Shown here: in pieces, positions 1-39,497 of the stretch | How positions within the stretch are numbered: the stretch's first letter is position 1 | How the letters are laid out: every line of letters starts with the position of its first letter | Origin: Escherichia phage Pisces | Length of the DNA: 39,497 bases | Sequence record: MK903277.1 | Direction: 5' to 3' (one strand) | Notes under the pieces: generated by a model | The model's input: the letters and a program-made list of their open reading frames with translations, nothing else | Told to the model about the DNA's origin: nothing | The model's database searches: none | Made by a program: the position numbers and the translations under genes

Positions 1-180
1 TCTCACAGTTCAAGAACCTCAAGTCTCCCCCATAGGCCTCTTTCAGTCAGACCAAAGGCCACCACCCCAGTGACCAAAGGTCAAACCTCAAGTCTTTGAC
101 CCAAGGTTGGCCCAAAGTCTGGACCGATAGGGCCTATATCTAGTGGTCAAGACCCAAGGTTAGGACTATATGTTGTGTCC
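1..180 (+). other. Genome left-end region (T7-type terminus, possible terminal repeat copy)
   Basis: Begins TCTCACAG as the T7 left end does; rich in short CAAGGT/CAAGTC motifs; no second copy at the right end of the window, so terminal-repeat length cannot be verified. Confidence 0.4.
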
Positions 181-201
181 CTGAGTCTCTATCTGTATCA
201 G

Positions 202-253
202 CCTCAAGTCATCACCTCAAGTCATCACCTCAAGTCATCACCTACAGTCTCAG
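202..253 (+). repeat. Tandem 13-bp repeat CCTCAAGTCATCA x3 plus a degenerate fourth unit
   Basis: Three perfect direct units at 202-214, 215-227 and 228-240, then CCTACAGTCTCAG; analogous in position to the T7 post-terminal-repeat CCTAAAG repeat array. Confidence 0.8.
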
Positions 254-527
254 ACCATCGGTAAAGCCATCACCTACAGTCAAAGACCTACGGTCCGGTA
301 GACACTCAGATTGACCTATCGTTTATCAGAGACCTTAGGTCTAGTCTCACAGGTTATCGTTATAGTCTCTATTTAGCAGTCAGGGAGACTATCAGTCTGA
401 CTAGGGTTATTGTTGGTGTCTACCAACTGGACTCTTATTATCCATAGTCAGGGCTTAAAGTCAATCATCTGTAGTCGTTATTGGTCTACCTTATATAGTC
501 ACTGGACTACTGTATAAATTAACACTA

Positions 528-557
528 TTGACGTTTAGTCTGACCTATGAGACTATA
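528..557 (+). promoter_or_regulatory. Host sigma70-type early promoter (T7 A1-like)
   Basis: TTGACG (528-533), 17-nt spacer, GACTAT (551-556); sequence and spacing closely parallel T7 A1 TTGACT-17-GATACT as I recall it. Confidence 0.6.
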
Positions 558-676
558 GCTTCCGTCAACACGACACGGCAAACACCGGATAGTAGCGACA
601 CCGGGTCACACGGTTAAGTAGACAGCCTGATAAGTCATACGAACAACAGGCAGTGACGAGAAGTGAAACAAAACGC

Positions 677-706
677 TTGACAAGATGTACCGGCTTAACG
701 TAGTAT
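677..706 (+). promoter_or_regulatory. Host sigma70-type early promoter (T7 A3-like)
   Basis: TTGACA (677-682), 17-18 nt spacer, TAGTAT, followed by GTACCACAT as in T7 A3; flanking GTGAAACAAAACG also conserved. Confidence 0.55.
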
Positions 707-832
707 GTACCACATCGAAACAACGGTGAGGCCCAACACTGAAACGGGATAGCGAGGCGACGACAGCTAAGCGAATGCTCTTTAACAATCTGGATAACTC
801 TTAATGTGCGCCGATAGTAAGCGATTAACTAC

Positions 833-900
833 AGGGCCTTGAGTCTACCGCGAGACGGGCTTGACTTGAGCGACTCAGGGTCCTGACTGATAGTCACTTA
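833..900 (+). promoter_or_regulatory. Leader hairpin / putative RNase III processing site upstream of gene 0.3
   Basis: Imperfect inverted repeat GGGCCTTGAGTC...GACTCAGGGTCC, followed by CCTGACTGATAGTCACTTAA, a 20-nt element repeated at 1807-1826. Confidence 0.35.
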
Positions 901-921
901 ACCAACTAAAGGATAAACATC

Positions 922-1386
922 ATGATTTACACTAATGAACAAGCTAACGTATTCTACGTGTATCTGACCGCATATCGCAGCATTAACCTGTACGCAATCA
1001 ACGAGATACTCACCAAAGAGATGGCCGCACGTATCAAGAAACATCCGGGCTTCTACGGGTCTCTCATCAATCAGAACGTTGAGGGCTGCTACCATGAGGC
1101 TGGCGTAGGTCTGCCGAGCGTAGAGCGCACACTGGTAGTTAAATGCACTAAGCTGTCACAGGTCGCTGAGCTGACACGTCTGGCTTGCGAGGACTACGAC
1201 CAAGACGCAGTGTTGCAAGTTAACTCTCAGACTCATACGGCGATACTCAATAGCCTTGAGACGGTGGGCGAATACCCTCAGTCTTACAAGCGCATCAAAG
1301 AGGAGACCATAGGCACCTTCACTAAGCAAGACACCGGGTCTGAGATGTACAGCATCGTCAACGGTGAACGCTGGGAGGTGGCCTAA
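922..1386 (+). CDS. S-adenosyl-L-methionine hydrolase (T3 gene 0.3-type anti-restriction protein)
   Basis: 154 aa; N-terminus MIYTNEQANVFYV and internal blocks (GCYHEA, LACEDYDQD, QTHTA) resemble T3 SAMase as I recall it; first gene after early promoters; SD AAAGGA. Confidence 0.65.
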   Translation: MIYTNEQANVFYVYLTAYRSINLYAINEILTKEMAARIKKHPGFYGSLINQNVEGCYHEAGVGLPSVERTLVVKCTKLSQVAELTRLACEDYDQDAVLQVNSQTHTAILNSLETVGEYPQSYKRIKEETIGTFTKQDTGSEMYSIVNGERWEVA

Positions 1387-1455
1387 TGTCCTACGAACAG
1401 TGGGAAGACGGAATGTATTACTTAGAGTGGCTGTATCGAAACGCGAGAGGGTAAC

Positions 1456-1776
1456 ATGATTGCATATAAAATCTTCAGAATCCGTAAGGATGGGACGCTG
1501 GGCGCTTTATTCATCAACCGTAAGGCGGTGATTGAGATAGGCGAGTGGTATGAGGCTGAAAGTCATCCGACTAAGGGTTTCGCCTATCGTCCGGGCTGGC
1601 ACTGTACCTTTGAGCAGAATGCACCGCATCTCAAGCTAGACCTGAAGTCTGGTGAGCGCCGGGCATGGTTTAAGGTCGAGGTGGAGGATATAACCACGTA
1701 TGACAGGCCTGAGTCTCAAGGTGGGGCGTGGGTACTGGCTCAGCGTCTCCGGGTACTAGAGCAAGTCTCAGAGTGA
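1456..1776 (+). CDS. Hypothetical early protein (106 aa)
   Basis: ORF with SD GAGAGGGT 3 nt upstream of ATG; occupies the gene 0.4-0.6 position; no recognisable motif. Confidence 0.5.
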   Translation: MIAYKIFRIRKDGTLGALFINRKAVIEIGEWYEAESHPTKGFAYRPGWHCTFEQNAPHLKLDLKSGERRAWFKVEVEDITTYDRPESQGGAWVLAQRLRVLEQVSE

Positions 1777-1788
1777 TAGACTACAGGT

Positions 1789-1826
1789 CTCTTGAGCGAG
1801 AGGCCTGACTGATTGTCACTTAATCA
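1789..1826 (+). promoter_or_regulatory. Leader hairpin / putative RNase III site upstream of gene 0.7
   Basis: CAGGTCTC...GAGAGGCCTG inverted repeat, followed by CCTGACTGATTGTCACTTAA (near-identical to 881-900). Confidence 0.35.
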
Positions 1827-1843
1827 CATAAGGAAACAACTGT

Positions 1844-2578
1844 ATGAACGCACACGATAAAGTAATCATGAACAACCTGATGTCTCAGCTTCACGCTATC
1901 ATCTGCGAGGAGTGCTACAAGATTGAGGACTCAAGCGCTGGGATTGCAGGTCAACCGCGCTGGGGAGCCTTCGAGATACTGGCTAAAGAGCATGGCTACA
2001 AGCTGTTAGGTCTGGGACACTTCGCCGCTGCCTTTGAGCATGAGGACCTGCCGGGCTACGCTATCAAGGTGGGCTTTAAGAAGGACGACTCAGGCGCTGC
2101 ATATGCGGCCTTCTGCCGAGAGAATGAAGGTCTGCCGGGACTGCCAGTCATTCATCTGGTCAAGCGCTTCAGCAGGGCCTACATGGTGGCTATGGATAAA
2201 TACCGCTCACTGAATGACATCGGCGGGAACTACTGCCGGGAGGGTGCAACCTACGAACAGCGAGTCTTAAACGTGTCGTGGCGTGTAGTCAACGCGATAA
2301 TAGACCAGTGCGAGCAACCATCTGAAGCGCTAAGCTGGTGGCTGGACCAAGATGCGCGGGCTGAGTTTGCACACGTCGAGACTCAGTACATCAAAGACCT
2401 TGCGCAGACTGCTAAGAAGATTAACAGCTTCTTCTACGGGCTGGCATCATTCGACACTCACCGCGCTAACGTGATGGTCGATAACAACGGGCGACTGATA
2501 ATCACTGACCCGGTGTCTTGGACCGCAAGCGACCATCAAGACGAGATGCAGGGTAAACTGAATGCAATAGCCGAGTGA
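1844..2578 (+). CDS. Gene 0.7-like serine/threonine protein kinase, kinase domain only
   Basis: 244 aa; block AIKVGFKKDDSGAAYAAFCR matches T7 gp0.7 [26 protein letters not shown] motif conserved; lacks the roughly 115-aa C-terminal host shut-off part present in T7. Confidence 0.8.
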   Translation: MNAHDKVIMNNLMSQLHAIICEECYKIEDSSAGIAGQPRWGAFEILAKEHGYKLLGLGHFAAAFEHEDLPGYAIKVGFKKDDSGAAYAAFCRENEGLPGLPVIHLVKRFSRAYMVAMDKYRSLNDIGGNYCREGATYEQRVLNVSWRVVNAIIDQCEQPSEALSWWLDQDARAEFAHVETQYIKDLAQTAKKINSFFYGLASFDTHRANVMVDNNGRLIITDPVSWTASDHQDEMQGKLNAIAE

Positions 2579-2732
2579 TAGGCGAGAGGCCACTACATCT
2601 AGTGGTCTCAAAGATTATTACTCACAACATATAGAGGTGAACTATGAACATTGGTTACTGGGTGTGCCTTACTCCGGTCATCTTTCTGATAGCTTTCGGT
2701 CTTCTGGATGCAATCAAGAGAGGGTCTTTCTA

Positions 2733-2927
2733 ATGGCTTGGGCACTTCTGGTCATCGGCTACGGGTTAATACTCGCAGTCATCACGAAAGACATCATCAA
2801 GGCACGTAAAGTCTACCGCTTCCAGTATGTATCACTGGGCCGCTGGACTGTAAGGCAACCAAACGGACGCTTTATGCGCAACCTCGCAAACGTCTGGGAT
2901 ATAGCAACATTAGGGAGTAAACTGTAA
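2733..2927 (+). CDS. Small membrane protein (64 aa)
   Basis: ATG at 2733 overlaps upstream stop (TAATG); N-terminal hydrophobic helix WALLVIGYGLILAVI followed by a basic tail; the ORF track's GTG start at 2637 is less likely. Confidence 0.4.
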   Translation: MAWALLVIGYGLILAVITKDIIKARKVYRFQYVSLGRWTVRQPNGRFMRNLANVWDIATLGSKL

Positions 2928-3253
2928 TGAGCAAATCTTATGGCATCAACTTGGTTCACGCACTAGACGCCGACCTCAATCTGCTTTCATCACTGGCTAC
3001 AGGCTACCGACACGGGACCTCACGTCACACCGTTCGTCAACAGCAGGAGCGCGACCGGGTACTGCAAGCAAGACTCCGGGCCGAGGGCAATAAGGCCGAG
3101 CTGATGTGTCTGGCCTACGGTGGGCGACCACGCACTGACGATGGTAAACTTCTGGTCTCAGGCTGGAGGGCGATAGACCAGCGGTCAGACATCAAGCACA
3201 CGACCAAAGGTGACTTCAGTCATCTCCACGCTAACCCACTGATATGCAAGTAG
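2927..3253 (+). CDS. Hypothetical basic protein (108 aa)
   Basis: ATG overlaps previous stop (TAATG), SD AGGGAG upstream; Arg/Gln-rich; immediately upstream of the RNA polymerase gene. Confidence 0.5.
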   Translation: MSKSYGINLVHALDADLNLLSSLATGYRHGTSRHTVRQQQERDRVLQARLRAEGNKAELMCLAYGGRPRTDDGKLLVSGWRAIDQRSDIKHTTKGDFSHLHANPLICK

Positions 3254-3260
3254 TTTGGAC

Positions 3261-3330
3261 TAAACTATCACTAAAGGACTCAAGGTCGAAAGACTCTAAG
3301 TCAGGACTGAAGTGAAAGACTTTAGTGATA
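3261..3330 (+). promoter_or_regulatory. Promoter-like element inside a long hairpin upstream of the RNAP gene (R1-like processing site)
   Basis: TAAACTATCACTAAAGG (3261-3277) differs from the phage promoter consensus at -2; TATCACTAAAG (3266-3276) is the exact reverse complement of CTTTAGTGATA (3319-3329). Confidence 0.4.
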
Positions 3331-3356
3331 AGACAACAGTTATAAGGACTTTAAGT

Positions 3357-6038
3357 ATGAGCGTCATCTCAATTGACAAGCACGACTTCTCTGATGTGTC
3401 GAATGCAATCGAGCCATTCAACGTACTGGCTGACCACTACGGTCAGGACCTAGCAGTAAAACAGCTTCAGCTTGAGCATGAGGCGTACACTGAAGGCGAG
3501 CGACGTTTCATCAAGAACCTTGAGCGCCAAGCTGAGCGCGGGGAGCTGGCAGACAATCAGGTCGCCAAGCCACTGATGCAAACTCTGGTCCCGACCATCG
3601 CCAAGGCTGTTCGTGAGTGGCACGAAGGCCCGGACGGTAAGTCCTCGACCTCTCGCCCAAGCGTAGCGTTTACCATGCTGAGCACTGACGAGAAGGCTGT
3701 CAAAGACCGCTCTCTGCGAATCTCTGCTGAGTCTGCTGCGGTCATCATACTGAAAGTCATCCTCAGCAAGCTGGTCAAGCCTGAGGGAATCCCGATAACG
3801 CCGATGGCCTCCGCGATTGGTCGCACACTTGAAGATGAAATCCGCTTCGGTCGCATCCGTGAGCAGGAGCAGGAGCACTTCAAGAAGACCATAGCTGAGA
3901 ACCTGAAGAAACGTGCAGGAGCAAGCTACAAGAAAGCCTACATGCAAGCGGTCGAAGCCTCCATGCTGGAGCAAGGGAAACTGGCTGACGCTTGGGGGAC
4001 TTGGAGTCCGACCGAGGCGGTACACGTAGGCATCAAGATGCTGGAGCTGGTCATCCAGTCCTCGCAACTGGTCGAACTGAAGCGCTACGGTGCAGGTAAC
4101 GCTGCGGCAGACGTCGAGATGGTCCACCTGTCAGACTTCTGGGTCAAGAAGATGTCGCAACGTGGCTTCTCACTGGCTGGCATCGCTCCGGTCTACCAAC
4201 CTTGCGTCGTTCCACCTAAGCCGTGGACCGGGGTCGTGGGTGGTGGGTACTGGGCTAAGGGCCGAAGACCTCTCCCGCTGATTCGCTTAGGGTCCAAGGC
4301 TGCGGTCCAGCGCTACGAAGACGTGTACATGCCCGAAGTCTACGAGGCAGTGAATATCATCCAGCAGACACCTTGGAAGGTGAACAAGAAGGTGCTGGAC
4401 GTGGTGAACATGGTCGAGAAGCTGAACAACACGCCTATCGCTGACATCCCTCAGATGGAACCGATGAAGCCTGAAGACTATGCAGGTGAGACCGAGGAAG
4501 AACTCAAAGCGTGGAAGAAAGCCGCTGCTGGTATCTATCGACGCGAGAAGGCCCGACAGTCCCGCCGTTTGTCCCTGAGCTTCATCGTCGGACAGGCGAA
4601 CAAGTTCTCTCAGTTCAAGGCCATCTGGTTCCCATACAACATGGACTGGCGCGGTCGAGTCTATGCGGTCCCGATGTTCAACCCTCAGGGTAACGACATG
4701 CAGAAGGGTCTGCTGACTCTGGCAGTAGGCAAGCCAATCGGTGCGGATGGCTTCAAGTGGCTGAAGGTCCACGGTGCAAACTGCGCTGGTGTCGATAAAG
4801 TCACCTTCGAGGAGCGCATCAAGTGGGTCGAAGACAACCACGACAACATCCTCGCGGCTGCTAAGAGTCCGATGGATAGCATTGACTGGTGGGGTCAGTT
4901 AGACTCTCCGTTCTGCTTCCTCGCGTTCTGCTTCGAGTATGCTGGAGTCATGCACCACGGGCTGAGCTACTCCTGCTCACTGCCTATCGCGTTCGATGGG
5001 TCCTGCTCTGGGATTCAGCACTTCAGCGCGATGCTTCGTGACCACGTTGGTGGACATGCGGTCAACCTGACGCCAAGCGGTAAGGTCCAAGACATCTACC
5101 GCATTGTGTCCGACCGGGTGGAAGAACAGCTTAAGGAGCTGCTGGTCAACGGTAGTGACAACGAAGTCAAGACCTTCGAGGACAAGAAGACGGGCGAGAT
5201 TACTGAACGTCTGGTCCTTGGAACTCGCGAGCTGGCCCGTCAGTGGCTGACCTACGGGATGTCACGCTCGGTCACTAAACGCTCGGTCATGACTCTGGCC
5301 TATGGGTCGAAGGAATACGGGTTCGCGGACCAAGTGTTTGAGGACACCGTGATGCCAGCGATTGACAGCGGCAAGGGCGCGATGTTCACGGACCCAAGCC
5401 AAGCGTCACGCTTCATGGCTAAGATGATTTGGGATGCGGTAAGCGTGACCGTAGTTGCTGCGGTAGACGCGATGAAGTGGCTGCAAGGCGCTGCTAAACT
5501 GCTGGCTGCTGAGGTCAAGGACAAGAAGACCAAAGAGGTCCTGAAGCCTTGCCTCCCGGTTCACTGGGTCACACCTGATGGCTTCCCGGTCTGGCAGGAG
5601 TACCGCAAGAAAGACACCACACGCCTGAACCTCCTATTCCTTGGGTCGTTCAACCTGCAACCGACAGTCAACAAAGGGTCGAAGAAAGAGCTGGACAAGC
5701 ACAAGCAGGAGTCCGGCATCAGTCCTAACTTCGTACACTCACAGGATGGCAGTCACCTGAGGAAGACTGTAGTCCACACCCACCGCAAGTACGGCGTGAT
5801 GTCCTTCGCAGTGATTCACGATAGCTTCGGGACCATCCCGGCTGACGCTGAGTTCCTGTTCAAAGGCGTCCGTGAGACGATGGTTGAGACCTACCGCGAC
5901 AACGATGTGCTGCAAGACTTCTACGAGCAGTTCGCGGACCAGCTTCACGAGAGCCAGCGCGATAAGTTGCCTGAGCTGCCGAAGCGCGGTAAACTGAACA
6001 TTGAAGACATTCTGTTATCTGACTTTGCATTCGCCTGA
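3357..6038 (+). CDS. Single-subunit DNA-directed RNA polymerase (T7 gene 1 homologue)
   Basis: 893 aa from ATG 3357 (the ORF track's 3312 start is probably too early); strong collinear similarity to T7 RNAP including the specificity-loop region and C-terminal FAFA. Confidence 0.95.
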   Translation: MSVISIDKHDFSDVSNAIEPFNVLADHYGQDLAVKQLQLEHEAYTEGERRFIKNLERQAERGELADNQVAKPLMQTLVPTIAKAVREWHEGPDGKSSTSRPSVAFTMLSTDEKAVKDRSLRISAESAAVIILKVILSKLVKPEGIPITPMASAIGRTLEDEIRFGRIREQEQEHFKKTIAENLKKRAGASYKKAYMQAVEASMLEQGKLADAWGTWSPTEAVHVGIKMLELVIQSSQLVELKRYGAGNAAADVEMVHLSDFWVKKMSQRGFSLAGIAPVYQPCVVPPKPWTGVVGGGYWAKGRRPLPLIRLGSKAAVQRYEDVYMPEVYEAVNIIQQTPWKVNKKVLDVVNMVEKLNNTPIADIPQMEPMKPEDYAGETEEELKAWKKAAAGIYRREKARQSRRLSLSFIVGQANKFSQFKAIWFPYNMDWRGRVYAVPMFNPQGNDMQKGLLTLAVGKPIGADGFKWLKVHGANCAGVDKVTFEERIKWVEDNHDNILAAAKSPMDSIDWWGQLDSPFCFLAFCFEYAGVMHHGLSYSCSLPIAFDGSCSGIQHFSAMLRDHVGGHAVNLTPSGKVQDIYRIVSDRVEEQLKELLVNGSDNEVKTFEDKKTGEITERLVLGTRELARQWLTYGMSRSVTKRSVMTLAYGSKEYGFADQVFEDTVMPAIDSGKGAMFTDPSQASRFMAKMIWDAVSVTVVAAVDAMKWLQGAAKLLAAEVKDKKTKEVLKPCLPVHWVTPDGFPVWQEYRKKDTTRLNLLFLGSFNLQPTVNKGSKKELDKHKQESGISPNFVHSQDGSHLRKTVVHTHRKYGVMSFAVIHDSFGTIPADAEFLFKGVRETMVETYRDNDVLQDFYEQFADQLHESQRDKLPELPKRGKLNIEDILLSDFAFA

Positions 6039-6051
6039 GGAGGCACTAACT

Positions 6052-6252
6052 ATGAAATTCGCACACAAGCAAACTGGCGTTAAAGGCGGTACTCAAATCG
6101 TGACCGTGACCGAGCATAACGGTAAGGGTCTGGTGAAGACTACGGTAATCCCAACCGAGATGTCAAAACAGCTTAATGTTCCCTTCAAATGGCTGGTGCA
6201 GCAGGTCGAACAGGCCCACGAACAGGCCCTAACCGAGGCGGCAACGAAATGA
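6052..6252 (+). CDS. Hypothetical protein (66 aa), T3 gene 1.05 position
   Basis: Strong SD GAGGAGG 8 nt upstream of ATG 6052; the ORF track's start at 6001 lies inside the RNAP gene. Confidence 0.5.
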   Translation: MKFAHKQTGVKGGTQIVTVTEHNGKGLVKTTVIPTEMSKQLNVPFKWLVQQVEQAHEQALTEAATK

Positions 6253-6330
6253 CAGACCTTAAGTGGCTGGGAGTGTGGCTCCTAGCTTTAGCAGTTTACA
6301 CTTTAATCCAACGCAGAAGAGGTTAACCAT

Positions 6331-6798
6331 ATGTTCGGTAAGTCAAAACTTAAAGCACAAATCAAAGAGTTGAGCGTGAAGGCAGCATACTTGGAGCGAG
6401 CCGTAGCGGTCCGGGACAAGGACAACGAGCGGCTGAAGGATAAACTTGCTGAGTCAGAGCGCAAGCGCCTAACGCCACCTGAGCCTGTCACTGTGAAGCG
6501 TATGGTTGGCCTGAAGTTCCGAGCGCTGTTCAATGGTCTCTACCAGCCGACTGAGTTCAAGACCGGGCCGGGACCTTGCGGTAAGACAGTGACTCACTTC
6601 ACCACGAGTCGGACCGAGCGGGAGCTGACCATCCACCAGCACCACACGGATGGCTCGCAGAAGGACTTCGAGTATCGACTGAGCGACATCGACGGTCGCA
6701 TCCAGTATGACTACGAGAACGTGAAGGTCTACGGAGAAGAGGCAGAACGTGAGCGAGCACTTCAGGCGATGGTGCGATTCCGACCTCGCGTCGCCTAA
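6331..6798 (+). CDS. Hypothetical protein with N-terminal coiled-coil (155 aa)
   Basis: SD GAAGAGG upstream; N-terminal 50 aa heptad-like and K/E/R-rich; not present at this position in T7. Confidence 0.5.
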   Translation: MFGKSKLKAQIKELSVKAAYLERAVAVRDKDNERLKDKLAESERKRLTPPEPVTVKRMVGLKFRALFNGLYQPTEFKTGPGPCGKTVTHFTTSRTERELTIHQHHTDGSQKDFEYRLSDIDGRIQYDYENVKVYGEEAERERALQAMVRFRPRVA

Positions 6799-6815
6799 AC
6801 TATCACTATAGGATT
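6796..6815 (+). promoter_or_regulatory. Phage RNAP promoter (phi1.1-like)
   Basis: TAAACTATCACTATAGGATT matches the repeated promoter consensus. Confidence 0.75.
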
Positions 6816-6862
6816 AGACTCAAGGTCATGACTCAAAGTCGTGGCCTTCATGATTAACCCTA
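6816..6862 (+). promoter_or_regulatory. Putative RNase III processing hairpin (R1.1-like)
   Basis: AGACTCAAGGTCATGAC...GTCGTGGCCTTCATGATTAA; imperfect stem with G-U wobbles; one of a four-member motif family. Confidence 0.45.
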
Positions 6863-6886
6863 ACTCATTCAATCAGGAGCTACACC

Positions 6887-7066
6887 ATGTATCAGAACAC
6901 CATTAACTTCGAGCGCATCCGTGAACGTCAGCAGACTGAAGGCTACATTCCTAAGGGCCGCAAGCTGAACAAGCCTAAACGTGGCGGTGGCGTGAAGGGT
7001 GCTTTCCGTAACGCTGAGGGCAAAGACTCTCTGGTCAACCAAGAGAAGTATTTCGTAGGAGCGTAA
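6887..7066 (+). CDS. Gene 1.1-like small basic protein (59 aa)
   Basis: Not in the ORF track (<60 aa); SD AGGAG upstream; GRKLNKPKR resembles T7 gp1.1 GRKLNKTKR. Confidence 0.55.
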   Translation: MYQNTINFERIRERQQTEGYIPKGRKLNKPKRGGGVKGAFRNAEGKDSLVNQEKYFVGA

Positions 7067-7070
7067 GACG

Positions 7071-7334
7071 ATGGGTAGACTTTACGGTGGAAACCTTAAC
7101 GCTTTCAAAGCGGCCTGTAACAGACTGTATCAGTTAGACTTCGCGGTCATAGCTGATGACTGGCGTGATGCACACCTCAGGCAGGAGTGTATGAGACTCA
7201 GGGTCGAAGACCGCGCTGGCAACATATTCGCGCTTGAGACTTTCAGTCACTACGATGAAGACGTTCTGTTCAATACCGCAACCTCATTCCTTAACGGTCT
7301 CGCTGACCAACTCGACACATGGAGCAAAGCATAA
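7071..7334 (+). CDS. Gene 1.2 homologue, inhibitor of host dGTP triphosphohydrolase
   Basis: 87 aa; MGRLYGGNLNAFKAA...DEDVLFN closely parallels T7 gp1.2 MGRLYSGNLAAFKAA...DEDVLFN. Confidence 0.85.
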   Translation: MGRLYGGNLNAFKAACNRLYQLDFAVIADDWRDAHLRQECMRLRVEDRAGNIFALETFSHYDEDVLFNTATSFLNGLADQLDTWSKA

Positions 7335-8404
7335 TGACTACTACCCTCAAGACCAACCCGCATCGCGCTGTAGATTACTCTGAGTCCGGCGTTAAGAAAG
7401 CACTGGCAGCAGCCGGGTCGCTGGAAGCCGAAGTGAAGTATGACGGTGTGCGCCTGAACCTCCCGGTCCTGCGTGAAGGTGAGACCTACTGGCTGAGCCG
7501 CGAGTCTAAGCCTCTGCCAGCCTTGGAGTGGATGAACTCTGAGTTAGGCAATGCGTGGACACAAGCTGACTGGCGCTGGTTCCTGCGTCAGGCTGGCTAC
7601 GAAGGCGTGGGCCTGATGATTGACGGCGAGGTCATGGTCAAAGGCGTGGACTTCAACACCTCCTCAGGTCTCATCCGAACGAAGTGGCTGAAGCCTAACA
7701 ACGAGGCGTTCGCTGAATGCTATCCGGGCCGTGGCAAGAAGGTCCCGTTCTGGGTCGCCCGGTCCCGACTTCAGGTTGTGGTCTACGGTGTCGTCGACAT
7801 GACGACCATAGCCGACCCGAAAGCCGAAGGTCCTATCCATAGCGTCACCCGCCTTAAGGCCGAAGCTATCGTCCCTCTCCTCCAGAAATACTTCCCGGAA
7901 ATCGACTGGGTTCTGTCTGAGTCACACACGGTCTTTGACCTTGAGTCGCTCAACTCCCTGTACGAAGAGAAGCGTCTGGAAGGACACGAGGGTCTGGTGG
8001 TCAAGGACCCGCTGGGTAACTACAAGCGTGGCAAGAAGTCAGGCATGTGGAAGATGAAGCCTGAGGACACCATCGACGGGACTGTATGTGGCCTCGTGTG
8101 GGGGACTCAGGGTAAGGCCAACGAAGGCAAGGTCATCGGCTTTGAGGTGCTGCTGGAAGATGGCATGGTGGTCAACGCCTGTGGTCTGACCGAGGAGCAG
8201 AAGGATGAGTTCACTAAGACCGTTCTGTCTGGACCGTCGGTCGGTGAGTGGGAAGAGGCGCAACGCACTGGCGAAGTACCGAACCCATACGAAGGATGGC
8301 AGGTCGAAGTCCTCTTCATGGAGCGCTTCCCGGACGGCTCCCTGCGTCACCCAAGTTTCAACCAGTGGCGTGGCACGGAAGACAATCCAACCGTTAAGAG
8401 TTAA
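7334..8404 (+). CDS. ATP-dependent DNA ligase (gene 1.3)
   Basis: Start ATG overlaps gene 1.2 stop (TAATG); KYDGVR adenylation motif; EGHEGLVVKDP, KKSGMWKMKPE and SLRHPSF blocks as in T7 ligase. Confidence 0.9.
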   Translation: MTTTLKTNPHRAVDYSESGVKKALAAAGSLEAEVKYDGVRLNLPVLREGETYWLSRESKPLPALEWMNSELGNAWTQADWRWFLRQAGYEGVGLMIDGEVMVKGVDFNTSSGLIRTKWLKPNNEAFAECYPGRGKKVPFWVARSRLQVVVYGVVDMTTIADPKAEGPIHSVTRLKAEAIVPLLQKYFPEIDWVLSESHTVFDLESLNSLYEEKRLEGHEGLVVKDPLGNYKRGKKSGMWKMKPEDTIDGTVCGLVWGTQGKANEGKVIGFEVLLEDGMVVNACGLTEEQKDEFTKTVLSGPSVGEWEEAQRTGEVPNPYEGWQVEVLFMERFPDGSLRHPSFNQWRGTEDNPTVKS

Positions 8405-8415
8405 CTGAACGTCAA

Positions 8416-8449
8416 CCCAGTGGTCTTCGCGGACTGCTGGGTTTCTTTG
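8416..8449 (+). terminator. Rho-independent terminator (T7 TE-like) after the ligase gene
   Basis: Hairpin CCCAGTGG...CTGCTGGG followed by TTTCTTT; same position as the T7 early terminator TE. Confidence 0.55.
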
Positions 8450-8470
8450 CGTCTGGGCCTCCAGCGACCC

Positions 8471-8490
8471 TAAACTATCACTGTAGGACA
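8471..8490 (+). promoter_or_regulatory. Phage RNAP promoter
   Basis: TAAACTATCACTGTAGGACA (G at -2). Confidence 0.65.
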
Positions 8491-8514
8491 ACCATCAACC
8501 TAAGGAGAAACCTT

Positions 8515-8769
8515 ATGTCTAAGAACTTAATGTTCAACCGTTTCAGCCAGACCTTCCACCTGTCACACAATCCGTTCGCTTGCATTAAGCGTAACGAGAA
8601 GGTGGGCTTCTTCGGGAAGGCCGTTAAGCTGTCACCCACAGTCTACGCTCTGATTGTTCCGAGCAAAGTAGAAGAGGCTCGCCAGAAGAAAGAGACCAGT
8701 GTACCAGTGGTCTACACCAAGTGGCCTCGCGTTCGTCTGGTGCTGGAGTTCATCAAGGAGGAGTTCTAA
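8515..8769 (+). CDS. Gene 1.6-like hypothetical protein (84 aa)
   Basis: SD AAGGAGA upstream; position after the ligase as T7 gene 1.6. Confidence 0.5.
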   Translation: MSKNLMFNRFSQTFHLSHNPFACIKRNEKVGFFGKAVKLSPTVYALIVPSKVEEARQKKETSVPVVYTKWPRVRLVLEFIKEEF

Positions 8770-9146
8770 TGGCTCATTATTGTGTGGACTGTCAGGAAGA
8801 CCATACGGATTGCACCTGCCACCTGAAGTATCAGGCTCAGAGTCAGGAGTGCTCACCAACGTACACTGGCGGGTCTGCTGATTACTACCAAGTGCCTGTC
8901 ACCAAGACTACGACTCCCGGTCGCCCGGACTACATCGCTGAATGCAACGACATTATCGAGGCTCTCGGTATGAACTTTGCGGAAGGCAATGCGTTCAAGG
9001 CCATCTGGCGTCGAGCTGCTCAACGGACCTTAGGTCTGCGTAAGGCTGGCGCTAAAGACGATGGACTGTACGATGCTGAGAAGGTCGAGTTCTTCGGTGC
9101 TCGTCTGGTAGCTCAAAGCAAGGCGGCTGGTCATGACTCCAAGTAG
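8769..9146 (+). CDS. Gene 1.7-like protein (Cys-rich N-terminus, conserved C-terminal domain)
   Basis: ATG overlaps upstream stop (TAATG); C-terminal block IEALGMNFAEGNAFKAIWR...RKAG resembles the T7 gp1.7 C-terminus as I recall it. Confidence 0.5.
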   Translation: MAHYCVDCQEDHTDCTCHLKYQAQSQECSPTYTGGSADYYQVPVTKTTTPGRPDYIAECNDIIEALGMNFAEGNAFKAIWRRAAQRTLGLRKAGAKDDGLYDAEKVEFFGARLVAQSKAAGHDSK

Positions 9147-9224
9147 CTGGTGCTTTAGACAGTGGGTCTCAACCGGGAACGTGGACTATCTGTCCATGTA
9201 CCATATGTGGAAGGAGAAAGGACT

Positions 9225-9389
9225 ATGAGCCTTGAAGAAAAGAAGTACATCGTGGAACTTGAAGGTCGCGTTCAGTCCTTTGATGTCCCGGTCTACGCTA
9301 AGTCTCTGGACGAGGCGACCCTGAAGGCTCAGGAATATGAAGATGCTGGTTTCGTGGTAGGCCGCATCCGACCTGAGCTGCACGACTAA
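9225..9389 (+). CDS. Gene 2 homologue, inhibitor of host RNA polymerase
   Basis: 54 aa from ATG 9225 (SD GGAAGGAG); [14 protein letters not shown]...[11 protein letters not shown] parallels T7 Gp2 SFEVPIYAETLDEA...AGFEVTRVRP. Confidence 0.8.
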
Positions 9390-9406
9390 ACTATCACTTT
9401 AGGAAC
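9387..9406 (+). promoter_or_regulatory. Phage RNAP promoter (phi2.5-like)
   Basis: TAAACTATCACTTTAGGAAC (T at -2). Confidence 0.6.
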
Positions 9407-9434
9407 ACCTTAACTTTAACTAGGAGATTTACCG

Positions 9435-10130
9435 ATGGCTAAAGAGCAACTGAAAACTTTCACCACTCCGGTCGCTGGTCTGGTTGAGCCGTATAGCTGG
9501 CTGAACAAGGCAGACACCAAGTTCAACGAGCGCGGTGAGCACAAAGTCAACCTGACGTTCGACCTGAGCGACCCGAAAGTCCGCAAGATGATTGACGTCT
9601 TGCAGAAGATTCACGACGATGCGTATGCGAAAGCACTCGCAGACCACGAGAAGAACCCACCTCAGGTTCAGCGTGGCAAGAAGCCTATCGAACCGCGTGA
9701 AGGCGATATGCCGTGGATTGAGAACGGTGACGGTACTGTTACCCTGAAGTTCAAATGCTTTGCGTCTTACTTGAAAGACGGCAAGTCCGAGCCTATCGTA
9801 TTACGGTTCTACGACACCGATGCTAAACTCATCCGTGACGTCCCGAATATTGGCACCGGGTCTAAGCTGAAGGTCAAGTTCAAAGTTCTGCCGTTCAAGT
9901 GGAATGCTGCGACTGGCGCAAGCGTTAAGCTGCAACTCGAATCCGTGCTGCTGGTCGAACTCAAAGAGTGGTCCGGCGATGGCACTGGTGGTGATGGTGG
10001 CTGGGGTGACGATGAAGACATCGGCTCTGGTGGATACAAAGCGTCTACTGACGGTGACTTCGGGTCTGATGACTTCGGTGAAGATGCCGAAGGTGGTGAT
10101 GACTCTGCGTCCGGTGACTACGACTTCTAA
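9435..10130 (+). CDS. Single-stranded DNA-binding protein (gene 2.5)
   Basis: 231 aa; GKKPIEPREGDMPW and SKLKVKF...ASVKLQLESVLLVEL match T7 gp2.5; acidic C-terminal tail ending in F. Confidence 0.9.
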   Translation: MAKEQLKTFTTPVAGLVEPYSWLNKADTKFNERGEHKVNLTFDLSDPKVRKMIDVLQKIHDDAYAKALADHEKNPPQVQRGKKPIEPREGDMPWIENGDGTVTLKFKCFASYLKDGKSEPIVLRFYDTDAKLIRDVPNIGTGSKLKVKFKVLPFKWNAATGASVKLQLESVLLVELKEWSGDGTGGDGGWGDDEDIGSGGYKASTDGDFGSDDFGEDAEGGDDSASGDYDF

Positions 10131-10132
10131 TC

Positions 10133-10585
10133 GTGGCTGCATGGACACCAAAACGGGGGCACTCTGTGGGTGCCTACCGCTCTGGACTTGAGGCCAAGAA
10201 CCAGCAGTGGCTGGAACAGAACGGCGTCAAAGCGGAGTACGAAAGCCATTATATCAACTATGTGATTCCGGCTTCCGACCACAAGTACACACCAGACTTC
10301 ATCCTTCCGAATGGCATCATAGTCGAGACCAAAGGTATCTTCGACAGTGAGGACCGCAAGAAGCATATGCTGGTGCGCGAGCAACACCCTGAGCTGGACA
10401 TCCGGTTCGTGTTCTCGTCCTCCCGCTCCAAGCTGTACAAAGGGTCCCCGACCACGTATGGCGCATGGTGCGAAAAGAACGGCTTCAAGTTTGCCGACAA
10501 GTTTATCCCGGTTGAGTGGCTGAAAGAGGCGACTGTACGTCTGCCTTCCGGTATTCTCATCCCGAAGAAAGGAGCTAAGAAATGA
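10133..10585 (+). CDS. Endonuclease I, Holliday-junction resolvase (gene 3)
   Basis: GAYRSGLE, YVIPAS, YTPDF, PNGIIVETKG and REQHPELDIRFVFSSSRSKLYKGSPTTYG match T7 endonuclease I; apparent GTG start immediately after the gene 2.5 stop. Confidence 0.9.
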   Translation: MAAWTPKRGHSVGAYRSGLEAKNQQWLEQNGVKAEYESHYINYVIPASDHKYTPDFILPNGIIVETKGIFDSEDRKKHMLVREQHPELDIRFVFSSSRSKLYKGSPTTYGAWCEKNGFKFADKFIPVEWLKEATVRLPSGILIPKKGAKK

Positions 10586-10809
10586 CCTTTAAAGAAGTCC
10601 AGATTGTCCGCGAGCGTCTGACCATTGATAAAATCCCGGTGGGCTATGCGTTCATCGTTCATGGTCGCCCGGACGAAGTGTACGTGAAGATTAGCAACTC
10701 GCACGTCTTCAACCATAAGCGTCTCCAGATGCACACGACTGTCAGCGAGCGCTTCAAGCCTCACCTGAACCTCGTTATCGTCGAGCTGGTGGTGTACAAT
10801 GGTAAGTAA
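10582..10809 (+). CDS. Hypothetical protein (75 aa) between endonuclease I and amidase
   Basis: ATG overlaps the endonuclease stop (ATGA); genes 3 and 3.5 are adjacent in T7, so this is an insertion. Confidence 0.45.
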   Translation: MTFKEVQIVRERLTIDKIPVGYAFIVHGRPDEVYVKISNSHVFNHKRLQMHTTVSERFKPHLNLVIVELVVYNGK

Positions 10810-11257
10810 GGTACAGTTCAAACCGCGTACAGTCACTGACGCAATCTTCGTCCACTGTAGTGCGACCCAACCGTCTCAGGACATCGGGGTAGACACTATC
10901 CGCATGTGGCACAAGCAGCAGGGCTGGCTGGACGTAGGCTACCACTTCGTCATCAAACGCGATGGCACCGTGGAGTCTGGACGTCCGGTCGATGTAGTAG
11001 GGTCACACGTTAAGGATTGGAACTCCCGGTCCGTAGGCGTCTGCCTTGTAGGTGGAATCGACGCTAAGGGCAAGTTTGAAGCTAACTTCACTCCTGCTCA
11101 GATGAGCGCCCTACGCAACAAGCTGGCTGAACTGAAGGTCCTATACCCTCAGGCAGACATCAAGGCGCACCACGATGTAGCACCAAAGGCCTGTCCAAGT
11201 TTTGACTTGCAGCGCTGGCTGAACACTAACGAAATGGTCACTTCCGACCGAGGATAA
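10799..11257 (+). CDS. N-acetylmuramoyl-L-alanine amidase / T7 lysozyme (gene 3.5)
   Basis: 152 aa; VQFKPR..TDAIFVHCSAT, WLDVGYHF, VGVCLVGGID and HHDVAPKACPSFD match T7 lysozyme. Confidence 0.92.
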   Translation: MVSKVQFKPRTVTDAIFVHCSATQPSQDIGVDTIRMWHKQQGWLDVGYHFVIKRDGTVESGRPVDVVGSHVKDWNSRSVGVCLVGGIDAKGKFEANFTPAQMSALRNKLAELKVLYPQADIKAHHDVAPKACPSFDLQRWLNTNEMVTSDRG

Positions 11258-11275
11258 TAACAAAGGAGGCATTAT

Positions 11276-11467
11276 ATGTGCAACTTGGTAGAGCTTATCC
11301 GAGTTACCATGATTCAGAACGAGGTGCGCAACTATGCGTATCTTGACTTAATGCGGATACTTCAGGTCAGCAAGCCCGTGGTTAAGAAGCTGGTATTCGC
11401 GTGGATGTATCGGGCAACCGAGGAAAGGCTTCAATCAATCTTAAGAGGAGAAGACAACAATGATTAA
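11276..11467 (+). CDS. Hypothetical protein (63 aa)
   Basis: Strong SD AAAGGAGG upstream of ATG. Confidence 0.45.
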   Translation: MCNLVELIRVTMIQNEVRNYAYLDLMRILQVSKPVVKKLVFAWMYRATEERLQSILRGEDNND

Positions 11468-11672
11468 ATTTATCGAATTTCTGGGTCGTCTGGTTGTGCG
11501 TGGCTATTCTCGTGCTGCGAGTGTGGAACGAAAAGTCGCATCTGCTGCGGCTAAAGGTGCGGAAGCGGCTGCTGCGGAAGCGGATAGTCTGCGCATCAAG
11601 TCTCTGGACGCTGGCCTCCGTGCGCGTGGTCTGGACAAGAAGGCCGAGCAACTGAAAGGCTTCTTCAGCTAA
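11460..11672 (+). CDS. Hypothetical Ala-rich basic protein (70 aa)
   Basis: Start overlaps previous ORF; immediately upstream of a promoter. Confidence 0.4.
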   Translation: MIKFIEFLGRLVVRGYSRAASVERKVASAAAKGAEAAAAEADSLRIKSLDAGLRARGLDKKAEQLKGFFS

Positions 11673-11689
11673 ACTATCACCTTAGGGAT
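11670..11689 (+). promoter_or_regulatory. Phage RNAP promoter (phi4-like)
   Basis: TAAACTATCACCTTAGGGAT (two deviations from consensus). Confidence 0.55.
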
Positions 11690-11737
11690 GAGACCATGAG
11701 TCTTGTCCCTTTGTTCGCACTATTGATTAAGGAGTGA

Positions 11738-13444
<1,707 letters not shown>

Positions 13445-13452
13445 GGAGCAAT

Positions 13453-13617
13453 ATGTTCAAGAAACTTAAGTCCCGATACCACACGTTCATGTACAAGTGG
13501 TGGAACGATGAGGCCAACTGTCTGTCCCGAATCCTTGGAGACCAGCGGTTTGACTCTAAGGCGTGGAAGCGAGCGAACCAGAAGTTCATGTATCACTTCC
13601 TGCGTATCGACTACTAA
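13453..13617 (+). CDS. Hypothetical small protein (54 aa)
   Basis: SD AAGGAG 4 nt upstream of ATG 13453 (the ORF track's 13423 start overlaps gene 4). Confidence 0.45.
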   Translation: MFKKLKSRYHTFMYKWWNDEANCLSRILGDQRFDSKAWKRANQKFMYHFLRIDY

Positions 13618-13635
13618 GCTATCACTGTAGGATAG
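13615..13635 (+). promoter_or_regulatory. Phage RNAP promoter (phi4.7-like)
   Basis: TAAGCTATCACTGTAGGATAG. Confidence 0.55.
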
Positions 13636-13680
13636 ACTCAAGGTCATTCACTTCGAGTGGCCTTTATGATTAGACTATAG
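13636..13680 (+). promoter_or_regulatory. Putative RNase III processing hairpin (R4.7-like)
   Basis: ACTCAAGGTCATTCACTTCGAGTGGCCTTTATGATTAGA, a member of the AGACTCAAGGTC...GGCCTT(T/C)ATGATTA family. Confidence 0.45.
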
Positions 13681-13688
13681 GAGACATT

Positions 13689-15860
13689 ATGATTGACTTA
13701 CAGAACATCTGGGGTTCGGACATTGAGACCAACGGTCTTCTTGATACCGTCTCTCAGTTCCACTGTGGGGTCCTGATTAACGCCGAGTCGAATGAGACCC
13801 TGAAGTATGGGGTAGCTCCGATGGTAGGTATCGTCGGCGGCTTCAAAGAATACGTGCAGAAGGTAGAAGAGATTGCAGCCACACCGCATGGACTTCTGGT
13901 CTTCCATAACGGGATTAACTATGACGTCCCGGCGATTGACATTCTGAAGCGTAAGTATTTCGGTAAACGTTTCAACTTCCCGAAACAGAAGATGATTGAC
14001 ACGCTGGTCATGGGCCGACTGATATACCCGAACATTAAGTTCTCGGACATTGGGGCCGTGAAAGCTGGTCGTCTTCCACCTAAGATGATGGGCCGACAGT
14101 CGCTTGAAGCGTGGGGCTATCGTCTGGGCGAGATGAAGGGTGAGTATAAGACAGACTACATTGCCAAGTGCAAGGCCGAAGGTATCGAATATAAGGCTGG
14201 GGACGAGTGGTTGTTCCCAAGCCAAGAGATGCTCGACTATAACGTCCAAGACGTTGTGGTCACTCTGGCCCTGTTCAAGAAGTTCCTGACCGATAAGTTC
14301 TACTTCGGGACACCTGAAGCGGGACTTGAAGCAGTGTATGCGTTACGTCTGGAACATGACGCTGCGTGGACCTGTGCGAAGATGGAGCGTAACGGCTACC
14401 CGATGAACTCGGAGATAGTCGAAGGCTTGTACCGCGAGCTGTCTATCAAACGTGCTGAGCTTTTGGATAAGCTGCGGTCAACGTTCGGTAGCTGGTATTC
14501 ACCGAAAGGTGGCAAGGAGTTCTTCAGGCACCCACGCTCAGGTGTGGACCTGCCGAAGTACCCGCGAGTCGTCTATCCGAAAGTCGGAGCAATCTTCAAG
14601 AAGCCGAAGAACAAAGCGCAACGCTTAGGTCTGGAGCCTTGCGAACGAGACTCCCGCGATACGATGGAAGGCGCACCGTTCACACCGATTAGCTTCGTTG
14701 AGTTTAATCCGGGCAGTGGCGACCACTTGGCTAAGGTTCTGATGGACCGAGGATGGGAGCCGACTGAGTTCACGGAGACCGGGAAGCCGAAGTGTGATGA
14801 CGAAACGCTGGAAGGCGTGGTGCTGTCAGACCCTGAGGCCCAAGCCTGTCTGGAGCTGGTCCGTGAGTATCTGGTAGTCCAGAAGCGTATCGGTCAAGCG
14901 GCTGAAGGCAAGAACGCATGGCTGCGACTGGTGGGTCCTGACGGGAGGATGCACGGGTCGATTAACCCTTGTGGTGCTGTGACTGGACGTGCGACCCATA
15001 GTTCACCGAACATGGCTCAAGTCCCGGCTAACGGTGCTCCTTGGGGTGAAATCTGCCGTAGTGCTTTCGGTGCTCAGTGGAACCAGAATGCTGGTACGCC
15101 AGACCCTTGGATTCAAGTTGGGGTCGATGCCTCAGGTCTTGAACTCCGCTGTCTGGGGAACCGAGCGTCTCCGTTCGATGGTGGCGAATATGCGAAGACC
15201 GTGGTCGAGGGGGACATCCACTGGGCCAATGCGGTCAACGCCGGGTTAGCACCTAACGTCCCACGCGATAAGTCAAGCCACGACCACGATGCTTTCCGCA
15301 ACAACGCTAAGACGTTCATCTATGCGTTCCTGTATGGCGCAGGGGCCGCGAAGATTGGACTGATAGTCGGCGGCGGTAAGAAGGAAGGTTCGGCCCTGAT
15401 GAAGAAATTCATTGAGGGTACGCCAGCTATCAAGGACCTGCGAGAGGCTGTGCAGAACACGCTAATCTCCGAGTCCAAGTGGGTAGACGGTGAGAACATT
15501 GTGAAGTGGAAACGTCGCTGGCTGAAAGGTCTGGACGGTCGACGCATTCATATCCGGTCTCCACACTCAGCACTTAACGCCTTACTTCAGGGTGACGGTG
15601 CGGTGGTCTGTAAGCACTGGATTGTCGAGACCGAGCGTATGCTCGAAGAGGCCGGGTACGTCCACGGCTGGGAAGGAGACTTCGCGTACATGGCTTGGGT
15701 CCACGATGAGCTACAGATAGCGTGTCGTACTCAGGAGATTGCCGAAGAAGTCGTCAAGATTGCTCAGCTTGCCATGCGTAAGGTGGGTGAGTTCTATAAC
15801 TTTAAATGCGTCCTTGACACCGAAGGGAAGATTGGACCAACGTGGAAGGAGTGTCACTAA
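13689..15860 (+). CDS. DNA polymerase (gene 5), family A with 3'-5' exonuclease
   Basis: 723 aa; DIETNGL exo motif; long collinear identity to T7 DNAP (FGSWY.PKGG, RATHSSPN.AQ.P, KTFIYAFLYGAG, DFAYMAWVHDE). Confidence 0.95.
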   Translation: MIDLQNIWGSDIETNGLLDTVSQFHCGVLINAESNETLKYGVAPMVGIVGGFKEYVQKVEEIAATPHGLLVFHNGINYDVPAIDILKRKYFGKRFNFPKQKMIDTLVMGRLIYPNIKFSDIGAVKAGRLPPKMMGRQSLEAWGYRLGEMKGEYKTDYIAKCKAEGIEYKAGDEWLFPSQEMLDYNVQDVVVTLALFKKFLTDKFYFGTPEAGLEAVYALRLEHDAAWTCAKMERNGYPMNSEIVEGLYRELSIKRAELLDKLRSTFGSWYSPKGGKEFFRHPRSGVDLPKYPRVVYPKVGAIFKKPKNKAQRLGLEPCERDSRDTMEGAPFTPISFVEFNPGSGDHLAKVLMDRGWEPTEFTETGKPKCDDETLEGVVLSDPEAQACLELVREYLVVQKRIGQAAEGKNAWLRLVGPDGRMHGSINPCGAVTGRATHSSPNMAQVPANGAPWGEICRSAFGAQWNQNAGTPDPWIQVGVDASGLELRCLGNRASPFDGGEYAKTVVEGDIHWANAVNAGLAPNVPRDKSSHDHDAFRNNAKTFIYAFLYGAGAAKIGLIVGGGKKEGSALMKKFIEGTPAIKDLREAVQNTLISESKWVDGENIVKWKRRWLKGLDGRRIHIRSPHSALNALLQGDGAVVCKHWIVETERMLEEAGYVHGWEGDFAYMAWVHDELQIACRTQEIAEEVVKIAQLAMRKVGEFYNFKCVLDTEGKIGPTWKECH

Positions 15861-16150
15861 TGGCTATGACCAAACGTATGCGAGTTTCGTTCTCGCTGGG
15901 TTCTGTACTGTCCACCGAAGATGTGGAGAACTTCAAGAAGGCTCTCTGCGAGCTGAGCCGTAAGGTCCTCAACGGTGAGAAGACCACTGGCTTTGAGCGT
16001 AAGATGGTTGAAGTTGGCGTGACTGAAGGTCTGGAAGCTGTAGTTGAGCTGGTCTTCAAGAAAGGTATCGTCGACGGGCTGAAAGAAGACCTGCGGCATT
16101 ACGCTGACCAGCCGAGCTTCGGTGACTTCCGGGTGGAGTTCAAACGATGA
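15860..16150 (+). CDS. Gene 5.5 homologue (H-NS-binding protein in T7)
   Basis: ATG overlaps DNAP stop (TAATG); MAMTKRMRVSF parallels T7 gp5.5 MAMTKKFKVSF. Confidence 0.7.
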   Translation: MAMTKRMRVSFSLGSVLSTEDVENFKKALCELSRKVLNGEKTTGFERKMVEVGVTEGLEAVVELVFKKGIVDGLKEDLRHYADQPSFGDFRVEFKR

Positions 16151-16356
16151 GCGAATACCTGCGGGTCCTTGCGGCCCTCAAGTCCTGCCCGAAGACCTTT
16201 CAGTCAAACTATGTGCGCAACAACGCTGCACTGGTGGCTGAGGCTGCGAGTCGTGGACATCTGAGCTGTCTGTCTATGGACGGGCGTAACAACGGTGCGT
16301 GGGAGATTACCGCTGCTGGCACCAAGTTCCTTAACCAACATGGAGGCTGTTTATGA
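16147..16356 (+). CDS. Gene 5.7 homologue
   Basis: 69 aa; LKSCPKTFQSNYVRNNAALVAEAASRGH and GAWEITAAGTKFL nearly identical to T7 gp5.7. Confidence 0.85.
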   Translation: MSEYLRVLAALKSCPKTFQSNYVRNNAALVAEAASRGHLSCLSMDGRNNGAWEITAAGTKFLNQHGGCL

Positions 16357-16688
16357 GCAACCCTTTAGATGACCTGAAGTCCCTGCTGAACGAGGAACCG
16401 TGGTCTGACGAACTGCCAGATGAGTGGGACGTAGTTGAGTCCGGTGACTGGACGGACTGCCACAAGGCTGAATCCAAAGAGGACATCATTAAGCACCTGC
16501 CTACTGGTCGCTTCTTTGAGGCCAGCTTCTACCGTACCGGGGACTACTGGCAGGGCTACGAGACTGAGTTCTCTAGTGTTGTAGAGGTCGAACCTTATGA
16601 GGCTGTTGTGGTCTTGTATCGCCCGGTAAAACTTCTGGCTGCTACGGTCCCGGCGATGAGCAAGGCAAAGGCGGTGAGCGATGAGTGA
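16353..16688 (+). CDS. Acidic hypothetical protein (111 aa) at the gene 5.9 position
   Basis: Overlapping start (ATGA); strongly acidic, D/E/W-rich N-terminal half. Confidence 0.5.
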   Translation: MSNPLDDLKSLLNEEPWSDELPDEWDVVESGDWTDCHKAESKEDIIKHLPTGRFFEASFYRTGDYWQGYETEFSSVVEVEPYEAVVVLYRPVKLLAATVPAMSKAKAVSDE

Positions 16689-17547
16689 CAAGAAGATTGC
16701 TCTGGTACTGGATGGAGACTTTCTGGTCTTCTCCTCTATGGCTGCGGCTGAAGATGAGACTGACTGGGGTGACGACATCTGGACGCTAATCTGCGACCAC
16801 GAGAAGGCCAAGCGCATCCTGATGAACACTATCAGTGAAATCGTTAAGAAGCGTAAGGCTTGGAAGGACGCTAAGATTGTGATGTGCTTCACTGACGATG
16901 TGAACTGGCGAAAGTCAATCCTGCCAACCTATAAGGCCAATCGTAAGGGTTCCCGTAAGCCTGTAGGCTACAAGAAGTTTGTGGCTGACATTATGGCTGA
17001 CCCTCAGTTCAACAGCTTCCTGCGGTCCACGCTGGAGGGTGACGACTGTATGGGCATCATCGGGACACGACCTCAGATTGTAGGCTGTGACCATGCGGTG
17101 CTGGTGTCCTGCGATAAGGACTTCAAGACCATCCCGAACTGTGAGTTCTACTGGTTAACCACTGGTGAAATCCTGAGTCACACGACTGCCGAGGCAGACT
17201 ACTGGCATATGGAGCAGACAATCAAGGGTGACATGACGGATGGTTACGGCGGTATTCCGGGATATGGAGAGGACACAACCCGTGCGTTCCTTGACGACCC
17301 GTACTACTTCGTGCAGGAGACCCGCGAGCTGAAGACTGGTAAGAACAAAGGTCAGCTCAAGGTCGAGTGGAAGAAGTATCCGAAGCGTGAAGACCAAACG
17401 TTGTGGGACTGCATGGTGACTCTGGCTGCTAAAGCCGGGATGACCGAGGAGGAACTTCTGGTCCAAGCTCAGGTCGCTCGCATCTGCCGAGCCTCCGACT
17501 ACGACCCTAAGTCCAAGGAGGTCATCTTGTGGACACCTTACATCTAA
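16681..17547 (+). CDS. 5'-3' exonuclease (gene 6, FEN-like)
   Basis: 288 aa; FTDDVNWRK, YKANRK, SCDKDFKTIPNCEFYW, TIKGDMTDGY and LWDCMVTLAAKAGMTEEE match T7 gp6. Confidence 0.92.
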   Translation: MSDKKIALVLDGDFLVFSSMAAAEDETDWGDDIWTLICDHEKAKRILMNTISEIVKKRKAWKDAKIVMCFTDDVNWRKSILPTYKANRKGSRKPVGYKKFVADIMADPQFNSFLRSTLEGDDCMGIIGTRPQIVGCDHAVLVSCDKDFKTIPNCEFYWLTTGEILSHTTAEADYWHMEQTIKGDMTDGYGGIPGYGEDTTRAFLDDPYYFVQETRELKTGKNKGQLKVEWKKYPKREDQTLWDCMVTLAAKAGMTEEELLVQAQVARICRASDYDPKSKEVILWTPYI

Positions 17548-17673
17548 TCTACTGGGCCGGACTTCTGGCCCTTTACGCGATGTACGCAATCAGTGGGTCT
17601 AACCGACCGAAGCACTGAGTCTAACCGATAGTCATAACCTATCGTTCTACTGGCCATCTATAGGTGAAACACT

Positions 17674-17692
17674 AAACTATCACTATAGGGAC
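17674..17692 (+). promoter_or_regulatory. Phage RNAP promoter (phi6.5-like)
   Basis: TAAACTATCACTATAGGGA; downstream leader resembles that of the promoter at 25906. Confidence 0.8.
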
Positions 17693-17755
17693 TTTAGGAC
17701 CTAAGTTATGACTATAAGATAGACTTAAGTTAATACTTTAAGAGGAGACTTTAAG

Positions 17756-18028
17756 ATGGGCATTAAGGCCATTGATGATGTTGTTAATCAACTCGTAGAG
17801 GAGAGACTTAAGGTCCCTGCATTCTCCGAGTCTGCCGTCCAGTTCCTGCACATCCTGTTCAACGCGAGCTATGCGTCTAAGCTGGGTGTCATCAACGACC
17901 TCAAGGCTGCTGGCTACAGTGAAGGCTATATCGCTGGGTTCATCGGCGGTCTTCAGTATTGTTCAGACACTCTGGACTCTGCGGTCGCTAAGCGTCAAAG
18001 CCTGAAGGACAACATTCAGTTCGACTAA
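17756..18028 (+). CDS. Gene 6.5-like hypothetical protein (90 aa)
   Basis: SD AAGAGGAG upstream; first ORF after the phi6.5-like promoter. Confidence 0.55.
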   Translation: MGIKAIDDVVNQLVEERLKVPAFSESAVQFLHILFNASYASKLGVINDLKAAGYSEGYIAGFIGGLQYCSDTLDSAVAKRQSLKDNIQFD

Positions 18029-18038
18029 AGGAGGGACT

Positions 18039-18260
18039 ATGTGTTTCAGTCCGAAGATTAGCACTCCGAAGCCATCCACCGCTGCACCTGAGCCAGCCCC
18101 TCTGAGTGAGGAAGTAGCTAGTGTCGACATCGGGGCTGAGGAAGGTGCGGACACCAACGAGACCAAGGGTATCAAAGACCTGAAAGTCAAGAAGGAGTCA
18201 ACAGCCACTAAATCGTCCGTGGGTCGCGCTATGCGTAACACTGGCGTCAACATGGGGTAA
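18039..18260 (+). CDS. Gene 6.7 homologue (small virion protein)
   Basis: 73 aa; N-terminus MCFSPKISTPK matches T7 gp6.7 MCFSPKIKTPK. Confidence 0.75.
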   Translation: MCFSPKISTPKPSTAAPEPAPLSEEVASVDIGAEEGADTNETKGIKDLKVKKESTATKSSVGRAMRNTGVNMG

Positions 18261-18264
18261 GACT

Positions 18265-18666
18265 ATGCTCCACTACCGAAACTCAAGCGATGGTCGCCGC
18301 ATGGCTGCTGAACGCCTCTGGGAAGACGGACAGTCTGACTTCGCCTCATTCTCTGAGTTCAAACAACATACCTTCCGTATGGCTGATGAGCTTGAGGGTG
18401 AGGAGTACACAATCTACGATGATGAGTGTAAGCCTGTGGCCTACCTCTACATGCTGGCTTCATCGTCTTGGCACCGAAAGACTCCCGGTCTTGACCTTTC
18501 CATTCTCGCTATCCGTAGTGACTCGCAGTCCTCCCGCAAGGTTCTTGAGACTGTCAGACACATTATCGACGGAGAGTGCAGACGATGGGGTCTTAACTGG
18601 TGGTCCCGTGTCAAGCACAATGGGCCAGTAGACATCGTAACAACCAAGGAGATTAACCGTGGGTAA
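18265..18666 (+). CDS. Gene 7-like protein (133 aa)
   Basis: Same size and position as T7 gp7; no motif recognised. Confidence 0.5.
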   Translation: MLHYRNSSDGRRMAAERLWEDGQSDFASFSEFKQHTFRMADELEGEEYTIYDDECKPVAYLYMLASSSWHRKTPGLDLSILAIRSDSQSSRKVLETVRHIIDGECRRWGLNWWSRVKHNGPVDIVTTKEINRG

Positions 18667-18913
18667 ATCCATTAGTAAAGCATTCAAGAAAGTAGTCGGT
18701 GGAGCACTGAACACTGTGGGTCTGGGACCTTCGGCTGCTCCGGTTCCTAAAGCTGCTGACCAACAGGTCGCTGCTGCTCCGGTCGAAGTACCGAAGGATA
18801 CAGTGACTGACGTTGACACCGATGTGACCGCAGAAGACTCAAAGAAAGGTAAGCGTGTAGGTAAGCGTAGCCTGAGCGTCTCTCGTACTTCCGGTGGCGG
18901 TATCTCAATCTAA
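18659..18913 (+). CDS. Gene 7.3 homologue (tail-associated protein)
   Basis: GTG start with SD AAGGAG; MGKSISKAFKK and C-terminal GKRSLSVSRTSGGGISI parallel T7 gp7.3 MGKKVKKAVKK...KKSLSVARSSGGGINI. Confidence 0.75.
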   Translation: MGKSISKAFKKVVGGALNTVGLGPSAAPVPKAADQQVAAAPVEVPKDTVTDVDTDVTAEDSKKGKRVGKRSLSVSRTSGGGISI

Positions 18914-18927
18914 GCAGGAGGTGACTA

Positions 18928-20496
18928 ATGGCTGAACGTCAAGGCTTCGCTGCTGAAGGAGCCAAAGCGGTTTATGACCGATTAAAGAACGGTCGCCAGC
19001 CGTATGAGACCCGTGCTCAGAACTGTGCGGCTGTCACCATCCCGTCCCTGTTCCCGAAAGAGTCAGACAACTCCTCAACCGAGTACACGACTCCGTGGCA
19101 AGCTGTGGGTGCTCGCTGTCTGAACAACCTTGCGGCTAAGCTAATGCTGGCCCTGTTCCCTCAGGCACCGTGGATGAGACTTACCGTCTCAGAGTATGAG
19201 GCCAAGACCTTGAGTCAAGACACTGAGGCTGCGGCCCGTGTTGACGAAGGACTGGCTATGGTCGAGCGTGTGCTGATGGCCTATATGGAGACCAATAGTT
19301 TCCGTGTGCCACTGTTCGAGGCCCTGAAGCAGCTTATCGTCTCAGGTAACTGTCTGCTCTACATCCCGCCTCCAGAACAGGGTCAATACAGTCCGATGCG
19401 CATGTACCGTCTGGTCTCCTATGTGGTCCAGCGCGATGCGTTCGGTAACGTGCTACAGATTGTCACCCTCGACAGGATTGCGTTTAGTGCTCTGCCGGAA
19501 GACGTTCAGTCTCAGCTCAATGCTGACGACTATGAGCCGGACACCGAGCTGGATGTCTACACGCATATCTACCGGGAAGGCGATGAGTACCTGCGTTATG
19601 AGGAAGTGGAAGGCGTAGAGGTGAACGGGACCGATGGTTCCTACCCACTGGATGCCTGTCCATATATTCCGGTGCGCATGGTCAGACTGGACGGTGAAGA
19701 CTATGGTCGTTCCTACGCTGAAGAGTATCTGGGAGACCTGAACTCTCTGGAGACCATTACCGAGGCTATCACCAAGATGGCTAAGGTCGCCGCTAAGGTG
19801 GTGGGTCTGGTTAACCCGAACGGTATCACCCAGCCTCGTCGTCTGAACAAGGCGGCTACTGGTGAGTTTGTGGCTGGACGTATTGAGGACATCAACTTCC
19901 TGCAACTGACGAAAGGTCAGGACTTCACGATTGCCAAATCGGTGGCTGACGCTATCGAGCAACGTTTAGGCTGGGCCTTCCTGCTTAACTCTGCTGTCCA
20001 GCGTAACGCTGAGCGAGTGACTGCTGAGGAGATTCGCTATGTTGCCGGGGAACTTGAAGCGACTCTAGGCGGTGTGTACTCCGTGCAGTCTCAGGAGATG
20101 CAGCTACCTCTGGTCCGTGTGTTACTGAACCAACTTCAGTCTGCTGGTATGATTCCTGACCTTCCGAAAGAAGCGGTAGAGCCTACGGTCTCCACTGGTC
20201 TGGAAGCGCTAGGCCGTGGTCAGGACTTGGAGAAGCTAACTCAGGCGGTGAACATGATGACTGGACTTCAGCCTCTGGCTCAGGACCCGGACATCAACTT
20301 GCCGACCCTTAAGCTGCGACTCCTTAACGCTCTGGGTATCGACACCGCTGGTCTGCTCCTGACGCAAGACGAGAAGCTGCAACGCATGGCTGAGCAGTCG
20401 TCTCAACAGGCAGTCGTCCAAGGTGCTGGTGCTGCTGGTGCTAACATGGGTGCTGCGGTCGGTCAGGGTGCTGGTGAGGACATGGCTCAGGCTTAA
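18928..20496 (+). CDS. Portal / head-to-tail connector protein (gene 8)
   Basis: 522 aa; extensive collinear identity to T7 gp8 (YETRAQNCA, PWQAVGAR, YRLVSYVVQRDAFGNVLQ, RMVRLDGEDYGRSY). Confidence 0.95.
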   Translation: MAERQGFAAEGAKAVYDRLKNGRQPYETRAQNCAAVTIPSLFPKESDNSSTEYTTPWQAVGARCLNNLAAKLMLALFPQAPWMRLTVSEYEAKTLSQDTEAAARVDEGLAMVERVLMAYMETNSFRVPLFEALKQLIVSGNCLLYIPPPEQGQYSPMRMYRLVSYVVQRDAFGNVLQIVTLDRIAFSALPEDVQSQLNADDYEPDTELDVYTHIYREGDEYLRYEEVEGVEVNGTDGSYPLDACPYIPVRMVRLDGEDYGRSYAEEYLGDLNSLETITEAITKMAKVAAKVVGLVNPNGITQPRRLNKAATGEFVAGRIEDINFLQLTKGQDFTIAKSVADAIEQRLGWAFLLNSAVQRNAERVTAEEIRYVAGELEATLGGVYSVQSQEMQLPLVRVLLNQLQSAGMIPDLPKEAVEPTVSTGLEALGRGQDLEKLTQAVNMMTGLQPLAQDPDINLPTLKLRLLNALGIDTAGLLLTQDEKLQRMAEQSSQQAVVQGAGAAGANMGAAVGQGAGEDMAQA

Positions 20497-20510
20497 CTAT
20501 CACTATAGGA
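20493..20510 (+). promoter_or_regulatory. Phage RNAP promoter (phi9-like)
   Basis: TTAACTATCACTATAGGA overlapping the portal stop codon. Confidence 0.7.
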
Positions 20511-20565
20511 ACAACAGGTCAGACTCTTGGCCTGTTACCTATTAACTTTAAGACAGGAGGACTTA

Positions 20566-21450
20566 ATGTCTCAATCAGTTTATGCCGAGTTCGGCGTTAG
20601 CCCCAATGCAATCACTGGCTCCGTTGAGGACCTGAACGAACATCAACAGTCTATGCTGGAGAAGGACGTAGCTGTCCGTGATGGCGATGATGCCATTACC
20701 TTCAAGCAACTGGAAGCCGAGCAGGAAGAGGCGACCGAAGAAGACGAGAACGTCGAAGAGACTGAAGGTGAAGAGACCGAAGGTAACGACGACGAGTCCG
20801 AGACCGAAGGTGATGATGATGTTGACTTCGTTGAACTTGGCGACACTCCGAAAGAGCTGACCGAAAGTGTCTCCGCTCTGGATGAGAATGAAGCTGCATT
20901 CGACGACATGGTGTCTGCTGCTGTAGAAGCTGGCAAGGTCACTGCTGATGACATCACCGCGATTAAGGCTGAATATGCCTCTAAAGGTGAGCTGTCCGAG
21001 GCATCCTACGCTAAGCTGGCTGAAGCTGGCTATACCAAGCGTTTCGTCGATTCGTTCGTCCGTGGTCAGGAAGCTCTGGCTGAGCAGTATGCTGCTGGCG
21101 TGGTTCGCTATGCAGGTGGTGCGGAGCAGTTCAACCGAATCCTGTCTCACCTTGAGGCCAACGACAAGTCCACCAAGGAAGCCCTTGAGTCTGCCATTAT
21201 CCGTAAGGACTTGGTGACAGCTAAGGCTATCCTGAATCTGGCTGGTCGTAACCTCGGTAAGGCTCGTGGCGTTCAGCCTCAGCGTACCATCACCACTCAG
21301 GGTAAACCAGCGGTTTCTGCACCGAAGGTCGAGACTGAAGGCTTTAGCTCCAAGGCTGATATGGTCAAGGCCATGAGTGACCCGCGCTATCTGCGTGACG
21401 CTAAGTACACGATGGATGTACGCGCTAAGGTTGCGGCGTCTAGCCTGTAA
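20566..21450 (+). CDS. Capsid assembly scaffolding protein (gene 9)
   Basis: Start at ATG 20566 (SD GGAGGA); acidic central region; SYAKLAE.GYTK.F.DS..RGQEAL and MSDPRY blocks as in T7 gp9. Confidence 0.9.
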   Translation: MSQSVYAEFGVSPNAITGSVEDLNEHQQSMLEKDVAVRDGDDAITFKQLEAEQEEATEEDENVEETEGEETEGNDDESETEGDDDVDFVELGDTPKELTESVSALDENEAAFDDMVSAAVEAGKVTADDITAIKAEYASKGELSEASYAKLAEAGYTKRFVDSFVRGQEALAEQYAAGVVRYAGGAEQFNRILSHLEANDKSTKEALESAIIRKDLVTAKAILNLAGRNLGKARGVQPQRTITTQGKPAVSAPKVETEGFSSKADMVKAMSDPRYLRDAKYTMDVRAKVAASSL

Positions 21451-21457
21451 GCTGGAC

Positions 21458-21478
21458 TAAACTATCACTATAGGGAGA
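21458..21478 (+). promoter_or_regulatory. Phage RNAP promoter (phi10-like), with 5' leader stem-loop
   Basis: TAAACTATCACTATAGGGAGA is the full consensus; transcript begins GGGAGACC...GGTTTCCC (stem-loop as in the T7 gene 10 leader). Confidence 0.85.
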
Positions 21479-21581
21479 CCAAGAGTAGAGACTCAAGGTT
21501 TCCCTGTAACTTCAGTCCATACGGATTGGGCATAACGAAGTCACTAAACTTTATCTTTCATTCGAATAGGAGAATTATCAT

Positions 21582-22622
21582 ATGGCAAACGTACCGGGTC
21601 AGAAAATTGGTCAGAACCAAGGTAAAGGCATTTCCAATACCGACCAGCTCGCACTGTTCCTGAAGGTCTTCGCTGGTGAAGTCCTGACCGCTTTCACTCG
21701 TCGTTCTGTGACCGCTGACAAACATATTGTCCGCACCATTCAGAACGGTAAGTCTGCTCAGTTCCCGGTCATGGGTCGCACCTCTGGTGTGTATCTGGCT
21801 CCGGGTGAGCGCCTGTCCGACAAACGTGTAGGCATCAAGCACACCGAGAAGGTAATCACCATTGATGGTCTGCTGACCGCTGACGTGATGATTTTCGACA
21901 TTGAAGACGCTATGAACCACTACGATGTGGCTGGCGAGTATTCCAACCAGCTCGGTGAAGCTCTGGCTATCGCTGCTGATGGTGCGGTACTGGCTGAGAT
22001 GGCGATTCTGTGTAACCTCCCGGCTGCATCTGATGAGAACATCGCTGGTCTGGGTAAAGCGTCCGTGCTGGAAGTTGGTAAGAAAGTAGACCTGAACACT
22101 CCGGCTAAGCTGGGTGAAGCAATCATTGGTCAACTGACCATTGCTCGTGCTCGTCTGACCTCCAACTATGTACCTGCTGGCGACCGTTACTTCTACACCA
22201 CGCCGGACAACTACTCCGCGATTCTGGCTGCTCTGATGCCGAACTCCGCTAACTACGCTGCGCTGATTGACCCTGAGACGGGCAACATCCGTAACGTAAT
22301 GGGCTTCGTGGTTGTTGAAGTTCCACACCTGACTCAGGGTGGTGCTGGCGAAACTCGTGGTGCTGATGGTATCACCATTGCGTCTGGTCAGAAACACGGC
22401 TTCCCGGCTACCTCTAGCGCTACCGTTAAGGTCGCTCTGGACAACGTTGTGGGCCTGTTCTCTCACCGTTCTGCTGTGGGTACTGTTAAGCTGCGTGACT
22501 TGGCGCTGGAACGTGACCGTGACGTCGATGCTCAGGGCGACCTGATTGTCGGTAAGTACGCGATGGGTCACGGTGGTCTGCGTCCAGAAGCTGCTGGTGC
22601 TCTGGTTTTCAGCCAGCCGTAA
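21582..22622 (+). CDS. Major capsid protein 10A
   Basis: 346 aa; near-collinear with T7 gp10A (QGKG, LALFLKVF.GEVLTAF, GKSAQFPV, KHTEKVITIDGLLTADV, YAMGHGGLRPEAAG). Confidence 0.97.
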   Translation: MANVPGQKIGQNQGKGISNTDQLALFLKVFAGEVLTAFTRRSVTADKHIVRTIQNGKSAQFPVMGRTSGVYLAPGERLSDKRVGIKHTEKVITIDGLLTADVMIFDIEDAMNHYDVAGEYSNQLGEALAIAADGAVLAEMAILCNLPAASDENIAGLGKASVLEVGKKVDLNTPAKLGEAIIGQLTIARARLTSNYVPAGDRYFYTTPDNYSAILAALMPNSANYAALIDPETGNIRNVMGFVVVEVPHLTQGGAGETRGADGITIASGQKHGFPATSSATVKVALDNVVGLFSHRSAVGTVKLRDLALERDRDVDAQGDLIVGKYAMGHGGLRPEAAGALVFSQP

Positions 22623-22885
22623 CAACCCTTAAGATGACTGGAGCTTCGGCTCCGGTTGTCCAGACTGTTAGTGGCAACGCTGGAGATAGCATAAAGGTTG
22701 AACTCACCGAACTGGCGTCAGTGACCGATTGGTCCAAGCTGGACGTAAGTGTGTCAGACCCTAGCGTCACCTTCACTCGCCGGACTAACAGCCTGTACTT
22801 TAAGGGTTCCGTTGCGGGGGACTACCAGATTATCATCGGCTACGATGGTTCGCCTGTTCGTTCCTTCGTGCTGACAATCAACTAA
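22604..22885 (+). CDS. Putative -1 frameshift extension of the capsid protein (10B-type), Ig-like domain
   Basis: The -1 frame is open across the 10A stop and continues to 22885; G GTT TTC sits 10 nt before the 10A stop; the downstream ATG at 22634 has no SD. Confidence 0.5.
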   Translation, partial: GFQPAVTTLKMTGASAPVVQTVSGNAGDSIKVELTELASVTDWSKLDVSVSDPSVTFTRRTNSLYFKGSVAGDYQIIIGYDGSPVRSFVLTIN

Positions 22886-22890
22886 TTGAA

Positions 22891-22928
22891 ACCCCTTGGG
22901 TGCCTTCGGGTGCTTGAGGGGTTTTTTC
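22891..22928 (+). terminator. T7-type late terminator (Tphi-like)
   Basis: CCCCTTGGGTGCC-TTCG-GGTGCTTGAGGGG hairpin with UUCG loop, followed by TTTTTTC; closely parallels T7 Tphi. Confidence 0.85.
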
Positions 22929-22944
22929 GTTAAGAGGAGGACTC

Positions 22945-23511
22945 ATGGCAGTCTATATCCCACTCAATACTAACGATGACTTGGACGCTATCAATGACAT
23001 GCTGGCGGCTATCGGCGAACCTGCGGTCCTGCAACTGGACGAGGGCAATGCTGATGTCTCCAACGCAATGCGCATTCTACAGCGAGTCAATCGTCAGGTC
23101 CAAGCTAAGGGCTGGAACTTTAACATCAACGAGGCTGCGGTCTTGACTCCAGACACCACGGACAACCAGATTCGCTGGCTGCCGTCTTACCTGCGGGTCA
23201 TGACTACAGGTGCCACCAGCTACTATAGCAACATGGGCGGTTACGTGTACGACCTCAGCACTCAGTCTACAACCTTCACGGCTGCAATCACGGTCGAGCT
23301 GGTAGAGCTGAAGCCTTATGGTGAGATGCCTGTGGTCTTCCGGGACTATATCGTGACCAAAGCCAGCCGAGAGTTCAACGCTAAGTTCTTCGGTAGTCCT
23401 GAGGCCGAGATGTATCTCCGTGAGCAGGAAGCCGAGCTGTACCAGCAGGTGATGGAATACGAGATGGACACCGGGCGCTACAACATGATGTCTTCCATCG
23501 GTCGAGACTAA
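22945..23511 (+). CDS. Tail tubular protein A (gene 11)
   Basis: 188 aa; IGEP, GWNFNI.E, GGYVYD and YIVTKASREFNAKFFG.PE match T7 gp11. Confidence 0.9.
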   Translation: MAVYIPLNTNDDLDAINDMLAAIGEPAVLQLDEGNADVSNAMRILQRVNRQVQAKGWNFNINEAAVLTPDTTDNQIRWLPSYLRVMTTGATSYYSNMGGYVYDLSTQSTTFTAAITVELVELKPYGEMPVVFRDYIVTKASREFNAKFFGSPEAEMYLREQEAELYQQVMEYEMDTGRYNMMSSIGRD

Positions 23512-23524
23512 TAGAGGAGGTGCT

Positions 23525-25879
23525 ATGCCACTTATTACACAATCAATCAAGAACCTTAAGGGTGGCATTAGCCAACAGCCTGACATCCTGCGGTTCTCTG
23601 ACCAAGGTGAAGAGCAGGTTAACTGCTGGTCGTCCGAGAGTGATGGCCTACAGAAGAGACCTCCTACAGTCTGGAAGCGCCGACTCCAGATTGACGTAGG
23701 GTCGGCCCCTAAGTTCCACCTGATTAACCGAGACGAAGTGGAGCAATACTATATCGTCTTCAACGGGTCTAACATTCAGGTCGTGGACCTTGAGGGGAAC
23801 CACTACGCTGTCTCCGGTGACATGGGCTACGTACAGACCGGGAACCCAAGGGATGACATCCGGGTAATCACGGTGGCTGACTATACGTTCATCGTAAACC
23901 GAAAGGTGGTCGTCCGGGCTGGGACCGACAAGGCTCACCCAGCGTACAACTTCAAGTCCCGCGCACTGATTAACCTCCGTGGCGGACAGTATGGTCGTAC
24001 ACTGAAGGTTGGCATCAACGGTGGACCTATGGTTGAGCATAAGCTACCACCGGGAGACAACGCCAAAGACGACCCGCCGAAGGTTGACGCTCAGTACATT
24101 GGGGGCGAGCTGATTAAGCTGCTGATGGTCGCTTATCCGAGCTACGCGTTTGCTCTGGGGTCCGGCTACATCGTGATTGCTGACAATGGTGGTGGACCAA
24201 TTAACTCAGTTGAGACTGAAGATGGCTACGCTAACCAGCTCATCACTCCGGTACTCGACACTGTGCAGACCATCTCCAAGCTGCCTCTGGCTGCACCTGA
24301 TGGCTACATCATTAAGATTCAAGGTGAGACCAACAGTAGCGCCGATGAATACTTCGTGATGTATAGCGCCAACACTAAGACGTGGAAGGAGACTGTAGAG
24401 CCGGGTACTGTGGTTGGCTTCAATAAGTCCACCATGCCACACGCTCTGGTGCGTCAGGCCGATGGGTCCTTCATCTTCAAGGAACTCGACTGGTCTGGAC
24501 GTGGAGCTGGTAACGATGACACCAACCCGATGCCTAGCTTCGTTGACTCTGCGATTAACGATGTGTTCTTCTACCGTAACCGCTTAGGGTTCCTCTCTGG
24601 CGAGAACGTCATTATGTCCCGTTCGGCTGGTTACTTTGCGTTCTTCCCTAAGTCGGTAGCGACACTGAGTGATGATGACCCGATTGACGTGGCTGTTAGT
24701 CACCCTCGAATCTCCATCCTGAAGTATGCCGTGCCGTTCAGCGAGCAGTTGCTACTGTGGTCCGACGAGGTGCAGTTCGTGATGACCAGCTCTGGTGTCC
24801 TGACAGCCAAGTCCATCCAGCTTGACGTTGGCTCTGAGTTCGCTCTGGGCGATAATGCTCGACCGTTCGCTGTGGGACGCTCAGTATTCTTCTCAGCGCC
24901 TCGTGGGTCATTCACCAGCATTAAGCGCTACTTTGCGGTAGCAGATGTCACGGATGTGAAGGATGCCGACGACACCACTGGTCACGTCCTGTCCTACATC
25001 CCTAACGGAGTGTTTGACATTCAGGGGACCGGGACTGAGAACTTCATCGTGGTGAACACCTCTGGTGCCTACAACCGGATGTACGTCTACAAGTTCCTGT
25101 TCAGGGATGGCGTACAGCTTCAGGCTTCATGGTCTCACTGGGAGTTCGAGCCTAACGAGAGAGTCTTGGCGTCCGCTGCTATCGGCTCAACAGTCTACAT
25201 CGTCAAACAGCACTCTCAGGGTGTGGACATTGAGCACCTTAAGTTCATCAAGGAGGCTACTGACTTCAGTACCGAGCCGTATCGACTTCACGTAGACGCT
25301 AAGGCTACCATGCAGATTCCTATGGATAGCTATAATCCTGATACGTTCGTCACTCTAGTGAACATTGGGAACGCCTACGGTGGCAATGCGCCACCACGGG
25401 GCAACTACTTCCTGATTGACTCGCAGGGTGCCTACACGTCTCTGGGGCTTCTGGATGGGCAGACTCTGGTCAACCTGAAAGGAGATTGGTCAGGACGTGT
25501 GGTATTCATCGGTCGTTCCTATGTCATGCGTTACAGGTTCTCTCGCTTCTTGATTAAGAAAGAGGATGACTCTGGGGTGCAGACTGAGGACACCGGGCGT
25601 CTACAGCTTCGTCGAGCTTGGGTGAACTATCAGGACACTGGCGCTCTACGACTGACGGTCTCCAATGGTCAGCGTGAGTTCGTCAACATCCTGAATGGGT
25701 ACACCTTGGGTCAGCAGACCTTAGGCACCAGCAACATCGGTGACGGTCAGTTCCGCTTCGCAATGAACGGTAACGCGATGACCACAAGTCTTGTCCTTGA
25801 GTCCGACTATCCGACCCCAGTTTCCATCGTTGGGTGCGGCTGGGAAGCTTCATACGCCAAGAAAGCGCAACGAGTCTAA
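23525..25879 (+). CDS. Tail tubular protein B (gene 12)
   Basis: 784 aa; size and position of T7 gp12; N-terminus MPLITQSIKNLKGGISQQPD typical of the gp12 family. Confidence 0.85.
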   Translation: MPLITQSIKNLKGGISQQPDILRFSDQGEEQVNCWSSESDGLQKRPPTVWKRRLQIDVGSAPKFHLINRDEVEQYYIVFNGSNIQVVDLEGNHYAVSGDMGYVQTGNPRDDIRVITVADYTFIVNRKVVVRAGTDKAHPAYNFKSRALINLRGGQYGRTLKVGINGGPMVEHKLPPGDNAKDDPPKVDAQYIGGELIKLLMVAYPSYAFALGSGYIVIADNGGGPINSVETEDGYANQLITPVLDTVQTISKLPLAAPDGYIIKIQGETNSSADEYFVMYSANTKTWKETVEPGTVVGFNKSTMPHALVRQADGSFIFKELDWSGRGAGNDDTNPMPSFVDSAINDVFFYRNRLGFLSGENVIMSRSAGYFAFFPKSVATLSDDDPIDVAVSHPRISILKYAVPFSEQLLLWSDEVQFVMTSSGVLTAKSIQLDVGSEFALGDNARPFAVGRSVFFSAPRGSFTSIKRYFAVADVTDVKDADDTTGHVLSYIPNGVFDIQGTGTENFIVVNTSGAYNRMYVYKFLFRDGVQLQASWSHWEFEPNERVLASAAIGSTVYIVKQHSQGVDIEHLKFIKEATDFSTEPYRLHVDAKATMQIPMDSYNPDTFVTLVNIGNAYGGNAPPRGNYFLIDSQGAYTSLGLLDGQTLVNLKGDWSGRVVFIGRSYVMRYRFSRFLIKKEDDSGVQTEDTGRLQLRRAWVNYQDTGALRLTVSNGQREFVNILNGYTLGQQTLGTSNIGDGQFRFAMNGNAMTTSLVLESDYPTPVSIVGCGWEASYAKKAQRV

Positions 25880-25905
25880 CTTATTGATTGGCCTATAGAT
25901 TCACC

Positions 25906-25924
25906 TTAACTATCACTATAGGGA
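25906..25924 (+). promoter_or_regulatory. Phage RNAP promoter (phi13-like)
   Basis: TTAACTATCACTATAGGGA. Confidence 0.8.
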
Positions 25925-25965
25925 CTATAGGCCCTTTAAGTTATAATACTCTAAGAGGAGACTTT

Positions 25966-26427
25966 ATGTATATCCGTAAAGCTACTGAACAGGACGTATT
26001 GTCCTTCGAAATTGCTATAGATGACATTAACGAGCTGATGGCGCATGACCCACGGAGAGACTTGAAGTCTGTCCTGCTGTCTCACCTCACTCCGTCATCT
26101 GTGGTTTTGGTCGACGCACTGGGGACAGTATACGCTTATGGTGGAAACCAAGGTGATAACGTCTGGTTCGTTACCTCCCGTCTTGTCTCACGTCTGTCCA
26201 AGGCTGAGAAGCGAGAGTTCGGACTCCACATTGCACGATACAGAGACTTAATGTTAGACCAGTTCCCAGTCCTATGGAATTACGTCTGGTCGGGCAACAA
26301 GTCTCACATTAGGTTTCTCCGATTGCTGGGCGCTAAGTTTCACCCTGAGGTGACTATCAGTCCGGTAACTGGTGAGCGTTTTCAACTATTCACAATCTCT
26401 AAGGAGGACGTATGTGTGAACCCGTAA
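25966..26427 (+). CDS. Gene 13-like internal virion / assembly protein
   Basis: ATG 25966 with SD AAGAGGAG, downstream of the promoter (the ORF track's 25888 start lies upstream of the promoter); 3' end overlaps gene 14. Confidence 0.6.
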   Translation: MYIRKATEQDVLSFEIAIDDINELMAHDPRRDLKSVLLSHLTPSSVVLVDALGTVYAYGGNQGDNVWFVTSRLVSRLSKAEKREFGLHIARYRDLMLDQFPVLWNYVWSGNKSHIRFLRLLGAKFHPEVTISPVTGERFQLFTISKEDVCVNP

Positions 26428-26999
26428 GCATCGGCATGGGCATCATGGCTGTAGCCGGGGCCGCTATGTCCGCTTCGAGTCAGGCTAAAGCTGAGGGTGC
26501 TGCTATTGACGCTCAGAACCGACAGGCTCAGGAGATGATTAAGCAGATGAACTACTCTGATGCCAACCTGAGGATGCAGGAGCGAGACCTCAAGGAGCAG
26601 CAGGTAGCTGAACTGACAGAGACGACTCTGAACGGTATTCGTAATCAGGGTATGGTCCGTGCAGCGGTGGCTGAGTCTGGGCTGGAAGGTAACTCCATGA
26701 ACCGCATCGAGCGTGACGTAGAGGGGCAGACAGTCAAGGAACGTGCAGGTATCACCGAAAGCTATGGTCGTGACTACGCGGCTATCTTCGGGAACCGTAT
26801 TGCCAACATTGAGAATACCAAGTCCGCTATCAAAGGTCAGGGTAAGATTCTCAAGACCAGCCCACTGGCTCATGCGCTTAATGTGGCGAACGCCGGGATG
26901 CAAGGGTACGCAATGGGTAACTCAATCGCTGGTGCCTCTCCGTCTCAGGGCGCAGCCCCAATTAGTGCAGCTAAAGGCACACCTACAGGTCATAGCTAA
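26412..26999 (+). CDS. Internal virion protein B (gene 14)
   Basis: 195 aa; begins MC as T7 gp14 does; SMNRIERDVEGQ, YGRDYAAIFG and PISAAKGT.TG parallel T7 gp14. Confidence 0.85.
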   Translation: MCEPVSIGMGIMAVAGAAMSASSQAKAEGAAIDAQNRQAQEMIKQMNYSDANLRMQERDLKEQQVAELTETTLNGIRNQGMVRAAVAESGLEGNSMNRIERDVEGQTVKERAGITESYGRDYAAIFGNRIANIENTKSAIKGQGKILKTSPLAHALNVANAGMQGYAMGNSIAGASPSQGAAPISAAKGTPTGHS

Positions 27000-27010
27000 C
27001 AGGAGGACCA

Positions 27011-29293
27011 ATGGCTAGTAATATCGAATCAGCATTAGCTAACCGGACTATGGGCCGTGGTCGCGCTCCGGGTAAAGCTATCAGTCTGGACTATCAGGCT
27101 GCAAATGTACAGGGGCAGACAGGGGACTCCGGTCTTGCCAAGGCGCTCACGGACTTCGTGTCAACGGGAGCTGGCGTCTACAAGCAATTTCAGGAGAAGG
27201 CCAAGAGTCTCGGAGACGAACGGTCCAACGAGATTATTCGTAAGCTGACTCCTCAGCAGAGACGTGACGCCATCCAGAACGGGACACTCCTATATCAGGA
27301 CGACCCGTATGCGATGGAGGCTCTGAGAGTCAAGACTGGTCGTAACGCTGCCTATGCGGTGGACGATGAGATTAACGTCAAGATTCAGAACGGTGAGTTC
27401 CGTACCCGTCAGGACATGGAAGAGTATCGCCACCAGCGACTGCAAGATGCCGCTAAGTCTTATGCGGAAGAGGCTGGGATTAACCCGGCAGATGAACACT
27501 TCCAGCGTGGATTTAACGCAGACATCACCGACCGTAACGTAGCCATCTACGGGTCGTTCAATAAGTATTTCTCTAAGCAGTCCGAGAATACCGCTATGCT
27601 GAACACCCGTGTCGAGCTGAACTCGTTCCTGAATGACGGGGACCTGATGCGGTCGCCCGAGGCTGGCAAGTCGTTCATGGCTTACATGCGTGATGGCCTG
27701 ACCACTGCTGCCATCCCGTCTGACCAAAGGGCGACTGAAGTCATCACCCAGACGGTACGGGATGCAATCCAGAAGTCCGGTGGCTCCAACTTCCTACAGC
27801 AAATCCGACACGAACGTATCACGCTTAACGGTGTGGACGCTACAGTAGAAGAGATTGTGGGACCTGAGGTCTTCAATGCTGCACTTATTGAGGCCCAAGG
27901 CACTGAGTATAAACTGGTAGCCAAGTATCAGGAAGACTTGTCACTGGGCGTTCAGTCTGCGATGCTTCAGGATGACCCGACCATCGGTCTGGCCCAAATC
28001 CAGAAACTCAAGGCTCAGAACAACCAGCTTCAGCCGGGTGAGGAGATGACGCCACAACGTCAGATGCTTATCAACGCCGAGGCCAGCCTCTTAGAGTCCG
28101 TGAAGCGCAAGTCCGCTGAACAGGCGAAGGAAAACACTAAGCTCATCCAGACGCAGAACAAGCAACTGGTCATCGACCAAGTGTATCAGCGCCGACTGGC
28201 TGGGGACAACGTGTCCACCAACTATGAGGACCTCCCGGTCTCTGAGGCTACTGGTGAGTTCAAGCGTTCGGACATGAACAACTACGCTATGGGTAAACTC
28301 CAGCAAATCGACCAGATGGACATCCCGCAAGCTGCGAAGGATGCTCAGAAGGTGGCGCTGCTGCGAGCTGACACCAATAACGGTCCGTTCCGCAACGCCT
28401 TCCAGACTCTTACGCAAGATGCTGCTGGTGAGTGGCAAGCTGCGGTCATCCGTGGTCAGTACGACCCAGACAAGATGCAGCGCTTCGAGTCTCTGCGCAA
28501 GGTCTACACTCAGGACCCTTCCAGCTTCGCGGCTCTCTACCCTGACCAAGCCTCTCTGTTCACTACTTTCGAGCAGATGGACAAGATGGGTCTGGACCCT
28601 CAGACGATGATTGACGCTGACAAACAGGCTGCAAGCCAGTCCCGTGAGATGCGCATTGAGTCTGACAAGGCGTGGCAAGAGCTGAAGAACGACTCGAAGA
28701 ACAAGGACCTCTCTCGACTCCCGACGAGTCTGGACGCAAGTGCTCGTAAGGTCTGGGACTCATGGTATTACCGTACAGGTAACGCTGATGCGGCGACCCA
28801 GAACACCCAGAAGTGGCTGAACGAGAACACCGTGACTTTCAGTGACGAAGGTCAGGACGGTAAGTCCATCGGCATGGTGTCCAAACATCAACTTATGGTC
28901 GGGGACAACCCTGAGTCATGGCAGGTGGGTAGAGACATTATCGACACCGCTCGTCAGCAGCTCATCAAGACTAACCCTTGGGTCGTGAACTCTCAGCTCT
29001 CCGTAGTTGAGCAGAACGGCTCGGTCTTCCTTCAGGACGCTACCGGGACTATTCGTATTCGATACGATAAAGAGCTGGTAGGCAAACTGTACCGTGAACA
29101 GCAGAAGCAAGCCGAGGATAAAGCCTACGCTGAGGCCGAACGTAAAGCCAACACCCGCGCTCGCATTGTCGAGACTAAAGCGGCTGGCGATAAGCGTCGT
29201 AATGAGCGTGAAGCTAATATCCAGAAACGGGGCGGTCTGTACAGTGATGTCTCGCTGGAGGGTATCGCAAACACCTTAATCGGTAAGGAGTAA
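27011..29293 (+). CDS. Internal virion protein C (gene 15)
   Basis: 760 aa, SD AGGAGGA; size and position of T7 gp15. Confidence 0.8.
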   Translation: MASNIESALANRTMGRGRAPGKAISLDYQAANVQGQTGDSGLAKALTDFVSTGAGVYKQFQEKAKSLGDERSNEIIRKLTPQQRRDAIQNGTLLYQDDPYAMEALRVKTGRNAAYAVDDEINVKIQNGEFRTRQDMEEYRHQRLQDAAKSYAEEAGINPADEHFQRGFNADITDRNVAIYGSFNKYFSKQSENTAMLNTRVELNSFLNDGDLMRSPEAGKSFMAYMRDGLTTAAIPSDQRATEVITQTVRDAIQKSGGSNFLQQIRHERITLNGVDATVEEIVGPEVFNAALIEAQGTEYKLVAKYQEDLSLGVQSAMLQDDPTIGLAQIQKLKAQNNQLQPGEEMTPQRQMLINAEASLLESVKRKSAEQAKENTKLIQTQNKQLVIDQVYQRRLAGDNVSTNYEDLPVSEATGEFKRSDMNNYAMGKLQQIDQMDIPQAAKDAQKVALLRADTNNGPFRNAFQTLTQDAAGEWQAAVIRGQYDPDKMQRFESLRKVYTQDPSSFAALYPDQASLFTTFEQMDKMGLDPQTMIDADKQAASQSREMRIESDKAWQELKNDSKNKDLSRLPTSLDASARKVWDSWYYRTGNADAATQNTQKWLNENTVTFSDEGQDGKSIGMVSKHQLMVGDNPESWQVGRDIIDTARQQLIKTNPWVVNSQLSVVEQNGSVFLQDATGTIRIRYDKELVGKLYREQQKQAEDKAYAEAERKANTRARIVETKAAGDKRRNEREANIQKRGGLYSDVSLEGIANTLIGKE

Positions 29294-29298
29294 AAACT

Positions 29299-32200
29299 AT
29301 GGCGACTCGTGGTATTCGCAACAACAACATCGGGAACATTCGTGTTTCCAAAGACCAGTGGGAAGGAGCTACAGGAGACGATGGGTCTTTCGTAACGTTC
29401 GACACTCCTGACTCTGGCGTCCGTGCTCTGGCGAAGAACCTGATGTCCTACGGTCGCCAAGGTTATGACTCAATCGAGAAGATTATCACTCGTTGGGCAC
29501 CTCCTAGTGAGAACGACACTCAGTCCTACATCAACTCGGTCGTGGCGGCTACTGGTATTCCAGCGACCCAAAGTATCGACCTGAGCAACCCTGACGTCCT
29601 AGCCTCTCTGTCTGAGGCTATCGGCTACCATGAGACTGGTTCCCGGTATGACCCTGAGGTCTACAAGACTGGCGTCTCTCGTGCCTTAAGTGGTGCTGGA
29701 GGCATCACCCCAAAGACCCCACCAGTAAGCGCTAACGTCTTCGACGCTCTCACGGAGGGCTTGAAGTCGAAACCTAAAGTCGCTCTGGGAGAGAACCTTC
29801 CGGGCGTTACTGGTATGAACATCGAAGGTCAAGCACCTGAGGCTCCCAACGAGTCCTTCGGAGAGATGTTCTATAAGTCAACTGGCGAGACGCTGGACCA
29901 ACGGGCTGACCGCTCTACGTGGTTCGGCATCGGTGGAGCTGCTGAGGCTGAAGTGAAGAACTCTATGGTAGGAGTGGCTATCCGCGCTGGTCAGACGGAG
30001 GACTCACTGGATGTCATTGGCGACGTGTTCAACCCGACCCGCTGGAACAACCACAAGTGGTCCCGCGAGGAGTTAGACCAGATTCGTAACGCTGGGGTCC
30101 TGCCTCAGTATTACGGGGTTATCACTGGCGGCTCCCCTCAGAACCTGACCGAGCTGATTAACTTGGCGCTGGAGAACCAGAAGTTAGACGCTGAGAAGGC
30201 TAAGGCCGGGACTGGCGCTCAACTGGCTGCTGGTGTAATTGGTGCTGGTGTGGACCCTCTAACCTACGTTCCTATCGCTGGACAGGTAGGCAAGGGTGGT
30301 AAGCTAGTCAACAAGATGTTCACCGTGGCTTCTCAATCTGGCGCTCTGGCTGGTGCCTCTGAGTTGGCTCGCACCTCCGTTGCTGGTGGTGATGCTCATG
30401 TGGCTGAGGCTATTATGGGTGGCGCTCTCTTCGGTGGCGGGATGACTGCTATCGGCGATGCTATCGGCAAGGCCCTCGGTAAGTCTACCAATGAGTTCGC
30501 TGGTCCGGCTACACGTCTGGAGGCCCGTGAGACTGCTCGTAACGTCGATGGTCAGGACCTGTCCCGTCTGCCAATCCGCGAAGGGGAGGAGACCTTCAGT
30601 CACCAAGGCGTTAAGTTTGCTGACGTTCCGAACGAGCCGGGAAGTGTTCGACTGGAAGATGGTTCAATCCTGATTGGTGAGAACCCTCTGAACCCTAAGA
30701 CACGTCAAGTCTTCGACGAGGTGATTGAGCCTGAACGTGCGGCTGCTGGTGTCAACCTTGGTGGTCTCACCGAGATTGGCCTGAAGCTCCTGAGGTCTGA
30801 GAACCCTGAGATTCGCGGACTTGCCGCTGACTTGGTGCGCTCACCTACAGGTATGCAATCAGGTGCGAGTGGGAAGATTGGGACTACAGCGTCAGACGTA
30901 TTCGAGAGACTTCGTGCAGTGGACCATCGGTTCTACAACGACATCGACGATGCGGTGACTCAGGCCCTGAAGGACCCGTACTTCCAGACCAACTTTAACC
31001 GCGACACTGGCGCATTCCGTCAGGACATCTACCAGCGTGTAGCTCTGGCGATTGAAGATGGAAGTGGAAACCTGAAGGCTGAGCTGACTCCGGGTGAACT
31101 TAAGGTCTATGACCTGCTGAAGAACCAGTTCGACGCTAAGCGTGAGATGATGGAGAACCCGGCGATGTTCGGTCGAGTAGACGCTCAGTCTATCTTCCCC
31201 GGTAGCCGCTTCAAGGGTACTTACGTGCCTCACGTCTACAGCAACCAGATGAAGCAACTGTTCATCAACGAGCTGGGAAGCCCTGAGGCTCTACAGGAGG
31301 CCATCAAGAAGTCGTGGCTCACGAGCTATGCGTCCAGACCTGAGGTCAAGGCTCGTGTAGATGAGGCCCTGCTGGAAGCTAACCCGAACCTGAAGCCTGA
31401 GGAACTTGCGGCTGCGGTAGATAAGTATGCCAACGATAAGGCTTACGGTATCTCTCACACCGACCTGTTTGAACGCTCGTCCGTCATGGAGGAGAACATC
31501 AACGGTCTGGTGGGTCTGGAGAACAACAACTTCCTTGAGGCCCGTAACCTGTTCGATAGCGATATGTCTATCATCCTGCCTAATGGTCAGCCGTTCAACG
31601 TGAACAGCCTCCGCGAGTGGGACATGGACAAGATTGTCCCGGCGTACAACCGTCGAGTCAATGGGGATATTGCTATCATGGCTGGGACCGGGAAGACCAC
31701 TAAGGAGATGAAGGACACTGTAGAGACCATGATGAACCGTGCTGGCGATGACGGTAAGCTGAAAGGCGAAGTGGCGACTCTGCGTGATACCCTGAAGATT
31801 CTGACTGGTCGTGCTCGACGCGATGGTGCTGACGATGCGGCTTTCTCTACCGTGATGCGGACCATGACAGACCTGTCCTTCTTCGCCAAGAATGCCTACA
31901 TGGGCGTACAGAACTTGACGGAGATTGGCGGGATGCTGGCCCGTGGTAACGTCCGTGCGATGCTGCATGGTATTCCGATGTTCCGTGACCTCGCCTTCCG
32001 AAACAAGAAGATGGGAGCCTCGGAGATTAAGGACCTGCACAACGTGGTCTTCGGTAAGGAGCTTGACGACTCAATCCGTCCGTCCAAACAGGATGTCATC
32101 GACCGTCTGCGAGCGTACAGTGACCTGAGTAAACCTGTGGCTACTGCTTTAGGTTCTGCCAAGTATTACACTGGTGAACTTGCGGTCCGCTCTCCGTTTA

Positions 32201-33195
32201 CGAAAGTCCTGAACGGGACGACGAACTACCTGTTAGACGCCGGACGTCAAGGCTTCTTGTCTGACATCGTGGAACATAGTCTGACTGGCAGTAAGCGTAA
32301 GTTCGATGACCGTTGGTTGAAGACTGCTGGTATCTCCGCTGACCAGTGGAAGGGCATTAAGTCCCTCATCCGTGAGTCGGTGACTCGTGGTCCAGACGGG
32401 AAGTACACCATCAAGGACAAGAAAGCGTTTAGTCAGGACCAAAGGGCTATGGACCTCTGGCGTATGGGTGACACCATCGCTGATGAGACCCTGCTCCGTC
32501 CCCACAAGCTGAGCAACATGGACGCCAAGGCTTATGGTCCGCTGGCGAAGACTGTCTTGCAGTTTAAGAACTTCGTTATCAAGTCTATCAATGGTCGAAC
32601 CATGCGTACCTTCTACAATGCCACCAAGAACAACCGAGCTATGGATGCTGCACTGTCAACGGTTATGTCTATGGGTCTGGCTGGGATGTACTACATGGCT
32701 CAGGCGCACATCAAGGCTTACGCTATGCAGGACGGTCGTGACCGTGAGTACCTGAAGCAAGCCTTGAACCCGACGATGATTGGTTATGCGGCTCTATCTC
32801 GTAGCTCCCACTTGGGTGGACCTCTTGGGGTCGCCAACATTCTGGGTGGTATCGCTGGGTATGAGGACACTAAGTTACTCCGCTCGTCTATCCTCCCGCG
32901 CTCACCTACCGAGAAGCCTGAACGTGCCATTACCTATGGTGCTGCTAAGAGTGACCCGGTGATGAATGTGGTAGGCAACTTCCTTGAGCAGGTCCCGGCT
33001 TTCGGATATGCTGCTAACGTTGGAGCTACGTCCTACAACTTGGCTGGCTACCTGAAGTCAGACACACGCGTGAACGAACGAGACTACATGACCGGGATGT
33101 ATAACACCTTCCGTGAGCTGGTCCCTAACGACCCTATCACCCAGAAGCTGCTGTTAGGCACCTTTGAGGAGCAAGGTATTCACATCAAGAACTAA
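29299..33195 (+). CDS. Internal virion protein D (gene 16), ejection protein
   Basis: 1298 aa; from about residue 200 onward collinear with T7 gp16 (RLEARETARN, VRSPTGMQSGASGK, KGTYVPHVY, YNRRVNGDIAIMAGTGKTTKE, ILTGRARR); N-terminal ~170 aa differ from the T7 transglycosylase domain as I recall it. Confidence 0.9.
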   Translation: MATRGIRNNNIGNIRVSKDQWEGATGDDGSFVTFDTPDSGVRALAKNLMSYGRQGYDSIEKIITRWAPPSENDTQSYINSVVAATGIPATQSIDLSNPDVLASLSEAIGYHETGSRYDPEVYKTGVSRALSGAGGITPKTPPVSANVFDALTEGLKSKPKVALGENLPGVTGMNIEGQAPEAPNESFGEMFYKSTGETLDQRADRSTWFGIGGAAEAEVKNSMVGVAIRAGQTEDSLDVIGDVFNPTRWNNHKWSREELDQIRNAGVLPQYYGVITGGSPQNLTELINLALENQKLDAEKAKAGTGAQLAAGVIGAGVDPLTYVPIAGQVGKGGKLVNKMFTVASQSGALAGASELARTSVAGGDAHVAEAIMGGALFGGGMTAIGDAIGKALGKSTNEFAGPATRLEARETARNVDGQDLSRLPIREGEETFSHQGVKFADVPNEPGSVRLEDGSILIGENPLNPKTRQVFDEVIEPERAAAGVNLGGLTEIGLKLLRSENPEIRGLAADLVRSPTGMQSGASGKIGTTASDVFERLRAVDHRFYNDIDDAVTQALKDPYFQTNFNRDTGAFRQDIYQRVALAIEDGSGNLKAELTPGELKVYDLLKNQFDAKREMMENPAMFGRVDAQSIFPGSRFKGTYVPHVYSNQMKQLFINELGSPEALQEAIKKSWLTSYASRPEVKARVDEALLEANPNLKPEELAAAVDKYANDKAYGISHTDLFERSSVMEENINGLVGLENNNFLEARNLFDSDMSIILPNGQPFNVNSLREWDMDKIVPAYNRRVNGDIAIMAGTGKTTKEMKDTVETMMNRAGDDGKLKGEVATLRDTLKILTGRARRDGADDAAFSTVMRTMTDLSFFAKNAYMGVQNLTEIGGMLARGNVRAMLHGIPMFRDLAFRNKKMGASEIKDLHNVVFGKELDDSIRPSKQDVIDRLRAYSDLSKPVATALGSAKYYTGELAVRSPFTKVLNGTTNYLLDAGRQGFLSDIVEHSLTGSKRKFDDRWLKTAGISADQWKGIKSLIRESVTRGPDGKYTIKDKKAFSQDQRAMDLWRMGDTIADETLLRPHKLSNMDAKAYGPLAKTVLQFKNFVIKSINGRTMRTFYNATKNNRAMDAALSTVMSMGLAGMYYMAQAHIKAYAMQDGRDREYLKQALNPTMIGYAALSRSSHLGGPLGVANILGGIAGYEDTKLLRSSILPRSPTEKPERAITYGAAKSDPVMNVVGNFLEQVPAFGYAANVGATSYNLAGYLKSDTRVNERDYMTGMYNTFRELVPNDPITQKLLLGTFEEQGIHIKN

Positions 33196-33211
33196 ACTAT
33201 CACTATAGGAA
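33194..33211 (+). promoter_or_regulatory. Phage RNAP promoter (phi17-like) with 5' UUCG hairpin
   Basis: TAAACTATCACTATAGGA; transcript 5' end folds GGAGGC-UUCG-GUCUCC (33212-33227). Confidence 0.8.
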
Positions 33212-33254
33212 CGGAGGCTTCGGTCTCCACCTATTTTGAATAACAGGAGGTATA

Positions 33255-35996
33255 ATGGCTAAAACAACTATCACTCAGTTCCCTGCTGGTCAATCGCAGT
33301 ATCGAATTGAGTTCGACTATCTGGCCCGACCTTTCGTCGTCGTAACGTTGGTGAATAGCTCCAACCAGACGCAGAATAAGGTCCTCGTCGTAGGTCGTGA
33401 CTATCGGTTCCTGAGCGCAACGGTCATTGAGATTCTGATTGCTCAGACCGGATTCGACACCCTGCGCATCCACCGTCAGACTGGCACCGACTTGGTGGTA
33501 GACTTCCGTGACGGTTCGGTCCTGACTGCAAACGACCTGACCAACGCTGAACTTCAGGCCATTCATATCGCTGAAGAAGGTCGTGACCAAACGGTTGACC
33601 TTGCGAAGGAGTATGCGGACTCAGCCTTGACGTCAGCAACCAATGCGAAGAACTCTGAGAACGAGGCTCGACGTATCGCTGAAAGTATCAAGACTGCTGG
33701 TCTGATGGGATACATCACCCGCCGCTCGTTTGAATCTGGTATCACAATCCGTGAGTGGAACGAAGCTCTGCTCTGGGAAGCTGACGGTAACTACTATCGT
33801 TGGGATGGTACGCTACCTAAAGTCGTTCCTGCTGGTTCAACTCCAGATTCTGCTGGTGGTGTTGGCAAAGGTAAGTGGCTCTCCGTTGGTGACGCAACGC
33901 TACGCACTGAGATGCTTCGTGGTCGCTTCAAGTTCGAGGGCGCTGAGTCTGTATACTATGTCCCGAACATCAACTTCAACACTTCGGTCGATAACCGCGC
34001 TGCTGCCTATGCGTTTGCCAATAAGATTTATATCCCTCGTGATGTGACCATCCGTGTGAACCTGCTTCCTGATGATGATGTCCGTAAGTTCGTTGGTGAG
34101 GGCAAGCTGATTGTCAAGAACCAGTTCTACGGCGGTGACATGCTGTTTGACGTAGAGAAGGCGACCAATGGTAACAAGCGCTCGGTCAAGTCCGTACTTC
34201 TTGAAGCTGTGCGCTCTCAGTCCTACGCTGACGGTACAATAGGGATTGTGGGTGACTCCATCACAGACGGTGCTTGGGGTAAACAGAACTGGAGTTCCCC
34301 ACCGTTGGATTCTAACCGCAACTTAGCTGCTCCTGTGGACTATAACCACGGGTTAGCTGGAGGCTCCCACTCATGGTGTGCGCATTGGCAGTGGCTAATG
34401 AACATGGTTCAGTCTCGCTGGACTCGTGAGCCTATCTTCCAAGTCTACAATGCGTCCCTCTCTGGGGCCAAGCTGTCAGACGGATGGGGCTACCGTAACT
34501 TTGACCGTGGGTTCTTCGGGAACGTTCGGTATGGCGCTAAGGCCCCTCGTGTCTGTATTCTGGCTATGGGTTGGAATGACTCCAGTCAAGACATGGCGAC
34601 CTACCGCGACCAGATTGATATGTTCGTCCGTAAGGCGTGGGGTTATGGTTGCACCGTTGGTATCGTGACCGTGAACGACAACGACTGGTCCCGCATTGGG
34701 TTCGAGGGTGCGACCAAGCGTCAGATGTGTGAGACCTTGGGTATCGACTACTTCAACTTAGGGCCAGAACTGACAACGATGTCCAACATCAACATGCAGG
34801 GCATGGACTATTACTACGTGAAGAAAGAACCTCAGTACGACACCACACACCCTCAGGAGCTGGGACAGAAGGTAATGGGTGGCTCAATGTTCATGCAGAC
34901 CCTCGGTGAGAAGTACGTTCGCCGTGTGCGTCCGGGTGACATGATTAACACCTCCGTGGTCGAGAACTTCTGGGATGCAGTAACGTACCCTTCGCAGAAT
35001 CACCTCCGTCCTCAGTACGGTAAAGCTGGTGGTACTCCTAAGCTGAACACCCTCGGTTATCTGCCTATGGCTCAGACCGCCGGAGAGAACGTAACGTTCA
35101 ATACCTTCGTGTGGTGCGAAGAAGAGGATATGTCACTGACGGTGATGGAGCCGTGGACTGGTGCTGGTAAAGTGGGAGACAACAACCATCTCCGAGTCTG
35201 GGCACCCGCTGGTCTGGTTCTGGATGAAACCGATGCGAACTACGGTACGCGCAACAAGAAGATTAACGACTACTGTCAATACAACGTTGGCAAACTGGCG
35301 TCAAACTATCTTGGTGGTTCCCGCACACTTACCACGTATGCCGGGCGTCTGCGCAAAGGTCTCAACCAGATTGCAATCGTGAACGGGGGCGCTCTGCCTA
35401 CCTGCTGGTATCCAGCCCTGAAGTTCGGACACATCACGACCGATGGTATCACCATCCCGCTGACCCGTCTGTCCATCTCCCAGTCCTCAGCTCCAGTCCC
35501 GTTCATTGCGGACGGCTACCAGTTTGATGACTACGTGCTGTCTAATGCGTTCTCTGGACGCGCTGGCGCAATGACGACTGATGGTTATATCCGTCAGGGT
35601 ACGGTTGTAGGCCGAGTGTACGTCAAATCTGGCTTTGGCCTGAACACCTATCTGGCACTGAACCTCGACTCCCTGTCTGGTAATGCAATCCTCATCGGGG
35701 TGGCATCCAACGGTCAGATTGCCTGTGGGTCATGGCTGGGCAAGGAGCCGACTGACTGGACTCTTCTGGGAGACATCACGACCAAGGACTTCACGAACGT
35801 GCCGTTCACGGTGTGGGTCTACACCAACGCTAGTGGTCAATACACTTTCTCTATCATCACTGATGATGGACGAGTTGTAGCGAACCCGATTGCCACGACT
35901 GTAGTGACCTCCGGTCGCATCGGTGTATTCAAGCGGACCACTGGTTCCTTCATGGCTCAGATTGAGGCTAACTGGGGCTTCACCAACGTAGGGTAA
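33255..35996 (+). CDS. Tail fibre / tailspike protein (gene 17) with C-terminal SGNH/GDSL-hydrolase-like domain
   Basis: 913 aa; N-terminal ~150 aa match the T7 gp17 particle-binding domain ([39 protein letters not shown]); distal part contains GDSITDG (about 34252), GWNDS (about 34570) and DTTHP (about 34840). Confidence 0.85.
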
Positions 35997-36038
35997 CAAC
36001 TTTGGGTCAAGGACGACCCGTTTAACAATGGAGGTATT

Positions 36039-36233
36039 ATGATTGAGTTCGACTTCAAGAATGAGGTCCTCAAAGCCTCGCCTATCGTCGGGACCGCTGC
36101 GGCTGATGGTGCCAGTCGGTTCTTCTTTGGGTTAACACTCAACGAATGGTTCTACGTCGCTGCTATCGCGTACACCGTGGTGCAGATTGGCGTCCTAATT
36201 TACAAGACGATTAAGAGCGGAGGTAAGACATGA
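36039..36233 (+). CDS. Holin (gene 17.5)
   Basis: 64 aa; PIVGT..AD...R.FFGL.LNEWFYVAAIAYTVVQIG nearly identical to T7 gp17.5. Confidence 0.9.
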   Translation: MIEFDFKNEVLKASPIVGTAAADGASRFFFGLTLNEWFYVAAIAYTVVQIGVLIYKTIKSGGKT

Positions 36234-36493
36234 CGCAGATGGACTTAGAGAAGTTCCTGTTAATGCTGGACACTGAACGTGCGCGACTCATGCTGCAAGA
36301 CCTGCGGGATGACTCTAAGCGTTCGCCCCAGCTCTACAACGCCATCGAGAAGCTGCTGGCCCGTCACAACTTTGTGTTAAGCAAGGTGTCGGTGGACGAG
36401 AAGCAGTTGGCAGACATGGAGGCGCTGAACAGAGAGTACGACAAGGTGCTCTCAGCGACCGAGGATAATGACACTGGGTATGGTGTCCAATAA
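36230..36493 (+). CDS. Terminase small subunit (gene 18)
   Basis: 87 aa; LDTERA..ML.DL.D..RSPQLYNAIEKLLARHNF parallels T7 gp18. Confidence 0.85.
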   Translation: MTQMDLEKFLLMLDTERARLMLQDLRDDSKRSPQLYNAIEKLLARHNFVLSKVSVDEKQLADMEALNREYDKVLSATEDNDTGYGVQ

Positions 36494-36496
36494 GTG

Positions 36497-36545
36497 TTAG
36501 ACTCAAGGTCATTACTATATGTAGTGGCCTTTATGATTAACACAC
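36497..36545 (+). promoter_or_regulatory. Putative RNase III processing hairpin (R18.5-like)
   Basis: TTAGACTCAAGGTCATTACTATATGTAGTGGCCTTTATGATTAA; same motif family as 6816, 13636 and 3278. Confidence 0.5.
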
Positions 36546-36594
36546 ACTACGAGCGGCGACGCTACGTGGATTCTGAGAAATGAGGAGGGCAACT

Positions 36595-37044
36595 ATGCTC
36601 GAACTTTTACGTAGATGCGCCCCTTGGCTGGTGGCAGGACTCATGTTCTGCTCAGGTTACTGGGTGGCAGACAATAAGTGGGAGGCGAAAGTAAGCAATG
36701 AGTACATCACGAAACTTGAGGCACGAGAGAATCAACGGGCTGCTGTCCAAGGTGAAATCGACAAAGTGTCAGCCGAGTGGCAAGACAAGATGTCCGCGCT
36801 GGAAGGCTCTACTGATAGGATTATTGCTGACCTTAACCGCGATAACAAGCGGCTGCGCATCCGTGTCAAACCCACCAGTGGAACAGTCCAGACTGACGGT
36901 CGATGCGTCATTGATGGTTACGCCGAACTTGACGAACGAGATGCTAAGCGTCTTATCGCCATCGGACTGAAAGGTGACGAATGGATTAAGGCCCTCCAGA
37001 AGACCGTGAGAGCCATGCAGCAAGAGAAGGAGGTGAAACCTTGA
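36595..37044 (+). CDS. Rz-like i-spanin (gene 18.5)
   Basis: Start ATG 36595 with SD GAGGAGGG; N-terminal TM helix [13 protein letters not shown]; [26 protein letters not shown] parallels T7 gp18.5. Confidence 0.85.
36698..36970 (+). CDS. Rz1-like o-spanin lipoprotein (gene 18.7), embedded in a different frame within the i-spanin gene
   Basis: MSTSR...[23 protein letters not shown] has a lipobox; C-terminal [15 protein letters not shown] matches T7 gp18.7 SLMVEPNLTTEMLNV. Confidence 0.85.
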   Translation: MSTSRNLRHERINGLLSKVKSTKCQPSGKTRCPRWKALLIGLLLTLTAITSGCASVSNPPVEQSRLTVDASLMVTPNLTNEMLSVLSPSD

Positions 37045-38804
37045 GTCAAGACTTAGCGGCGCGTCAGGCGCTTATGACTGCCCGTATGAAGGCAGACTTC
37101 GTGTTCTTCCTGTTCGTCCTGTGGAAAGCTCTGTCCCTCCCGGTCCCGACTCGCTGTCAGATTGACATGGCGAAGAAACTATCGGCTGGGGACAACAGGC
37201 GTTTCATCTTACAGGCGTTCCGTGGTATCGGGAAGTCATTCATTACGTGTGCCTTCGTGGTCTGGAAGCTGTGGAACAACCCGGACTTGAAGTTCATGAT
37301 TGTGTCGGCCTCAAAGGAACGAGCTGACGCGAACTCCATCTTCATCAAGCGTATCATCGACCTGATGCCTCAGCTCCAAGAGTTGAAGCCTAAGCAGGGG
37401 CAGCGAGACGCAGTAATCAGCTTCGACGTAGGGCCAGCCAAGCCTGACCACTCACCTTCGGTTAAGTCCGTTGGTATCACTGGTCAGTTAACTGGTAGCC
37501 GTGCGGACATCCTGATTGCCGATGACGTAGAGGTCCCCGGTAACTCAGCGACTCAAGCTGCAAGGGACCGACTGTCTGAGCTGGTGAAAGAGTTTGACGC
37601 AATCCTGAAGCCGGGTGGTACGGTTATCTATCTGGGTACTCCTCAGACCGAGATGACCCTATATCGTCAGCTTGAGGGCCGTGGCTACTCGACTACAATC
37701 TGGCCAGCTCGTTACCCGCGTGATGAGAAGGACTGGAAGTCTTACGGCGACCGTCTGGCCCCGATGCTTCAGGCAGAGCTGGAGTCGGACCCTGAGGGCT
37801 ACTACTGGCTCCCAACGGATGAGGTCCGCTTCGACGATGAGGACTTGAAGGAACGTGAGCTGTCCTATGGCAAGGCTGGCTTCGCTCTCCAATTCATGCT
37901 TAACCCGAACCTTGGCGATGCCGAGAAGTACCCGCTGAAGCTGCGTGACCTTATCGTAGCGGACTTGGACCCTGAGTCTAGCCCTATGGTCTACCAGTGG
38001 CTCCCGAACCTCCAGAACAAGCGTGATGACGTTCCTAACGTGGGACTCATGGGCGACAGCTATCACACGTATCAGACTGTAGGTTCTGCGTTCAGTTCGT
38101 ACACCCAGAAGATTCTGGTCATTGACCCTAGTGGTCGTGGTAAGGATGAGACGGGCTATGCGGTCCTGTATCAGCTCAACGGCTACATCTTCGTGATGGA
38201 AGCTGGTGGTATGCGTGGTGGCTATGAGGACTCAACGCTGGAGGCTCTGGCGAAGATTGGTCGCAAGTGGAAGGTGAACGAGTACGTCATTGAGGGTAAC
38301 TTCGGTGATGGTATGTACCTCGAACTCTTCAAGCCTGTAGCGGCCCGTATTCACCCGGCAGCAGTGACTGAGGTCAAGAGCAAGGGCCAGAAGGAACTCC
38401 GCATCTGCGACGTTCTGGAGCCTATCATGGGGTCTCACCGACTCATCGTGAACTCCTCGACCATTGTGTCTGACTACCAGACTGCTGCTGACAAGGATGG
38501 CGTCCGTAACCCTATCTACTCTCTGTTCTACCAGATGACCCGTATCAGCCGTGAACGTGGAGCCTTGGCACACGATGACCGACTGGATGCTCTGGCTATC
38601 GGTGTACAGTTCTTCGTAGAGTCTATGGCTAAGGATGCCGTGAAGGGCCAGCGTGAAGTTACCGAGGAGTGGCTGGAGGAACAGATGGAAGACCCGAAGA
38701 AGGGCTTTAAGTCCATCGAGACGGACTACTGGGCCAATGGGGTACGGGTACAGTTCAATACAGATGATGACTTGGGCTTAGGGTCCTACGTTCAGTTCCA
38801 CTGA
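37041..38804 (+). CDS. Terminase large subunit (gene 19)
   Basis: 587 aa; apparent TTG start with SD AGGAGGTGA; extensive identity to T7 gp19 ([79 protein letters not shown]). Confidence 0.95.
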
Positions 38805-38900
38805 CCTAATGAATAACTATGGGTGAATACTGCATGAATAAGCGGTTAGTAACCCATAGTTACTAGTGGTCTAACTCTATGATTCTAAAGGCTTTTGGAC

Positions 38901-38919
38901 TTAACTATCACTATAGGGA
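38901..38919 (+). promoter_or_regulatory. Phage RNAP promoter near the right end (phiOR-like)
   Basis: TTAACTATCACTATAGGGA. Confidence 0.8.
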
Positions 38920-39097
38920 AGACCCCCGGTTACTTATAGTAAAGACTCAATGAATAAGCATATGCACACTTTATGCAAGACCTTAGGAGGCAGACTCCTG
39001 AGTTCTTACCTAAGGTTCGCACCGATAGAGGAGGGTGATAATAATCATAATCCCTCCATAACTTAAAGTAGACCATCGCTGACAGGAGGTATGTAGC

Positions 39098-39256
39098 ATG
39101 GGTAAGACCAAAGCTGTTCTCAAAGCTCTGGCGACCAATAGAGCTACGTACAGGTTTCTTGCTGCTGTTCTACTTGCTGCTGGCGTTACTGCTGGAAGTC
39201 AGTGGGTCGGGTGGGTCGAGACTCTCGTATGTACTCTGGTGTCTGAGTGTCATTAA
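39098..39256 (+). CDS. Gene 19.5-like small membrane protein (52 aa)
   Basis: Not in the ORF track; SD AGGAGG 7 nt upstream; two hydrophobic stretches (FLAAVLLAAGVTAG, WVGWVETLVCTLV). Confidence 0.4.
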   Translation: MGKTKAVLKALATNRATYRFLAAVLLAAGVTAGSQWVGWVETLVCTLVSECH

Positions 39257-39299
39257 CGCCATAATGGTAACAATCAACGAGCGTAAGACCTAAGGTCAG

Positions 39300-39497
39300 T
39301 ACGTGGGATAAACCCTCCACTCTACTGACCTTAGCTACTGTAGTCAAGGACTTTAGGTAACACCTTAATAGAAGCTCACTTAGGGTCTATCCACTTATGG
39401 TCTCACCCTAGTGTCGCCTGACCTACGGTCCTTGACCTACAGTGGCTGAGGCCTACAGTAGAGACGATGAGTTTTGGACCAAAAGTTCGAGAGTCCA
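39300..39497 (+). repeat. Right-end region with CCTACRGT-type short repeats
   Basis: GACCTACGGTCC (also at 289-300), CCTACAGT x3; resembles the left-end repeat family, but no copy of the left-end TCTCACAG block. Confidence 0.4.

What the first reader, a model, noticed from the sequence alone, without database searches (positions are those of the whole stretch)
1844..3253. Kinase-only gene 0.7 followed by three translationally coupled small genes in place of the T7 shut-off domain
The gene 0.7 homologue stops at 244 aa, roughly where the kinase domain ends in T7, and so lacks the C-terminal ~115 aa that T7 uses for host transcription shut-off. Downstream are a 29-aa hydrophobic peptide (2644-2733, MNIGYWVCLTPVIFLIAFGLLDAIKRGSF, SD AGAGGTGA), a 64-aa membrane protein (2733-2927) and a 108-aa basic protein (2927-3253), linked by two TAATG stop/start overlaps. 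This looks like a modular replacement: the shut-off function may be absent, moved to the separate basic protein, or replaced by a membrane-acting module.
Basis: partly seen in the sequence, partly recalled or inferred. Interest (0 to 1): 0.55.

Follow-up and report, generated by a model that had tools for sequence, protein, structure and literature searches.

The report
Kinase-only gene 0.7 plus conserved early cassette
The genes are real, but this is the ordinary early region of a K1F-like (Kayfunavirus) T7 relative: a naturally short kinase sits next to an older, independently conserved three-gene cassette of unknown function, which does not replace the missing shut-off domain.

Summary
The window is Escherichia phage Pisces, a Kayfunavirus. 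All four ORFs exist as described and are under purifying selection (dN/dS 0.09-0.16). The kinase (244 aa) aligns only to the T7 gp0.7 kinase domain. No shut-off (SO) domain is detectable anywhere in the genome.

The "modular replacement" reading fails three tests.
- The 64-aa membrane protein is the T3-type gp0.6 (PHROG 2385). In 64 loci of T3- and KP32-like phages it lies upstream of a full-length kinase+SO gene.
- The p29-p64-p108 cassette also sits directly before gene 1 in Kayfunaviruses with no kinase at all, K1F included, where p64 and p108 are gp0.37 and gp0.38.
- Profile-profile comparison of the 108-aa family with the SO domain gives 1.2% probability.

Homology between kinase-bearing and kinase-less relatives begins exactly at a conserved RNase III-type hairpin whose 5' arm carries the kinase stop codon. 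The adjacency therefore reflects cassette shuffling.

Modest new points: the 29-aa ORF is a genuine, mostly unannotated micro-protein gene, and the GenBank 87-aa call is probably wrong. The kinase is also a natural counterpart of the engineered T7 ΔSO mutant. The function of the small genes remains unknown.

The parts
1771..1821 (+). RNase III-type hairpin upstream of the kinase gene. It has a lower stem, an asymmetric internal loop and a 10-bp upper stem. Its 5' arm GAGTGATAG carries the stop codon of the upstream 106-aa ORF.
   Evidence: Fold -24 kcal/mol, z -3.35. Same geometry as the annotated T3 sites R0.3, R0.5, R1 and R1.1. Exact motif match.
1844..2578 (+). Gene 0.7 homologue: a 244-aa kinase-domain-only Ser/Thr/Tyr protein kinase. 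The Gly loop GLGHF (T7 G76 equivalent) and the DPVS motif are intact. There is no SO domain.
   Evidence: BLASTP to T7 gp0.7 residues 27-218, E 2e-35. PHROG 15752 at 3e-111 over a 260-position profile, and PHROG 2828 positions 45-225 of 366. 244 aa in all 9 distinct relatives. dN/dS 0.087.
2573..2623 (+). RNase III-type hairpin between the kinase gene and p29. The kinase stop codon (GAG TGA) lies in its 5' arm. It marks the left boundary of the conserved cassette.
   Evidence: Fold -19.7 to -25 kcal/mol, z -3.44. Conserved with wobble-compatible changes in kinase-bearing and kinase-less relatives, and homology starts exactly here.
2644..2733 (+). p29: a 29-aa micro-protein with a single hydrophobic helix (MNIGYWVCLTPVIFLIAFGLLDAIKRGSF). 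It is unannotated in most GenBank records.
   Evidence: 29 codons with ATG and a Shine-Dalgarno in 16 of 17 distinct sequences. dN/dS 0.14 in frame against 1.4-1.6 out of frame. tblastn hits in 94 phage records. No PHROG, Pfam, NCBIfam or PADLOC hit.
2733..2927 (+). p64: homologue of T3-type gp0.6 / K1F gp0.37. It has an N-terminal transmembrane helix and a basic C-terminal part with the near-invariant motif GRWTVRQPNGRF...NLANVWDIA.
   Evidence: PHROG 2385 at 1.4e-27. 33-47% identity to T3 gp0.6 and relatives. Alignment A2. The start at ATG 2733 is supported because most homologues are 64-67 aa and the upstream extension frame carries stop codons in relatives. dN/dS 0.14.
2927..3253 (+). p108: member of the K1F gp0.38 family, a basic helical protein. 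The conserved core is residues about 27-108; the N-terminal 21-26 residues vary between relatives (83-139 aa forms).
   Evidence: PHROG 7066 at 4.6e-42. Alignments A1 and A3. Only 15 clusters at 50% identity among 1.84 billion proteins. AF2 pLDDT 71, with the core at 35-88 above 90, forming three helices. No informative fold match. dN/dS 0.16.
3258..3281 (+). Phage-RNA-polymerase promoter-like sequence (ACTAAACTATCACTAAAGGAC). It differs by one base (-2 T>A) from this genome's consensus CTAAACTATCACTATAGG and lies 77 nt upstream of gene 1.
   Evidence: Listing of CTATCAC sites with flanks: about 10 consensus copies elsewhere on the + strand.
3266..3330 (+). Structured element between p108 and gene 1, with an 11-bp outer stem TATCACTAAAG/CTTTAGTGATA. 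It is a candidate R1-type processing site and marks the right boundary of the cassette.
   Evidence: Fold -19.2 kcal/mol, z -2.13. This is weaker evidence than for the two upstream hairpins.
3357..6038 (+). Gene 1: single-subunit T7-type RNA polymerase (893 aa), the conserved anchor directly downstream of the cassette.
   Evidence: ORF listing. tblastn synteny across all loci. Annotations in relatives.

Best explanation
This is the class I (early) region of a Kayfunavirus, Escherichia phage Pisces. It is built from cassettes separated by conserved RNase III-type hairpins.

One cassette carries a kinase-domain-only homologue of T7 gp0.7. It is a natural counterpart of the engineered T7 ΔSO protein (residues 1-242). 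By inference it is still an active, promiscuous, self-limiting kinase, but it lacks the DNA-binding SO domain that concentrates T7 kinase on nucleic-acid-bound targets and that blocks host transcription on its own.

The next cassette, p29-p64-p108, is an older and independent Kayfunavirus early unit that always sits directly before gene 1. It is not a substitute for the SO domain.

Inferred expression: host RNA polymerase reads through the region, and RNase III cuts at the hairpins to release a tricistronic p29-p64-p108 mRNA. Ribosomes load at the p29 Shine-Dalgarno and pass to p64 and p108 through the one-base TAATG overlaps, each of which is also preceded by a Shine-Dalgarno-like GGAG/GAGG.

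Inferred function, low confidence: p29 and p64 insert into the inner membrane and p108 is a cytoplasmic basic helical protein. Like other T7-group class I accessory genes (0.3, 0.4, 0.6, 0.7, 1.2), they probably act in host take-over or counter-defence. Host RNA polymerase shut-off in this phage is left to the gp2 homologue.

Shown here: gene reality, homologies, distribution, hairpin conservation and absence of SO. Inferred: RNase III cleavage, coupling, membrane location, kinase activity and the biological role.
For: - Identity of the window: P0146 is CPT_Pisces_004 on a 39,497-bp contig; the closest records are Kayfunavirus.
- Kinase only. No SO domain in the genome.
- T7 domain limits and the ΔSO phenotype (about 31% of wild-type phosphopeptides, faster self-inactivation, loss of bias to nucleic-acid binders): PMC13645617. 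For JSS1_004 both domains are needed for full anti-Dnd activity: PMC12345140.
- p64 is T3 gp0.6 and lies upstream of full-length kinases in 64 loci.
- The cassette is present in kinase-less phages, including K1F as gp0.37/gp0.38.
- A 45%-identical p108 relative keeps the order 64-aa gene, then p108 with a one-base overlap, then RNA polymerase, on a contig with no kinase.
- Record counts: p108 223, p29 94, Pisces-type kinase 46.
- Homology between kinase-bearing and kinase-less genomes begins at GAGTGATAG, the 5' arm of the hairpin, which holds the stop codon of whichever gene lies upstream.
- Hairpin geometry, and in kinase-less relatives the upper-stem sequence (GAGGTCATC...GGTGGCCTC), match the annotated T3 RNase III sites.
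- Purifying selection on all four genes.
- The overlap is conserved in two alternative forms, TAATG and ATGA.
- A gp2 homologue lies at 9222-9374 (44% identity, E 2e-11).
Against: - No expression, cleavage, localisation or activity data exist for any Kayfunavirus early gene in the searchable literature.
- The functional part rests on analogy with T7 and T3.
- p64 and p108 can each occur without the other (T3-like phages have only p64; L108 has only p108), and some relatives carry an inserted gene between them, annotated endonuclease VII in IMM-002. The cassette is therefore not an obligate unit.
- The direction of evolution is unresolved. The Pisces kinase is about equally distant (32-44%) from all full-length groups, so SO loss in Kayfunavirus and SO gain in the T7/T3 lineage cannot be told apart.
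- The third hairpin (3266-3330) is only marginally better than shuffles (z -2.1) and overlaps a promoter-like site.
Confidence: 0.75

Rival explanations
1. Functional relocation. The SO function (DNA binding and host transcription shut-off) is provided in trans by p108, a basic helical protein that is a non-homologous analogue of the SO domain. Because the T7 SO domain works independently of the kinase, such a protein would also be useful in kinase-less relatives.
For: - p108 is basic (pI 9.75, +6) and helical, like the SO domain (pI 10.7, +11).
- p108 and SO never co-occur: none of 82 full-length-kinase loci has p108, and none of 32 p108 locus entries has SO.
- The SO domain acts independently of kinase activity in T7 (PMC13645617).
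Against: - hhalign probability is 1.2%, and BLASTP gives only a 19-residue charged match at E 0.14.
- There is no PHROG 2828 hit.
- Ser/Thr/Tyr content is 15.7% in p108 against 2.3% in SO.
- The complementary distribution coincides with the genus boundary, so it is phylogenetically confounded.
Confidence: 0.12
2. Membrane-acting replacement. The p29/p64 membrane proteins took over the host-inactivation role of the SO domain by a different route, such as membrane depolarisation or a block to division or envelope synthesis.
For: - Both have strong hydrophobic helices.
- Other T7-group early proteins target FtsZ and MreB (my own knowledge of T7 gp0.4 and gp0.6).
- The K1F gp0.35 family is gp0.4-like (hhalign 92.9%; PF26807 Phage_T7_GP04).
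Against: - p64 homologues coexist with intact SO domains in 64 loci.
- p29 and p64 are present in kinase-less phages.
- p29 is missing from 8 of 15 kinase-only locus entries.
- p64 is not related to T7 gp0.5 or gp0.6A (hhalign below 1%).
Confidence: 0.05
3. The short kinase is a decaying remnant, that is, a truncated pseudogene left after a deletion that removed the SO domain.
For: It is 115 aa shorter than T7 gp0.7, and its stop codon lies at a cassette junction.
Against: - dN/dS is 0.087.
- The 244-aa length is identical in 9 distinct sequences spanning 92-97% protein identity with pS 0.35.
- The Gly loop and the DPVS motif are intact.
- It has its own PHROG, whose 260-position profile is matched over positions 18-260.
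- The T7 kinase domain alone is soluble and active (PMC13645617).
Confidence: 0.02
4. p29 is not a gene. The real product is the 87-96-aa N-terminally extended form of p64, as annotated in GenBank (CPT_Pisces_004).
For: The p64 frame is open back to GTG 2637. Gene callers produced 85-88-aa proteins in a few genomes.
Against: - The extension frame contains stop codons in 10 of 17 relatives and has dN/dS 1.57, against 0.14 for the p29 frame.
- Most p64 homologues are 64-67 aa.
- There is a Shine-Dalgarno before the p29 ATG and none before GTG 2637.
Confidence: 0.03

Closest known systems
T7 gp0.7 protein kinase (T7K), and its engineered ΔSO form (residues 1-242)
   Same: Homologous kinase domain (33% identity). 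The Gly-loop glycine equivalent to T7 G76 is conserved, as are the DPV motif and the following serine (T7 S216, the self-inhibitory site). It is in the same early-region position and has almost the same length as the T7 kinase domain.
   Different: It lacks the 117-aa DNA-binding, host shut-off SO domain. It belongs to a separate PHROG (15752, not 2828). Its stop codon lies inside an RNase III-type hairpin. Its activity and targets are untested.
T3 gene 0.6 protein (PHROG 2385; K1F gp0.37)
   Same: p64 is a member of this family. It has the same length (64-65 aa), an N-terminal hydrophobic helix, the conserved R(W/F)TVR.(P/R)NGRF motif, and early-region location after an RNase III site.
   Different: In T3- and KP32-like phages the gene lies upstream of a full-length kinase gene. 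Here it lies downstream of a kinase-only gene, directly coupled to p29 and p108. No function is known in any phage. It is unrelated to T7 gp0.6.
K1F gp0.38 family (PHROG 7066)
   Same: The p108 core (residues about 27-108) is 70% identical to K1F gp0.38. It holds the same position, immediately upstream of gene 1 and overlapping the stop codon of the preceding gene.
   Different: Pisces has a 21-26-residue N-terminal extension, and other relatives have 83-139-aa forms. The family is confined to Kayfunavirus-like contigs and has no known function or fold relative.
T7/T3 early-mRNA RNase III processing sites (R0.3, R0.5, R1, R1.1)
   Same: A two-stem hairpin with an asymmetric internal loop, placed between early cistron groups. 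The upper stems of relatives closely resemble T3 R1 and R1.1.
   Different: Cleavage is not demonstrated here. In Kayfunavirus the 5' arm (GAGTGATAG) doubles as the stop codon of the upstream gene and coincides with the point at which homology between kinase-bearing and kinase-less relatives begins.

Membership tests
T7 gp0.7-type protein kinase (kinase domain) | Sequence homology to the T7K kinase domain | tested here: met
   BLASTP E 2e-35 to T7 residues 27-218. PHROG 15752 at 3.3e-111 and PHROG 2828 at 6.1e-53, profile positions 45-225.
T7 gp0.7-type protein kinase (kinase domain) | Catalytic signatures: Gly-loop glycine (T7 G76), the DPV motif (T7 213-215) and the adjacent Ser (T7 S216) | tested here: met
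   The alignment shows LGLGHFAAAF against LGNGHFSAAY, and ITDPVSWT against ITDPVSFS. The residue roles are taken from PMC13645617.
T7 gp0.7-type protein kinase (kinase domain) | Protein kinase activity during infection | not testable with these tools
   This needs phosphoproteomics or an in vitro assay. It is inferred only from conservation (dN/dS 0.087).
Full-length T7K architecture (kinase + SO domain) | A C-terminal DNA-binding shut-off domain following the kinase domain | tested here: not met
   The ORF ends at residue 244. The SO HMM and tblastn with 75 SO sequences find nothing significant anywhere in the window.
T7K shut-off (SO) domain family (PF27024 / C-terminal part of PHROG 2828), candidate p108 | Sequence or profile homology to the SO domain | tested here: not met
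   hhalign of A1 against a 75-sequence SO alignment gives probability 1.2%. BLASTP best E is 0.14 over 19 residues. There is no PHROG 2828 hit at E up to 1. PF27024 is not in the local Pfam copy.
T7K shut-off (SO) domain family, candidate p108 | DNA binding and inhibition of host transcription | not testable with these tools
   Only composition could be examined (pI 9.75, helical). No DNA-binding fold was recovered.
T3 gp0.6 family (PHROG 2385), candidate p64 | Sequence homology over the full length, with an N-terminal hydrophobic helix | tested here: met
   PHROG 2385 at 1.4e-27, residues 1-63. tblastn 33-47% identity to T3-type gp0.6 in 64 loci. Kyte-Doolittle score 2.44 at residues 1-17.
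K1F gp0.38 family (PHROG 7066), candidate p108 | Sequence homology and position immediately upstream of gene 1 | tested here: met
   PHROG 7066 at 4.6e-42. 70% identity to K1F gp0.38. Synteny in all 32 locus entries and in a 45%-identical relative.
T7 gp0.4 / gp0.5 / gp0.6A and T3 gp0.65 families, candidates p29, p64, p108 | Profile homology | tested here: not met
   hhalign probabilities are 0.1-0.6% for p29 and p64 against T7 gp0.5, T7 gp0.6A and K1F gp0.36, and 0.5% for p108 against T3 gp0.65. BLASTP of p64 against T7 gp0.6A gives no alignment.
T7-group RNase III processing sites | Intercistronic hairpin with a lower stem, asymmetric internal loop and upper stem, conserved across relatives | tested here: met
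   z -3.35 and -3.44. The geometry matches the annotated T3 sites. Conservation with pairing-compatible changes in 11 sequences.
T7-group RNase III processing sites | Cleavage by host RNase III in vivo | not testable with these tools
   This needs 5'-end mapping in rnc+ and rnc- hosts. There is no Rfam model (0 hits).

The most novel reading that the evidence does not exclude
The gp0.38-family protein (p108) is a stand-alone, non-homologous analogue of the T7 shut-off domain. On this reading it is a small basic helical protein that binds DNA or host RNA polymerase and silences host transcription or DNA-sensing defences in Kayfunaviruses, possibly tethered at the membrane through the co-translated p64. 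That would explain why this genus can do without the SO domain, and often without the kinase.
Probability: 0.1. Interest if true: 0.6.

Novelty: already known. Interest (0 to 1): 0.25.

Why it matters
As it stands the finding is mostly a clarification. The arrangement is the normal early region of one Kayfunavirus sub-lineage, and every gene already sits in a catalogued family (PHROGs 15752, 2385, 7066; K1F gp0.37 and gp0.38). Three things are still useful.

1. After the 2026 demonstration that the T7 SO domain is a DNA-binding module steering a hyper-promiscuous kinase, these phages offer a natural ΔSO kinase. Their closest relatives have no kinase at all. That is a ready-made comparative system for asking what the kinase does without DNA targeting.

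2. p29 is a strongly conserved membrane micro-protein that most annotations miss or merge into a wrong 87-aa ORF.

3. The early region appears to be shuffled at RNase III-type hairpins whose 5' arm supplies the stop codon for whichever gene is placed upstream. This is a neat mechanistic detail of modular evolution in the T7 group.

Tried and rejected
- **p108 as a diverged SO domain.** Rejected by BLASTP, PHROG and Pfam scans and hhalign against an SO profile I built from 75 sequences.
- **p108 as a relative of T3 gp0.65**, which holds the equivalent position after gp0.6 and shares an 'AYG' motif. hhalign probability is 0.5%.
- **p64 as T7 gp0.6 or gp0.5, and p29 as T7 gp0.5 or K1F gp0.36.** hhalign gives below 1% in each case.
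- **Solved-structure sequence search with A1.** Only a chance hit at E 0.32.
- **PADLOC and NCBIfam scans.** Nothing.
- **Rfam over the whole window.** Nothing.
- **Sigma-70 promoter and terminator scan.** No convincing site inside 1844-3357, and counts are near shuffle expectation.
- **Literature.** No paper on gp0.38, T3 gp0.6 function or Kayfunavirus early genes was found. The K1F genome paper (guessed id PMC1317022) is not held.
- **Classifying loci by a tblastn hit with the T7 SO sequence.** This mislabelled 24 KP32-like full-length kinases as kinase-only. I used ORF length instead.
Full report
**What the window is.** The 64-aa ORF is 100% identical to CPT_Pisces_004 of Escherichia phage Pisces, whose contig is 39,497 bp, the size of the window. 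Megablast of 1700-3400 finds 184 phage records. The best are Shigella phage SFPH2, Klebsiella phage SAKp10309 and other Kayfunavirus (K1F-like Studiervirinae) genomes at 84-91% identity.

**Observation.** The ORFs exist exactly as described:
- kinase, 1844-2578 (244 aa)
- p29, 2644-2733
- p64, 2733-2927
- p108, 2927-3253

Both junctions are TAATG overlaps, and the Shine-Dalgarno AGAGGTGA lies three bases before the p29 ATG. Gene 1 (RNA polymerase) starts at ATG 3357.

The kinase aligns to T7 gp0.7 residues 27-218 only (33% identity, E 2e-35). It keeps the Gly-loop glycine equivalent to T7 G76 and the DPVS motif. The 2026 T7 kinase study places the kinase domain at residues 1-242 and the SO domain at 243-359 (PMC13645617), so the Pisces protein stops where the T7 kinase domain stops. 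It best matches PHROG 15752, whose 260-position profile it covers over positions 18-260, and it matches only positions 45-225 of the full-length PHROG 2828. All nine distinct close relatives are also 244 aa, and dN/dS is 0.087. This is a stable, selected architecture and not a recent truncation. No SO-like sequence occurs anywhere in the genome. A gp2 (host RNA polymerase inhibitor) homologue is present at 9222-9374.

**Are the small ORFs genes?** Yes.
- p64 hits PHROG 2385 (1.4e-27) and p108 hits PHROG 7066 (4.6e-42). Their dN/dS values are 0.14 and 0.16.
- p29 has no family hit. tblastn nevertheless finds it in 94 phage records, full length, down to 48% identity.
- Of 17 distinct nucleotide versions of p29, 16 keep ATG, a Shine-Dalgarno and 29 codons; in L096 the stop is displaced. 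dN/dS is 0.14 in its own frame and 1.4-1.6 in the other two.
- The alternative reading is an 87-96-aa N-terminally extended p64, as annotated in GenBank for Pisces. That frame has stop codons in 10 of 17 relatives, and most p64 homologues are 64-67 aa.
- The p29/p64 overlap is kept in two alternative forms, TAATG and ATGA. This argues for selection on coupling.

**Test of the 'replacement' idea: distribution.** I collected 80 loci around full-length gp0.7 homologues and 29 around Pisces-type kinase or p108 homologues, plus T7, T3 and K1F.
- p64 is the T3-type gp0.6, at 33-47% identity. It occurs in 64 of the 82 loci that encode a full-length (at least 292 aa) kinase+SO protein, always upstream of the kinase. 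It therefore coexists with the SO domain.
- The cassette (p29)-p64-p108-gene 1 is found in every Kayfunavirus locus entry. That includes 17 entries with no kinase gene at all, among them K1F itself, where p64 and p108 are gp0.37 and gp0.38.
- A 45%-identical p108 relative from a metagenome keeps the order 64-aa gene, then p108 with a one-base overlap, then RNA polymerase, again without a kinase.
- In GenBank phages, p108 occurs in 223 records, but the Pisces-type kinase (at least 80% identity) occurs in only 46.

The cassette is thus independent of the kinase and older than its present neighbour.

**How the adjacency arose.** Two hairpins, at 1771-1821 and 2573-2623, fold far better than shuffles (z -3.35 and -3.44). 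They have the lower stem, asymmetric loop and upper stem seen in the annotated T3 RNase III sites. Both begin with GAGTGATAG, which supplies the stop codon (GAG TGA) of the upstream gene: the 106-aa ORF in the first case and the kinase in the second.

An alignment of the 130 nt upstream of p29 from three kinase-bearing and eight kinase-less phages shows unrelated sequence up to this motif. From the motif onward there is clear homology, with pairing-compatible changes in the upper stem. In kinase-less phages the same motif terminates whichever gene lies upstream; in L110, L109 and L113 that gene is the gp0.4-like gp0.35. The kinase ORF therefore ends at a cassette junction. The simplest reading is exchange of early cassettes by recombination at these conserved hairpins. 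Whether the SO domain was lost here or gained in the T7/T3 lineage cannot be decided, because the Pisces kinase is about equally distant from all full-length groups.

**Likely working.** This part is inferred. Host RNA polymerase transcribes the early region, and RNase III separates a kinase mRNA, a p29-p64-p108 mRNA and the gene 1 mRNA. The three small genes are translated in a coupled way. The kinase should behave like T7 ΔSO: active, but giving about one third of the phosphopeptides, inactivating itself faster, and lacking the bias to nucleic-acid-binding targets (PMC13645617). For the related JSS1_004 protein, both domains are needed for full anti-Dnd activity (PMC12345140). p29 and p64 are predicted to be single-pass inner-membrane proteins, and p108 a basic cytoplasmic helical protein. 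Their role is unknown. By position and analogy they are class I accessory genes for host take-over or counter-defence.

**What remains open.** p108 and the SO domain never co-occur in the 114 loci, and the T7 SO domain acts independently of the kinase. A non-homologous analogue role for p108 therefore cannot be excluded. The split coincides with the genus boundary, p108 is rich in Ser/Thr/Tyr (15.7% against 2.3% in SO), and nothing points to DNA binding. I put this at about 10%.

**Verdict.** The arrangement is the ordinary, already catalogued early region of one Kayfunavirus sub-lineage. Interest is low to moderate, mainly as a natural ΔSO-kinase and kinase-less comparison set, and for the under-annotated p29 micro-protein.

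Noticed in passing
window 3258-3281: A one-mismatch copy (ACTAAACTATCACTAAAGGAC, -2 T>A) of this phage's own RNA polymerase promoter consensus (CTAAACTATCACTATAGG). It sits just after the p108 stop and 77 nt before the gene 1 ATG, and overlaps the 5' arm of the 3266-3330 hairpin. It may be a weak promoter that lets the phage polymerase drive its own gene.
   Followed up: partly
window + strand: 6800, 8475, 9391, 13619, 17677, 20497, 21462, 25910, 33197, 38905: About ten good copies of the phage promoter consensus CTAAACTATCACT(A/G)TAGG(R)A, which map the middle and late transcription units.
   Followed up: no
window 1771-1779 and 2573-2581: The exact motif GAGTGATAG begins both RNase III-type hairpins and holds the stop codon of the upstream ORF. 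The same motif terminates whichever gene lies upstream in kinase-less relatives (gp0.35 in three of them), and marks where homology between kinase-bearing and kinase-less genomes starts.
   Followed up: yes
window 2637-2927: GenBank annotates an 87-aa CPT_Pisces_004 that fuses an out-of-frame reading of the p29 region to p64. Comparative evidence favours p29 (2644-2733) plus a 64-aa p64. p29 is unannotated ('none') in most related records.
   Followed up: yes
L003/L010 (IMM-002) 2720-3142; also L004, L008, L101, L106, L107: Several relatives carry 140-430 nt of extra sequence between p64 and p108. In IMM-002 it is a 140-aa gene annotated endonuclease VII. The N-terminus of p108 varies with it (83-86, 108 and 130-139 aa forms); the long forms share a 'FTDKNGVEW.YVGTDSRGRNYW' insert.
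   Followed up: partly
P0253 (66 aa): A chimeric protein with a gp0.4-like N-terminus (PF26807 Phage_T7_GP04, the K1F gp0.35 type) joined in frame to the conserved C-terminal 29 residues of p64. It suggests a deletion or recombination that fused two early genes.
   Followed up: no
NC_007456 (K1F RefSeq) 2208-2468: The p108 homologue (gp0.38 in AM084414) is not annotated in the K1F RefSeq record, although the ORF is intact.
   Followed up: yes
window 922-1386 and 1456-1776: Gene 0.3 here is a T3-type SAM lyase (PF23780, 1.4e-34), not an Ocr. In the loci examined, kinase-less relatives carry the gp0.4-like gp0.35 gene and no SAM lyase hit, and K1F has an ocr-like 0.3. One kinase-bearing relative (SAKp10309) is also annotated with Ocr. 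The next gene, a 106-aa ORF (PHROG 12224, unknown function), is present in only a few relatives.
   Followed up: partly
search hits H6, H12, H28: Records named Staphylococcus phage MBBL139, Enterococcus phage IME_EF3 and Enterococcus phage EFA-1 are 83-89% identical to this enterobacterial Kayfunavirus early region. The host labels are probably wrong or the samples contaminated.
   Followed up: no
window 9222-9374: A homologue of T7 gp2, the host RNA polymerase inhibitor (44% identity, E 2e-11). Host transcription shut-off does not depend on an SO domain alone.
   Followed up: partly

Follow-up and report, generated by a model that had tools for sequence, protein, structure and literature searches.

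K1F-type promoters and the matching RNA polymerase specificity loop in the genome of a Kayfunavirus phage

Polymerase/promoter pairs described in T7-like phages

The K1F-type polymerase/promoter pair is already described, biochemically tested and used in synthetic biology. ACTAT at -12..-8 is the consensus of the K1F subfamily, and grafting the K1F loop (Q754S, R756N, I761V) onto T7 RNAP redirects the enzyme to ACTAT promoters, orthogonally to T7 and T3 (Temme 2012, PMC3458549; PMC11880802 Table 2). The engineered pair of T7(K1F) RNAP and PK1F (Temme et al. 2012; Segall-Shapiro et al. 2014), in which 754S, 756N and 761V recognise ACTAT, is chimeric and built on T7, retaining the T7 N-terminal domain and, at -17..-13, the T7 TAATA block. 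Among natural enzymes, purified Ro45lw RNAP transcribes ACTTAACTATCACTATAGGGA in vitro, and deep sequencing identified the +1 as G (JBC 2025, PMC12272871). The same consensus, as CTWAACTATCACTATAGG, is given for putative promoters in a Kayfunavirus genome paper (PMC13298934). T7 itself has 17 promoters, including phiOL. In T3, recognition of ACCCT goes with D748 and R756.

The stretch of DNA analysed here (39,497 nucleotides, hereafter the window) showed a genome-wide collinear nucleotide match to members of the genus Kayfunavirus (Autographiviridae, Studiervirinae), K1F-like relatives of T7, and on the basis of this similarity it is assigned to that genus, in which K1F, Ro45lw and YZ1 are all classified. 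Among deposited genomes, Escherichia phage IMM-002 is the nearest (~94% nucleotide identity), its alignment covering 91% and 81% of the window's two parts at 93.6% and 95.0% identity, respectively. The phage is probably a species-level relative of IMM-002. The Ro45lw genome shows ~87% identity to the window over the aligned parts.

Twelve promoter sites and their placement

A search of the whole window detected 12 sites, all of them on the + strand, that fit CTAAACTATCACTATAGG with no more than 2 mismatches, against a shuffle expectation of 0.01; as many as 12 were reached in 0 of 100 shuffles. The matches start at 3260, 6795, 8470, 9386, 11669, 13614, 17672, 20492, 21457, 25905, 33192 and 38900, and they are exact at 4 of the 12 sites, with 1-2 mismatches in the remainder. 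No promoter sites were found on the - strand of the window and no T7-type or T3-type promoter sequences anywhere in it; conversely, no sites of the present kind were found in the T7 and T3 genomes. A preliminary description of this DNA had proposed such a promoter family, and its twelve sites are real, whereas its coordinates were one base too high (two at 17672 and 33192).

The sites show the architecture of the T7 family, a conserved block of ~20 bp ending in CACTATAGG, the first G of which is the predicted start; T7 shares with the window the 23-bp promoter layout, this core, the +1 G, the use of one strand and the same gene blocks. In a logo built from all copies, positions -16, -15, -13, -11 to -5, -1, +1 and +2 were invariant, with CAC at -7..-5, A at -1 and GG at +1/+2 in every site. 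The -12..-8 block reads ACTAT in 11 sites and GCTAT in one, in agreement with the block previously singled out as distinct from T7 and T3; T3 has in common with it the A at -12 and the C at -11. The -17..-13 block is NCTWA, versus TAATA in T7. Variation had been attributed to -2 and -1, but -1 is an invariant A, and the main variable position is -3 (A8/G2/T2), with -4 and -2 varying once each (T occupies -2 in all but one of the 12 sites).

All sites occupy intergenic or gene-end positions, 29-260 nt ahead of the next gene, and the T7-syntenic genes downstream are RNAP, the ligase block, 1.6, 2.5, 4, 5, 6.5, 9, 10, 13 and 17, the last site lying at the right end. A positional counterpart among the T7/T3 promoters exists for 11 of the 12 sites, the exception being the one before gene 1. 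This site, ACTAAACTATCACTAAAGGACTC, spans 3259..3281 (-17..+6; + strand, as for all that follow), with the predicted +1 G at 3276, 81 nt 5' of the ATG, an A at -2 and a PWM score of 32.3 bits. The promoter before the gene 1.1/1.2/ligase block (6794..6816, predicted +1 6811) corresponds to T7 phi1.1/T3 phi1.1, and the upstream ORF 6331-6798 uses the TAA within it as stop codon. The one before gene 1.6 (8469..8491, predicted +1 8486), at the T7 phi1.5/1.6 position, has G at -3 and lies just past a TE-like terminator; T7 and the window have in common a TE terminator downstream of the ligase gene and a Tphi terminator downstream of gene 10. Promoters were also located before gene 2.5, encoding the ssDNA-binding protein (9385..9407, predicted +1 9402; T at -3), gene 4, encoding the primase/helicase (11668..11690, predicted +1 11685; C at -4 and T at -3), and gene 5, encoding the DNA polymerase (13613..13635, predicted +1 13630; G at -12 and at -3). 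The gene 4 promoter has the lowest PWM score, 29.9 bits, and its variant is also kept in K1F, IMM-002 and YZ1.

The remaining sites comprise the equivalents of phi6.5 (17671..17693, predicted +1 17688), with a consensus core and a GGGACT start; phi9, before the scaffold gene (20491..20513, predicted +1 20508), overlapping the gene 8 stop codon; phi10, before the major capsid gene (21456..21478, predicted +1 21473), the sole site with a full T7 class III-like GGGAGA initiation region; phi13, before the internal virion protein genes (25904..25926, predicted +1 25921); phi17, before the tail fibre gene (33191..33213, predicted +1 33208), overlapping the gene 16 stop codon; and phiOR, near the right genome end and past gene 19 (38899..38921, predicted +1 38916).

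Deviations at -4..-2 were found in 5 of the 6 early/middle-region sites and in 0 of the 6 late ones (Fisher p=0.0076). These departures are conserved, and the promoters of the early/DNA-metabolism region that carry them are, by analogy with T7, probably weaker than those of the structural genes; such weaker early sites, together with structural-gene sites that all match the consensus, would produce a T7-like temporal and quantitative programme. The graded strengths suggested in the preliminary description are a reasonable idea, although the positions concerned are -3, -4 and -2 rather than -2 and -1. The distribution of deviant sites between early/middle and late regions mirrors that between class II and class III promoters of T7.

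The gene 1 polymerase and recognition of its promoters

Gene 1 (3357..6038, + strand) encodes a T7-family single-subunit RNA polymerase of 893 aa; AAGGA is located 5' of the ATG at 3357, and the mechanical ORF starts at GTG 3312. Its product aligned end-to-end with T7 RNAP (1270 bits), keeps the catalytic residues (T7 D537, K631, Y639, D812) and conserves the motifs AFDGSCSG, TKRSVMTLAYGS and IHDSFGT, and the Pfam matches to PF00940 (RNA_pol, 355 bits) and PF14700 (RPOL_N, 54 bits) both exceeded their cut-offs. Identity amounts to 98% with Ro45lw RNAP, from which it differs by 19 amino acids, all outside the specificity loop, and to 94% with the K1F enzyme.

The specificity loop, RLNLLFLGSFNLQPTV (5622..5669, + strand), was delimited by alignment to T7 R746-I761, and the segment described earlier lies exactly at 5622-5666 and reads RLNLLFLGSFNLQPT; the Asn previously reported there aligns with T7 R756. 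Compared with T7, the loop carries M750L, Q754S, R756N and I761V, while R746, N748 and Q758 are unchanged. It is identical to the loops of Ro45lw and IMM-002 and differs from that of K1F, which shares S754, N756 and V761, by a single residue (M750 in K1F, L in the window). The genome that carries the promoters also encodes the K1F-type set N748, S754, N756, Q758 and V761; T3, with its different block, has D748 and R756.

In K1F, IMM-002, Ro45lw and YZ1, the corresponding 11-12 sites co-occur with a K1F-type loop, and both are absent from T7 and T3. Ro45lw has 12 sites in corresponding positions, and its published minimal promoter is the 21-mer found at 38899-38919 of the window (PMC12272871). 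K1F shows the same 18-mer consensus at 11 corresponding sites, among them that before gene 1, but it lacks the site before gene 5 and has G instead of T at -3 of its phi2.5 site. This co-occurrence across the genus, the in vitro activity of Ro45lw RNAP and the K1F loop graft support the pairing of promoter family and loop change (R756N) first noticed in the preliminary description, and it is almost certain that the twelve sites are class II/III-type promoters recognised only by the gene 1 RNAP of this K1F-like phage. Promoter activity, the +1 position and the transfer of specificity with the loop have been demonstrated by others on near-identical proteins; the use of the promoters in vivo in this phage, their relative strengths and atomic contacts, such as N756 touching the A:T pair at -9, are inferred. 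A PDB search for a K1F-type RNAP-promoter structure gave none, with only T7 and mitochondrial RNAPs matched.

According to the working model, the polymerase would bind duplex DNA at -17 to -5, as in T7. The beta-hairpin of its specificity loop would occupy the major groove at -12 to -7, an N-terminal loop would cover -17 to -13, and the enzyme would melt the TATA segment and initiate at the G of GG. The block read by the K1F-type loop (N748, S754, N756, Q758, V761) would be ACTAT(C), compared with CGACT(C) for T7 and ACCCT(C) for T3, making phage transcription orthogonal to T7 and T3. The region aligned to the AT-rich recognition loop of T7 (T7 89-102), here HEGPDGKSSTSRPSVA (3621..3716, + strand) with an insertion of 11 aa (TDEKAVKDRSL) after it, is probably what recognises the altered block at -17..-13, judging from the alignment and the logo.

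A simpler account, implied in the preliminary description, would have R756N alone explain the altered specificity by reading the -9 base pair, which we regard as possible but rather unlikely. The literature agrees that T7 R756 contacts the G at -9, and 756 is the sole differing residue among the four base-contacting ones. Furthermore, covariation across many T7-like RNAPs is dominated by the determinants 748, 756 and 758, and T7 RNAP altered at only these three formed one or more active pairs for 7 of 9 clusters, K1E and SP6 being the exceptions (PMC11880802). However, -9 is not the one position that differs: the binding block departs from T7 at four bases (-12 to -9, CGAC to ACTA), and the native promoters also differ at -16/-15 (AA to CT), in parallel with a remodelled AT-rich-loop region in the polymerase. 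Besides, the validated graft altered 754, 756 and 761 jointly (Q, R and I in T7), and a split-polymerase version of the K1F loop required M750R as well for good activity, whereas the window has M750L. Because N748 is retained although -11/-10 is CT here and GA in T7, an account of one residue reading one base is incomplete.

Much less probable, to the point of being negligible, is that the pair constitutes a new specificity class, apart from every described T7-like pair. The -12..-8 block and residue 756 do differ from both T7 and T3, and no identical record was found in the phage collection, the best being IMM-002 at ~94-95% identity. Nevertheless, comparison of polymerase and promoter with known phages, which the preliminary description had left to a database search, matched consensus and loop to K1F, IMM-002, Ro45lw and YZ1; the K1F pair is published and engineered, the 98%-identical Ro45lw enzyme is characterised, and the loop segment is at least 95% identical in ~204 deposited phage genomes (~74% in T7). 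A new class is thus refuted, and the pair is of the K1F type. Finally, the notion that the repeats are other dispersed elements (RNase III sites, host sigma-70 promoters, recombination or packaging signals) can practically be dismissed: hairpins like the RNase III sites of T7/T3 do occur downstream of several repeats and 6 sites overlap the stop codon of the gene before them, but the hairpins are separate elements located 3' of the +1, the repeat shows no hairpin symmetry and contains CACTATAGG, the initiation core of the T7 family, its sequence is the one used in vitro for initiation by a 98%-identical polymerase, and sigma-70-like matches in the window were not more frequent than in shuffles.

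The promoter in front of gene 1 and implications for Kayfunavirus

In the T7 paradigm, gene 1 is an early gene transcribed by the host. Neither T7 nor T3 has a phage promoter directly upstream of it; both carry phiOL near the left end instead, while phiOL is absent from Kayfunavirus. By contrast, the site upstream of gene 1 is kept in all 5 Kayfunavirus genomes examined. Its A at -2 (TAAAGG) is conserved in the clade formed by IMM-002, Ro45lw and the window, whereas K1F has the consensus TATAGG, and the window site shows a T3-like CACTAAAGG core. This promoter was annotated in none of the records examined, and it is the only part of the system not clearly covered by the literature consulted.

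The K1F-type pair is a textbook case of promoter-polymerase co-variation in T7-like phages and an existing orthogonal expression tool. The window is another natural genome with this pair, and its value as a discovery is accordingly small. Its value lies in annotation, with twelve precisely located promoters, two terminators and RNase III-like sites, since deposited Kayfunavirus records under-annotate K1F-type promoters, notably in front of gene 1. Were the site at that position functional, gene 1 would be a natural "autogene" with tuned positive feedback; this is an unlikely reading, offered tentatively, which if true would represent a difference in wiring from the T7 paradigm.

The K1F-type promoter family and its placement

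A search of the window with CTAAACTATCACTATAGG (up to three mismatches, both strands, shuffled sequences as control) returned 12 matches, all on the plus strand and each with no more than two mismatches, against 0.01 expected from the shuffles. The matches start at 3260, 6795, 8470, 9386, 11669, 13614, 17672, 20492, 21457, 25905, 33192 and 38900. All 12 sites of the family proposed in the preliminary description are present, although their true starts lie 1-2 bases below the coordinates it gave. With the first G of GG numbered +1, the logo of the 12 sites is invariant at -16, -15, -13, -11 to -5, -1, +1 and +2, and variable at -17, -14 (A in nine sites, T in three), -12 (one G), -4 (one C), -3 (A in eight, G in two, T in two), -2 (one A) and from +3 onward. 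The ACTAT block reported at -12 to -8 was seen in the logo, with G at -12 in one site, whereas the variation assigned to -2 and -1 had been misnumbered, since -1 is the same in every site and it is -3 that varies.

The sites score 29.9-37.5 bits with a PWM built from these same 12, and no further site above 15 bits was found on either strand of the window; T7- or T3-type promoter sequences were not detected in it by sequence search. The scan also returned a degenerate promoter-like direct copy, CCTAAGTTATGACTATAAGAT (17700-17720, 14.6 bits), which follows the phi6.5 promoter at a distance of 29 nt and has a conserved counterpart in K1F (17206-17226 of that genome); folding against shuffles gave no significant RNA structure in this region. 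The placement of the phi6.5 and phi13 promoters within RNase III-type hairpins, as annotated in T3, was considered and rejected, the folding of the downstream RNA being no better than that of shuffles.

The promoters precede gene 1, the 1.1/1.2/ligase block and genes 1.6, 2.5, 4, 5, 6.5, 9, 10, 13 and 17, with the last one near the right end, and 11 of the 12 match promoter positions in T7/T3. Half of them overlap the upstream gene, whose stop codon is the TAA at about -15 to -13 (6796-6798, 9387-9389, 11670-11672, 13615-13617, 20494-20496 and 33193-33195); the same compact arrangement occurs in T7 and T3, e.g., at gene 8 and phi9. Among the six promoters as far as gene 5, five depart from the consensus at -4 to -2, and among the six late ones none does (Fisher p=0.0076); several of these departures are kept between genomes, such as CACCTTAGG ahead of gene 4 in K1F, IMM-002 and YZ1. 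GGGAGA occurs at the capsid promoter only. This distribution parallels that of T7, where class II promoters are weaker than class III, and, once the numbering is corrected, supports the earlier suggestion of graded promoter strengths, which we infer by analogy with T7.

The specificity loop and the published K1F-type pair

The gene 1 homologue lies inside the ORF at 3312-6038, with its start ATG at 3357. The encoded polymerase matches PF00940 and PF14700 and aligns with T7 RNAP from end to end (1270 bits), with the catalytic motifs kept. Its specificity loop (5622-5669) reads RLNLLFLGSFNLQPTV in the alignment, where T7 has R746-LNLMFLGQFRLQPT-I761; the changes are M750L, Q754S, R756N and I761V, while R746, N748 and Q758 are unchanged. 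The loop sequence, its coordinates and its alignment to R756 had all been given correctly, and the contact of T7 R756 with the -9 base pair, from which the substitution was interpreted, is documented in the literature (PMC5937735; PMC8874028).

The feature is real and its interpretation right, and the promoter/polymerase pair is already known: it is the K1F-type pair, a K1F-like RNAP with promoters carrying ACTAT at -12 to -8. Temme et al. (2012) grouped phage RNAPs by beta-hairpin subfamily, with one binding-block consensus for each, and swapped the K1F hairpin into T7 RNAP, obtaining 17-fold induction on its own promoter and orthogonality of the T7(K1F) enzyme to T7, T3 and N4-type promoters (PMC3458549). 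This variant has been summarised as 754S, 756N, 761V with the cognate block ACTAT, and positions 748, 756 and 758 underlie a residue-base specificity network of nine clusters, among them 'K1F' (PMC11880802). The K1F loop with M750R, a change selected for higher activity in a split T7 polymerase, served as an orthogonal 'sigma fragment' (Segall-Shapiro et al., 2014; PMC4299498). The same position, 750, carries Leu in the window (5634-5636), IMM-002 and Ro45lw, whose loops are identical, and Met in K1F and YZ1, which differ from them at this residue only. More recently, the Ro45lw RNAP was purified, its minimal promoter was defined as ACTTAACTATCACTATAGGGA, and deep sequencing placed +1 at the G (Takatsuki et al., 2025; PMC12272871); this 21-mer is identical to the window site at 38899-38919. 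The consensus CTWAACTATCACTATAGG was also listed as putative promoters in a 2026 Kayfunavirus genome paper (PMC13298934). The logo, in vitro transcription, loop swap and database search proposed as checks have therefore in substance already been carried out, with identical or nearly identical molecules.

The homology with T7 suggests that the hairpin reads -12 to -7 in the major groove and an N-terminal AT-rich recognition loop reads -17 to -13, that the TATA segment is melted and that synthesis starts from G+1. The proposed link between R756N and -9 is favoured by the fact that 756 is the only one of the four base-contacting residues that differs; against its sufficiency, -12, -11, -10 and -9 all differ from T7, and the validated graft changed three residues. 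N748 is unchanged although the positions it contacts differ from T7, and no structure of a K1F-type RNAP-promoter complex was found in the PDB. R756N with -9 is one part of the explanation, through exact contacts that we infer. Differences also extend to -16/-15, where the native promoters have an invariant CT in the window vs AA in T7. The AT-rich-loop region (3621-3716, RNAP residues 89-120) carries two 1-residue insertions followed by an 11-residue insertion relative to T7, and D, S and S replace T7 K93, R96 and K98; the T7 loop has five basic residues, of which the segment aligned to T7 residues 89-102, HEGPDGKSSTSRPSVA, lacks three. The AT-rich loop and -16/-15 plausibly form a second co-varying pair, and this may be a contact that the preliminary description had missed. 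This pair is absent from the engineered T7(K1F) system.

Relatives and distribution of the pair

Nucleotide comparison showed the window to be collinear with Kayfunavirus genomes. Its best match is IMM-002: 91% of the first 25 kb aligns at 93.6% identity and 81% of the remainder at 95.0%, the tail-fibre region contributing to the uncovered part. This best deposited relative covers only 81-91% at 94-95% identity, and Pisces probably represents a separate species-level lineage. The 18-mer is also present in the type member, K1F, with 11 sites at the corresponding positions, and IMM-002, Ro45lw and YZ1 have 12, 12 and 11 sites, respectively; none was found in a search of the T7 and T3 genomes. 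The window RNAP is 94% identical to that of K1F and 98% identical to that of Ro45lw. When a 61-residue loop segment was compared with deposited phage records by tblastn, about 204 records showed at least 95% identity and only 15 fell between 80% and 95%, with T7-type loops near 74%; this gap identifies the K1F-type loop as a discrete, common class. The gene 1 RNAPs of K1F, IMM-002 and Ro45lw bear the RefSeq product name 'N4-like RNA polymerase', which is misleading for enzymes that align with T7 RNAP end to end.

Terminators, repeats and the promoter upstream of gene 1

The DNA ligase gene is directly followed by a GC-rich hairpin of 13 bp and the sequence TTCTTTG (8414-8450), in the position of TE, the early host-polymerase terminator of T7/T3, with the phage promoter at 8470 immediately behind. 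The phage polymerase has its own terminator, of the Tphi type: a strong hairpin of 17 bp with a T-run behind it (22888-22931; AAACCCCTTGGGTGCCTTCGGGTGCTTGAGGGGTTTTTT), located before gene 11 and after an 83-aa ORF that lies downstream of the capsid gene. The two terminators complete the T7-like layout. Consensus scans for sigma-70 promoters and terminators in the window performed no better than on shuffles; beyond a stretch of the Tphi stem, they contributed a single plausible early promoter (677-706).

The 6795 promoter is followed directly by a 52-nt element (6814-6865), and a second copy, 83% identical, sits between genes 18 and 18.5 (36497-36548). In both places the sequence folds into a long, interrupted hairpin (z -3.4 and -3.1), where T7/T3 have the RNase III sites R1.1 and R18.5. 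The GACTCAAGGTC motif of this element is also found after the promoters of genes 1 (3279-3290) and 5 (13635-13665). Near the left end, a tandem pair of 31-nt repeats (232-294, 84% identical) resembles the short repeat arrays beside the terminal repeats of T7-like genomes. No direct terminal repeats were detected between the window ends (1-39497): either the sequence was trimmed or it includes the terminal redundancy only once.

The promoter position that has no counterpart in T7 and T3 is at gene 1. These phages lack a phage promoter upstream of gene 1 but have phiOL near the left end, whereas the window lacks a phiOL equivalent, as no PWM match occurs near its left end, and carries a phage-type promoter 81 nt upstream of the RNAP gene. 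Five Kayfunavirus genomes have kept this promoter and its flanks (window 3259-3281; K1F 2474-2496; IMM-002 3399-3421; Ro45lw 2400-2422; YZ1 2086-2108), and it is not annotated in the Kayfunavirus records examined. Position -2 is A (TAAAGG, T3-like) in the clade of the window, IMM-002 and Ro45lw, while K1F and YZ1 keep the consensus. Such a promoter may provide positive feedback on gene 1. Within a pair that is already known, mild interest resides in this conserved promoter directly upstream of gene 1 and in the structural basis by which ACTA is read with N748 retained.

What the first reader, a model, noticed from the sequence alone, without database searches (positions are those of the whole stretch)
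3261..3330. Promoter-like sequence upstream of the polymerase gene embedded in a long hairpin
TAAACTATCACTAAAGG matches the phage promoter except for A at -2, and it lies just upstream of the phage polymerase's own gene, where T7 has no phage promoter. The same bases form the 5' arm of a hairpin (TATCACTAAAG at 3266-3276 pairs with CTTTAGTGATA at 3319-3329), whose stem contains an AGACTCAAGGTC element shared with the putative RNase III sites. It could be an RNase III site, a weak autoregulatory promoter or a polymerase-binding decoy.
Basis: seen in the sequence. Interest (0 to 1): 0.45.

Follow-up and report, generated by a model that had tools for sequence, protein, structure and literature searches.

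The report
Phage promoter before its own polymerase gene
This K1F-like relative of phage T7 carries a promoter for its own RNA polymerase directly in front of the polymerase gene, which would form a self-amplifying loop; the feature is shared by the whole genus and already annotated in a relative, and this lineage adds a perfect 11-bp hairpin whose function is unproven.

Summary
TAAACTATCACTAAAGG (3261-3277) is the twelfth phage-promoter site in the window, and A at -2 is its only mismatch between -17 and +3. It lies 81 nt upstream of the gene 1 (RNA polymerase) ATG at 3357.

Comparison with about 60 Kayfunavirus sequences shows the promoter is conserved at this position. It also follows each phage's own specificity: CTA at -10 to -8 in K1F-type phages, CCC in GW1, EcpYZU01 and Ro103C3lw, whose polymerase specificity loops differ to match. 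That is strong evidence the site is recognised by the phage polymerase, so the best reading is a positive-feedback promoter for gene 1. The EcoDS1 GenBank record already annotates the homologous site as a 'phi' promoter, and LUZ100 has a mapped analogue. T7, T3, Berlin, Kvp1, EG1, 285P, K11 and SP6 have no such site.

The perfect hairpin and the -2 A always occur together, in one sub-lineage (35 GenBank records). Most other relatives, though not EcpYZU01, have an imperfect hairpin there. A covariance model of canonical T7-type RNase III sites does not hit the element, and a canonical site lies at 2571-2625 instead. The hairpin's role remains open: non-canonical processing site, stability element, or a product of palindrome-perfecting mutation.

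The parts
3259..3281 (+). Phage RNA polymerase promoter, -17 to +6 (ACTAAACTATCACTAAAGGACTC). +1 is G3276 and -2 is A3274. Its initial transcribed sequence (GGA) resembles the window's GGA-starting (class II-like) promoters.
   Evidence: PWM 23.9 bits, twelfth-ranked site, next best 13.3. The homologous site is present in every Kayfunavirus sampled and switches CTA to CCC with the phage's own promoters and specificity loop. The homologue is annotated as promoter 'phi' in EcoDS1.
3266..3276 (+). 5' arm of the 11-bp inverted repeat (TATCACTAAAG, promoter -10 to +1).
   Evidence: pair probabilities 0.73-0.88 in a modelled read-through RNA 3200-3400.
3320..3330 (+). 3' arm of the inverted repeat (CTTTAGTGATA). 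It is present only in the sub-lineage that also has A at -2.
3277..3302 (+). Small inner stem-loop at the 5' end of the promoter-initiated RNA: GACU/AGUC (3277-3280 with 3299-3302), a 3x3 internal loop, then GGUC/GACU (3284-3287 with 3292-3295) capped by GAAA. It contains the ACTCAAGGTC box shared with RNase III-type sites.
   Evidence: MFE and centroid folds. The GGUC/GAC(U/C) helix is paired in 97.6% of cells across 21 distinct sequences, with two one-sided changes. Bases +1 to +12 are nearly invariant.
3344..3359 (+). Shine-Dalgarno-like AAGGA (3344-3348) and the gene 1 start codon ATG (3357-3359). The block is invariant across the genus sample.
3357..6038 (+). Gene 1, T7-like single-subunit RNA polymerase: the gene this promoter would transcribe.
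   Evidence: ORF list; 99% identical to IMM-002 RNA polymerase region; specificity loop RLNLLFLGSFNLQPT.
2571..2625 (+). Context: a canonical T7-type RNase III-like hairpin directly after the ORF 1844-2578 (its GW1 counterpart is annotated as a kinase). This is the likely positional homologue of T7/T3 R1, which means the 3261-3330 element is not R1.
   Evidence: Covariance-model hit of 28.3 bits, E 2.7e-4; the site was not in the training set. The same arrangement is found in GW1 (with the kinase annotation).

Best explanation
The sequence at 3259-3281 is a genuine promoter for the phage's own T7-like RNA polymerase, and it is the leftmost such promoter in the genome. It starts transcription at G3276, 81 nt upstream of the polymerase gene. 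Host RNA polymerase makes the first gene 1 mRNA as part of the early transcript. Once some phage polymerase exists, it transcribes its own gene from this promoter, forming a positive-feedback loop. By analogy with T7, the loop would be limited later by the phage lysozyme that inhibits the polymerase (inference).

The promoter is a genus-wide Kayfunavirus feature. This window belongs to a sub-lineage in which -2 is A and a downstream unit has become perfectly complementary to promoter bases -10 to +1. The full 11-bp stem can form only in read-through RNA made from upstream, meaning by host polymerase, because RNA started at the promoter lacks the 5' arm. The hairpin is a secondary, lineage-specific layer with no demonstrated function.

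Shown: the sequence match, its conservation, its co-variation with polymerase specificity, and the predicted folding. Inferred: initiation in vivo, the feedback loop, and any role for the hairpin.
For: 1. Promoter match. The site is the twelfth and last clear promoter match, at 23.9 bits against 25-38 for the others and 13.3 for the next position. All 12 sites are on the + strand.

2. Conservation. A homologous site sits at the same distance from the gene 1 ATG in all ~60 Kayfunavirus sequences examined, and in most it is a perfect consensus TTAACTATCACTATAGG.

3. Co-variation with specificity. In GW1 and EcpYZU01 most predicted promoters read ACCCTCACT, and the gene-1 site reads ACCC too; in Ro103C3lw, where only this locus was fetched, the gene-1 site also reads ACCC. 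In K1F and the window all read ACTATCACT. The polymerases differ at the T7 N748 and R756 equivalents: RLN..FN in K1F and the window, RLD..FR in GW1 and EcpYZU01. These are the residues that contact -11/-10 and -9 (PMC5937735 text).

4. Purifying selection. Diversity is 0.07 over -17 to +6 and about 0.02 over +1 to +12, against 0.25 at third codon positions of the flanking genes.

5. A at -2 is compatible with function. All 11 annotated T3 promoters fetched have A at -2, and GW1's conserved promoter at 21502 reads TCACTAAAGGG.

6. Nothing blocks transcription into gene 1. The scan found no terminator-like site and no + strand sigma-70-like promoter between 2500 and 3500.

7. Precedent. EcoDS1 annotates the homologue as promoter 'phi', and LUZ100 phi1 is a mapped phage-specific start site directly upstream of its RNAP gene, with positive feedback proposed (PMC10134795).

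8. Hairpin. The element folds better than its shuffles in the window type (z -2.68) and the K1F type (z -2.92). The 11-bp stem has about 0.86 pair probability in read-through RNA.
Against: No transcription data exist for any Kayfunavirus in the searchable literature, so initiation at G3276 is inferred. A at -2 is unique among this window's 12 sites and costs 4.5 bits in the PWM, so this lineage's copy could be weaker or even inactive.

The specificity co-variation rests on two promoter classes, which is essentially one evolutionary switch. Conservation of the block could partly reflect RNA-level functions such as the 5' stem-loop or processing, rather than promoter function alone.
Confidence: 0.7

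Rival explanations
1. The hairpin is a non-canonical RNase III processing site for early host-made polycistronic RNA. Cleavage would release gene 1 mRNA and leave a protective 3' hairpin on the upstream message. On this view the promoter-like bases are mainly the 5' strand of that hairpin.
For: The element lies just before gene 1, where T7, T3, Berlin, Kvp1, EG1, 285P and K11 have an R1-type hairpin. It carries the ACUCAAGGUC 5' box of the window's canonical sites. Its 3' arm, AGACTTTAGTGATAAGAC, resembles the canonical 3' half GGCCTTTATGATTAGAC (seen in sequence).

The fold is more stable than its shuffles (z -2.7). The T3 record annotates RNase III sites that overlap or contain promoters: R6.5 contains phi6.5, and R3.8 is a plain 11-bp hairpin overlapping phi3.8.
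Against: A covariance model built from 10 canonical sites (11 of 18 pairs with compensatory changes) finds five sites in the window. It finds nothing at 3261-3330 with filters off and E up to 10, and nothing upstream of gene 1 in K1F, GW1 or EcpYZU01. The canonical site after the kinase-like ORF is at 2571-2625, so R1 is accounted for.

The 11-bp stem is lineage-specific, and EcpYZU01 folds differently. Helix continuity is broken by a 17-nt bulge. Most importantly, this reading does not explain why -10/-9 follow polymerase specificity.
Confidence: 0.25
2. The promoter is real, but the perfect 11-bp inverted repeat has no function. It arose by quasi-palindrome (template-switch) mutation that copied the promoter arm into an already partly complementary downstream unit, and has since hitch-hiked.
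For: Compared with the K1F type, the 3' arm differs by one deletion and one insertion 6 nt apart. Together these create TAGTGATA, the exact reverse complement of promoter -10 to -3, as a single templated event would (alignment). The A at -2 and the perfect arm are strictly coupled, with no intermediates seen in about 60 sequences; by BLAST identity, 35 of 193 GenBank records fall with the window type, though their sequences were not read.

The 5'UTR is made of repeated GACT..AAGTGA units that are inherently complementary to TCACT. Covariation statistics do not exceed the shuffle controls. Predicted SD accessibility is the same with or without the 5' arm (0.66 against 0.61).
Against: Three separate changes all increase complementarity. 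The arms are invariant across phages whose flanks differ by up to about 12% (LET1, SalP792, IME278), while the enclosed region has several substitutions. The sample is too small for that contrast to be significant.
Confidence: 0.35
3. The site binds phage polymerase without productive initiation, acting as a decoy or roadblock that titrates the polymerase or blocks host polymerase read-through into gene 1.
For: A at -2 is unique among the window's 12 sites.
Against: Most relatives have the perfect consensus with GG at +1/+2 and a GGA start shared with the window's other class II-like promoters. A at -2 is standard in T3 promoters. Nothing downstream resembles a terminator.
Confidence: 0.05

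Closest known systems
Promoter 'phi' annotated upstream of gene 1 in Escherichia phage EcoDS1 (EU734172, 2244-2266), with the same site in K1F and PE3-1
   Same: It is the homologous 23-mer at the same distance from the gene 1 ATG, with the same ACTCAAGGTC start of the transcript and the same SD/ATG block.
   Different: EcoDS1, K1F and PE3-1 have T at -2 and only an imperfect hairpin (UCACU/AGUGA plus short helices). The window has A at -2 and a perfect 11-bp stem. The PE3-1 record labels the site 'host RNAP promoter'.
LUZ100 phi1, a phage-specific promoter directly upstream of the phage RNAP gene (PMC10134795)
   Same: A promoter for the phage's own polymerase sits directly in front of the polymerase gene, and the authors propose positive feedback after initial host-polymerase read-through.
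   Different: LUZ100 is a distant Pseudomonas phage with temperate features, where the promoter is thought to be gated by a MarR-like repressor. No repressor was looked for here. The LUZ100 start site was mapped experimentally; this one was not.
Promoter-plus-RNase III-site cassettes of T7 and T3 (phi1.1/R1.1, phi3.8/R3.8, phi6.5/R6.5)
   Same: A phage promoter is followed immediately by, or overlaps, a hairpin carrying the ACUCAAGGUC box. In T3 the annotated R6.5 stem-loop contains the whole phi6.5 promoter, and R3.8 overlaps phi3.8 by 10 nt. The window's own sites at 6807, 13625 and 20503 pair promoter -5 to +2 into their basal stems.
   Different: Here the promoter forms the 5' strand of the basal stem over 11 bp. 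The canonical 3' half (GGCCUUUAUGAUU) is missing, and the covariance model of canonical sites does not recognise the element.
RNase III site R1 between genes 0.7 and 1 of T7 and T3
   Same: It is a hairpin in the early transcript shortly before gene 1.
   Different: R1 is a canonical site with no phage promoter. In the window the canonical R1-like site is at 2571-2625, separated from gene 1 by two small ORFs.

Membership tests
T7-group phage RNA polymerase promoter (23-bp, -17 to +6) | Match to the phage's own promoter consensus, well above the genomic background | tested here: met
   23.9 bits against 25-38 (leave-one-out) for the 11 others and 13.3 for the next best position. The only mismatch from -17 to +3 is A at -2.
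T7-group phage RNA polymerase promoter (23-bp, -17 to +6) | Specificity positions (-12 to -8) match the cognate polymerase and change when the polymerase specificity loop changes | tested here: met
   CTA in K1F and the window, CCC in GW1, EcpYZU01 and Ro103C3lw at the gene-1 site, matching the other predicted promoters in the four genomes scanned in full. Loop residues are N/N against D/R.
T7-group phage RNA polymerase promoter (23-bp, -17 to +6) | Co-oriented with the genes, intergenic, G at +1 and +2, no terminator before the downstream gene | tested here: met
T7-group phage RNA polymerase promoter (23-bp, -17 to +6) | Transcription initiates at +1 with the cognate polymerase | not testable with these tools
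   No transcript data for any Kayfunavirus found.
Canonical T7-type RNase III processing site | Lower stem, internal loop and a roughly 10-bp upper stem, with the conserved CAAGGUC...GGCCUUnAUnAUU halves, scored jointly by a covariance model | tested here: not met
   Model R1 (10 sequences, 18 pairs, 11 with compensatory changes) gives 55-64 bits at its four training sites and 28 bits at the untrained site 2571. It gives no hit at 3261-3330 with filters off and E up to 10, and none upstream of gene 1 in K1F, GW1 or EcpYZU01.
Canonical T7-type RNase III processing site | 5' box ACUCAAGGUC | tested here: met
   GGACTCAAGGTC at 3276-3287, one mismatch to the AGACTCAAGGTC of the sites at 6816, 13634 and 36499.
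Canonical T7-type RNase III processing site | Cleavage by host RNase III | not testable with these tools
   Needs an in vitro cleavage assay or an rnc+ against rnc- comparison. Simple hairpins such as T3 R3.8 are also annotated as sites, so a non-canonical site cannot be excluded.
Conserved RNA hairpin (structure under selection) | Compensatory base changes that maintain the pairs across relatives | tested here: inconclusive
   88% of cells are paired, against 30-49% in the slid controls. Only one pair changed on both sides, and the covariation score is not above the shuffles (148 of 500). Pairs 10-81 and 17-72 form in essentially only the 6 window-type rows.
Self-transcribing polymerase gene (phage promoter driving its own RNAP, as at LUZ100 phi1) | Cognate promoter directly upstream of the polymerase gene with an uninterrupted path into it | tested here: met
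   +1 is 81 nt upstream of the ATG, and no terminator-like site was found. The sampled phages outside the genus (T7, T3, EG1, Berlin, Kvp1, 285P, K11, SP6) lack it; Vibrio N4's spacer shows no obvious match but was not scanned.

The most novel reading that the evidence does not exclude
The hairpin needs the promoter bases themselves as its 5' arm, so it would mark only host-made (read-through) gene 1 transcripts. Those could be processed or stabilised at the hairpin, while phage-made transcripts that start at G3276 lack the arm and fold differently. This would give the two sources of polymerase mRNA different fates: a built-in switch between the early phase and the self-amplifying phase, sharpened in this sub-lineage by the -2 A and the perfected stem.
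Probability: 0.12. Interest if true: 0.55.

Novelty: new member of a known kind. Interest (0 to 1): 0.3.

Why it matters
T7 makes its polymerase only from host-transcribed early RNA. A conserved promoter for the phage's own polymerase in front of gene 1 means K1F-like phages run a natural positive-feedback loop. This bears on the timing of the early-to-middle switch and of genome entry, and on the design of K1F-polymerase expression circuits.

The within-genus switch of this site from CTA to CCC, together with the polymerase loop, is a clean natural example of promoter and polymerase co-evolving. The arrangement itself is already annotated in EcoDS1 and mapped in LUZ100. What this window adds is a lineage-specific variant with a perfect promoter-containing hairpin, plus computational evidence that the site is under selection.

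Tried and rejected
- Rfam gathering scan of the whole window: no family matched.
- Sigma-70 promoter and intrinsic terminator scan of 2500-3500: nothing on the + strand. A host promoter like T7's C promoter is therefore not evident, and neither is a terminator role.
- Convergent promoter on the minus strand formed by the 3' arm: the PWM gives no minus-strand score above -3.4.
- Translational switch idea: predicted SD accessibility is almost the same in read-through and promoter-initiated RNA (0.66 against 0.61; K1F 0.66 against 0.76). Rejected as unsupported.
- Structure covariation: too little variation to decide.
- Search for evolutionary intermediates (A at -2 without the perfect arm, or the reverse): none in IMG/VR, metagenomes or the GenBank samples. 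Twenty of the 26 IMG/VR hits to the 17-mer 3' arm were an unrelated coding sequence.
- Literature: the K1F genome paper (Scholl and Merril 2005) and Chen and Schneider 2005 are not held in the library, so I could not check what they say about this promoter. Papers on T7 promoter variants gave no value for a -2 T-to-A change.
- The fold of 3250-3345 alone was not significantly stable (z -1.31). The exact element 3262-3334 is (z -2.68), so the result depends on the boundaries chosen.

Full report
**What the window is.** The window is a K1F-like member of the T7 group, genus Kayfunavirus. The region 2900-4400 is 99% identical to Escherichia phage IMM-002 and 85-92% identical to about 200 other records. 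The ORF 3357-6038 is gene 1, the single-subunit RNA polymerase. An in-frame GTG at 3312 accounts for the longer ORF in the mechanical ORF list.

**The observation.** TAAACTATCACTAAAGG lies at 3261-3277. Allowing three mismatches, the motif occurs 12 times, always on the + strand, against 0.06 expected. The other 11 sites are intergenic and read TAAACTATCACT(A/G/T)TAGG. A PWM from those 11 (-17 to +6) scores the 3261 site 23.9 bits. The training sites score 25-38 bits leave-one-out, and the next position in the genome scores 13.3. With T7 numbering, +1 is G3276 and the only mismatch between -17 and +3 is A at -2 (3274).

The inverted repeat is real: 3266-3276 and 3320-3330, 11 of 11 complementary, with a 43-nt spacer. 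The window has three loci with perfect inverted repeats of this size, against 0.6 hits per shuffle. The coincidence with a promoter is what makes this one notable. GGACTCAAGGTC (3276-3287) is one mismatch from the box that heads the canonical RNase III-type hairpins at 6816, 13634 and 36499.

**Is it a promoter?** The strongest evidence is comparative. I collected the spacer upstream of gene 1 from 24 IMG/VR contigs, 16 metagenome contigs and about a dozen GenBank phages. Every Kayfunavirus has a promoter-like site at the same distance from the ATG. In the majority (K1F, PE3-1, EcoDS1, SH3 and others) it is a perfect consensus, TTAACTATCACTATAGG.

Three lineages in the same genus (GW1, EcpYZU01, Ro103C3lw) have TAAACCCTCACT(A/G)TAGG at that place. 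Whole-genome scans show that most predicted promoters in GW1 and EcpYZU01 carry ACCCTCACT, a T3-like specificity, while all in K1F and the window carry ACTATCACT. For Ro103C3lw only the locus around gene 1 was fetched.

The polymerases are 85-94% identical overall but differ in the specificity loop. K1F and the window read RLNL(L/M)FLGSFNLQPT; GW1 and EcpYZU01 read RLDLMFLGTFRLQPT. These are the equivalents of T7 N748 and R756, which contact -11/-10 and -9 (as summarised in PMC5937735). So the gene-1 site has followed a change in polymerase specificity, as a site that must be recognised by that polymerase would.

Across 45 distinct sequences, nucleotide diversity is 0.07 for -17 to +6 and close to zero for +1 to +12. 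It is 0.25 at third codon positions of both flanking genes and 0.22 in the middle of the spacer.

A at -2 does not argue against function. All eleven annotated T3 promoters I fetched have A at -2. GW1's conserved promoter at 21502 reads TCACTAAAGGG.

No terminator-like site and no + strand sigma-70-like promoter were found between 2500 and 3500. No other phage promoter lies to the left, so this is the first phage promoter in the genome and gene 1 is its first gene.

**Comparison outside the genus.** T7, T3, EG1, Berlin, Kvp1, 285P and K11 have a canonical R1-type hairpin and no phage promoter in the corresponding spacer. SP6 also lacks a phage promoter immediately upstream of its polymerase gene. 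Vibrio N4's short spacer shows no obvious promoter-like sequence, but I did not scan it against that phage's own consensus.

The arrangement has two precedents. The EcoDS1 GenBank record annotates the homologous 23-mer (2244-2266) as promoter 'phi', while PE3-1 annotates it as 'host RNAP promoter', probably a mislabel. In the distant Pseudomonas phage LUZ100, a phage-specific start site directly upstream of the RNAP gene was mapped, and positive feedback was proposed (PMC10134795).

**The hairpin.** A at -2 and the 3' arm CTTTAGTGATA always occur together. This holds in the window, IMM-002, Ro45lw, ST57, SalP792, IME278, LET1 and nine environmental contigs. By BLAST identity, 35 GenBank records carry this form at 90% or better over 87 nt, including Dev2 and SFPH2. 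All sequences with T at -2 have CTTTAAGTGAAAG instead.

Those sequences still fold into a long but imperfect hairpin whose base is UCACU/AGUGA, followed by AGG/CUU, CUC/GAG and GGUCU/AGACC. This fold is predicted for K1F (z = -2.92) and GW1 (z = -1.75). EcpYZU01 folds differently. The window element 3262-3334 folds at -19.2 kcal/mol (z = -2.68). In a modelled read-through RNA (3200-3400) the 11 pairs have probabilities of 0.73-0.88.

RNA started at G3276 lacks the 5' arm. The model instead predicts a small 5' stem-loop (GACU/AGUC, GGUC/GACU with a GAAA loop) and an alternative ACUGAAGU/ACUUUAGU hairpin. The small GGUC/GAC(U/C) helix is kept in 97.6% of cells, with two one-sided changes.

Formal pair counting on 21 distinct sequences is otherwise uninformative: only one pair changed on both sides, and the scores lie within the shuffle range. 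Relative to the K1F type, the 3' arm differs by one deletion and one insertion that together create the exact complement of promoter -10 to -3. This is the signature expected of a template-switch 'palindrome-perfecting' mutation. The perfect stem could therefore have a purely mutational origin.

**Is it an RNase III site?** I built a covariance model from ten canonical sites: four from this window plus the R1 sites of T7, T3, Berlin, Kvp1, EG1 and 285P. Eleven of its 18 pairs show compensatory changes.

With filters off, the model recovers the four window training sites at 55-64 bits. It also finds an untrained site at 2571-2625 (28.3 bits, E 2.7e-4), directly after the ORF 1844-2578, whose GW1 counterpart is annotated as a kinase. 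It finds nothing at 3261-3330 up to E = 10. In K1F, GW1 and EcpYZU01 it finds the expected sites but none upstream of gene 1.

So the positional homologue of R1 is at 2571-2625, and the element under study is not a canonical T7-type site. It does keep the 5' box, and its 3' arm resembles the canonical 3' half. T3 annotators also list non-canonical sites that overlap promoters: R3.8 is a plain 11-bp hairpin, and R6.5 contains phi6.5. Non-canonical processing therefore stays possible; I give it about 0.25.

**Verdict.** Of the three interpretations, the autoregulatory promoter is well supported, though not shown to be 'weak'. The canonical RNase III reading fails its membership test, and the decoy reading has no support.

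The promoter is a genus-wide feature that was already annotated in a relative. This window is another member, in a sub-lineage with an A at -2 and a perfected promoter-containing hairpin of unknown significance. I could not read the K1F genome paper, so I cannot say whether the promoter was discussed there.

Noticed in passing
window 2571-2625 (+): A canonical T7-type RNase III-like hairpin found by the covariance model (28.3 bits, E 2.7e-4) although it was not in the training set. It lies directly after the ORF 1844-2578, whose GW1 counterpart is annotated as a kinase, and is the likely true homologue of T7/T3 R1. GW1 has the same arrangement at 12640-12694.
   Followed up: partly
window 3275-3356 (+): The whole gene 1 5'UTR is tiled by six degenerate 13-15-nt units ARGACTnnAAGTnA, starting at 3275, 3290, 3303, 3317, 3330 and 3344. 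This is the densest cluster of the motif in the genome. TRF detects only a weak array (3305-3334, period 13, score 39). The units resemble the 5' half of RNase III sites (AAGUGAUAAACUCAAGG in T3 R4.7 and R6.5) and the SD/start region.
   Followed up: partly
window 3312-3356 (+): An in-frame GTG at 3312, with AGGAC shortly upstream, would add 15 codons to the polymerase in this lineage. In K1F-type sequences the equivalent GTG runs into a stop, so the extension is probably not used.
   Followed up: no
window 38814-38862 and 39290-39334: These are the only two other perfect inverted repeats of at least 11 bp in the window. One lies just upstream of the rightmost promoter (38901). The other is a 12-bp stem that resembles an RNase III-type hairpin near the right end.
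   Followed up: no
window 6807-6864, 13625-13680, 20503-20548; L088 (T3) 12136-12207 and 5617-5643: The basal stems of promoter-proximal RNase III-type hairpins regularly pair the promoter's own -5 to +2 bases with a downstream CCTATA-like segment. The T3 record annotates R6.5 as containing the whole phi6.5 promoter and R3.8 as overlapping phi3.8 by 10 nt. Full-length stems can therefore exist only in read-through RNA. This seems to be a general design, not something special to the gene 1 site.
   Followed up: partly
L027 (GW1), L028 (EcpYZU01), L053 (Ro103C3lw) against L029 (K1F) and the window: One genus holds two promoter specificities: ACTATCACT and a T3-like ACCCTCACT. The matching specificity-loop changes are N to D and N to R (T7 748 and 756 equivalents), at 85-92% overall polymerase identity between the two groups. 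This is a compact natural specificity switch.
   Followed up: partly
window 1-3260: There is no phiOL-like phage promoter near the left end, although K11 annotates phiOL at 479. The gene 1 promoter is the leftmost phage promoter.
   Followed up: partly
GenBank records OR786095 (Staphylococcus phage MBBL139), PQ520054 (Enterococcus phage IME_EF3), MT350292 (Enterococcus phage EFA-1): These records are named after Gram-positive hosts but carry Kayfunavirus sequence, including this element (79.5-100% identity to it). The host labels look wrong, or the preparations were contaminated.
   Followed up: no
L030 (PE3-1, NC_024379) 2874-2896: The record labels the phage-type 23-mer upstream of gene 1 as 'host RNAP promoter'. 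The sequence is the phage consensus GACTTAACTATCACTATAGGACT, so the label is probably an annotation slip.
   Followed up: yes

What the first reader, a model, noticed from the sequence alone, without database searches (positions are those of the whole stretch)
6052..6798. Two inserted genes between the polymerase and gene 1.1, where T7 has only promoters and its replication origin
In T7 the interval after gene 1 holds the phi1.1A/B promoters and the primary origin and then runs directly into gene 1.1. Here it holds a 66-aa ORF (strong SD) and a 155-aa ORF whose N-terminal ~50 residues form a heptad-like coiled coil (KLKAQIKELSVKAAYLERAVAVRDKDNERLKDKLAESERKRL) followed by a domain with conserved Gly/Pro/Cys/His (GPGPCGKT...HQHH). 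The first phage promoter after the polymerase is displaced to 6796. T3 carries a small gene 1.05 at this position, so the 66-aa ORF may be its counterpart; the 155-aa ORF has no obvious equivalent.
Basis: partly seen in the sequence, partly recalled or inferred. Interest (0 to 1): 0.5.

Follow-up and report, generated by a model that had tools for sequence, protein, structure and literature searches.

The report
T3-type gene 1.05 cassette in Kayfunavirus
The gap between the RNA polymerase gene and gene 1.1 of this T7-like phage (Escherichia phage Pisces) holds three small early genes, and the largest belongs to the widespread but functionally unstudied T3 "gene 1.05" family, so the finding is a catalogued accessory gene rather than a new kind of element.

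Summary
The window is Escherichia phage Pisces, a Kayfunavirus. Both ORFs are real, at the stated coordinates and under purifying selection. There is no phage promoter between gene 1 and position 6794.

The 155-aa ORF is the T3 gene 1.05 homologue (Pfam PF25755, 92.6 bits, E 1.4e-26, residues 58-128). Its EcoDS1 orthologue is already labelled gp1.05. The 66-aa ORF is a Kayfunavirus-only orphan (PHROG 8082).

A third gene was missed: a 25-aa single-pass membrane peptide (6249-6326), conserved across the genus (pN/pS 0.26).

The promoter at 6798 is the ordinary phi1.1 promoter. What is missing is the T3-type phi1.05 promoter and its AT-rich origin spacer.

gp1.05 is modelled as a long N-terminal helix plus a six-strand beta domain with no significant match among solved structures. 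About half of the long family members carry an N-terminal membrane helix.

Within Kayfunavirus, gene 1.05 is a precise presence/absence cassette. K1F and about 58% of sampled records lack it. Its helix is mosaic.

Function is unknown. My best guess is a dispensable early host-interaction protein. The finding is ordinary to moderately interesting.

The parts
3263..3278 (+). Phage-type promoter core directly upstream of gene 1. It is the only phage promoter that can drive the 6052-6798 genes.
   Evidence: Pattern search, 1 mismatch. The same site is present upstream of the RNAP gene in Hafnia phage yong1.
3357..6038 (+). Gene 1, the T7-type RNA polymerase (893 aa counted from MSVISIDK).
   Evidence: ORF list. 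Annotated relatives.
6038..6044 (+). Shine-Dalgarno sequence GAGGAGG of the 66-aa ORF. It overlaps the gene 1 stop codon.
   Evidence: Read directly from the sequence.
6052..6252 (+). ORF-A: a 66-aa basic protein (pI 9.5) specific to Kayfunavirus (PHROG 8082), function unknown.
   Evidence: tblastn finds 220 phage records, all Kayfunavirus-like. About 156 homologues of 65-84 aa, no Pfam hit. pN/pS 0.24.
6249..6326 (+). Missed 25-aa ORF, MTDLKWLGVWLLALAVYTLIQRRRG: a single membrane helix followed by a basic tail. Its start overlaps the ORF-A stop (ATGA), and it ends 4 nt before the gene 1.05 ATG.
   Evidence: Intact in 17 of 17 distinct relatives. pN/pS is 0.26 in frame against 1.31 and 0.84 off frame, and one relative uses a GTG start. 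The divergent Kc166A version keeps the same length and layout. Full-length tblastn matches in 82 records. Kept in K1F, which lacks gene 1.05.
6331..6798 (+). Gene 1.05 homologue, 155 aa, identical to CPT_Pisces_008.
   Evidence: PF25755 E 1.4e-26, phrog_8103 E 1.9e-59. 100% match to the Pisces protein. Orthologue labelled gp1.05 in EcoDS1.
6334..6471 (+). N-terminal long helix of gp1.05 (aa 2-47), a putative coiled-coil stalk and a mosaic module.
   Evidence: AlphaFold2 model. At least 6 helix types, no more than 44% identical to each other, joined to C-terminal parts 86-100% identical.
6487..6729 (+). Six-strand antiparallel beta domain of gp1.05 (aa 53-133). It contains the Pfam match (aa 58-128) and the conserved EFK-G-G-CGK / DG--K-F-Y / D--GRI motifs.
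6733..6777 (+). C-terminal helix of gp1.05 (aa 135-149), specific to the Kayfunavirus-type proteins.
6794..6816 (+). phi1.1-type phage promoter (perfect 16-nt core at 6798-6813) overlapping the gene 1.05 stop codon.
   Evidence: Same position relative to gene 1.05 in T3, BA14, EcoDS1 and all Kayfunavirus loci fetched.
6822..6848 (+). Stable RNA hairpin just after the promoter start site, the positional equivalent of the R1.1 RNase III site.
   Evidence: Fold of 6811-6890: -21.7 kcal/mol, z -2.97, 0 of 200 shuffles as stable. T3 annotation. No Rfam match.
6887..7066 (+). Gene 1.1 (59 aa).
   Evidence: PF08200 E 6.2e-11.
7071..7334 (+). Gene 1.2, dGTPase inhibitor (87 aa).
   Evidence: PF10922 E 2.1e-35.

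Best explanation
The interval 6052-6798 is a tightly packed, translationally coupled block of three small genes. It has no promoter of its own, so it is transcribed as an extension of the gene 1 message. That transcription would come from host RNA polymerase early and from the phage promoter at 3263 later. The three genes are:
1. ORF-A, a 66-aa protein found only in Kayfunavirus.
2. A 25-aa single-pass inner-membrane peptide.
3. A member of the T3 gene 1.05 family (PF25755).

gp1.05 is a two-module protein: an interchangeable N-terminal helical (coiled-coil) stalk, then a conserved small all-beta domain that is the functional core of the family.

It is a dispensable accessory gene. Within Kayfunavirus it is either present or cleanly absent between the 25-aa ORF's stop codon and the phi1.1 promoter.

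The mechanism I commit to is inferred, not shown. The beta domain binds a cytoplasmic host or phage component. The stalk oligomerises the protein. In many relatives an N-terminal membrane helix holds the protein at the cytoplasmic face of the inner membrane. On this reading gp1.05 is an early host-interaction, possibly counter-defence, factor rather than a housekeeping replication protein.
For: Identity:
- PF25755 at 92.6 bits against a cut-off of 27, and phrog_8103.
- T3 gene 1.05 aligned by tblastn.
- EcoDS1 orthologue named gp1.05.

Layout:
- No phage promoter between 3263 and 6798.
- No sigma-70-like promoter or terminator-like site in 5900-7100.
- ATGA overlap and a 4-nt spacer between the ORFs.

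All three genes are under purifying selection.

Structure: helix 2-47, six-strand domain 53-133, pLDDT 85.

Family:
- 153 representative clusters. 85 are stand-alone domains and 62 are long forms, 47 of which have an N-terminal membrane helix.
- In a slightly larger set that also includes the Berlinvirus-type homologues from the BA14 search, 71 of 72 membrane-helix forms have basic residues only after the helix. That predicts an N-out, C-in topology, so the stalk and domain would be cytoplasmic.

Accessory status:
- K1F lacks the gene, with a clean junction.
- In an evenly spaced sample of 60 of 215 records, 35 have the K1F-type junction, 13 have the gene, and 12 gave half matches, several of which are phages shown in other calls to carry the gene.

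Mosaic stalk: a C-terminal part 100% identical to the window's is joined to a helix only 35% identical.

Phage-restricted:
- One locus among the genomes of 185,579 bacterial and archaeal species, on a contig with phage-type genes.
- All significant structural neighbours among viral proteins are uncharacterised Autographiviridae proteins.
Against: - No experimental or literature information on function exists for any family member in the searchable library.
- There is no match in the PADLOC models of defence-system proteins or in NCBIfam, so the host-interaction role rests only on the usual correlates: early position, dispensability, mosaicism and restriction to phages.
- The domain's pI ranges from 4.4 to 10.1 across the family, which argues against one simple electrostatic binding mode.
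- Oligomerisation through the helix is not demonstrated.
- The Pisces protein itself has no membrane helix.
Confidence: 0.6

Rival explanations
1. Two-component membrane complex. The 25-aa membrane peptide and the helix-plus-domain protein are the two halves of a split Berlinvirus-type protein (membrane helix, coiled coil, 1.05 domain). The peptide would anchor gp1.05 to the inner membrane in trans.
For: - The peptide ORF ends 4-5 nt before the gene 1.05 ATG in every 1.05+ Kayfunavirus examined.
- It has the same layout as the N-terminal anchors of the long forms: 2-3 residues, a hydrophobic helix, then basic residues.
- Kayfunavirus gp1.05 is one of the few long forms that lacks its own membrane helix.
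Against: - The peptide ORF is kept intact in phages that lack gene 1.05, and K1F and EcoDS1 encode the identical peptide with and without the gene.
- Elunavirus Stepyanka has a helix-plus-domain form with no membrane helix and no upstream peptide ORF.
- The reading-frame relation between the two ORFs is not conserved, so no frameshift fusion is possible.
Confidence: 0.15
2. Nucleic-acid-binding small beta-barrel. The 1.05 domain is an Sm/Hfq/WYL-like barrel that binds RNA or single-stranded DNA, for example phage early transcripts or replication intermediates.
For: - Like Sm proteins, the domain follows an N-terminal helix.
- The Pisces protein is basic: pI 9.6, net charge +8.
Against: - There is no sequence similarity to Sm or WYL families.
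- Domain pI is not conserved across the family, ranging from 4.4 to 10.1.
Confidence: 0.15
3. Replication-origin accessory protein. gp1.05 acts at the primary origin, which in T3 overlaps the start of gene 1.05.
For: - The T3 record places the primary origin (5682-5758) between the phi1.05 promoter and the first codons of gene 1.05.
- Elunavirus has the same arrangement: a promoter, an AT-rich spacer, then gene 1.05.
Against: - In Pisces and all Kayfunavirus loci fetched, the promoter and AT-rich spacer are absent upstream of gene 1.05.
- T7 and more than half of the sampled Kayfunavirus records replicate without the gene.
- Homologues lie upstream of the polymerase gene, or elsewhere in the early region, in other subfamilies.
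Confidence: 0.07
4. The ORFs are non-functional leftovers, and the 25-aa ORF is conserved only because it carries the ribosome-binding site of gene 1.05.
For: - Gene 1.05 is dispensable in nature.
- The last codons of the 25-aa ORF (AGAAGAGGT) double as the Shine-Dalgarno sequence of gene 1.05.
Against: - In-frame pN/pS is about 0.25 for ORF-A and for the 25-aa ORF, against 0.8-1.9 off frame, with no stop codons in 17 sequences.
- 54 invariant columns in gp1.05 across 25 proteins.
- The 25-aa ORF stays intact where gene 1.05, and therefore the need for its ribosome-binding site, is absent.
Confidence: 0.03

Closest known systems
Bacteriophage T3 gene 1.05 protein (Pfam PF25755 Phage_T3_1_05; PHROG 8103/6379)
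   Same: - The C-terminal beta domain matches the family model end to end (profile positions 2-73 of 73).
- It shares the conserved EFK-G-G-CGK / DG--K-F-Y / D--GRI motifs.
- It sits at the same locus between gene 1 and gene 1.1.
- The phi1.1 promoter overlaps its 3' end and an RNase III-type hairpin follows.
   Different: - The T3 protein is 90 aa, essentially the domain alone. Pisces adds a 47-residue N-terminal helix and a C-terminal helix.
- T3 has its own phi1.05 promoter and the primary origin immediately upstream. Pisces has two further ORFs there instead and no promoter.
- Only about 34% identity.
Berlinvirus / KP32-type 'fusion protein' gp1.05 (for example BA14 gp1.05, 185 aa)
   Same: An N-terminal helical coiled-coil region followed by the same C-terminal domain, at the same locus.
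   Different: - These proteins start with a membrane helix and have a coiled coil about twice as long.
- Pisces gp1.05 has no membrane helix, but a separate 25-aa membrane peptide gene lies just upstream.
EcoDS1 gp1.05 (YP_002003744) and other Kayfunavirus orthologues
   Same: Orthologues of 155-160 aa, 71-95% identical among the listed hits and down to about 50% in SH5 and Kc166A, with the same flanking genes and promoter.
   Different: - The N-terminal helix differs between lineages through module exchange.
- K1F and many relatives lack the gene altogether.
Sm/Hfq-like and WYL small beta-barrels
   Same: A helix followed by a bent antiparallel beta sheet of similar size. These are the most frequent weak structural neighbours.

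Membership tests
T3 gene 1.05 family (PF25755) | Sequence match to the family profile above the curated threshold. | tested here: met
   92.6 bits against a cut-off of 27, E 1.4e-26, residues 58-128 covering profile positions 2-73 of 73. Precomputed PF25755 on all close homologues.
T3 gene 1.05 family (PF25755) | Conserved core motifs shared with distant members (EFK-G-G-CGK-V, Q, DG--K-F-Y, D--GRI). | tested here: met
   15 invariant and 7 nearly invariant columns in the alignment with Berlinvirus-type proteins only 21-27% identical to the window protein. The same motifs appear in T3, phi80-18 g04 and PCS4 gpp7.
T3 gene 1.05 family (PF25755) | Locus between gene 1 and gene 1.1, with the phi1.1 promoter at its 3' end. 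| tested here: met
T3 gene 1.05 family (PF25755) | Own phi1.05 promoter and AT-rich primary origin directly upstream (the T3, BA14 and Elunavirus layout). | tested here: not met
   No promoter match between 3263 and 6798. No AT-rich spacer: the interval is filled by ORF-A and the 25-aa ORF. This is a feature of the locus, not of the protein family.
T3 gene 1.05 family (PF25755) | Shared biochemical function. | not testable with these tools
   No function is described for any member.
Membrane-anchored long-form gp1.05 (Berlinvirus type) | N-terminal membrane helix on the same polypeptide. | tested here: not met
   No hydrophobic window in gp1.05: in the representative set only sequences with a membrane helix reach Kyte-Doolittle 1.6 or more, and the Kayfunavirus forms score at most about 0.6. 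A membrane helix is encoded separately at 6249-6326.
Membrane-anchored long-form gp1.05 (Berlinvirus type) | Coiled-coil region between the anchor and the domain. | tested here: inconclusive
   Continuous helix 2-47 in the model. Hydrophobic residues at 8 of 13 a/d positions. Only sub-threshold hits to coiled-coil families. Oligomeric state not testable here.
Sm/Hfq/WYL-like small beta-barrel | Significant structural superposition on solved members. | tested here: inconclusive
T7 gp1.1 (label given to the ORF-A orthologue in EcoDS1 and Dev2) | Match to PF08200 Phage_1_1. | tested here: not met
   ORF-A has no Pfam hit at E up to 1, whereas the true gene 1.1 at 6887-7066 matches PF08200 at E 6.2e-11.
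'Microtubule-binding protein' (label on some gp1.05 orthologues; PF13851 GAS) | Match to PF13851 above threshold. | tested here: not met
   11 bits against a cut-off of 32.3, E 0.28, confined to the helix. This is a generic coiled-coil artefact.
DUF2842 (label on the 25-aa ORF in phage IMM-002) | Match to the Pfam family. | tested here: not met
   No Pfam family at E up to 1 for the 25-aa peptide. The label is seen.

The most novel reading that the evidence does not exclude
PF25755 is a previously unrecognised small beta-barrel effector domain. On this reading, Autographiviridae hold it at the cytoplasmic face of the inner membrane on an exchangeable coiled-coil stalk, where it neutralises a membrane-associated host factor or defence system. 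In Kayfunavirus the anchor would be supplied in trans by a conserved 25-aa microprotein that nearly all annotations miss. The rapid swapping of stalks and the repeated loss of the gene would then reflect an arms race.
Probability: 0.1. Interest if true: 0.6.

Novelty: new member of a known kind. Interest (0 to 1): 0.3.

Why it matters
It corrects a plausible but reversed homology call. The supposedly equivalent-less ORF is a catalogued and widespread gene: 153 clusters at 50% identity, found almost only in Autographiviridae.

The useful by-products are these:
- A genus-wide 25-aa membrane-peptide gene, annotated as a separate gene in only one of the Kayfunavirus records examined here (IMM-002, under an unsupported DUF2842 label).
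- Natural 1.05+ and 1.05- phages that otherwise share the same locus, which gives a ready-made comparison for finding the gene's function.
- An architectural description of an unstudied early-gene family: stand-alone domain, helix plus domain, or membrane helix plus coiled coil plus domain.
- The observation that Kayfunavirus lacks the T7/T3-type promoter-plus-AT-rich origin after gene 1, so its primary origin must be organised differently.

Tried and rejected
- **AFDB50 fold search.** The library was not available on the machine.
- **Metal-binding reading of 'GPGPCGK...HQHH'.** Rejected. There is one conserved Cys, and the histidines are conserved only within the genus.
- **Programmed frameshift joining the 25-aa ORF to gene 1.05.** Rejected. 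The frame relation differs among loci.
- **Amphipathic membrane-binding N-terminus in T3-like and Kayfunavirus forms.** Hydrophobic moments are no better than shuffles.
- **ORF-A as a paralogue of the extra 76-aa ORF of EcoDS1.** No alignment.
- **Origin-like features.** There are no direct or inverted repeats in 5950-7100. The only AT-rich window in the interval (6295-6354, 33% GC) is no richer than about ten others across the genome.
- **Database searches with no informative result.**
  - Rfam: nothing.
  - PADLOC: nothing.
  - NCBIfam: one sub-threshold chance hit.
  - PDB sequence searches: no PDB hit for ORF-A, and only sub-threshold hits for gp1.05 and its profile, almost all coiled-coil noise.
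- **Literature.**
  - Searches for gp1.05, PF25755 and the motif peptides found only genome-annotation tables.
  - The phiYeO3-12 non-essential-gene paper and genome paper are not held.
  - The accessory-gene screen preprint does not contain this family.

Full report
**What the window is.** The 155-aa protein is 100% identical to CPT_Pisces_008 of Escherichia phage Pisces. The published Pisces genome is 39,497 bp, the length of the window. The nearest relatives by DNA are Kayfunavirus phages at 76-92% identity over 5900-7100.

**Checking the observation.**
- The RNA polymerase gene ends at 6038.
- A 66-aa ORF (ORF-A, 6052-6252) follows, with GAGGAGG 7 nt upstream of its ATG. The 155-aa ORF is at 6331-6798.
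- Both are conserved genes.
  - ORF-A has pN/pS 0.24 in frame against 1.8 and 1.9 off frame.
  - ORF-A has about 156 homologues of essentially the same length.
  - The 155-aa ORF has 240 homologues.
- Matches to the phage promoter core AACTATCACTATAGGA occur 12 times in the genome, against 0.22 expected. They include 3263 and 6798, with none between them.
- T7 has only phi1.1A and phi1.1B in a 184-bp gap at this position.
- So the description is correct. It misses one thing: a 25-aa ORF at 6249-6326.

**Identity of the 155-aa ORF.**
- Residues 58-128 match Pfam PF25755 (Enterobacteria phage T3 gene 1.05 protein) at 92.6 bits against a threshold of 27. The whole protein matches phrog_8103.
- tblastn aligns residues 55-148 to T3 gene 1.05 at 34% identity. 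The EcoDS1 orthologue, 82% identical, is annotated gp1.05.
- ORF-A has no Pfam match. Its homologues are confined to Kayfunavirus-like genomes.
- Existing labels are not supported by the profile searches. These are 'gp1.1' for ORF-A, 'microtubule-binding protein' for gp1.05 and 'DUF2842' for the 25-aa ORF.

**Locus comparison.**
- In T3, the phi1.05 promoter and the primary origin lie directly after gene 1. The origin overlaps the first codons of gene 1.05. The phi1.1 promoter overlaps the gene's end, and the R1.1 RNase III site follows.
- BA14 has the same promoter arrangement, and Elunavirus Stepyanka has a promoter and an AT-rich spacer before its gene 1.05.
- Pisces keeps the downstream half: the promoter at 6794-6816 overlapping the stop codon, and a stable hairpin at 6822-6848 (z -2.97).
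- Pisces replaces the upstream promoter and spacer with ORF-A and the 25-aa ORF. All fetched Kayfunavirus loci have a promoter match in this interval only at the end of gene 1.05.
- The promoter at 6798 is therefore not displaced. What is absent is phi1.05 and the origin-type spacer.
- I found no repeats, no standout AT-rich segment and no Rfam element in the interval. The origin cannot be placed from sequence.
- The three ORFs have no promoter of their own. No convincing terminator lies upstream. By analogy with the T7 early operon, they are read as an extension of the gene 1 transcript. This is an inference.

**The missed 25-aa gene.**
- MTDLKWLGVWLLALAVYTLIQRRRG starts with an ATGA overlap on the ORF-A stop and ends 4 nt before the gene 1.05 ATG.
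- It is intact in all 17 distinct relatives examined, once with a GTG start.
- pN/pS is 0.26 in frame against 1.31 and 0.84 off frame. Variable sites by codon position are 11, 7 and 17.
- The divergent Kosakonia phage Kc166A encodes MSDSLWLVIWLALLVVYIIRQRRRG, with the same length and layout.
- tblastn finds full-length copies in 82 records, all but two carrying enterobacterial or Kayfunavirus names.
- Its frame relative to gene 1.05 differs among loci, so it is a separate gene and not a frameshift extension.

**Anatomy of gp1.05.**
- AlphaFold2 (28-sequence alignment, mean pLDDT 85) gives three elements. They are a helix at 2-47, six antiparallel strands at 53-133 and a helix at 135-149. A domain-only model agrees.
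- Against predicted viral structures, the 17 significant hits are uncharacterised Autographiviridae proteins, apart from one unnamed entry. They include phiSG-JL2 gp1.05 and the KP32 'fusion protein'.
- The conserved residues are G79, G81, C83, G84, K85, Q103, D107, G108, K111, F113, Y115, D119, G122 and R123. The histidines are not conserved outside the genus.

**The family.**
- A profile search of 1.84 billion representative proteins finds 153 clusters.
- Of the 147 newly returned sequences examined, 85 are short stand-alone domains (52-129 aa, mostly 75-100) and 62 are long forms (130 aa or more). 47 of the long forms begin with a hydrophobic helix.
- In a slightly larger set that also includes the Berlinvirus-type homologues from the BA14 search, 71 of 72 membrane-helix forms carry basic residues only after the helix, which starts on average 2.3 residues from the N-terminus. 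That predicts a cytoplasmic stalk and domain. The 25-aa peptide has the same layout.
- The domain also occurs just upstream of the polymerase gene in a Pseudomonas Pifdecavirus and in the early region of Yersinia phage phi80-18.
- Only one locus turned up among the genomes of 185,579 bacterial and archaeal species, on a contig with phage-type genes.

**Accessory status and mosaicism.**
- The type species K1F has ORF-A and the 25-aa ORF but no gene 1.05. The peptide's stop codon runs straight into the promoter (GGTTAACCTAAACTATCAC). Pisces has GGTTAACCATATG, then 468 nt, then GTCGCCTAAACTATCAC.
- In an evenly spaced sample of 60 of the 215 records that match the K1F junction:
  - 35 show the uninterrupted junction, so the gene is absent.
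  - 13 show the two halves about 565 nt apart, so the gene is present.
  - 12 show a half match, and several of these are phages shown in other calls to carry the gene.
- K1F (without the gene) and EcoDS1 (with it) encode the identical 25-aa peptide.
- Among Kayfunavirus gp1.05 proteins, at least six N-terminal helix types, no more than 44% identical to each other, are joined to C-terminal parts 86-100% identical. One protein is 100% identical to Pisces after residue 55 and 35% identical before it. That pattern points to module exchange rather than gradual divergence.

**Interpretation.**
- Shown:
  - gene identity and family membership;
  - three conserved coding ORFs;
  - absence of a local promoter;
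  - the predicted two-module fold;
  - the presence/absence polymorphism;
  - restriction to phages.
- Inferred:
  - early co-expression with gene 1;
  - oligomerisation through the helix;
  - a binding role for the beta domain;
  - a host-interaction or counter-defence purpose.
- No publication in the searchable library assigns a function to any member.
- The attractive idea that the peptide is the detached membrane anchor of gp1.05 is weakened because the peptide persists unchanged where gene 1.05 is absent. It is not excluded.

**Verdict.** It is a catalogued but uncharacterised accessory gene family in a genus-specific setting. Novelty is low to moderate.

Noticed in passing
window 3263-3278 (and L002 870-885): A phage-type promoter sits about 80 nt upstream of the RNA polymerase gene and is followed by an AT-rich leader (60-nt window 3315-3374 is 32% GC). 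It would give the polymerase positive feedback on its own gene. It is also a candidate promoter-plus-AT-rich origin. No such promoter is annotated within the ~850 bp upstream of gene 1 in the EcoDS1 record that was fetched; the stretch directly upstream of gene 1 in T7 and T3 was not fetched.
   Followed up: partly
window 7071-7334; loci L001, L003, L007, L010, L012 at the equivalent position: The slot after gene 1.1 is mosaic. Relatives carry at least four other, dissimilar-looking small proteins where Pisces has the PF10922 gp1.2 dGTPase inhibitor. Examples are a 95-aa MGMFSRAHSGNLNTL..., an 83-aa MSKRWLFDASPSQW..., an 86-91-aa M(N/T)HYEL... and a 75-aa MFEGSLTDQMHL.... In the fetched annotations the 95-aa SFPH2 type and the 83-aa EcoDS1 type are both labelled dGTPase inhibitor.
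   Followed up: no
L003 966-1196; L012 967-1197: EcoDS1 and one IMG/VR relative carry an additional 76-aa ORF between gene 1 and ORF-A. It has no detectable similarity to ORF-A.
   Followed up: partly
window 6052-6252 versus L003, L012, L015, L018, L027: ORF-A comes in two C-terminal versions: 66 aa ending ...VEQAHEQALTEAATK, and 71 aa ending ...VESSHEKFLKDAVSKLEQTK. The difference includes a 15-nt indel. A third, much more divergent allele (about 47-53% identity) occurs in GA2A and the Salmonella ST phages.
   Followed up: no
L027 3640-3830 (K1F NC_007456): In the K1F reference record gene 1.1 is unannotated. It appears interrupted by a 1-nt insertion relative to Pisces (CAGACTTGAAGG against CAGACTGAAGG), which leaves only a GTG-initiated 48-aa ORF. 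This could be a sequencing error or a real frameshift.
   Followed up: no
phage records: Several Kayfunavirus-like genomes are deposited under implausible host names. Examples are Staphylococcus phage MBBL139, Enterococcus phage EFA-1 and Acinetobacter phage vB_Aba_01KA. RefSeq also labels the T7-type polymerase 'N4-like RNA polymerase'. These are probably annotation or contamination problems.
   Followed up: no
L026 3923-4180 (Sphingobium sp. CCH11-B1 contig NZ_LSJY01000082): This is the only bacterial-genome hit for the 1.05 domain. It is a stand-alone 85-aa copy on a 19-kb contig with phage-type genes, including a DNA polymerase I-like fragment and a possible 5'-3' exonuclease (judged by eye from the translations, not tested against any family library). 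It is probably a phage contig or a prophage remnant.
   Followed up: partly
L020 (IMM-002 NC_048071) 1034-1230: The IMM-002 record annotates two minus-strand ORFs ('metal resistance protein' and a hypothetical protein) inside the ORF-A / 25-aa ORF region of an otherwise single-strand genome. They are almost certainly over-calls. The same record is the only one seen that annotates the 25-aa ORF.
   Followed up: no

What the first reader, a model, noticed from the sequence alone, without database searches (positions are those of the whole stretch)
22598..22885. Probable programmed -1 frameshift adding an Ig-like domain to the major capsid protein
The -1 frame relative to gene 10A is open from well upstream of the 10A stop (22620-22622) through to 22885. 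A G GTT TTC heptamer lies at 22604-22610, where T7 is reported to shift into 10B. The resulting ~93-residue extension (FQPAVTTLKMTGASAPVVQTVSGNAGDSIKVELTELASVTDW...GDYQIIIGYDGSPVRSFVLTIN) has the alternating beta-strand pattern of bacterial Ig-like domains, which are often added to phage capsid proteins by frameshifting. The ATG at 22634 has no ribosome-binding site, which argues against independent translation.
Basis: partly seen in the sequence, partly recalled or inferred. Interest (0 to 1): 0.65.

Follow-up and report, generated by a model that had tools for sequence, protein, structure and literature searches.

The report
Frameshifted capsid protein with Ig-like tail
This T7-like phage almost certainly makes a minor, longer version of its capsid protein by a programmed -1 ribosomal slip at G GTT TTC, which adds a small Ig-like domain; the trick is well known from phages T7, T3, K1F and CR8, so this is a sound but ordinary finding.

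Summary
Gene 10A (21582-22622) ends 12 nt after an in-phase G GTT TTC heptamer (22604-22610). The -1 frame is open from 22556 to its stop at 22883-22885, 4 nt before a Tphi-like terminator. Slipping there would give a 434-aa 10B (45.7 kDa, against 36.4 kDa for 10A).

All 57 distinct related loci carrying this extension have an in-phase NGTTTTC. Gene-10 loci without a long -1 extension mostly use synonymous, non-slippery Val-Phe codons. The extension evolves under purifying selection (dN/dS 0.06-0.28), has no conserved start codon and no Shine-Dalgarno sequence. AUG 22634 lies inside a 12-bp hairpin.

The same extension (97.8% identical) is already annotated as frameshifted 10B in Citrobacter phage CR8. 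The mechanism is the classic T7 10A/10B case, so this is a new member of a known kind.

Side observations: the 10B cassette was swapped between phage genera, and a hairpin of unknown role is conserved in position downstream of the slip site.

The parts
21456..21478 (+). Phage-RNA-polymerase promoter-like sequence upstream of gene 10 (ACTAAACTATCACTATAGGGAGA)
   Evidence: Read directly. It resembles the T7 class III consensus ...CACTATAGGGAGA (own knowledge). CR8 has an annotated promoter at the equivalent place after gene 9. Context only; not tested.
21582..22622 (+). Gene 10A, major capsid protein (346 aa, 36.4 kDa), stop TAA 22620-22622
   Evidence: ORF. Pfam Gp10A-like, E 2.4e-103. Close solved homologues 9vvq, 7y23 and T7 2xvr. 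Strong Shine-Dalgarno sequence aggag.
22604..22610 (+). Slippery heptamer G GTT TTC (Val342-Phe343), the proposed -1 shift site
   Evidence: It is the only + strand copy in the window. An in-phase NGTTTTC is present in 57 of 57 distinct loci with this extension. It is associated with -1 extensions of 40 codons or more across gene-10 loci (50/2/6/13, Fisher p = 4e-8). It is the same motif as the T7 gene 10 site (PMC1635266).
22556..22885 (+). Open -1 frame. The 10B-specific part is decoded from 22610 (CAG = Gln) to stop TAA 22883-22885 and gives a 434-aa, 45.7-kDa 10B
   Evidence: dN/dS is 0.06-0.28 against relatives. The +1 frame closes after 3 codons.
22610..22663 (+). Linker-coding segment (QPAVTTLKMTGASAPVV), low-confidence in the model
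   Evidence: AF2 pLDDT is 53-58 for residues 1-19. The alignment is shallow here because gene callers start these ORFs later. Length varies among relatives.
22633..22660 (+). RNA hairpin: 12-bp stem, UUCG loop, dG about -19 kcal/mol. It starts 22 nt after the heptamer and 10 nt after the 10A stop, and contains AUG 22634-22636
   Evidence: Each subfamily of this extension has its own hairpin starting at the same alignment column. In the Klebsiella-type subfamily, 17 pairs are 98.7% paired, with compensatory changes at 2 pairs. Its role was not tested.
22664..22882 (+). Ig-like beta-sandwich domain (extension residues 20-92, seven strands)
22890..22927 (+). Tphi-like intrinsic terminator (long GC-rich stem, UUCG loop, U run), 4 nt after the 10B stop
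   Evidence: 17-bp stem in the fold. Terminator-like site. Conserved in relatives.

Best explanation
The window is the genome of a T7-like coliphage: a Kayfunavirus backbone closest to Escherichia phage IMM-002.

Most ribosomes translating the abundant gene 10 mRNA stop at TAA 22620 and make the 346-aa major capsid protein 10A. A minority slip back one nucleotide while decoding G GUU UUC (22604-22610). The A-site tRNA-Phe re-pairs from UUC to UUU, and the P-site tRNA-Val re-pairs imperfectly from GUU to GGU.

The shifted ribosomes read CAG CCA GCC ... to TAA 22883. The product is a 434-aa minor capsid protein 10B: residues 1-343 of 10A, a linker of about 18 residues, and a 73-residue Ig-like beta-sandwich. 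Because the T7-type gp10 C-terminus faces outward, the domain would be displayed on a fraction of capsid subunits. There it most plausibly gives weak adhesion to glycans or cell and mucus surfaces, as proposed for other phage Ig-like domains.

Shown here:
- the sequence anatomy;
- conservation of the in-phase heptamer;
- selection on the -1 frame;
- absence of initiation signals;
- the predicted fold.

Inferred by homology: that shifting occurs, its efficiency (about 10% in T7), incorporation of 10B into virions, and the adhesive function.
For: - Anatomy.
- Same heptamer as the T7 gene 10 shift site, with about 10% shifting (PMC1635266). K1F, from the same genus, makes 10B by a -1 shift, and GFP fused to g10b gives fluorescent virions (PMC6277420).
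- The CR8 extension is 97.8% identical. It is annotated as 10B via a -1 frameshift at 'tttt', with mass-spectrometry matches. Phage Peacock has a joined CDS for the same arrangement.
- 57 of 57 distinct loci of this extension family keep an in-phase NGTTTTC 15-24 nt before the 10A stop. None has a -1 stop between the heptamer and the domain.
- Across 71 distinct gene-10 loci, a slippery motif goes with a -1 extension of 40 codons or more (50/2/6/13, p = 4e-8). Loci without an extension use GTC TTC, GTG TTC or similar.
- dN/dS of the extension is 0.06-0.28.
- No conserved start codon and no Shine-Dalgarno sequence before AUG 22634, which lies inside a -19 kcal/mol hairpin.
- Fold. There is a weak full-length profile alignment to a Big_2 repeat. 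Sibling phages carry a bona fide Big_2 domain at the same frameshifted position, as reported for T3 (PMC13320782, citing Fraser 2006).
Against: - No protein data exist for this phage. The CR8 mass-spectrometry note does not say that 10B-specific or junction peptides were seen.
- The heptamer is not a perfect X XXY YYZ.
- No stimulatory structure sits at the canonical 5-9 nt. The conserved hairpin starts 22 nt downstream. The extended stem that starts 5 nt downstream in the MFE fold is not conserved across subfamilies.
- In this lineage an AUG lies 11 nt after the 10A stop, so termination-reinitiation cannot be excluded from sequence alone.
- The loci compared are phylogenetically related, so the Fisher p-value overstates independence.
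- The domain matches no Pfam Ig family at threshold. hhalign against the Big_2 extensions of sibling phages gives 0.2% probability.
Confidence: 0.9

Rival explanations
1. The 22634-22885 ORF is translated on its own as an 83-aa protein ('gp10.1'). This could happen by direct initiation at AUG 22634, or by reinitiation of ribosomes that have just terminated at the 10A stop 11 nt upstream.
For: An in-frame ATG exists at 22634. It is close to the 10A stop, so translational coupling is physically possible. Many GenBank records and gene callers annotate a stand-alone hypothetical protein here.
Against: There is no Shine-Dalgarno sequence, unlike genes 10A and 11. The AUG is base-paired in a 12-bp hairpin. 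The ATG is absent in the Peacock-type, Klebsiella-type and Pectobacterium-type members of the same family, and no start codon is conserved at any one position. The ORF is always in the -1 frame of 10A, always overlaps an in-phase slippery heptamer, and never has an intervening -1 stop. None of these is needed for a stand-alone gene.
Confidence: 0.05
2. The frame change is made at the RNA level. The phage RNA polymerase would stutter on the T4 run of GGTTTTC and produce a minority of mRNAs with one extra or one missing base, which are then translated normally.
For: The shift site contains a short homopolymer. The CR8 record marks only 'tttt'. Transcriptional slippage is an established route to alternative phage proteins (own knowledge).
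Against: Known productive transcriptional slippage needs runs of roughly 6-9 or more identical bases (own knowledge); four T is very short. What is conserved is the whole phased heptamer, including G/C/A-GTTTTC and its reading phase, which fits tRNA re-pairing. The T3-type relatives use C CCA AAG at the same place, a classic tRNA-Lys slip motif with no homopolymer run longer than three bases. T7 10B is attributed to ribosomal frameshifting (PMC1635266).
Confidence: 0.03
3. The -1 ORF is an unexpressed evolutionary remnant, and the heptamer is there only because Val-Phe is conserved in the capsid protein.
For: The heptamer alone is not statistically unusual in a 39-kb genome. Some relatives keep GGTTTTC with truncated or frame-broken extensions (L024, L025, L050).
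Against: dN/dS is 0.06-0.28 over 250 nt that have no other coding constraint. The family is kept intact in more than 150 protein clusters and 454 phage records. It has a well-folded predicted domain. Val-Phe is encoded by non-slippery synonymous codons where no extension exists.
Confidence: 0.01

Closest known systems
Bacteriophage T7 gene 10A/10B programmed -1 ribosomal frameshift
   Same: Homologous capsid gene. Identical heptamer G GUU UUC at the homologous Val-Phe codons a few codons before the 10A stop. The -1 ORF runs to just before the Tphi terminator. There is no canonical closely spaced stimulator (PMC1635266).
   Different: The T7 extension is about 53 residues, basic, predicted helical or low-complexity (LTPAQKAARTRAANKARKEAELAA type), and unrelated to this one. 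Here the extension is 91 residues and ends in a folded Ig-like domain.
Citrobacter phage CR8 gene 10B (HG818824; genus Caroctavirus)
   Same: The extension is 97.8% identical in protein and 95-99% in DNA. It has the same heptamer and hairpin, and is annotated as a minor capsid protein made by a -1 internal frameshift, with mass-spectrometry matches.
   Different: The rest of the CR8 genome is only 57-86% identical in the flanking genes. The 10A stop is three codons later in CR8 (TGA). The window's backbone is Kayfunavirus IMM-002-like.
T3-type 10B with a Big_2 Ig-like domain (T3, phiYeO3-12 group; Fraser et al. 2006 as cited in PMC13320782)
   Same: An Ig-like domain of about 90 residues is appended to the capsid protein by a -1 frameshift at the same position in gene 10.
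   Different: The slip motif is C CCA AAG in the T3 type. The domain there is a clear Pfam Big_2 (E down to 8e-20), whereas the present domain has no Pfam hit. It is not detectably related to those Big_2 extensions by hhalign (0.2%).
Coliphage K1F gene 10b (type Kayfunavirus)
   Same: Same genus-level backbone, a -1 frameshift near the 3' end of gene 10, and a minor capsid protein that tolerates C-terminal fusions displayed on virions (PMC6277420, PMC13370021).
   Different: K1F adds only 44 codons of the T7-type basic tail, not an Ig-like domain.
Other phage surface Ig-like domains (lambda gpV C-terminal domain, T4 Hoc, Hoc-like proteins)
   Different: They sit on different carrier proteins and have different means of attachment. 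No sequence relationship was found.

Membership tests
T7-group gene 10A/10B -1 programmed ribosomal frameshift | Slippery heptamer G GUU UUC, in phase, at the homologous Val-Phe codons near the C-terminus of the major capsid protein | tested here: met
   22604-22610, phased G GTT TTC. It aligns with the same motif in T7-type, K1F-type and other gene-10 loci. T7 motif as in PMC1635266.
T7-group gene 10A/10B -1 programmed ribosomal frameshift | The -1 frame is open across the heptamer and continues well past the 10A stop, ending just before the late terminator | tested here: met
   Open 22556-22882, stop at 22883-22885, terminator at 22890-22927.
T7-group gene 10A/10B -1 programmed ribosomal frameshift | The extension is a real coding sequence, conserved together with the slip site | tested here: met
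   dN/dS 0.06-0.28. 57 of 57 loci have an in-phase NGTTTTC. Association of slip motif with extension, p = 4e-8.
T7-group gene 10A/10B -1 programmed ribosomal frameshift | No independent translation start for the extension | tested here: met
   No Shine-Dalgarno sequence. The AUG is inside a hairpin. No start codon is conserved in the family. Termination-reinitiation in this particular lineage is not formally excluded.
T7-group gene 10A/10B -1 programmed ribosomal frameshift | A larger gp10 species (10B) present as a minor virion component | not testable with these tools
   There is only the annotation note for the 97.8%-identical CR8 protein ('matches in mass spectrometry analysis'), plus published T7 and K1F data (PMC1635266, PMC6277420).
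Canonical -1 PRF cassette (X XXY YYZ, 5-9 nt spacer, stem-loop or pseudoknot; dnaX / IS911 / retroviral type) | Perfect X XXY YYZ heptamer that lets both tRNAs re-pair | tested here: not met
   In G GUU UUC the P-site shift GUU to GGU leaves a middle-position mismatch. Only the A-site shift UUC to UUU re-pairs fully. This is read from the sequence and is the same as in T7.
Canonical -1 PRF cassette (X XXY YYZ, 5-9 nt spacer, stem-loop or pseudoknot; dnaX / IS911 / retroviral type) | Stable structure starting 5-9 nt after the heptamer | tested here: inconclusive
   The robust hairpin starts 22 nt downstream. An extended stem starts 5 nt downstream in the MFE fold (z = -3.8), but it is not shared by other subfamilies. 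There is no Rfam match.
Pfam Big_2 (PF02368), bacterial Ig-like domain group 2 | Score above the Pfam gathering threshold | tested here: not met
   No Pfam family matches the window's extension even at E <= 1. None of 9 family members hits Big_2.
Pfam Big_2 (PF02368), bacterial Ig-like domain group 2 | Profile-level relatedness to known Big_2 domains | tested here: inconclusive
   hhalign against the Big_2 extensions of sibling phages gives probability 0.2%. The family profile does find tandem-repeat Big_2, Invasin and BACON proteins. It also aligns end to end with a Big_2 repeat of P0124, at E 1e-3 and probability 20%.
Ig-like beta-sandwich fold (structural class) | Seven-strand two-sheet beta-sandwich of about 70-100 residues, superposable on Ig-like domains | tested here: met

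The most novel reading that the evidence does not exclude
The positionally conserved hairpin may be a functional RNA element of the gene-10 recoding site that has not been described. It lies 18-31 nt downstream of the slip site and 1-10 nt downstream of the 0-frame stop. Its sequence differs in each extension subfamily, and one subfamily shows compensatory changes. It could be an unusually distant frameshift stimulator, or a device acting on ribosomes terminating at the 10A stop.

Together with the slip site and Tphi, it would frame a portable 'display cassette' that T7-like phages exchange across genera to swap capsid-surface domains.
Probability: 0.25. Interest if true: 0.45.

Novelty: new member of a known kind. 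Interest (0 to 1): 0.3.

Why it matters
For annotation: many public records of related phages call this ORF a stand-alone hypothetical protein, or even a minus-strand 'XRE regulator'. Recognising it as the frameshifted C-terminus of the capsid protein corrects them.

For biology: the survey shows that the T7-family gene-10 recoding site is a general docking point for at least three unrelated surface modules. One of them is an Ig-like domain family absent from Pfam and from the PDB. These modules move between genera.

For engineering: it points to a natural, tolerated display position and a natural Ig-like scaffold on Kayfunavirus and Przondovirus capsids. Such phages are used in therapy against E. 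coli and Klebsiella.

None of this changes current understanding of recoding.

Tried and rejected
- Pfam scan of the extension and of nine family members found no Ig family at threshold.
- hhalign of this family against the Big_2 extensions of sibling phages showed no relationship.
- A sequence search of the PDB with the family profile gave only a spurious match to an ENLYFQG tag region.
- An Rfam scan of 21400-23100 found nothing.
- I tested for a conserved long-range stimulator, prompted by my recollection that T7 needs distal 3' sequences. The window and CR8 have a strong complementarity between 22617-22632 and 22798-22817 (z about -3). The other subfamilies show nothing comparable (z about 0), so I rejected it as a general element.
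- An upstream Shine-Dalgarno-like stimulator (GGTG in GCTGGTGCT) is not conserved in relatives, which have GCAGGCGCA. Rejected.
- The Condron et al. 1991 and Sipley et al. 1991 papers on T7 could not be read. Details of the T7 3' requirement therefore rest on my memory and are not used as evidence.
- The CR8 genome announcement does not mention the frameshift; only the GenBank record does.
- Literature searches for a description of this particular domain as Ig-like found nothing.

Full report
**1. Observation**

The region was read directly and its ORFs listed.
- Gene 10A runs from 21582 to 22622. It encodes 346 aa, matches Pfam Gp10A-like at E 2.4e-103, and has close solved homologues including T7 gp10A.
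- In the 10A frame the 3' end reads GCT CTG GTT TTC AGC CAG CCG TAA. The heptamer at 22604-22610 is therefore phased G GTT TTC. It is the only + strand copy in the window.
- The -1 frame has a stop at 22553-22555. It is then open to TAA 22883-22885.
- The +1 frame closes 3 codons after the 10A stop.
- A shift on the heptamer gives 343 residues of 10A followed by 91 new residues (QPAVTT...LTIN). The product is a 434-aa protein of 45.7 kDa, against 36.4 kDa for 10A.
- The 10B stop lies 4 nt before a long GC-rich hairpin with a U run at 22890-22927, the Tphi-like terminator.

**2. What the window is**

The first 25 kb are 93.6% identical over 91% of their length to Escherichia phage IMM-002, genus Kayfunavirus, subfamily Studiervirinae. 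The window is thus the genome of a T7-like coliphage, and the feature lies in the classic gene 10.

**3. Related sequences**

- tblastn with the extension finds it in 454 phage records. The best is Citrobacter phage CR8 at 97.8% identity.
- The CR8 GenBank record annotates a joined CDS, '10B predicted minor capsid protein ... predicted translation by a -1 internal frameshift', with 'matches in mass spectrometry analysis' and a misc_feature 'tttt' on the slip site.
- Escherichia phage Peacock annotates the same arrangement.
- Many other records call the ORF a stand-alone hypothetical protein. IMM-002 even places a minus-strand 'XRE family transcriptional regulator' over it.

I then fetched 80 viral contigs through the conserved C-terminus of 10A, and 57 more through the extension itself.

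*Gene-10 loci in general.* The -1 frame after 10A carries one of three unrelated extensions:
- (a) a T7/K1F-type basic tail of about 45-55 residues (...LTPAQKAARTRAANKA...);
- (b) a bona fide Big_2 Ig-like domain (Pfam E down to 8e-20), found behind C CCA AAG in T3-type phages and behind G GTT TTC in others;
- (c) the present family (...DVTDWS...RRTNSLYFKG...YDG...).

Loci with no long -1 extension mostly encode the same Val-Phe with GTC TTC, GTG TTC or GTA TTT. Among distinct loci, a slip motif goes with an extension of 40 codons or more in the proportions 50/2/6/13 (Fisher p = 4e-8). The loci are related to one another, so this p-value overstates independence. Several 'exceptions' have variant motifs such as G CCA AAG or ACA AAG.

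*Family (c) loci.* All 57 distinct loci carry an in-phase NGTTTTC (54 GGTTTTC, 2 CGTTTTC, 1 AGTTTTC) 15-24 nt before the 10A stop. None has a -1 stop between the heptamer and the domain.

**4. Is the extension translated, and how?**

- Pairwise dN/dS of the part lying beyond the 10A stop is 0.06-0.28. The frame is therefore under purifying selection.
- AUG 22634 is preceded by ccagccgtaacaacccttaag, with no Shine-Dalgarno sequence. Genes 10A and 11 have aggag and gaggagg.
- That AUG lies inside a 12-bp hairpin with a UUCG loop at 22633-22660, about -19 kcal/mol.
- Other subfamilies have no ATG there, and no start codon is conserved at any one position.

Taken together, the constant -1 phase, the overlap with the heptamer and the published behaviour of the same heptamer make -1 ribosomal frameshifting by far the best explanation. 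In T7 the heptamer gives about 10% shifting (PMC1635266). In K1F it gives a 10B to which GFP can be fused and displayed on virions (PMC6277420).

I keep three rivals:
- independent initiation or reinitiation, about 5%;
- transcriptional slippage on T4, about 3%;
- a dead remnant, about 1%.

**5. The fold**

I built an alignment of the window's extension with 120 database homologues. AlphaFold2 then gives mean pLDDT 83: about 90 for residues 20-92 and 53-58 for the first 19, which form the linker. The model has seven beta-strands and no helices.

  - S-layer SbsC domains;
  - the Big domain of a GH10 xylanase;
  - invasin and intimin;
  - a Hoc-like capsid protein.
- Foldseek against viral models first returns the family's own member, Pectobacterium phage PP81 'minor capsid protein'. 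BIG2 and other Ig-like domain proteins follow.
- At the sequence level no Pfam family reaches threshold. hhalign against the Big_2 extensions of sibling phages is negative.
- An exhaustive profile search finds only 13 cluster representatives. Among them are large tandem-repeat proteins rich in Big_2, Invasin/Big_1 and BACON domains. The profile aligns end to end with one Big_2 repeat at E 1e-3.
- No solved structure contains the domain.

The domain is therefore Ig-like by predicted fold. It is possibly a very divergent Big_2 relative, but it does not qualify as a Pfam Big_2 member.

**6. RNA context**

- There is no Rfam match.
- The heptamer is not a perfect X XXY YYZ.
- The robust hairpin starts 22 nt after the heptamer, too far for a canonical stimulator. 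In the 97-nt MFE fold an extended stem begins 5 nt downstream (z = -3.8).
- Each subfamily of extension (c) has its own, differently sequenced hairpin beginning at the same alignment column.
- The T7-type and K1F-type loci also have hairpins 4-20 nt downstream.
- In the Klebsiella-type subfamily, a 17-bp stem is 98.7% paired across 31 distinct sequences. Two of its pairs change on both sides: A-U to G-C in 11 sequences and C-G to U-A in 9. This could reflect only one or two evolutionary events.
- A long-range complementarity (22617-22632 with 22798-22817) is strong in the window and CR8, but is not shared by other subfamilies.

The role of the hairpin (stimulator, effect on termination, masking of the AUG, or nothing) remains open.

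**7. Mosaicism**

- Sliding identity shows that the window is 87-100% identical to IMM-002 through 10A and gene 11, but only about 60% across 22600-22900.
- The stretch 22500-22900 is 93-99% identical to CR8, whose flanks are only 57-86% identical.
- The 10B cassette has therefore been exchanged between phages of different genera. The exchange is bounded by the conserved slip-site region and Tphi.

**8. Comparison with what is known, and verdict**

The mechanism is the textbook T7 10A/10B frameshift. An Ig-like domain added by it is known for T3 (PMC13320782, citing Fraser et al. 2006). This very extension is already annotated as frameshifted 10B in CR8.

Modestly new points:
- extension family (c), which is widespread in Kayfunavirus, Caroctavirus, Klebsiella and Pectobacterium T7-like phages, has an Ig-like fold yet is absent from Pfam and the PDB;
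- it moves as a cassette between genera;
- a hairpin is positionally conserved downstream of the slip site.

Interest is about 0.3.

Noticed in passing
window 22500-22900 (compared with L004 = IMM-002 and L005 = CR8): Mosaic structure. The window follows IMM-002 (87-100% identity) through gene 10A and gene 11, but the 10B extension cassette is only about 60% identical to IMM-002. That cassette is 93-99% identical to CR8, a phage of another genus whose flanks are 57-86% identical. This implies horizontal exchange of the extension between the slip-site region and the terminator.
   Followed up: yes
window 22633-22660: A 12-bp hairpin with a UUCG tetraloop (about -19 kcal/mol) starts 22 nt after the heptamer and 10 nt after the 10A stop, and contains AUG 22634. 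Every subfamily of this extension has a different-sequence hairpin starting at the same alignment column. The Klebsiella-type version shows compensatory changes at two pairs. Function unknown.
   Followed up: partly
window 22617-22632 with 22798-22817: Long-range complementarity (CCGUAACAACCCUUAA with UUAAGGGUUCCGUUGCGG, about -25 kcal/mol, z about -3) between the region just 3' of the slip site and the codons for the conserved LYFKG motif. It is present in the window and the CR8 lineage only.
   Followed up: partly
L006-L085 (gene-10 loci of T7-like viral contigs): The same recoding position carries three unrelated -1 extensions: a T7-type basic tail, a Pfam Big_2 domain, and the present family. 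There are at least three slip motifs: G GTT TTC, C CCA AAG (also G CCA AAG), and possibly ACA AAG in L034 and L068.
   Followed up: partly
L004 1625-1855 (IMM-002), L001 1536-1790 (GA2A), and many records: Probable misannotations. IMM-002 has a minus-strand 'XRE family transcriptional regulator' laid over the 10B extension. GA2A, Dev2 (gp10.1) and many others call the extension a stand-alone hypothetical protein.
   Followed up: partly
L107, L109-L112 and similar Klebsiella-type loci, about 15-24 nt after the heptamer: Tandem 0-frame stop codons (TAA GCG TAA) end 10A. The second TAA is the one conserved across subfamilies and corresponds to the window's 10A stop.
   Followed up: no
L024, L025, L050: These loci keep GGTTTTC, but the -1 extension is truncated or changes frame midway. 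They may be decaying 10B genes or assembly errors.
   Followed up: no
P0124, P0128, P0130 (remote hits of the family profile): The profile of this extension family detects multiple tandem repeats in large proteins that also contain Big_2, Invasin_D3/Big_1 and BACON domains. This hints at an origin from bacterial or phage adhesin-type Ig repeats.
   Followed up: partly
L006 / L086 (IMGVR_UViG_3300045988_000030, 39938 bp): A metagenomic viral contig is 99-100% identical to the window across the 10A C-terminus and the extension. A near-identical phage genome is therefore already in IMG/VR.
   Followed up: no

Follow-up and report, generated by a model that had tools for sequence, protein, structure and literature searches.

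The tailspike of Escherichia phage Pisces very probably combines a T7-type tail anchor with a module like that of gp63.1 of phage G7C, which is predicted, by analogy with gp63.1, to deacetylate the O-antigen of Escherichia coli 4s. The window analyzed was the whole Pisces genome. Pisces is a Kayfunavirus isolated on E. coli 4s, with a published genome of 39,497 bp and a G+C content of 53.2% (PMC6763662). The window agrees with both values and includes the two PCR primers published for Pisces. The first-pass annotation of this genome had read the gene as a tail fiber replaced by a tailspike with an SGNH/GDSL hydrolase, most likely a deacetylase of an O-antigen or capsule. That interpretation is supported as a whole, with the esterase activity of the Pisces protein standing as a prediction by analogy. 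What it missed is the family to which the spike belongs, a type that has already been solved structurally and characterized.

Tailspike gene and its surroundings

The open reading frame had been delimited exactly in the first-pass annotation (Table 1), and an exact-sequence look-up showed its product to be identical to QEG09597.1, annotated as "tail spike" of Escherichia phage Pisces. The protein also matched PHROG 21878, "tail fiber protein" (E=5e-217). Genes for the holin, small terminase, spanins, and large terminase lie downstream. The promoter-like 23-mer ahead of the gene shares bases with the stop codon that ends the preceding gp16-like gene, has its predicted +1 at G33208, and resembles the T7 consensus, TAATACGACTCACTATAGGGAGA. 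Its 14-mer core, AACTATCACTATAG, is present in seven copies on the + strand of the window (6798, 17675, 20495, 21460, 25908, 33195, and 38903).

Table 1. Features of the Pisces tailspike gene and its borders (positions in the window; residues are those of the 913-aa product)
Feature	Position	Strand	Residues	Basis or remark
Phage-RNA-polymerase promoter-like 23-mer, ACTAAACTATCACTATAGGAACG	33191..33213	+		Position of T7 phi17; putative function
Shine-Dalgarno sequence AGGAGGT	33245..33251	+		Ends 3 nt upstream of ATG; read from sequence
Tailspike gene (gene 17 position)	33255..35996	+	1-913	ATG start; ORF list
T7 gp17-type tail-attachment adaptor, then short helical neck	33255..33704	+	1-150	PF03906
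Tailspike N-terminal domain common to CBA120 TSPs and G7C	33723..33893	+	157-213	PF18668, E=4.6e-21
G7C "domain 3" neck	33960..34154	+	236-300	PF21562, E=4.1e-28
SGNH esterase domain (predicted)	34155..34970	+	301-572	AF2 model, Foldseek
SGNH block I, GDSITDG	34251..34271	+	333-339	Predicted nucleophile Ser335
SGNH block II, NASLSG	34449..34466	+	399-404	Predicted oxyanion Gly404
SGNH block III, GWNDS	34569..34583	+	439-443	Asn441
SGNH block V, DTTHP	34839..34853	+	529-533	Asp529 and His532
Galactose-binding-like (CBM-like) domain	34971..35429	+	573-725	PF21988 G7C_GBD, E=4.2e-39
Second CBM-like, C-terminal domain	35442..35966	+	730-904	PF22245 G7C_C, E=5.1e-26
Spacer with small hairpin GGGTC-N6-GACCC	35997..36038	+		Conserved with Penshu1 and SKA64; right junction versus IMM-002

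No second fiber or spike gene flanking or following the tailspike gene was found in the ORF list of the genome. Judged jointly with the explanation as a whole, it is highly probable that the tailspike is the sole receptor-binding protein of Pisces. A branched two-protein receptor complex such as those of G7C and KP32 was considered and rejected because the second spike gene is absent.

No direct repeat of at least 60 bp was present in the window, and its two terminal 500-base segments have nothing in common. The published terminal repeat is 190 bp long, and the deposited sequence apparently has one copy of it.

N-terminal anchor and neck

The T7 gp17 docking domain that had been proposed for the N terminus was recovered as PF03906 at residues 13-124 (E=1.2e-16), and the T7 gp17 chains 7boz, 8dsp, and 8e4g in the PDB matched residues 3-119. 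Chain 7boz is full-length gp17 (553 aa), and its match is confined to residues 3-118; therefore, the remaining ∼790 residues of the Pisces protein bear no relation to the shaft and tip of the T7 fiber, as had also been claimed. Over residues 1-150, the tailspike of phage Penshu1 is 84% identical, and neither G7C gp63.1 nor the tail spike of phage SKA64 shows real similarity.

The G7C "domain 3" neck is the best-conserved segment of the spike. Residues 221-300 are 99% identical to Penshu1 and likewise to SKA64, and in this region the DNA is also ∼90% identical, over codons 201-280 for Penshu1 and codons 241-280 for SKA64. Two spikes in the PDB, 9VVR and 9LNA, closely match the Pisces tailspike over the first ∼220 residues; a literature search by these two PDB codes returned no relevant paper.

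Predicted SGNH esterase domain

The distal part of the spike (residues 153-913) is homologous to G7C gp63.1 (PDB 4QNL) at E=3e-246. In the first-pass annotation, an SGNH hydrolase had been recognized there from blocks I, III, and V, which are indeed present in the correct order, and block II was overlooked. Block II resembles that of E. coli TesA (NASISG). The predicted catalytic triad, read from these blocks, is Ser335-Asp529-His532, with Gly404 and Asn441 as predicted oxyanion residues. Among 35 homologues with identities down to 32%, G333, D334, S335, N399, G439, N441, D442, D529, and H532 were invariant, and G404 was conserved in at least 90%, which argues that the motif set did not arise by chance. 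When the window was translated in all six frames, the pattern GDS..GxND..DxxH turned up once, in the tailspike ORF. In our own alignment with G7C gp63.1, Pisces Ser335, Asn441, Asp529, and His532 correspond to S276, N382, D470, and H473. A sliding comparison with G7C gave 90% identity for codons 401-440, which cover blocks II and III, and 82% for codons 441-480, versus 35-50% in most other windows.

Profile searches and structure prediction had been suggested as ways to examine the domain. The Pfam match that had been looked for did not materialize, as both generic GDSL models scored below their gathering cut-offs (PF00657, 20.5 bits versus 23.6; PF13472, 18.4 versus 32.9). A search of the PDB sequences with a family profile of the domain returned no further SGNH enzyme at significance (best E, 0.3 to 0.7), with the weak local alignments lying on blocks I, III, and V, and an NCBIfam search of the tailspike gave zero matches. 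The missed Pfam cut-offs reflect a limit of sequence sensitivity and do not concern a defining feature of the SGNH superfamily. Membership in the superfamily thus rests on the homology to 4QNL and on the fold search.

Structure prediction bore the assignment out. The AlphaFold2 model of residues 301-575 (pLDDT, 86.2; pTM, 0.86) superposed on 4QNL, its top Foldseek match, with a TM score of 0.93 and an rmsd of 2.0 Å at 65% identity. Among the 49 Foldseek matches in the PDB at E≤1e-3, those after 4QNL were chiefly SGNH/GDSL proteins (TesA, EstA, rhamnogalacturonan acetylesterase [RGAE], CE2, PAF acetylhydrolase [PAF-AH], and PatB/OatA), and E values for the classic SGNH hydrolases ranged from 4e-7 to 1e-3; the remainder comprised further tail proteins of phages and a small number of designed scaffolds. 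The modeled domain has the three-layer alpha/beta/alpha fold with a parallel sheet that the SGNH superfamily requires, and the closeness of its superposition on 4QNL implies that the Ser, His, and Asp of the model would lie within hydrogen-bonding distance.

CBM-like domains

Both domains that follow the esterase domain are more divergent. Identities over residues 573-725 are 48% to G7C, 69% to Penshu1, and 75% to SKA64, and those over residues 730-904, the most divergent part of the spike, are 35%, 50%, and 70%, respectively. An LPS-binding role has been described for the galactose-binding-like domain of G7C gp63.1 (PMC13082707), and by analogy residues 573-725 are a probable O-antigen binding module. 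The two CBM-like domains probably set substrate specificity. Since they are just 48% and 35% identical to their G7C counterparts, the exact acetyl group or its sugar context could differ between the two phages.

Exchange of the receptor-binding cassette

In a comparison with IMM-002, the nearest relative, DNA similarity ends after position 33626 and resumes at 35994, beside the stop codon, with one weak patch of 68% (33783-33904) inside the otherwise dissimilar stretch. This cassette-like replacement fits the earlier suggestion that the spike defines host range, and the spike probably does set the host range of Pisces. Homology to both G7C and SKA64 begins at residues 157-213, which places the left recombination junction there; at the DNA level, homology to SKA64 begins at 33829. 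This homology does not stop at the end of the spike gene but reaches into the T7-type holin gene, which indicates a Kayfunavirus origin of the cassette. The esterase cassette was found on T7-type anchors, on CBA120/G7C-type anchors (PF18668 only), and on P22-type anchors (PF09008), as well as in the Phapecoctavirus SKA64. Folding of the hairpin after the stop codon was no better than that of shuffled sequences (z = -0.74), and the same was true of a hairpin just after the promoter-like site (z = -1.45); hence, neither an RNA element nor a terminator is claimed.

Proposed role in infection and alternatives

Secondary accounts of work on G7C (Prokhorov 2017, via PMC10743462, PMC6393563, and PMC13123978) describe gp63.1 as an esterase of the SGNH type whose reported activity is deacetylation of the E. 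coli 4s O-antigen, report this deacetylation as essential for G7C infection, and state that acetylation-deficient wclK mutants resist G7C. A deacetylase of an O-antigen or capsule had been predicted for Pisces, which comes from the same host as G7C, and the homology to gp63.1 is consistent with that prediction. In the mechanism proposed here, the spike, presumed to be trimeric, would dock straight onto the T7-type tail by its first ∼150 residues, and residues ∼153-913 would form the gp63.1-type module, in which a conserved neck is followed by the SGNH esterase domain and a pair of CBM-like domains. This pair, together with the esterase cleft, would hold the O-polysaccharide of E. coli 4s, which is O22-like and O-acetylated. 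His532 and Asp529 would activate Ser335, and the oxyanion hole would consist of Gly404 and Asn441; Ser335 would then hydrolyze the lateral O-acetyl ester and spare the backbone of the glycan. Cycles of binding and deacetylation could bring the virion across the O-antigen layer as far as the outer membrane, the site at which T7-type ejection would be triggered. We infer the activity of the Pisces spike, the identity of its substrate with the acetyl group removed by gp63.1, processive action, and the trimeric form. In gp63.1, a substrate groove between subunits has been described.

It is conceivable, yet unlikely, that the spike acts as an SGNH esterase on a substrate other than that of gp63.1, such as an O-acetyl group in a different position or sugar context, or one on capsule, colanic acid, or ECA. 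The identities to G7C would allow for this (48% and 35% in the CBM-like domains against 64% in the SGNH domain), and SGNH spikes directed at other O-antigens or capsules are known from Pectobacterium phages Possum and PP99, Klebsiella prophages, and Acinetobacter phage Aristophanes. In addition, the host of SKA64, the closest relative (82% over the distal 613 aa), is an avian pathogenic E. coli. However, Pisces, Penshu1, and G7C all come from one isolation strain, E. coli 4s, whose O-unit has a single O-acetyl group (PMC6393563), and receptor-binding proteins with at least 30% identity keep serogroup specificity (PMC10408124).

Two further readings concern the enzyme itself. The subthreshold scores of the generic GDSL models might suggest an SGNH domain that lacks catalytic activity and is used solely for glycan binding, but all four catalytic blocks are intact, their key residues are conserved across the homologues as described above, the codons around blocks II and III are among the best conserved versus G7C, and the domain is 64% identical to that of gp63.1, which is reported to be active. 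A dead enzyme is thus very improbable. The structural neighbors that come next after 4QNL, TesA (thioesterase I/lysophospholipase L1) and EstA, could point to a lipase or lysophospholipase acting on lipids of the outer membrane or on the acyl chains of lipid A. This is scarcely credible: the TesA and EstA matches, at 13-18% identity and a TM score of about 0.5, reflect a common fold only, two carbohydrate-binding-like domains adjoin the SGNH domain, and the 64%-identical homologue is reported to be an O-antigen deacetylase that spares the polysaccharide backbone. A spike of the gp63.1 type, with a T7-type anchor and predicted deacetylase activity on the 4s O-antigen, is the preferred explanation.

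Spikes that join a T7-type anchor to an SGNH domain have already been published, so Pisces adds little novelty, and current understanding is unchanged by it. It does provide an esterase module on a T7-type anchor that lacks a branched adaptor, a third diverged esterase spike for one well-characterized host strain, which helps in mapping specificity residues, and a clear case of receptor-binding module exchange between phage families, which bears on host-range engineering. Predicted routes to resistance are loss of the O-antigen or mere loss of its O-acetylation (wclK type), as reported for G7C. On the E. coli 4s panel, G7C grows on the wild type and on 4sGTR and fails on 4sI (wclK-, nonacetylated O-antigen) and on the rough 4sR. 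A more far-reaching possibility, which we regard as doubtful, is that Pisces is a minimal natural case in which a nondepolymerizing deacetylase spike joined straight to a T7-type tail, with neither a gp66-like partner for signal transmission nor another receptor-binding protein, suffices for O-antigen penetration and for triggering DNA ejection. If so, signal transmission by gp66, proposed as required in G7C, would not be general, and "processive deacetylation as molecular motor" would be testable in a genetically tractable T7-like phage with the three diverged spikes of Pisces, Penshu1, and G7C on one host.

Comparison with known systems

A close, characterized counterpart is gp63.1 of G7C (Gamaleyavirus, N4-like). 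The order of PF18668, domain 3, SGNH domain, and two CBM-like domains is the same, with Pfam matches above cut-offs, the catalytic residues are identical, and both phages come from E. coli 4s. Identity to gp63.1 declines along the Pisces spike: the neck (66%) and the SGNH domain (64%) are followed by the first CBM-like domain at 48% and the C terminus at 35%. The N terminus of gp63.1 binds gp66, whereas Pisces has the T7 gp17 adaptor instead, and thus its spike is of the gp63.1 type by its catalytic module and not by its attachment. As Pisces is without a gp66-like partner, the spike appears to be unbranched and seated directly on the tail. A literature search found no paper linking Pisces with G7C.

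The tail fiber of Penshu1 (QEG09817.1; 913 aa), also a Kayfunavirus, shares architecture, gene position, and the host E. coli 4s with Pisces, and has already been placed in the G7C gp63.1 "4s/O22" receptor-binding subtype (PMC10408124). Its identity to Pisces is 73% overall, 65% over the distal 613 aa, 73% in the SGNH domain, and 50% in the C-terminal domain. The Penshu1 protein is annotated just as "tail fiber," and the Pisces protein as "tail spike."

In the phage collection, the nearest relative of the distal module was the tail spike of SKA64 (UKM17348.1), a 152-kb Phapecoctavirus myovirus, with an SGNH domain 93% identical to that of Pisces and an N-terminal anchor of another kind, one that fits the baseplate of a myovirus. 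The SKA64 cassette retains a fragment of a T7-type holin gene. The authors of the SKA64 study named Pisces and Penshu1 as its nearest homologues (PMC10282059).

The Pectobacterium Studiervirinae Q19, PP47, PP81, PPWS4, MA6, and MA1A have, like Pisces, a T7-like N-terminal domain joined to a G7C-like SGNH hydrolase domain, with the spike locus between gp16 and holin as in Pisces, and horizontal transfer has been proposed for it; they differ in host genus and in a likeness to gp63.1 that is remote, at the level of HHpred (PMC7693777). Their spikes were absent among the tblastn matches for the Pisces distal region.

The enzyme on the tailspike of the Kayfunavirus K1F is a glycosidase that depolymerizes the K1 capsule, whereas that of Pisces is predicted to strip off acetyl groups and leave the chain whole. 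The two spikes are alike in plan: the K1F endosialidase tailspike, described in part in PMC10408124, also combines a T7 gp17-type adaptor with an enzymatic receptor-binding domain directed at a surface polysaccharide.

A T7-type anchor joined to a G7C-type distal module

The ORF at 33255..35996 (+) encodes a 913-aa product with an ATG start that matched QEG09597.1, "tail spike [Escherichia phage Pisces]," at 100% of residues in an exact-sequence look-up. The first-pass annotation had proposed a docking domain like that of T7 gp17 followed by an unrelated distal part, and this was borne out: the N-terminus matched the T7 tail-fiber N-terminal domain, and 7boz, the PDB chain of full-length T7 gp17, could be aligned with spike residues 3-118 only, which indicates that the anchor is T7-like and the remainder is not. 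Four Pfam families built on the spike of phage G7C (gp63.1) matched above their cutoffs, in the order found in G7C. Residues 153-913 matched the gp63.1 crystal structure (PDB 4QNL; E=3e-246), and the spike also matched PHROG 21878 (E=5e-217).

Features of the Pisces tailspike gene (window positions, nt) and protein (residues, aa)
Feature	Location	Basis or remark
T7-type-promoter-like 23-mer ACTAAACTATCACTATAGGAACG	nt 33191-33213 (+)	overlaps gp16 stop codon
Shine-Dalgarno AGGAGGT	nt 33245-33251 (+)	read from sequence
T7 tail-fiber N-terminal domain, PF03906	aa 13-124	Pfam, E=1.2e-16
PF18668	aa 157-213	Pfam
Neck, PF21562 "G7C domain 3"	aa 236-300	Pfam
Esterase domain	aa 301-572	between neck and first CBM-like domain
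Block I, GDSITDG	aa 333-339	
Block II, NASLSG	aa 399-404	
Block III, GWNDS	aa 439-443	
Block V, DTTHP	aa 529-533	
First CBM-like domain, PF21988 "G7C galactose-binding-like domain"	aa 573-725	Pfam
PF22245 "G7C C-terminal domain"	aa 730-904	Pfam

The first ~220 residues (window 33255-33914) are very similar in two recent PDB entries with other distal domains: the 843-aa "tail spike protein" 9VVR (E=5e-107) and the 832-aa "tail fibers protein" 9LNA (E=2e-77). Because these entries share this stretch and differ distally, the unit of anchor and PF18668 is a common platform for the grafting of different receptor-binding modules.

SGNH motifs and predicted fold of the esterase domain

The motifs previously read as SGNH blocks I, III, and V were all in place; block II had been missing from that list. 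When the window was translated in all six frames, the combined motif pattern occurred a single time. Among 35 homologues, with identity down to 32%, G333, D334, S335, N399, G439, N441, D442, D529, and H532 were invariant and G404 was at least 90% conserved; the conserved catalytic-block residues align with G7C S276, N340, G345, N382, D383, D470, and H473. Generic Pfam GDSL models scored below their cutoffs (PF00657, 20.5 versus 23.6 bits; PF13472, 18.4 versus 32.9), an NCBIfam search of the spike gave no match, and a family profile of the esterase domain found no other SGNH protein in PDB at a significant E value. The SGNH fold was clear in the predicted structure of residues 301-575, which AlphaFold2 modeled from 35 homologues (pLDDT, 86; pTM, 0.86). 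A fold search with this model gave 49 matches at E≤1e-3, led by 4QNL (TM, 0.93; rmsd, 2.0 Å; 65% identity) and followed by TesA, EstA, thioesterase I, rhamnogalacturonan acetylesterase, CE2 carbohydrate esterases, PAF acetylhydrolase, and PatB/OatA O-acetyltransferases.

Predicted function and substrate

According to secondary sources, gp63.1 is a deacetylase (esterase): it strips the lateral O-acetyl from the O22-like O-antigen of E. coli 4s without cutting the backbone. Deacetylation is reported there to be essential for G7C infection and apparently processive, with full resistance to G7C in rough and acetylation-deficient wclK mutants (PMC10743462; PMC6393563; PMC13123978). E. coli 4s was the isolation host of Pisces (PMC6763662), as well as of G7C and the sister Kayfunavirus Penshu1, and the Penshu1 protein has already been placed with gp63.1 in the "4s/O22" receptor-binding subtype (PMC10408124). 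Given this shared host and grouping, the best explanation is that the Pisces spike would be an active O-antigen acetylesterase on the same O-antigen as gp63.1; the earlier prediction of an O-antigen or capsule deacetylase thus appears correct by homology. We infer its activity, substrate, processivity, and trimer formation.

A crystal structure, family-specific Pfam models, and published biochemical work are already available for the gp63.1 family. Other Autographiviridae and Schitoviridae are likewise known to carry SGNH deacetylase spikes, and a "T7-like N-domain plus G7C-like SGNH domain" has been published for Pectobacterium Studiervirinae (PMC7693777). The spike is not discussed in the Pisces genome announcement (PMC6763662), and none of the papers searched linked Pisces with G7C. 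The Pisces spike adds a member to these already known gp63.1-type spikes.

Genome setting and expression signals

The 39,497-bp window has a G+C content of 53.2%, and the two PCR primers published for Pisces (PMC6763662) are both present in it. Its backbone is 94% identical to Kayfunavirus IMM-002 across 90% of the first 24 kb. The 23-mer upstream of the spike gene resembles a T7-type promoter. The 14-nt core, AACTATCACTATAG(G), occurs seven times on the + strand of the whole genome (6798, 17675, 20495, 21460, 25908, 33195, and 38903), and these copies are presumably phage RNA polymerase promoters; the extended version, ACTAAACTATCACT, is found at five sites (3259, 9385, 17671, 21456, and 33191). 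Hairpins 3' of the promoter-like site and 3' of the spike stop codon were not better than shuffled sequence.

Direct terminal repeats of 190 bp are described in the Pisces paper (PMC6763662). The window contains no direct repeats of at least 60 bp, its ends (1-500 versus 38998-39497) share no similarity, and the deposited sequence seems to hold a single copy of the terminal repeat. A 90-aa ORF (36698-36970) nested out of frame inside the 154-aa Rz-like gene (36580-37044) fits the embedded o-spanin/i-spanin pair mentioned for Pisces (PMC6763662).

Cassette exchange and distribution

DNA similarity between Pisces and IMM-002 (89%) was lost after window position 33626 and, except for one weak patch (68%) at 33783-33904 within the otherwise dissimilar stretch, returned at 35994, beside the spike stop codon, at 93%. 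Exchange relative to IMM-002 is confined to the receptor-binding part. In public protein collections the module is carried on several anchor types: T7-type (PF03906; P0001, P0002, P0005, and P0008), P22 head-binding (PF09008; P0010, P0012, and P0028), and PF18668 only, the last in proteins encoded by many Enterobacter, Proteus, and Providencia genomes. Its presence on P22 head-binding anchors agrees with the requirement of P22-related phage Hf4s for O-acetylation on E. coli 4s. Six more near-identical spike proteins are encoded in metagenomic contigs of ~32-41 kb.

Of the phages in a 50,697-record collection, only SKA64, Penshu1, and G7C had full-length relatives. DNA homology between Pisces and SKA64, a 152-kb Phapecoctavirus myovirus (OM362897.1), extends beyond the spike stop, across the spacer, and into the gene for the T7-type class II holin (Pisces 35997-36193; SKA64 7839-8041). 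The first ~54 residues of the 114-aa SKA64 ORF 3' of the spike share 85% identity with the Pisces holin, with divergence thereafter. From this homology and the holin-like start of the SKA64 ORF, the spike cassette seems to have passed from a Kayfunavirus to SKA64 along with a holin gene fragment.

The neck is near-invariant among Pisces, Penshu1, and SKA64, with 99% protein identity over residues 221-300. Within this region (window 33855-34154, codons 201-300), DNA identity is ~90% to Penshu1 at codons 201-280 and to SKA64 at codons 241-280. Third codon positions there are 69-78% identical, which is above the level in most other windows compared; protein identity falls to 65-75% in the flanks. 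Neck conservation may stem from constraint on the structure, from a recombination hotspot that the phages share, or from both. Conserved DNA motifs have been reported where the anchor domains of receptor-binding proteins end (PMC10408124).

Comparison with G7C gp63.1

A T7 anchor stands in Pisces in place of the gp66-binding N-terminus of gp63.1. The spike gene is followed by genes for holin, small terminase, spanins, and large terminase, which indicates that Pisces, unlike G7C, has neither a second spike nor a branched complex. Identity between the two proteins drops along their length (neck, 66%; SGNH domain, 64%; first CBM-like domain, 48%; last domain, 35%). Pisces Arg480, conserved in all four proteins compared, is the counterpart of G7C Arg421, and a shift in host specificity has been reported for the G7C substitution R421P (bioRxiv 10.1101/542787).

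Follow-up and report, generated by a model that had tools for sequence, protein, structure and literature searches.

The embedded i-spanin and o-spanin genes of Escherichia phage Pisces: a T7-type pair with a probably long o-spanin signal sequence

The genome of Escherichia phage Pisces (MK903277.1) contains, inside a gene of the i-spanin type, a second and shorter open reading frame (ORF), and this locus raises the question of whether the nested frame is a gene in its own right and, if so, where its product begins and what the two proteins would contribute to lysis. The original prediction had read the two frames as an embedded two-component spanin pair. The present analysis covered the window, by which we mean the whole stretch of DNA that was analysed (39,497 nt, one strand), and compared the spanin locus with its relatives. 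By sequence comparison, Pisces is a Kayfunavirus, that is, a K1F-like relative of T7: the DNA of its spanin locus is 96-98% identical to that of Cronobacter phage GW1, Shigella phage SFP21A, Escherichia phage Ro103C3lw, and Citrobacter phage SH4, and Escherichia phage IMM-002 is 93.6% identical to the first 25 kb of the window across 91% of that length. A wider comparison set was made up of 72 distinct i-spanin genes, including those of K11-like Klebsiella phages that are approximately 50% identical. The coordinates of the lysis genes and of the elements of the spanin locus are collected in Table 1.

Table 1. Coordinates in the window of the lysis genes and of the sequence elements of the spanin locus.
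Feature	Position	Strand	Remarks
Endolysin, N-acetylmuramoyl-L-alanine amidase (T7 gene 3.5 lysozyme homologue), 152 aa	10799..11257	+	PF01510, E = 5.6e-16
Holin (T7 gene 17.5 homologue), 64 aa	36039..36233	+	PF10746, E = 7.1e-22; PHROG 920 holin, E = 3.4e-26
Shine-Dalgarno AGGAGG for i-spanin	36583..36588	+	6-nt spacer to ATG; read from the sequence
i-spanin gene (T7 gene 18.5 homologue)	36595..37044	+	149 aa and stop; PHROG 1327, T7 homology
Predicted N-terminal membrane anchor of i-spanin	36616..36669	+	residues 8-25; homology and inference
GGAGG before the o-spanin ATG	36681..36685	+	12-nt spacer, longer than optimal; kept in Kayfunavirus relatives
o-spanin gene (T7 gene 18.7 homologue)	36698..36970	+	90 aa and stop; PF17531, PHROG 4306
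Long basic N-terminal extension of the o-spanin precursor	36698..36805	+	residues 1-36; 10 K/R, 1 D/E
o-spanin signal core and lipobox TSG/C	36806..36856	+	Cys53 codon 36854-36856
Predicted mature o-spanin	36854..36967	+	38 aa, Ala at +2
i-spanin Cys104 codon	36904..36906	+	invariant in both alignments

The outer gene runs from an ATG at 36595 to a TGA at 37042-37044. Another in-frame ATG, at 36580, was considered as its start and rejected because it overlaps the Shine-Dalgarno sequence of ATG 36595 and is unconserved, with ACG or some other non-ATG codon in its place in most relatives; the combination of GGAGGG, a 5-nt spacer (CAACT or GCAACT-type), and the downstream ATG is kept in all Kayfunavirus relatives. 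The product matched PHROG 1327, a family labelled "Rz-like spanin," over residues 1-147 of its 149 (E = 2.6e-59). Its match to the lambda Rz family of Pfam (PF03245, Phage_lysis) reached 17.8 bits (E = 0.0039), below the gathering cut-off of 25.4, and for this reason we assign the protein to the family of PHROG 1327 and T7 gp18.5 and not to the Pfam Rz family; a precomputed PF03245 match is present on some of its close relatives. The homologous K1F protein is accepted as an i-spanin in SpaninDB (PMC6139136).

As read from the translation, residues 8-25 of the i-spanin form a run of 18 uncharged residues with a short basic N-terminus (R6 and R7) before it and D26 and K28 after it. P10 does not vary in either alignment, and W11, A14, F18, and G21 vary little or not at all. 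The segment is moderately hydrophobic, with a Kyte-Doolittle 19-residue maximum of 1.21 against a usual level of 1.6, and it is helical in a low-confidence AF2 model; we call it a predicted transmembrane anchor on inference and homology. The same model, built on a 26-sequence alignment (mean pLDDT 61.5, low), predicted one helix from residue 2 to 87 and another from 114 to 147, joined by a linker (88-113), which suggests at low confidence that the protein is mostly helical and follows a helix-linker-helix plan like that of lambda Rz. Cys104 lies within this linker, a stretch modelled at low confidence as flexible or disordered between the two predicted helices, and is the only periplasmic cysteine of the pair besides the lipid-modified Cys53 of the o-spanin. 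Since Cys53 is the sole cysteine of the mature o-spanin, any covalent linkage would be one between two i-spanin chains.

The inner frame lies where the original prediction put it, wholly inside the i-spanin gene but read differently, and all of the coordinates given there hold: it opens with the ATG at 36698, closes with the TGA at 36968-36970, is read in the +1 frame, and takes up nt 104-376 of the 450-nt i-spanin gene. Its product matched the Pfam family PF17531 (O_Spanin_T7) at 76.6 bits, well above the gathering cut-off of 25 (E = 1.5e-21; residues 29-87 aligned with positions 1-58 of the 59 in the model), and also PHROG 4306, another "Rz-like spanin" family (E = 3.1e-36). The identification of this layout as the one known from T7 likewise held, given that the T7 RefSeq record nests gene 18.7 in gene 18.5 and that the i-spanin and o-spanin are 55% and 53% identical to T7 gp18.5 and gp18.7, respectively. 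The GGAGG ahead of the o-spanin ATG consists of i-spanin Trp-Glu-Ala codons. The periplasmic domain of the K1F o-spanin is listed with 38 aa in the SpaninDB tables (PMC6139136 supplement), the same length as that of the predicted mature protein here. A search of NCBIfam returned no model matching the i-spanin, the o-spanin, or the holin.

A rival account takes the nested frame to be open by chance, or to be annotated out of a habit carried over from T7, and the i-spanin gene to be the single real gene. Gene callers behave much as this account would have it, as they almost never call the o-spanin, which accounts for 3 clusters of the protein collection where the i-spanin accounts for 184 (several of these 184 relatives being named spanin or Rz-like) and is left unannotated in many relatives, among them GW1, Dev2, and the IMM-002-type records. 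Some of the features of the frame also arise by chance at appreciable rates. When the i-spanin gene was recoded synonymously 20,000 times with the codon usage of the window itself, the +1 frame stayed open for at least 91 codons in 4% of the recodings, and a lipobox-like pattern appeared in 11%; a +1 ORF that starts with ATG and spans 90 codons or more was obtained in 19 of the 20,000 (0.1%). A lipoprotein-signal filter applied to all six frames of the 39.5-kb window passed three ORFs, and the o-spanin was the only one of them on the coding strand.

Against a chance frame stands the distribution of synonymous change along the i-spanin gene. Third-position entropy was computed in the i-spanin frame across 20 distinct relatives, at sites that are second positions of the o-spanin frame. 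It was 0.86 ahead of the overlap and 0.99 past it; within the overlap it was 0.82 in the o-spanin's N-terminal extension, 0.36 in the signal core and lipobox, and 0.63 in the mature o-spanin, such that synonymous change is strongly suppressed exactly where the nested frame encodes its signal core and lipobox. The pattern shows that the two overlapping reading frames are both under selection. The wider set speaks against chance in the same way: all 72 distinct relatives, down to approximately 50% i-spanin identity, have a +1 ORF with an ATG, a hydrophobic core, SGC, and a mature tail of 35-38 residues. The match to PF17531, a curated family, and the standing of T7 among the embedded +1-frame systems tested by experiment, which are treated in a separate section of Kongari et al. 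2018 (PMC6139136), point in the same direction; our statements on the T7 experiments are based on that paper and on PMC8365609. The comparative data thus show that the nested frame is more than chance and effectively refute the chance account, which we regard as having next to no likelihood. The embedded o-spanin gene belongs to a kind that automatic callers usually miss.

The nested product was predicted to have a lipoprotein signal ending in the lipobox ITSGC, and most of this description stood. The string is present at residues 49-53, it is preceded by a hydrophobic core (Kyte-Doolittle 13-residue maximum of 2.58 at residues 37-49), and the sequence fits both the PROSITE PS51257 pattern, matched at residues 43-53, and the permissive pattern [ILMFTV][^REKD][GAS]C. 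What did not stand is the lipobox as first delimited and its implied regularity: the four-residue lipobox proper is TSG/C, its Thr at -3 fails the strict consensus [LVI][ASTVI][GAS]C, and the signal is long if translation starts at the ATG, from which the Cys at residue 53 falls outside the 15-35 position rule of PROSITE (with a start at GTG 36752 it would fall at 35). The same deviation in signal length occurs in T7 and in all relatives. It is the generic lipoprotein rule, and not the spanin family, from which the lipobox and the signal length deviate. Several o-spanin lipoboxes are described as non-consensus by Kongari et al. 2018 (PMC6139136), where the strict consensus is quoted. Among the 72 distinct relatives, the lipobox reads TISGC in 60 and ITSGC, the minority form found here, in 12, and SGC is common to all of them. 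The mature protein begins C-A-S-V and thus has no Asp at +2, as sorting to the outer membrane requires. The rule that Asp at +2 brings about Lol avoidance is established for E. coli.

The 60 nt that encode the core and lipobox of the o-spanin, and 20 residues of the i-spanin in the other frame, are the most conserved DNA of the locus, with 95-100% nucleotide identity among Kayfunavirus-type relatives and 53-67% in the flanks. Some contigs combine 5' halves and 3' halves of different types on either side, one example being L020, which matches the K1F type at 99% identity upstream and the type of a second contig, L018, at 98% identity downstream. Mosaics of this kind indicate that the i-spanin's C-terminal module and the mature part of the o-spanin travel as a single unit. 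Such joint exchange, seen for the 3' module of the i-spanin, is the only indirect hint that the C-termini of the two proteins bind each other, and it is a triviality for DNA that both genes share.

The part of the o-spanin that precedes the core is the one feature of the pair that calls for a choice between readings. Its frame is open in every relative, and the lipobox Cys, counted from the conserved ATG, falls at residue 49, 53, or 54 in all 72 of the distinct relatives, which would give these T7-family o-spanins a signal of 48-53 residues with a basic N-terminal extension of 30-36 residues that evolves freely in sequence. The third-position entropy over the extension is the same as that of the non-overlapping parts of the gene, which indicates no constraint on sequence, and the chance of the extension staying open under synonymous recoding was put at 0.08-0.5 per lineage. 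At the homologous o-spanin start, an ATG is present in 72 of 72 relatives. Where the i-spanin has Ala-Glu or Ala-Asp in place of Asn-Glu, the o-spanin ATG is regained a codon further upstream, out of Asn-Ala (AAT GCx). The ATG moreover depends on the rare codons AAT or GAT, AAC accounting for 85% of the Asn codons of the genome.

From these observations we consider that translation of the o-spanin probably starts at ATG 36698, in which case the protein most likely has an atypically long signal sequence of 52 residues. The first approximately 36 residues would then be tolerated and not selected for their sequence, and in our reading the long N-terminal region exists because a conserved ATG and an upstream GGAGG fit at that place, in the i-spanin stretch Lys-Trp-Glu-Ala-Lys-Val-x-Asn-Glu-Tyr.

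The length of the signal has been met elsewhere by moving the start. The curators of SpaninDB noted a "very long SS" for T7-like o-spanins and picked downstream starts for K1F, CR44b, and 13a that shorten the signal, using a TTG for K1F and CR44b (PMC6139136 supplement). Applied to Pisces, this approach would keep the same spanin pair and start the o-spanin at GTG 36752 (Cys at residue 35) or at TTG 36716 (Cys at residue 47), with products of 72 and 84 aa, respectively, giving a near-normal signal length and leaving at least the first 18 codons of the annotated ORF outside the protein. Such a start would sit well with an extension whose entropy (0.82) is close to that found before the overlap (0.86) and with a Pfam model that begins only at residue 29; some ATG, GTG, or TTG that would place the Cys at residue 15-35 is found in 57 of the 72 relatives, and a 74-aa form is used by some database entries (P0123). 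The downstream codons, however, are not shared between clades, being ATG in the T7 clade, TTG in K11-like and K1F-like phages, and GTG in only seven sequences of the clade to which the window belongs. The TTG chosen for K1F and CR44b is CTG in the window, GTG 36752 is without a properly spaced Shine-Dalgarno sequence, and it is the upstream ATG that is universal, restored by a compensating shift, and dependent on rare codons. We therefore hold a downstream start to be unlikely, though the better placed of the two alternatives to a tolerated extension. The conserved ATG, taken together with the long and unconstrained extension, argues against ad hoc downstream starts for T7-like o-spanins in curated tables.

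The second alternative accepts the start at ATG 36698 and gives the basic extension a function, either as a brake or timer on Sec export or on lipoprotein maturation, or as a cytoplasmic tether or anchor, by which the formation of spanin complexes would be paced with the holin clock. That the presence and length of the extension are kept, with the Cys confined to three positions in all 72 relatives, and that its composition is consistently basic (10 Lys or Arg against 1 Asp or Glu here) are compatible with a role of this sort. The extension is, however, under no sequence constraint except that of staying open, and its basic, Ser- and Thr-rich composition may be the mere yield of the +1 frame of a helical coding region rich in Glu, Lys, and Ala; support for such a function was looked for in the literature and none was found. 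We consider a functional extension improbable and retain the reading in which translation begins at ATG 36698 and the extension is tolerated. The long signal of the T7-family o-spanins is the single loose end of the locus, one that the SpaninDB curators noticed and handled by shifting start codons.

As to lysis as a whole, the original prediction had taken the spanins to confirm a complete lysis cassette with the amidase at a distant locus. All four of the T7-type lysis genes (holin 17.5, amidase 3.5, and spanins 18.5 and 18.7) are indeed present, intact, and syntenic with T7, and the amidase matched T7 lysozyme over its full length (PDB 1ARO_L, E = 1.4e-70). The word cassette fits less well, as the genes are dispersed as they are in T7, with the amidase approximately 25 kb from the spanins and gene 18, encoding the small terminase, between the holin and the spanins, and completeness is here a statement of inventory and not of function. 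Taking the family matches, the nesting, and the gene set together, we consider it very probable that the pair is the two-component spanin of a Kayfunavirus in the embedded 18.5/18.7 arrangement of T7.

By analogy with lambda Rz/Rz1 and the T7 literature, the i-spanin would reside in the inner membrane with its N-terminus in and its C-terminus out. The o-spanin would be exported, lipid-modified on Cys53, and cut by signal peptidase II, after the lambda and T7 precedents, and it would be sorted to the outer membrane by the Lol pathway because it has no Asp at +2. The C-terminal regions of the two proteins would then bind each other across the periplasm, again on the model of lambda and T7, and once the holin and amidase had removed the peptidoglycan barrier, the spanin complex would fuse or disrupt the outer membrane as the last step of lysis. 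Pisces would thus appear, from its gene content, to carry an intact outer-membrane-disruption step, a result of little importance beyond correct annotation.

Several side searches were also made. A search of the whole window against Rfam at gathering thresholds found nothing, and scans for sigma-70 promoters and intrinsic terminators between 35900 and 37300 gave counts at shuffle expectation. The sequence GATTAACACACACTACGAGCGGCGA upstream of the i-spanin gene was considered as a repeated phage promoter motif and dismissed, having a single occurrence in the window. A further ORF (18290-18631), which occupies another frame within the gene 7 homologue, was examined as a possible second embedded gene and had no family match.

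Set beside known systems, the spanin pair of Pisces is ordinary and already known, and it offers nothing new. Its predicted general plan is that of lambda Rz/Rz1, in which an inner-membrane protein of type II, made up of two helical segments and their linker, is paired with a small outer-membrane lipoprotein embedded in the +1 frame, and the presumed mechanism is alike in that the pair acts after the holin and endolysin (PMC6139136). Sequence similarity to lambda Rz is marginal, as the sub-threshold PF03245 score indicates, and lambda Rz1 differs in having a short, normal signal and a periplasmic Cys for an intermolecular disulfide, whereas the mature o-spanin here has no such Cys. Approximately 70% of embedded pairs have an o-spanin that begins 0.4-0.5 of the way along the i-spanin (PMC6139136); here the o-spanin ORF begins at 0.23 of that length, and it is only the hydrophobic core that begins at approximately 0.46.

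The resemblance to T7 is far closer. Gene 18.7 of T7 (37032-37283) lies inside gene 18.5 (36917-37348) in the RefSeq record with the same nesting and frame, and both genomes have the same order of holin 17.5, small terminase 18, a conserved structured intergenic region, 18.5/18.7, and large terminase 19. The differences are of detail. The lipobox is ITSGC here and TISGC in T7, the latter form fitting both the strict and the permissive patterns, and the o-spanin precursor has 90 aa with Cys53 as opposed to 83 aa with Cys49. An ATG internal to the T7 o-spanin would provide a canonical signal of 31 aa, whereas only a GTG is available here. The spacer between GGAGG and the o-spanin ATG is 12 nt here and 6 nt in T7, and the i-spanin stop overlaps the TTG start of the terminase here, whereas T7 has a 21-nt gap. 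Summer et al. 2007 is said to be the primary paper on Rz/Rz1 equivalents, T7 included.

Within Kayfunavirus the distance is smaller still. Kongari et al. 2018 assigned K1F to the "T7" family for its i-spanin and to the "K11" family for its o-spanin (PMC6139136). In the K1F subgroup the 5' half has diverged (65-67% nucleotide identity), the lipobox is TISGC, and the o-spanin ATG lies one codon upstream. Citrobacter phage SH4 is annotated with genes of 450 and 273 nt, identical in length to those of Pisces, and with the i-spanin at the same position, and in one IMG/VR contig (L004) the i-spanin differs by one residue and the o-spanin is identical. At the protein level, the differences between the spanins of Pisces and those of the Kayfunavirus members K1F, SH4, GW1/Dev2, and CR44b are essentially nil.

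The spanin locus, in which the o-spanin gene (36698-36970) is embedded in the i-spanin gene, is by sequence comparison a mosaic. Its 5' and 3' modules assort independently around a segment of approximately 60 nt (36799-36858) that is near-invariant between the window and four other spanin loci (L013, L017, L018, and L020) and that codes for the signal core and lipobox of the o-spanin and, in the other frame, for 20 residues of the i-spanin. In contig L020, the upstream module matches the K1F type at 99% and the downstream module matches the L018 type at 98%. The embedded o-spanin hardly figures in protein databases: it was represented by 3 clusters in the protein collection versus 184 for the i-spanin, it lacks annotation in close relatives such as the Cronobacter phages GW1 and Dev2, and its annotated entries differ in start codon, with ATG giving 90-91 aa and TTG giving 74 aa.

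The spacer between gene 18 and the i-spanin gene gave stable hairpins on folding, with an MFE of -34.6 kcal/mol (z=-4.57), a value that none of 200 shuffles reached. In its main stem, ACUCAAGGUC pairs with GUGGCCUUUAUG, a pairing kept as far as T7 with changes from G-C to G-U. An Rfam search of the spacer returned no match; by position, the hairpin probably corresponds to R18.5, an RNase III processing site of T7.

Features discussed in the text and their coordinates in the Pisces genome
Feature	Position	Strand	Description
Gene 7 homologue	18265-18666	+	PHROG 2746, host range and adsorption protein
Alternative-frame ORF	18290-18631	+	113 codons, inside gene 7 homologue
Tail fibre/spike gene	33255-35996	+	913 aa
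Intergenic spacer, gene 18 to i-spanin gene	36494-36594	+	101 nt, hairpins
Large terminase, gene 19 homologue	37041-38804	+	probable TTG start at 37041

The PHROG search returned nothing for the alternative-frame ORF, which is probably open by chance.

The tail fibre/spike product is, judging from its database matches, a chimera of an N-terminal adaptor of the T7 gp17 type (residues 13-124; PF03906) and a tailspike of the phage G7C gp63.1 type (residues 153-913; PDB 4QNL, E=3e-246), and is much longer than T7 gp17 (553 aa). A GDS motif was read in its translation, and the Pfam GDSL lipase match was weak and sub-threshold.

The large terminase gene most likely starts at the TTG, which overlaps the i-spanin stop codon (TTGA, 37041-37044) and is preceded by AAGGAGGT (37027-37034) with a 7-nt spacer. 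This start gives an N-terminus equal in length to that of T7 gp19 and is the one annotated in GW1, whereas the annotation of the Citrobacter phage SH4 places the start of the large terminase at an ATG further downstream.
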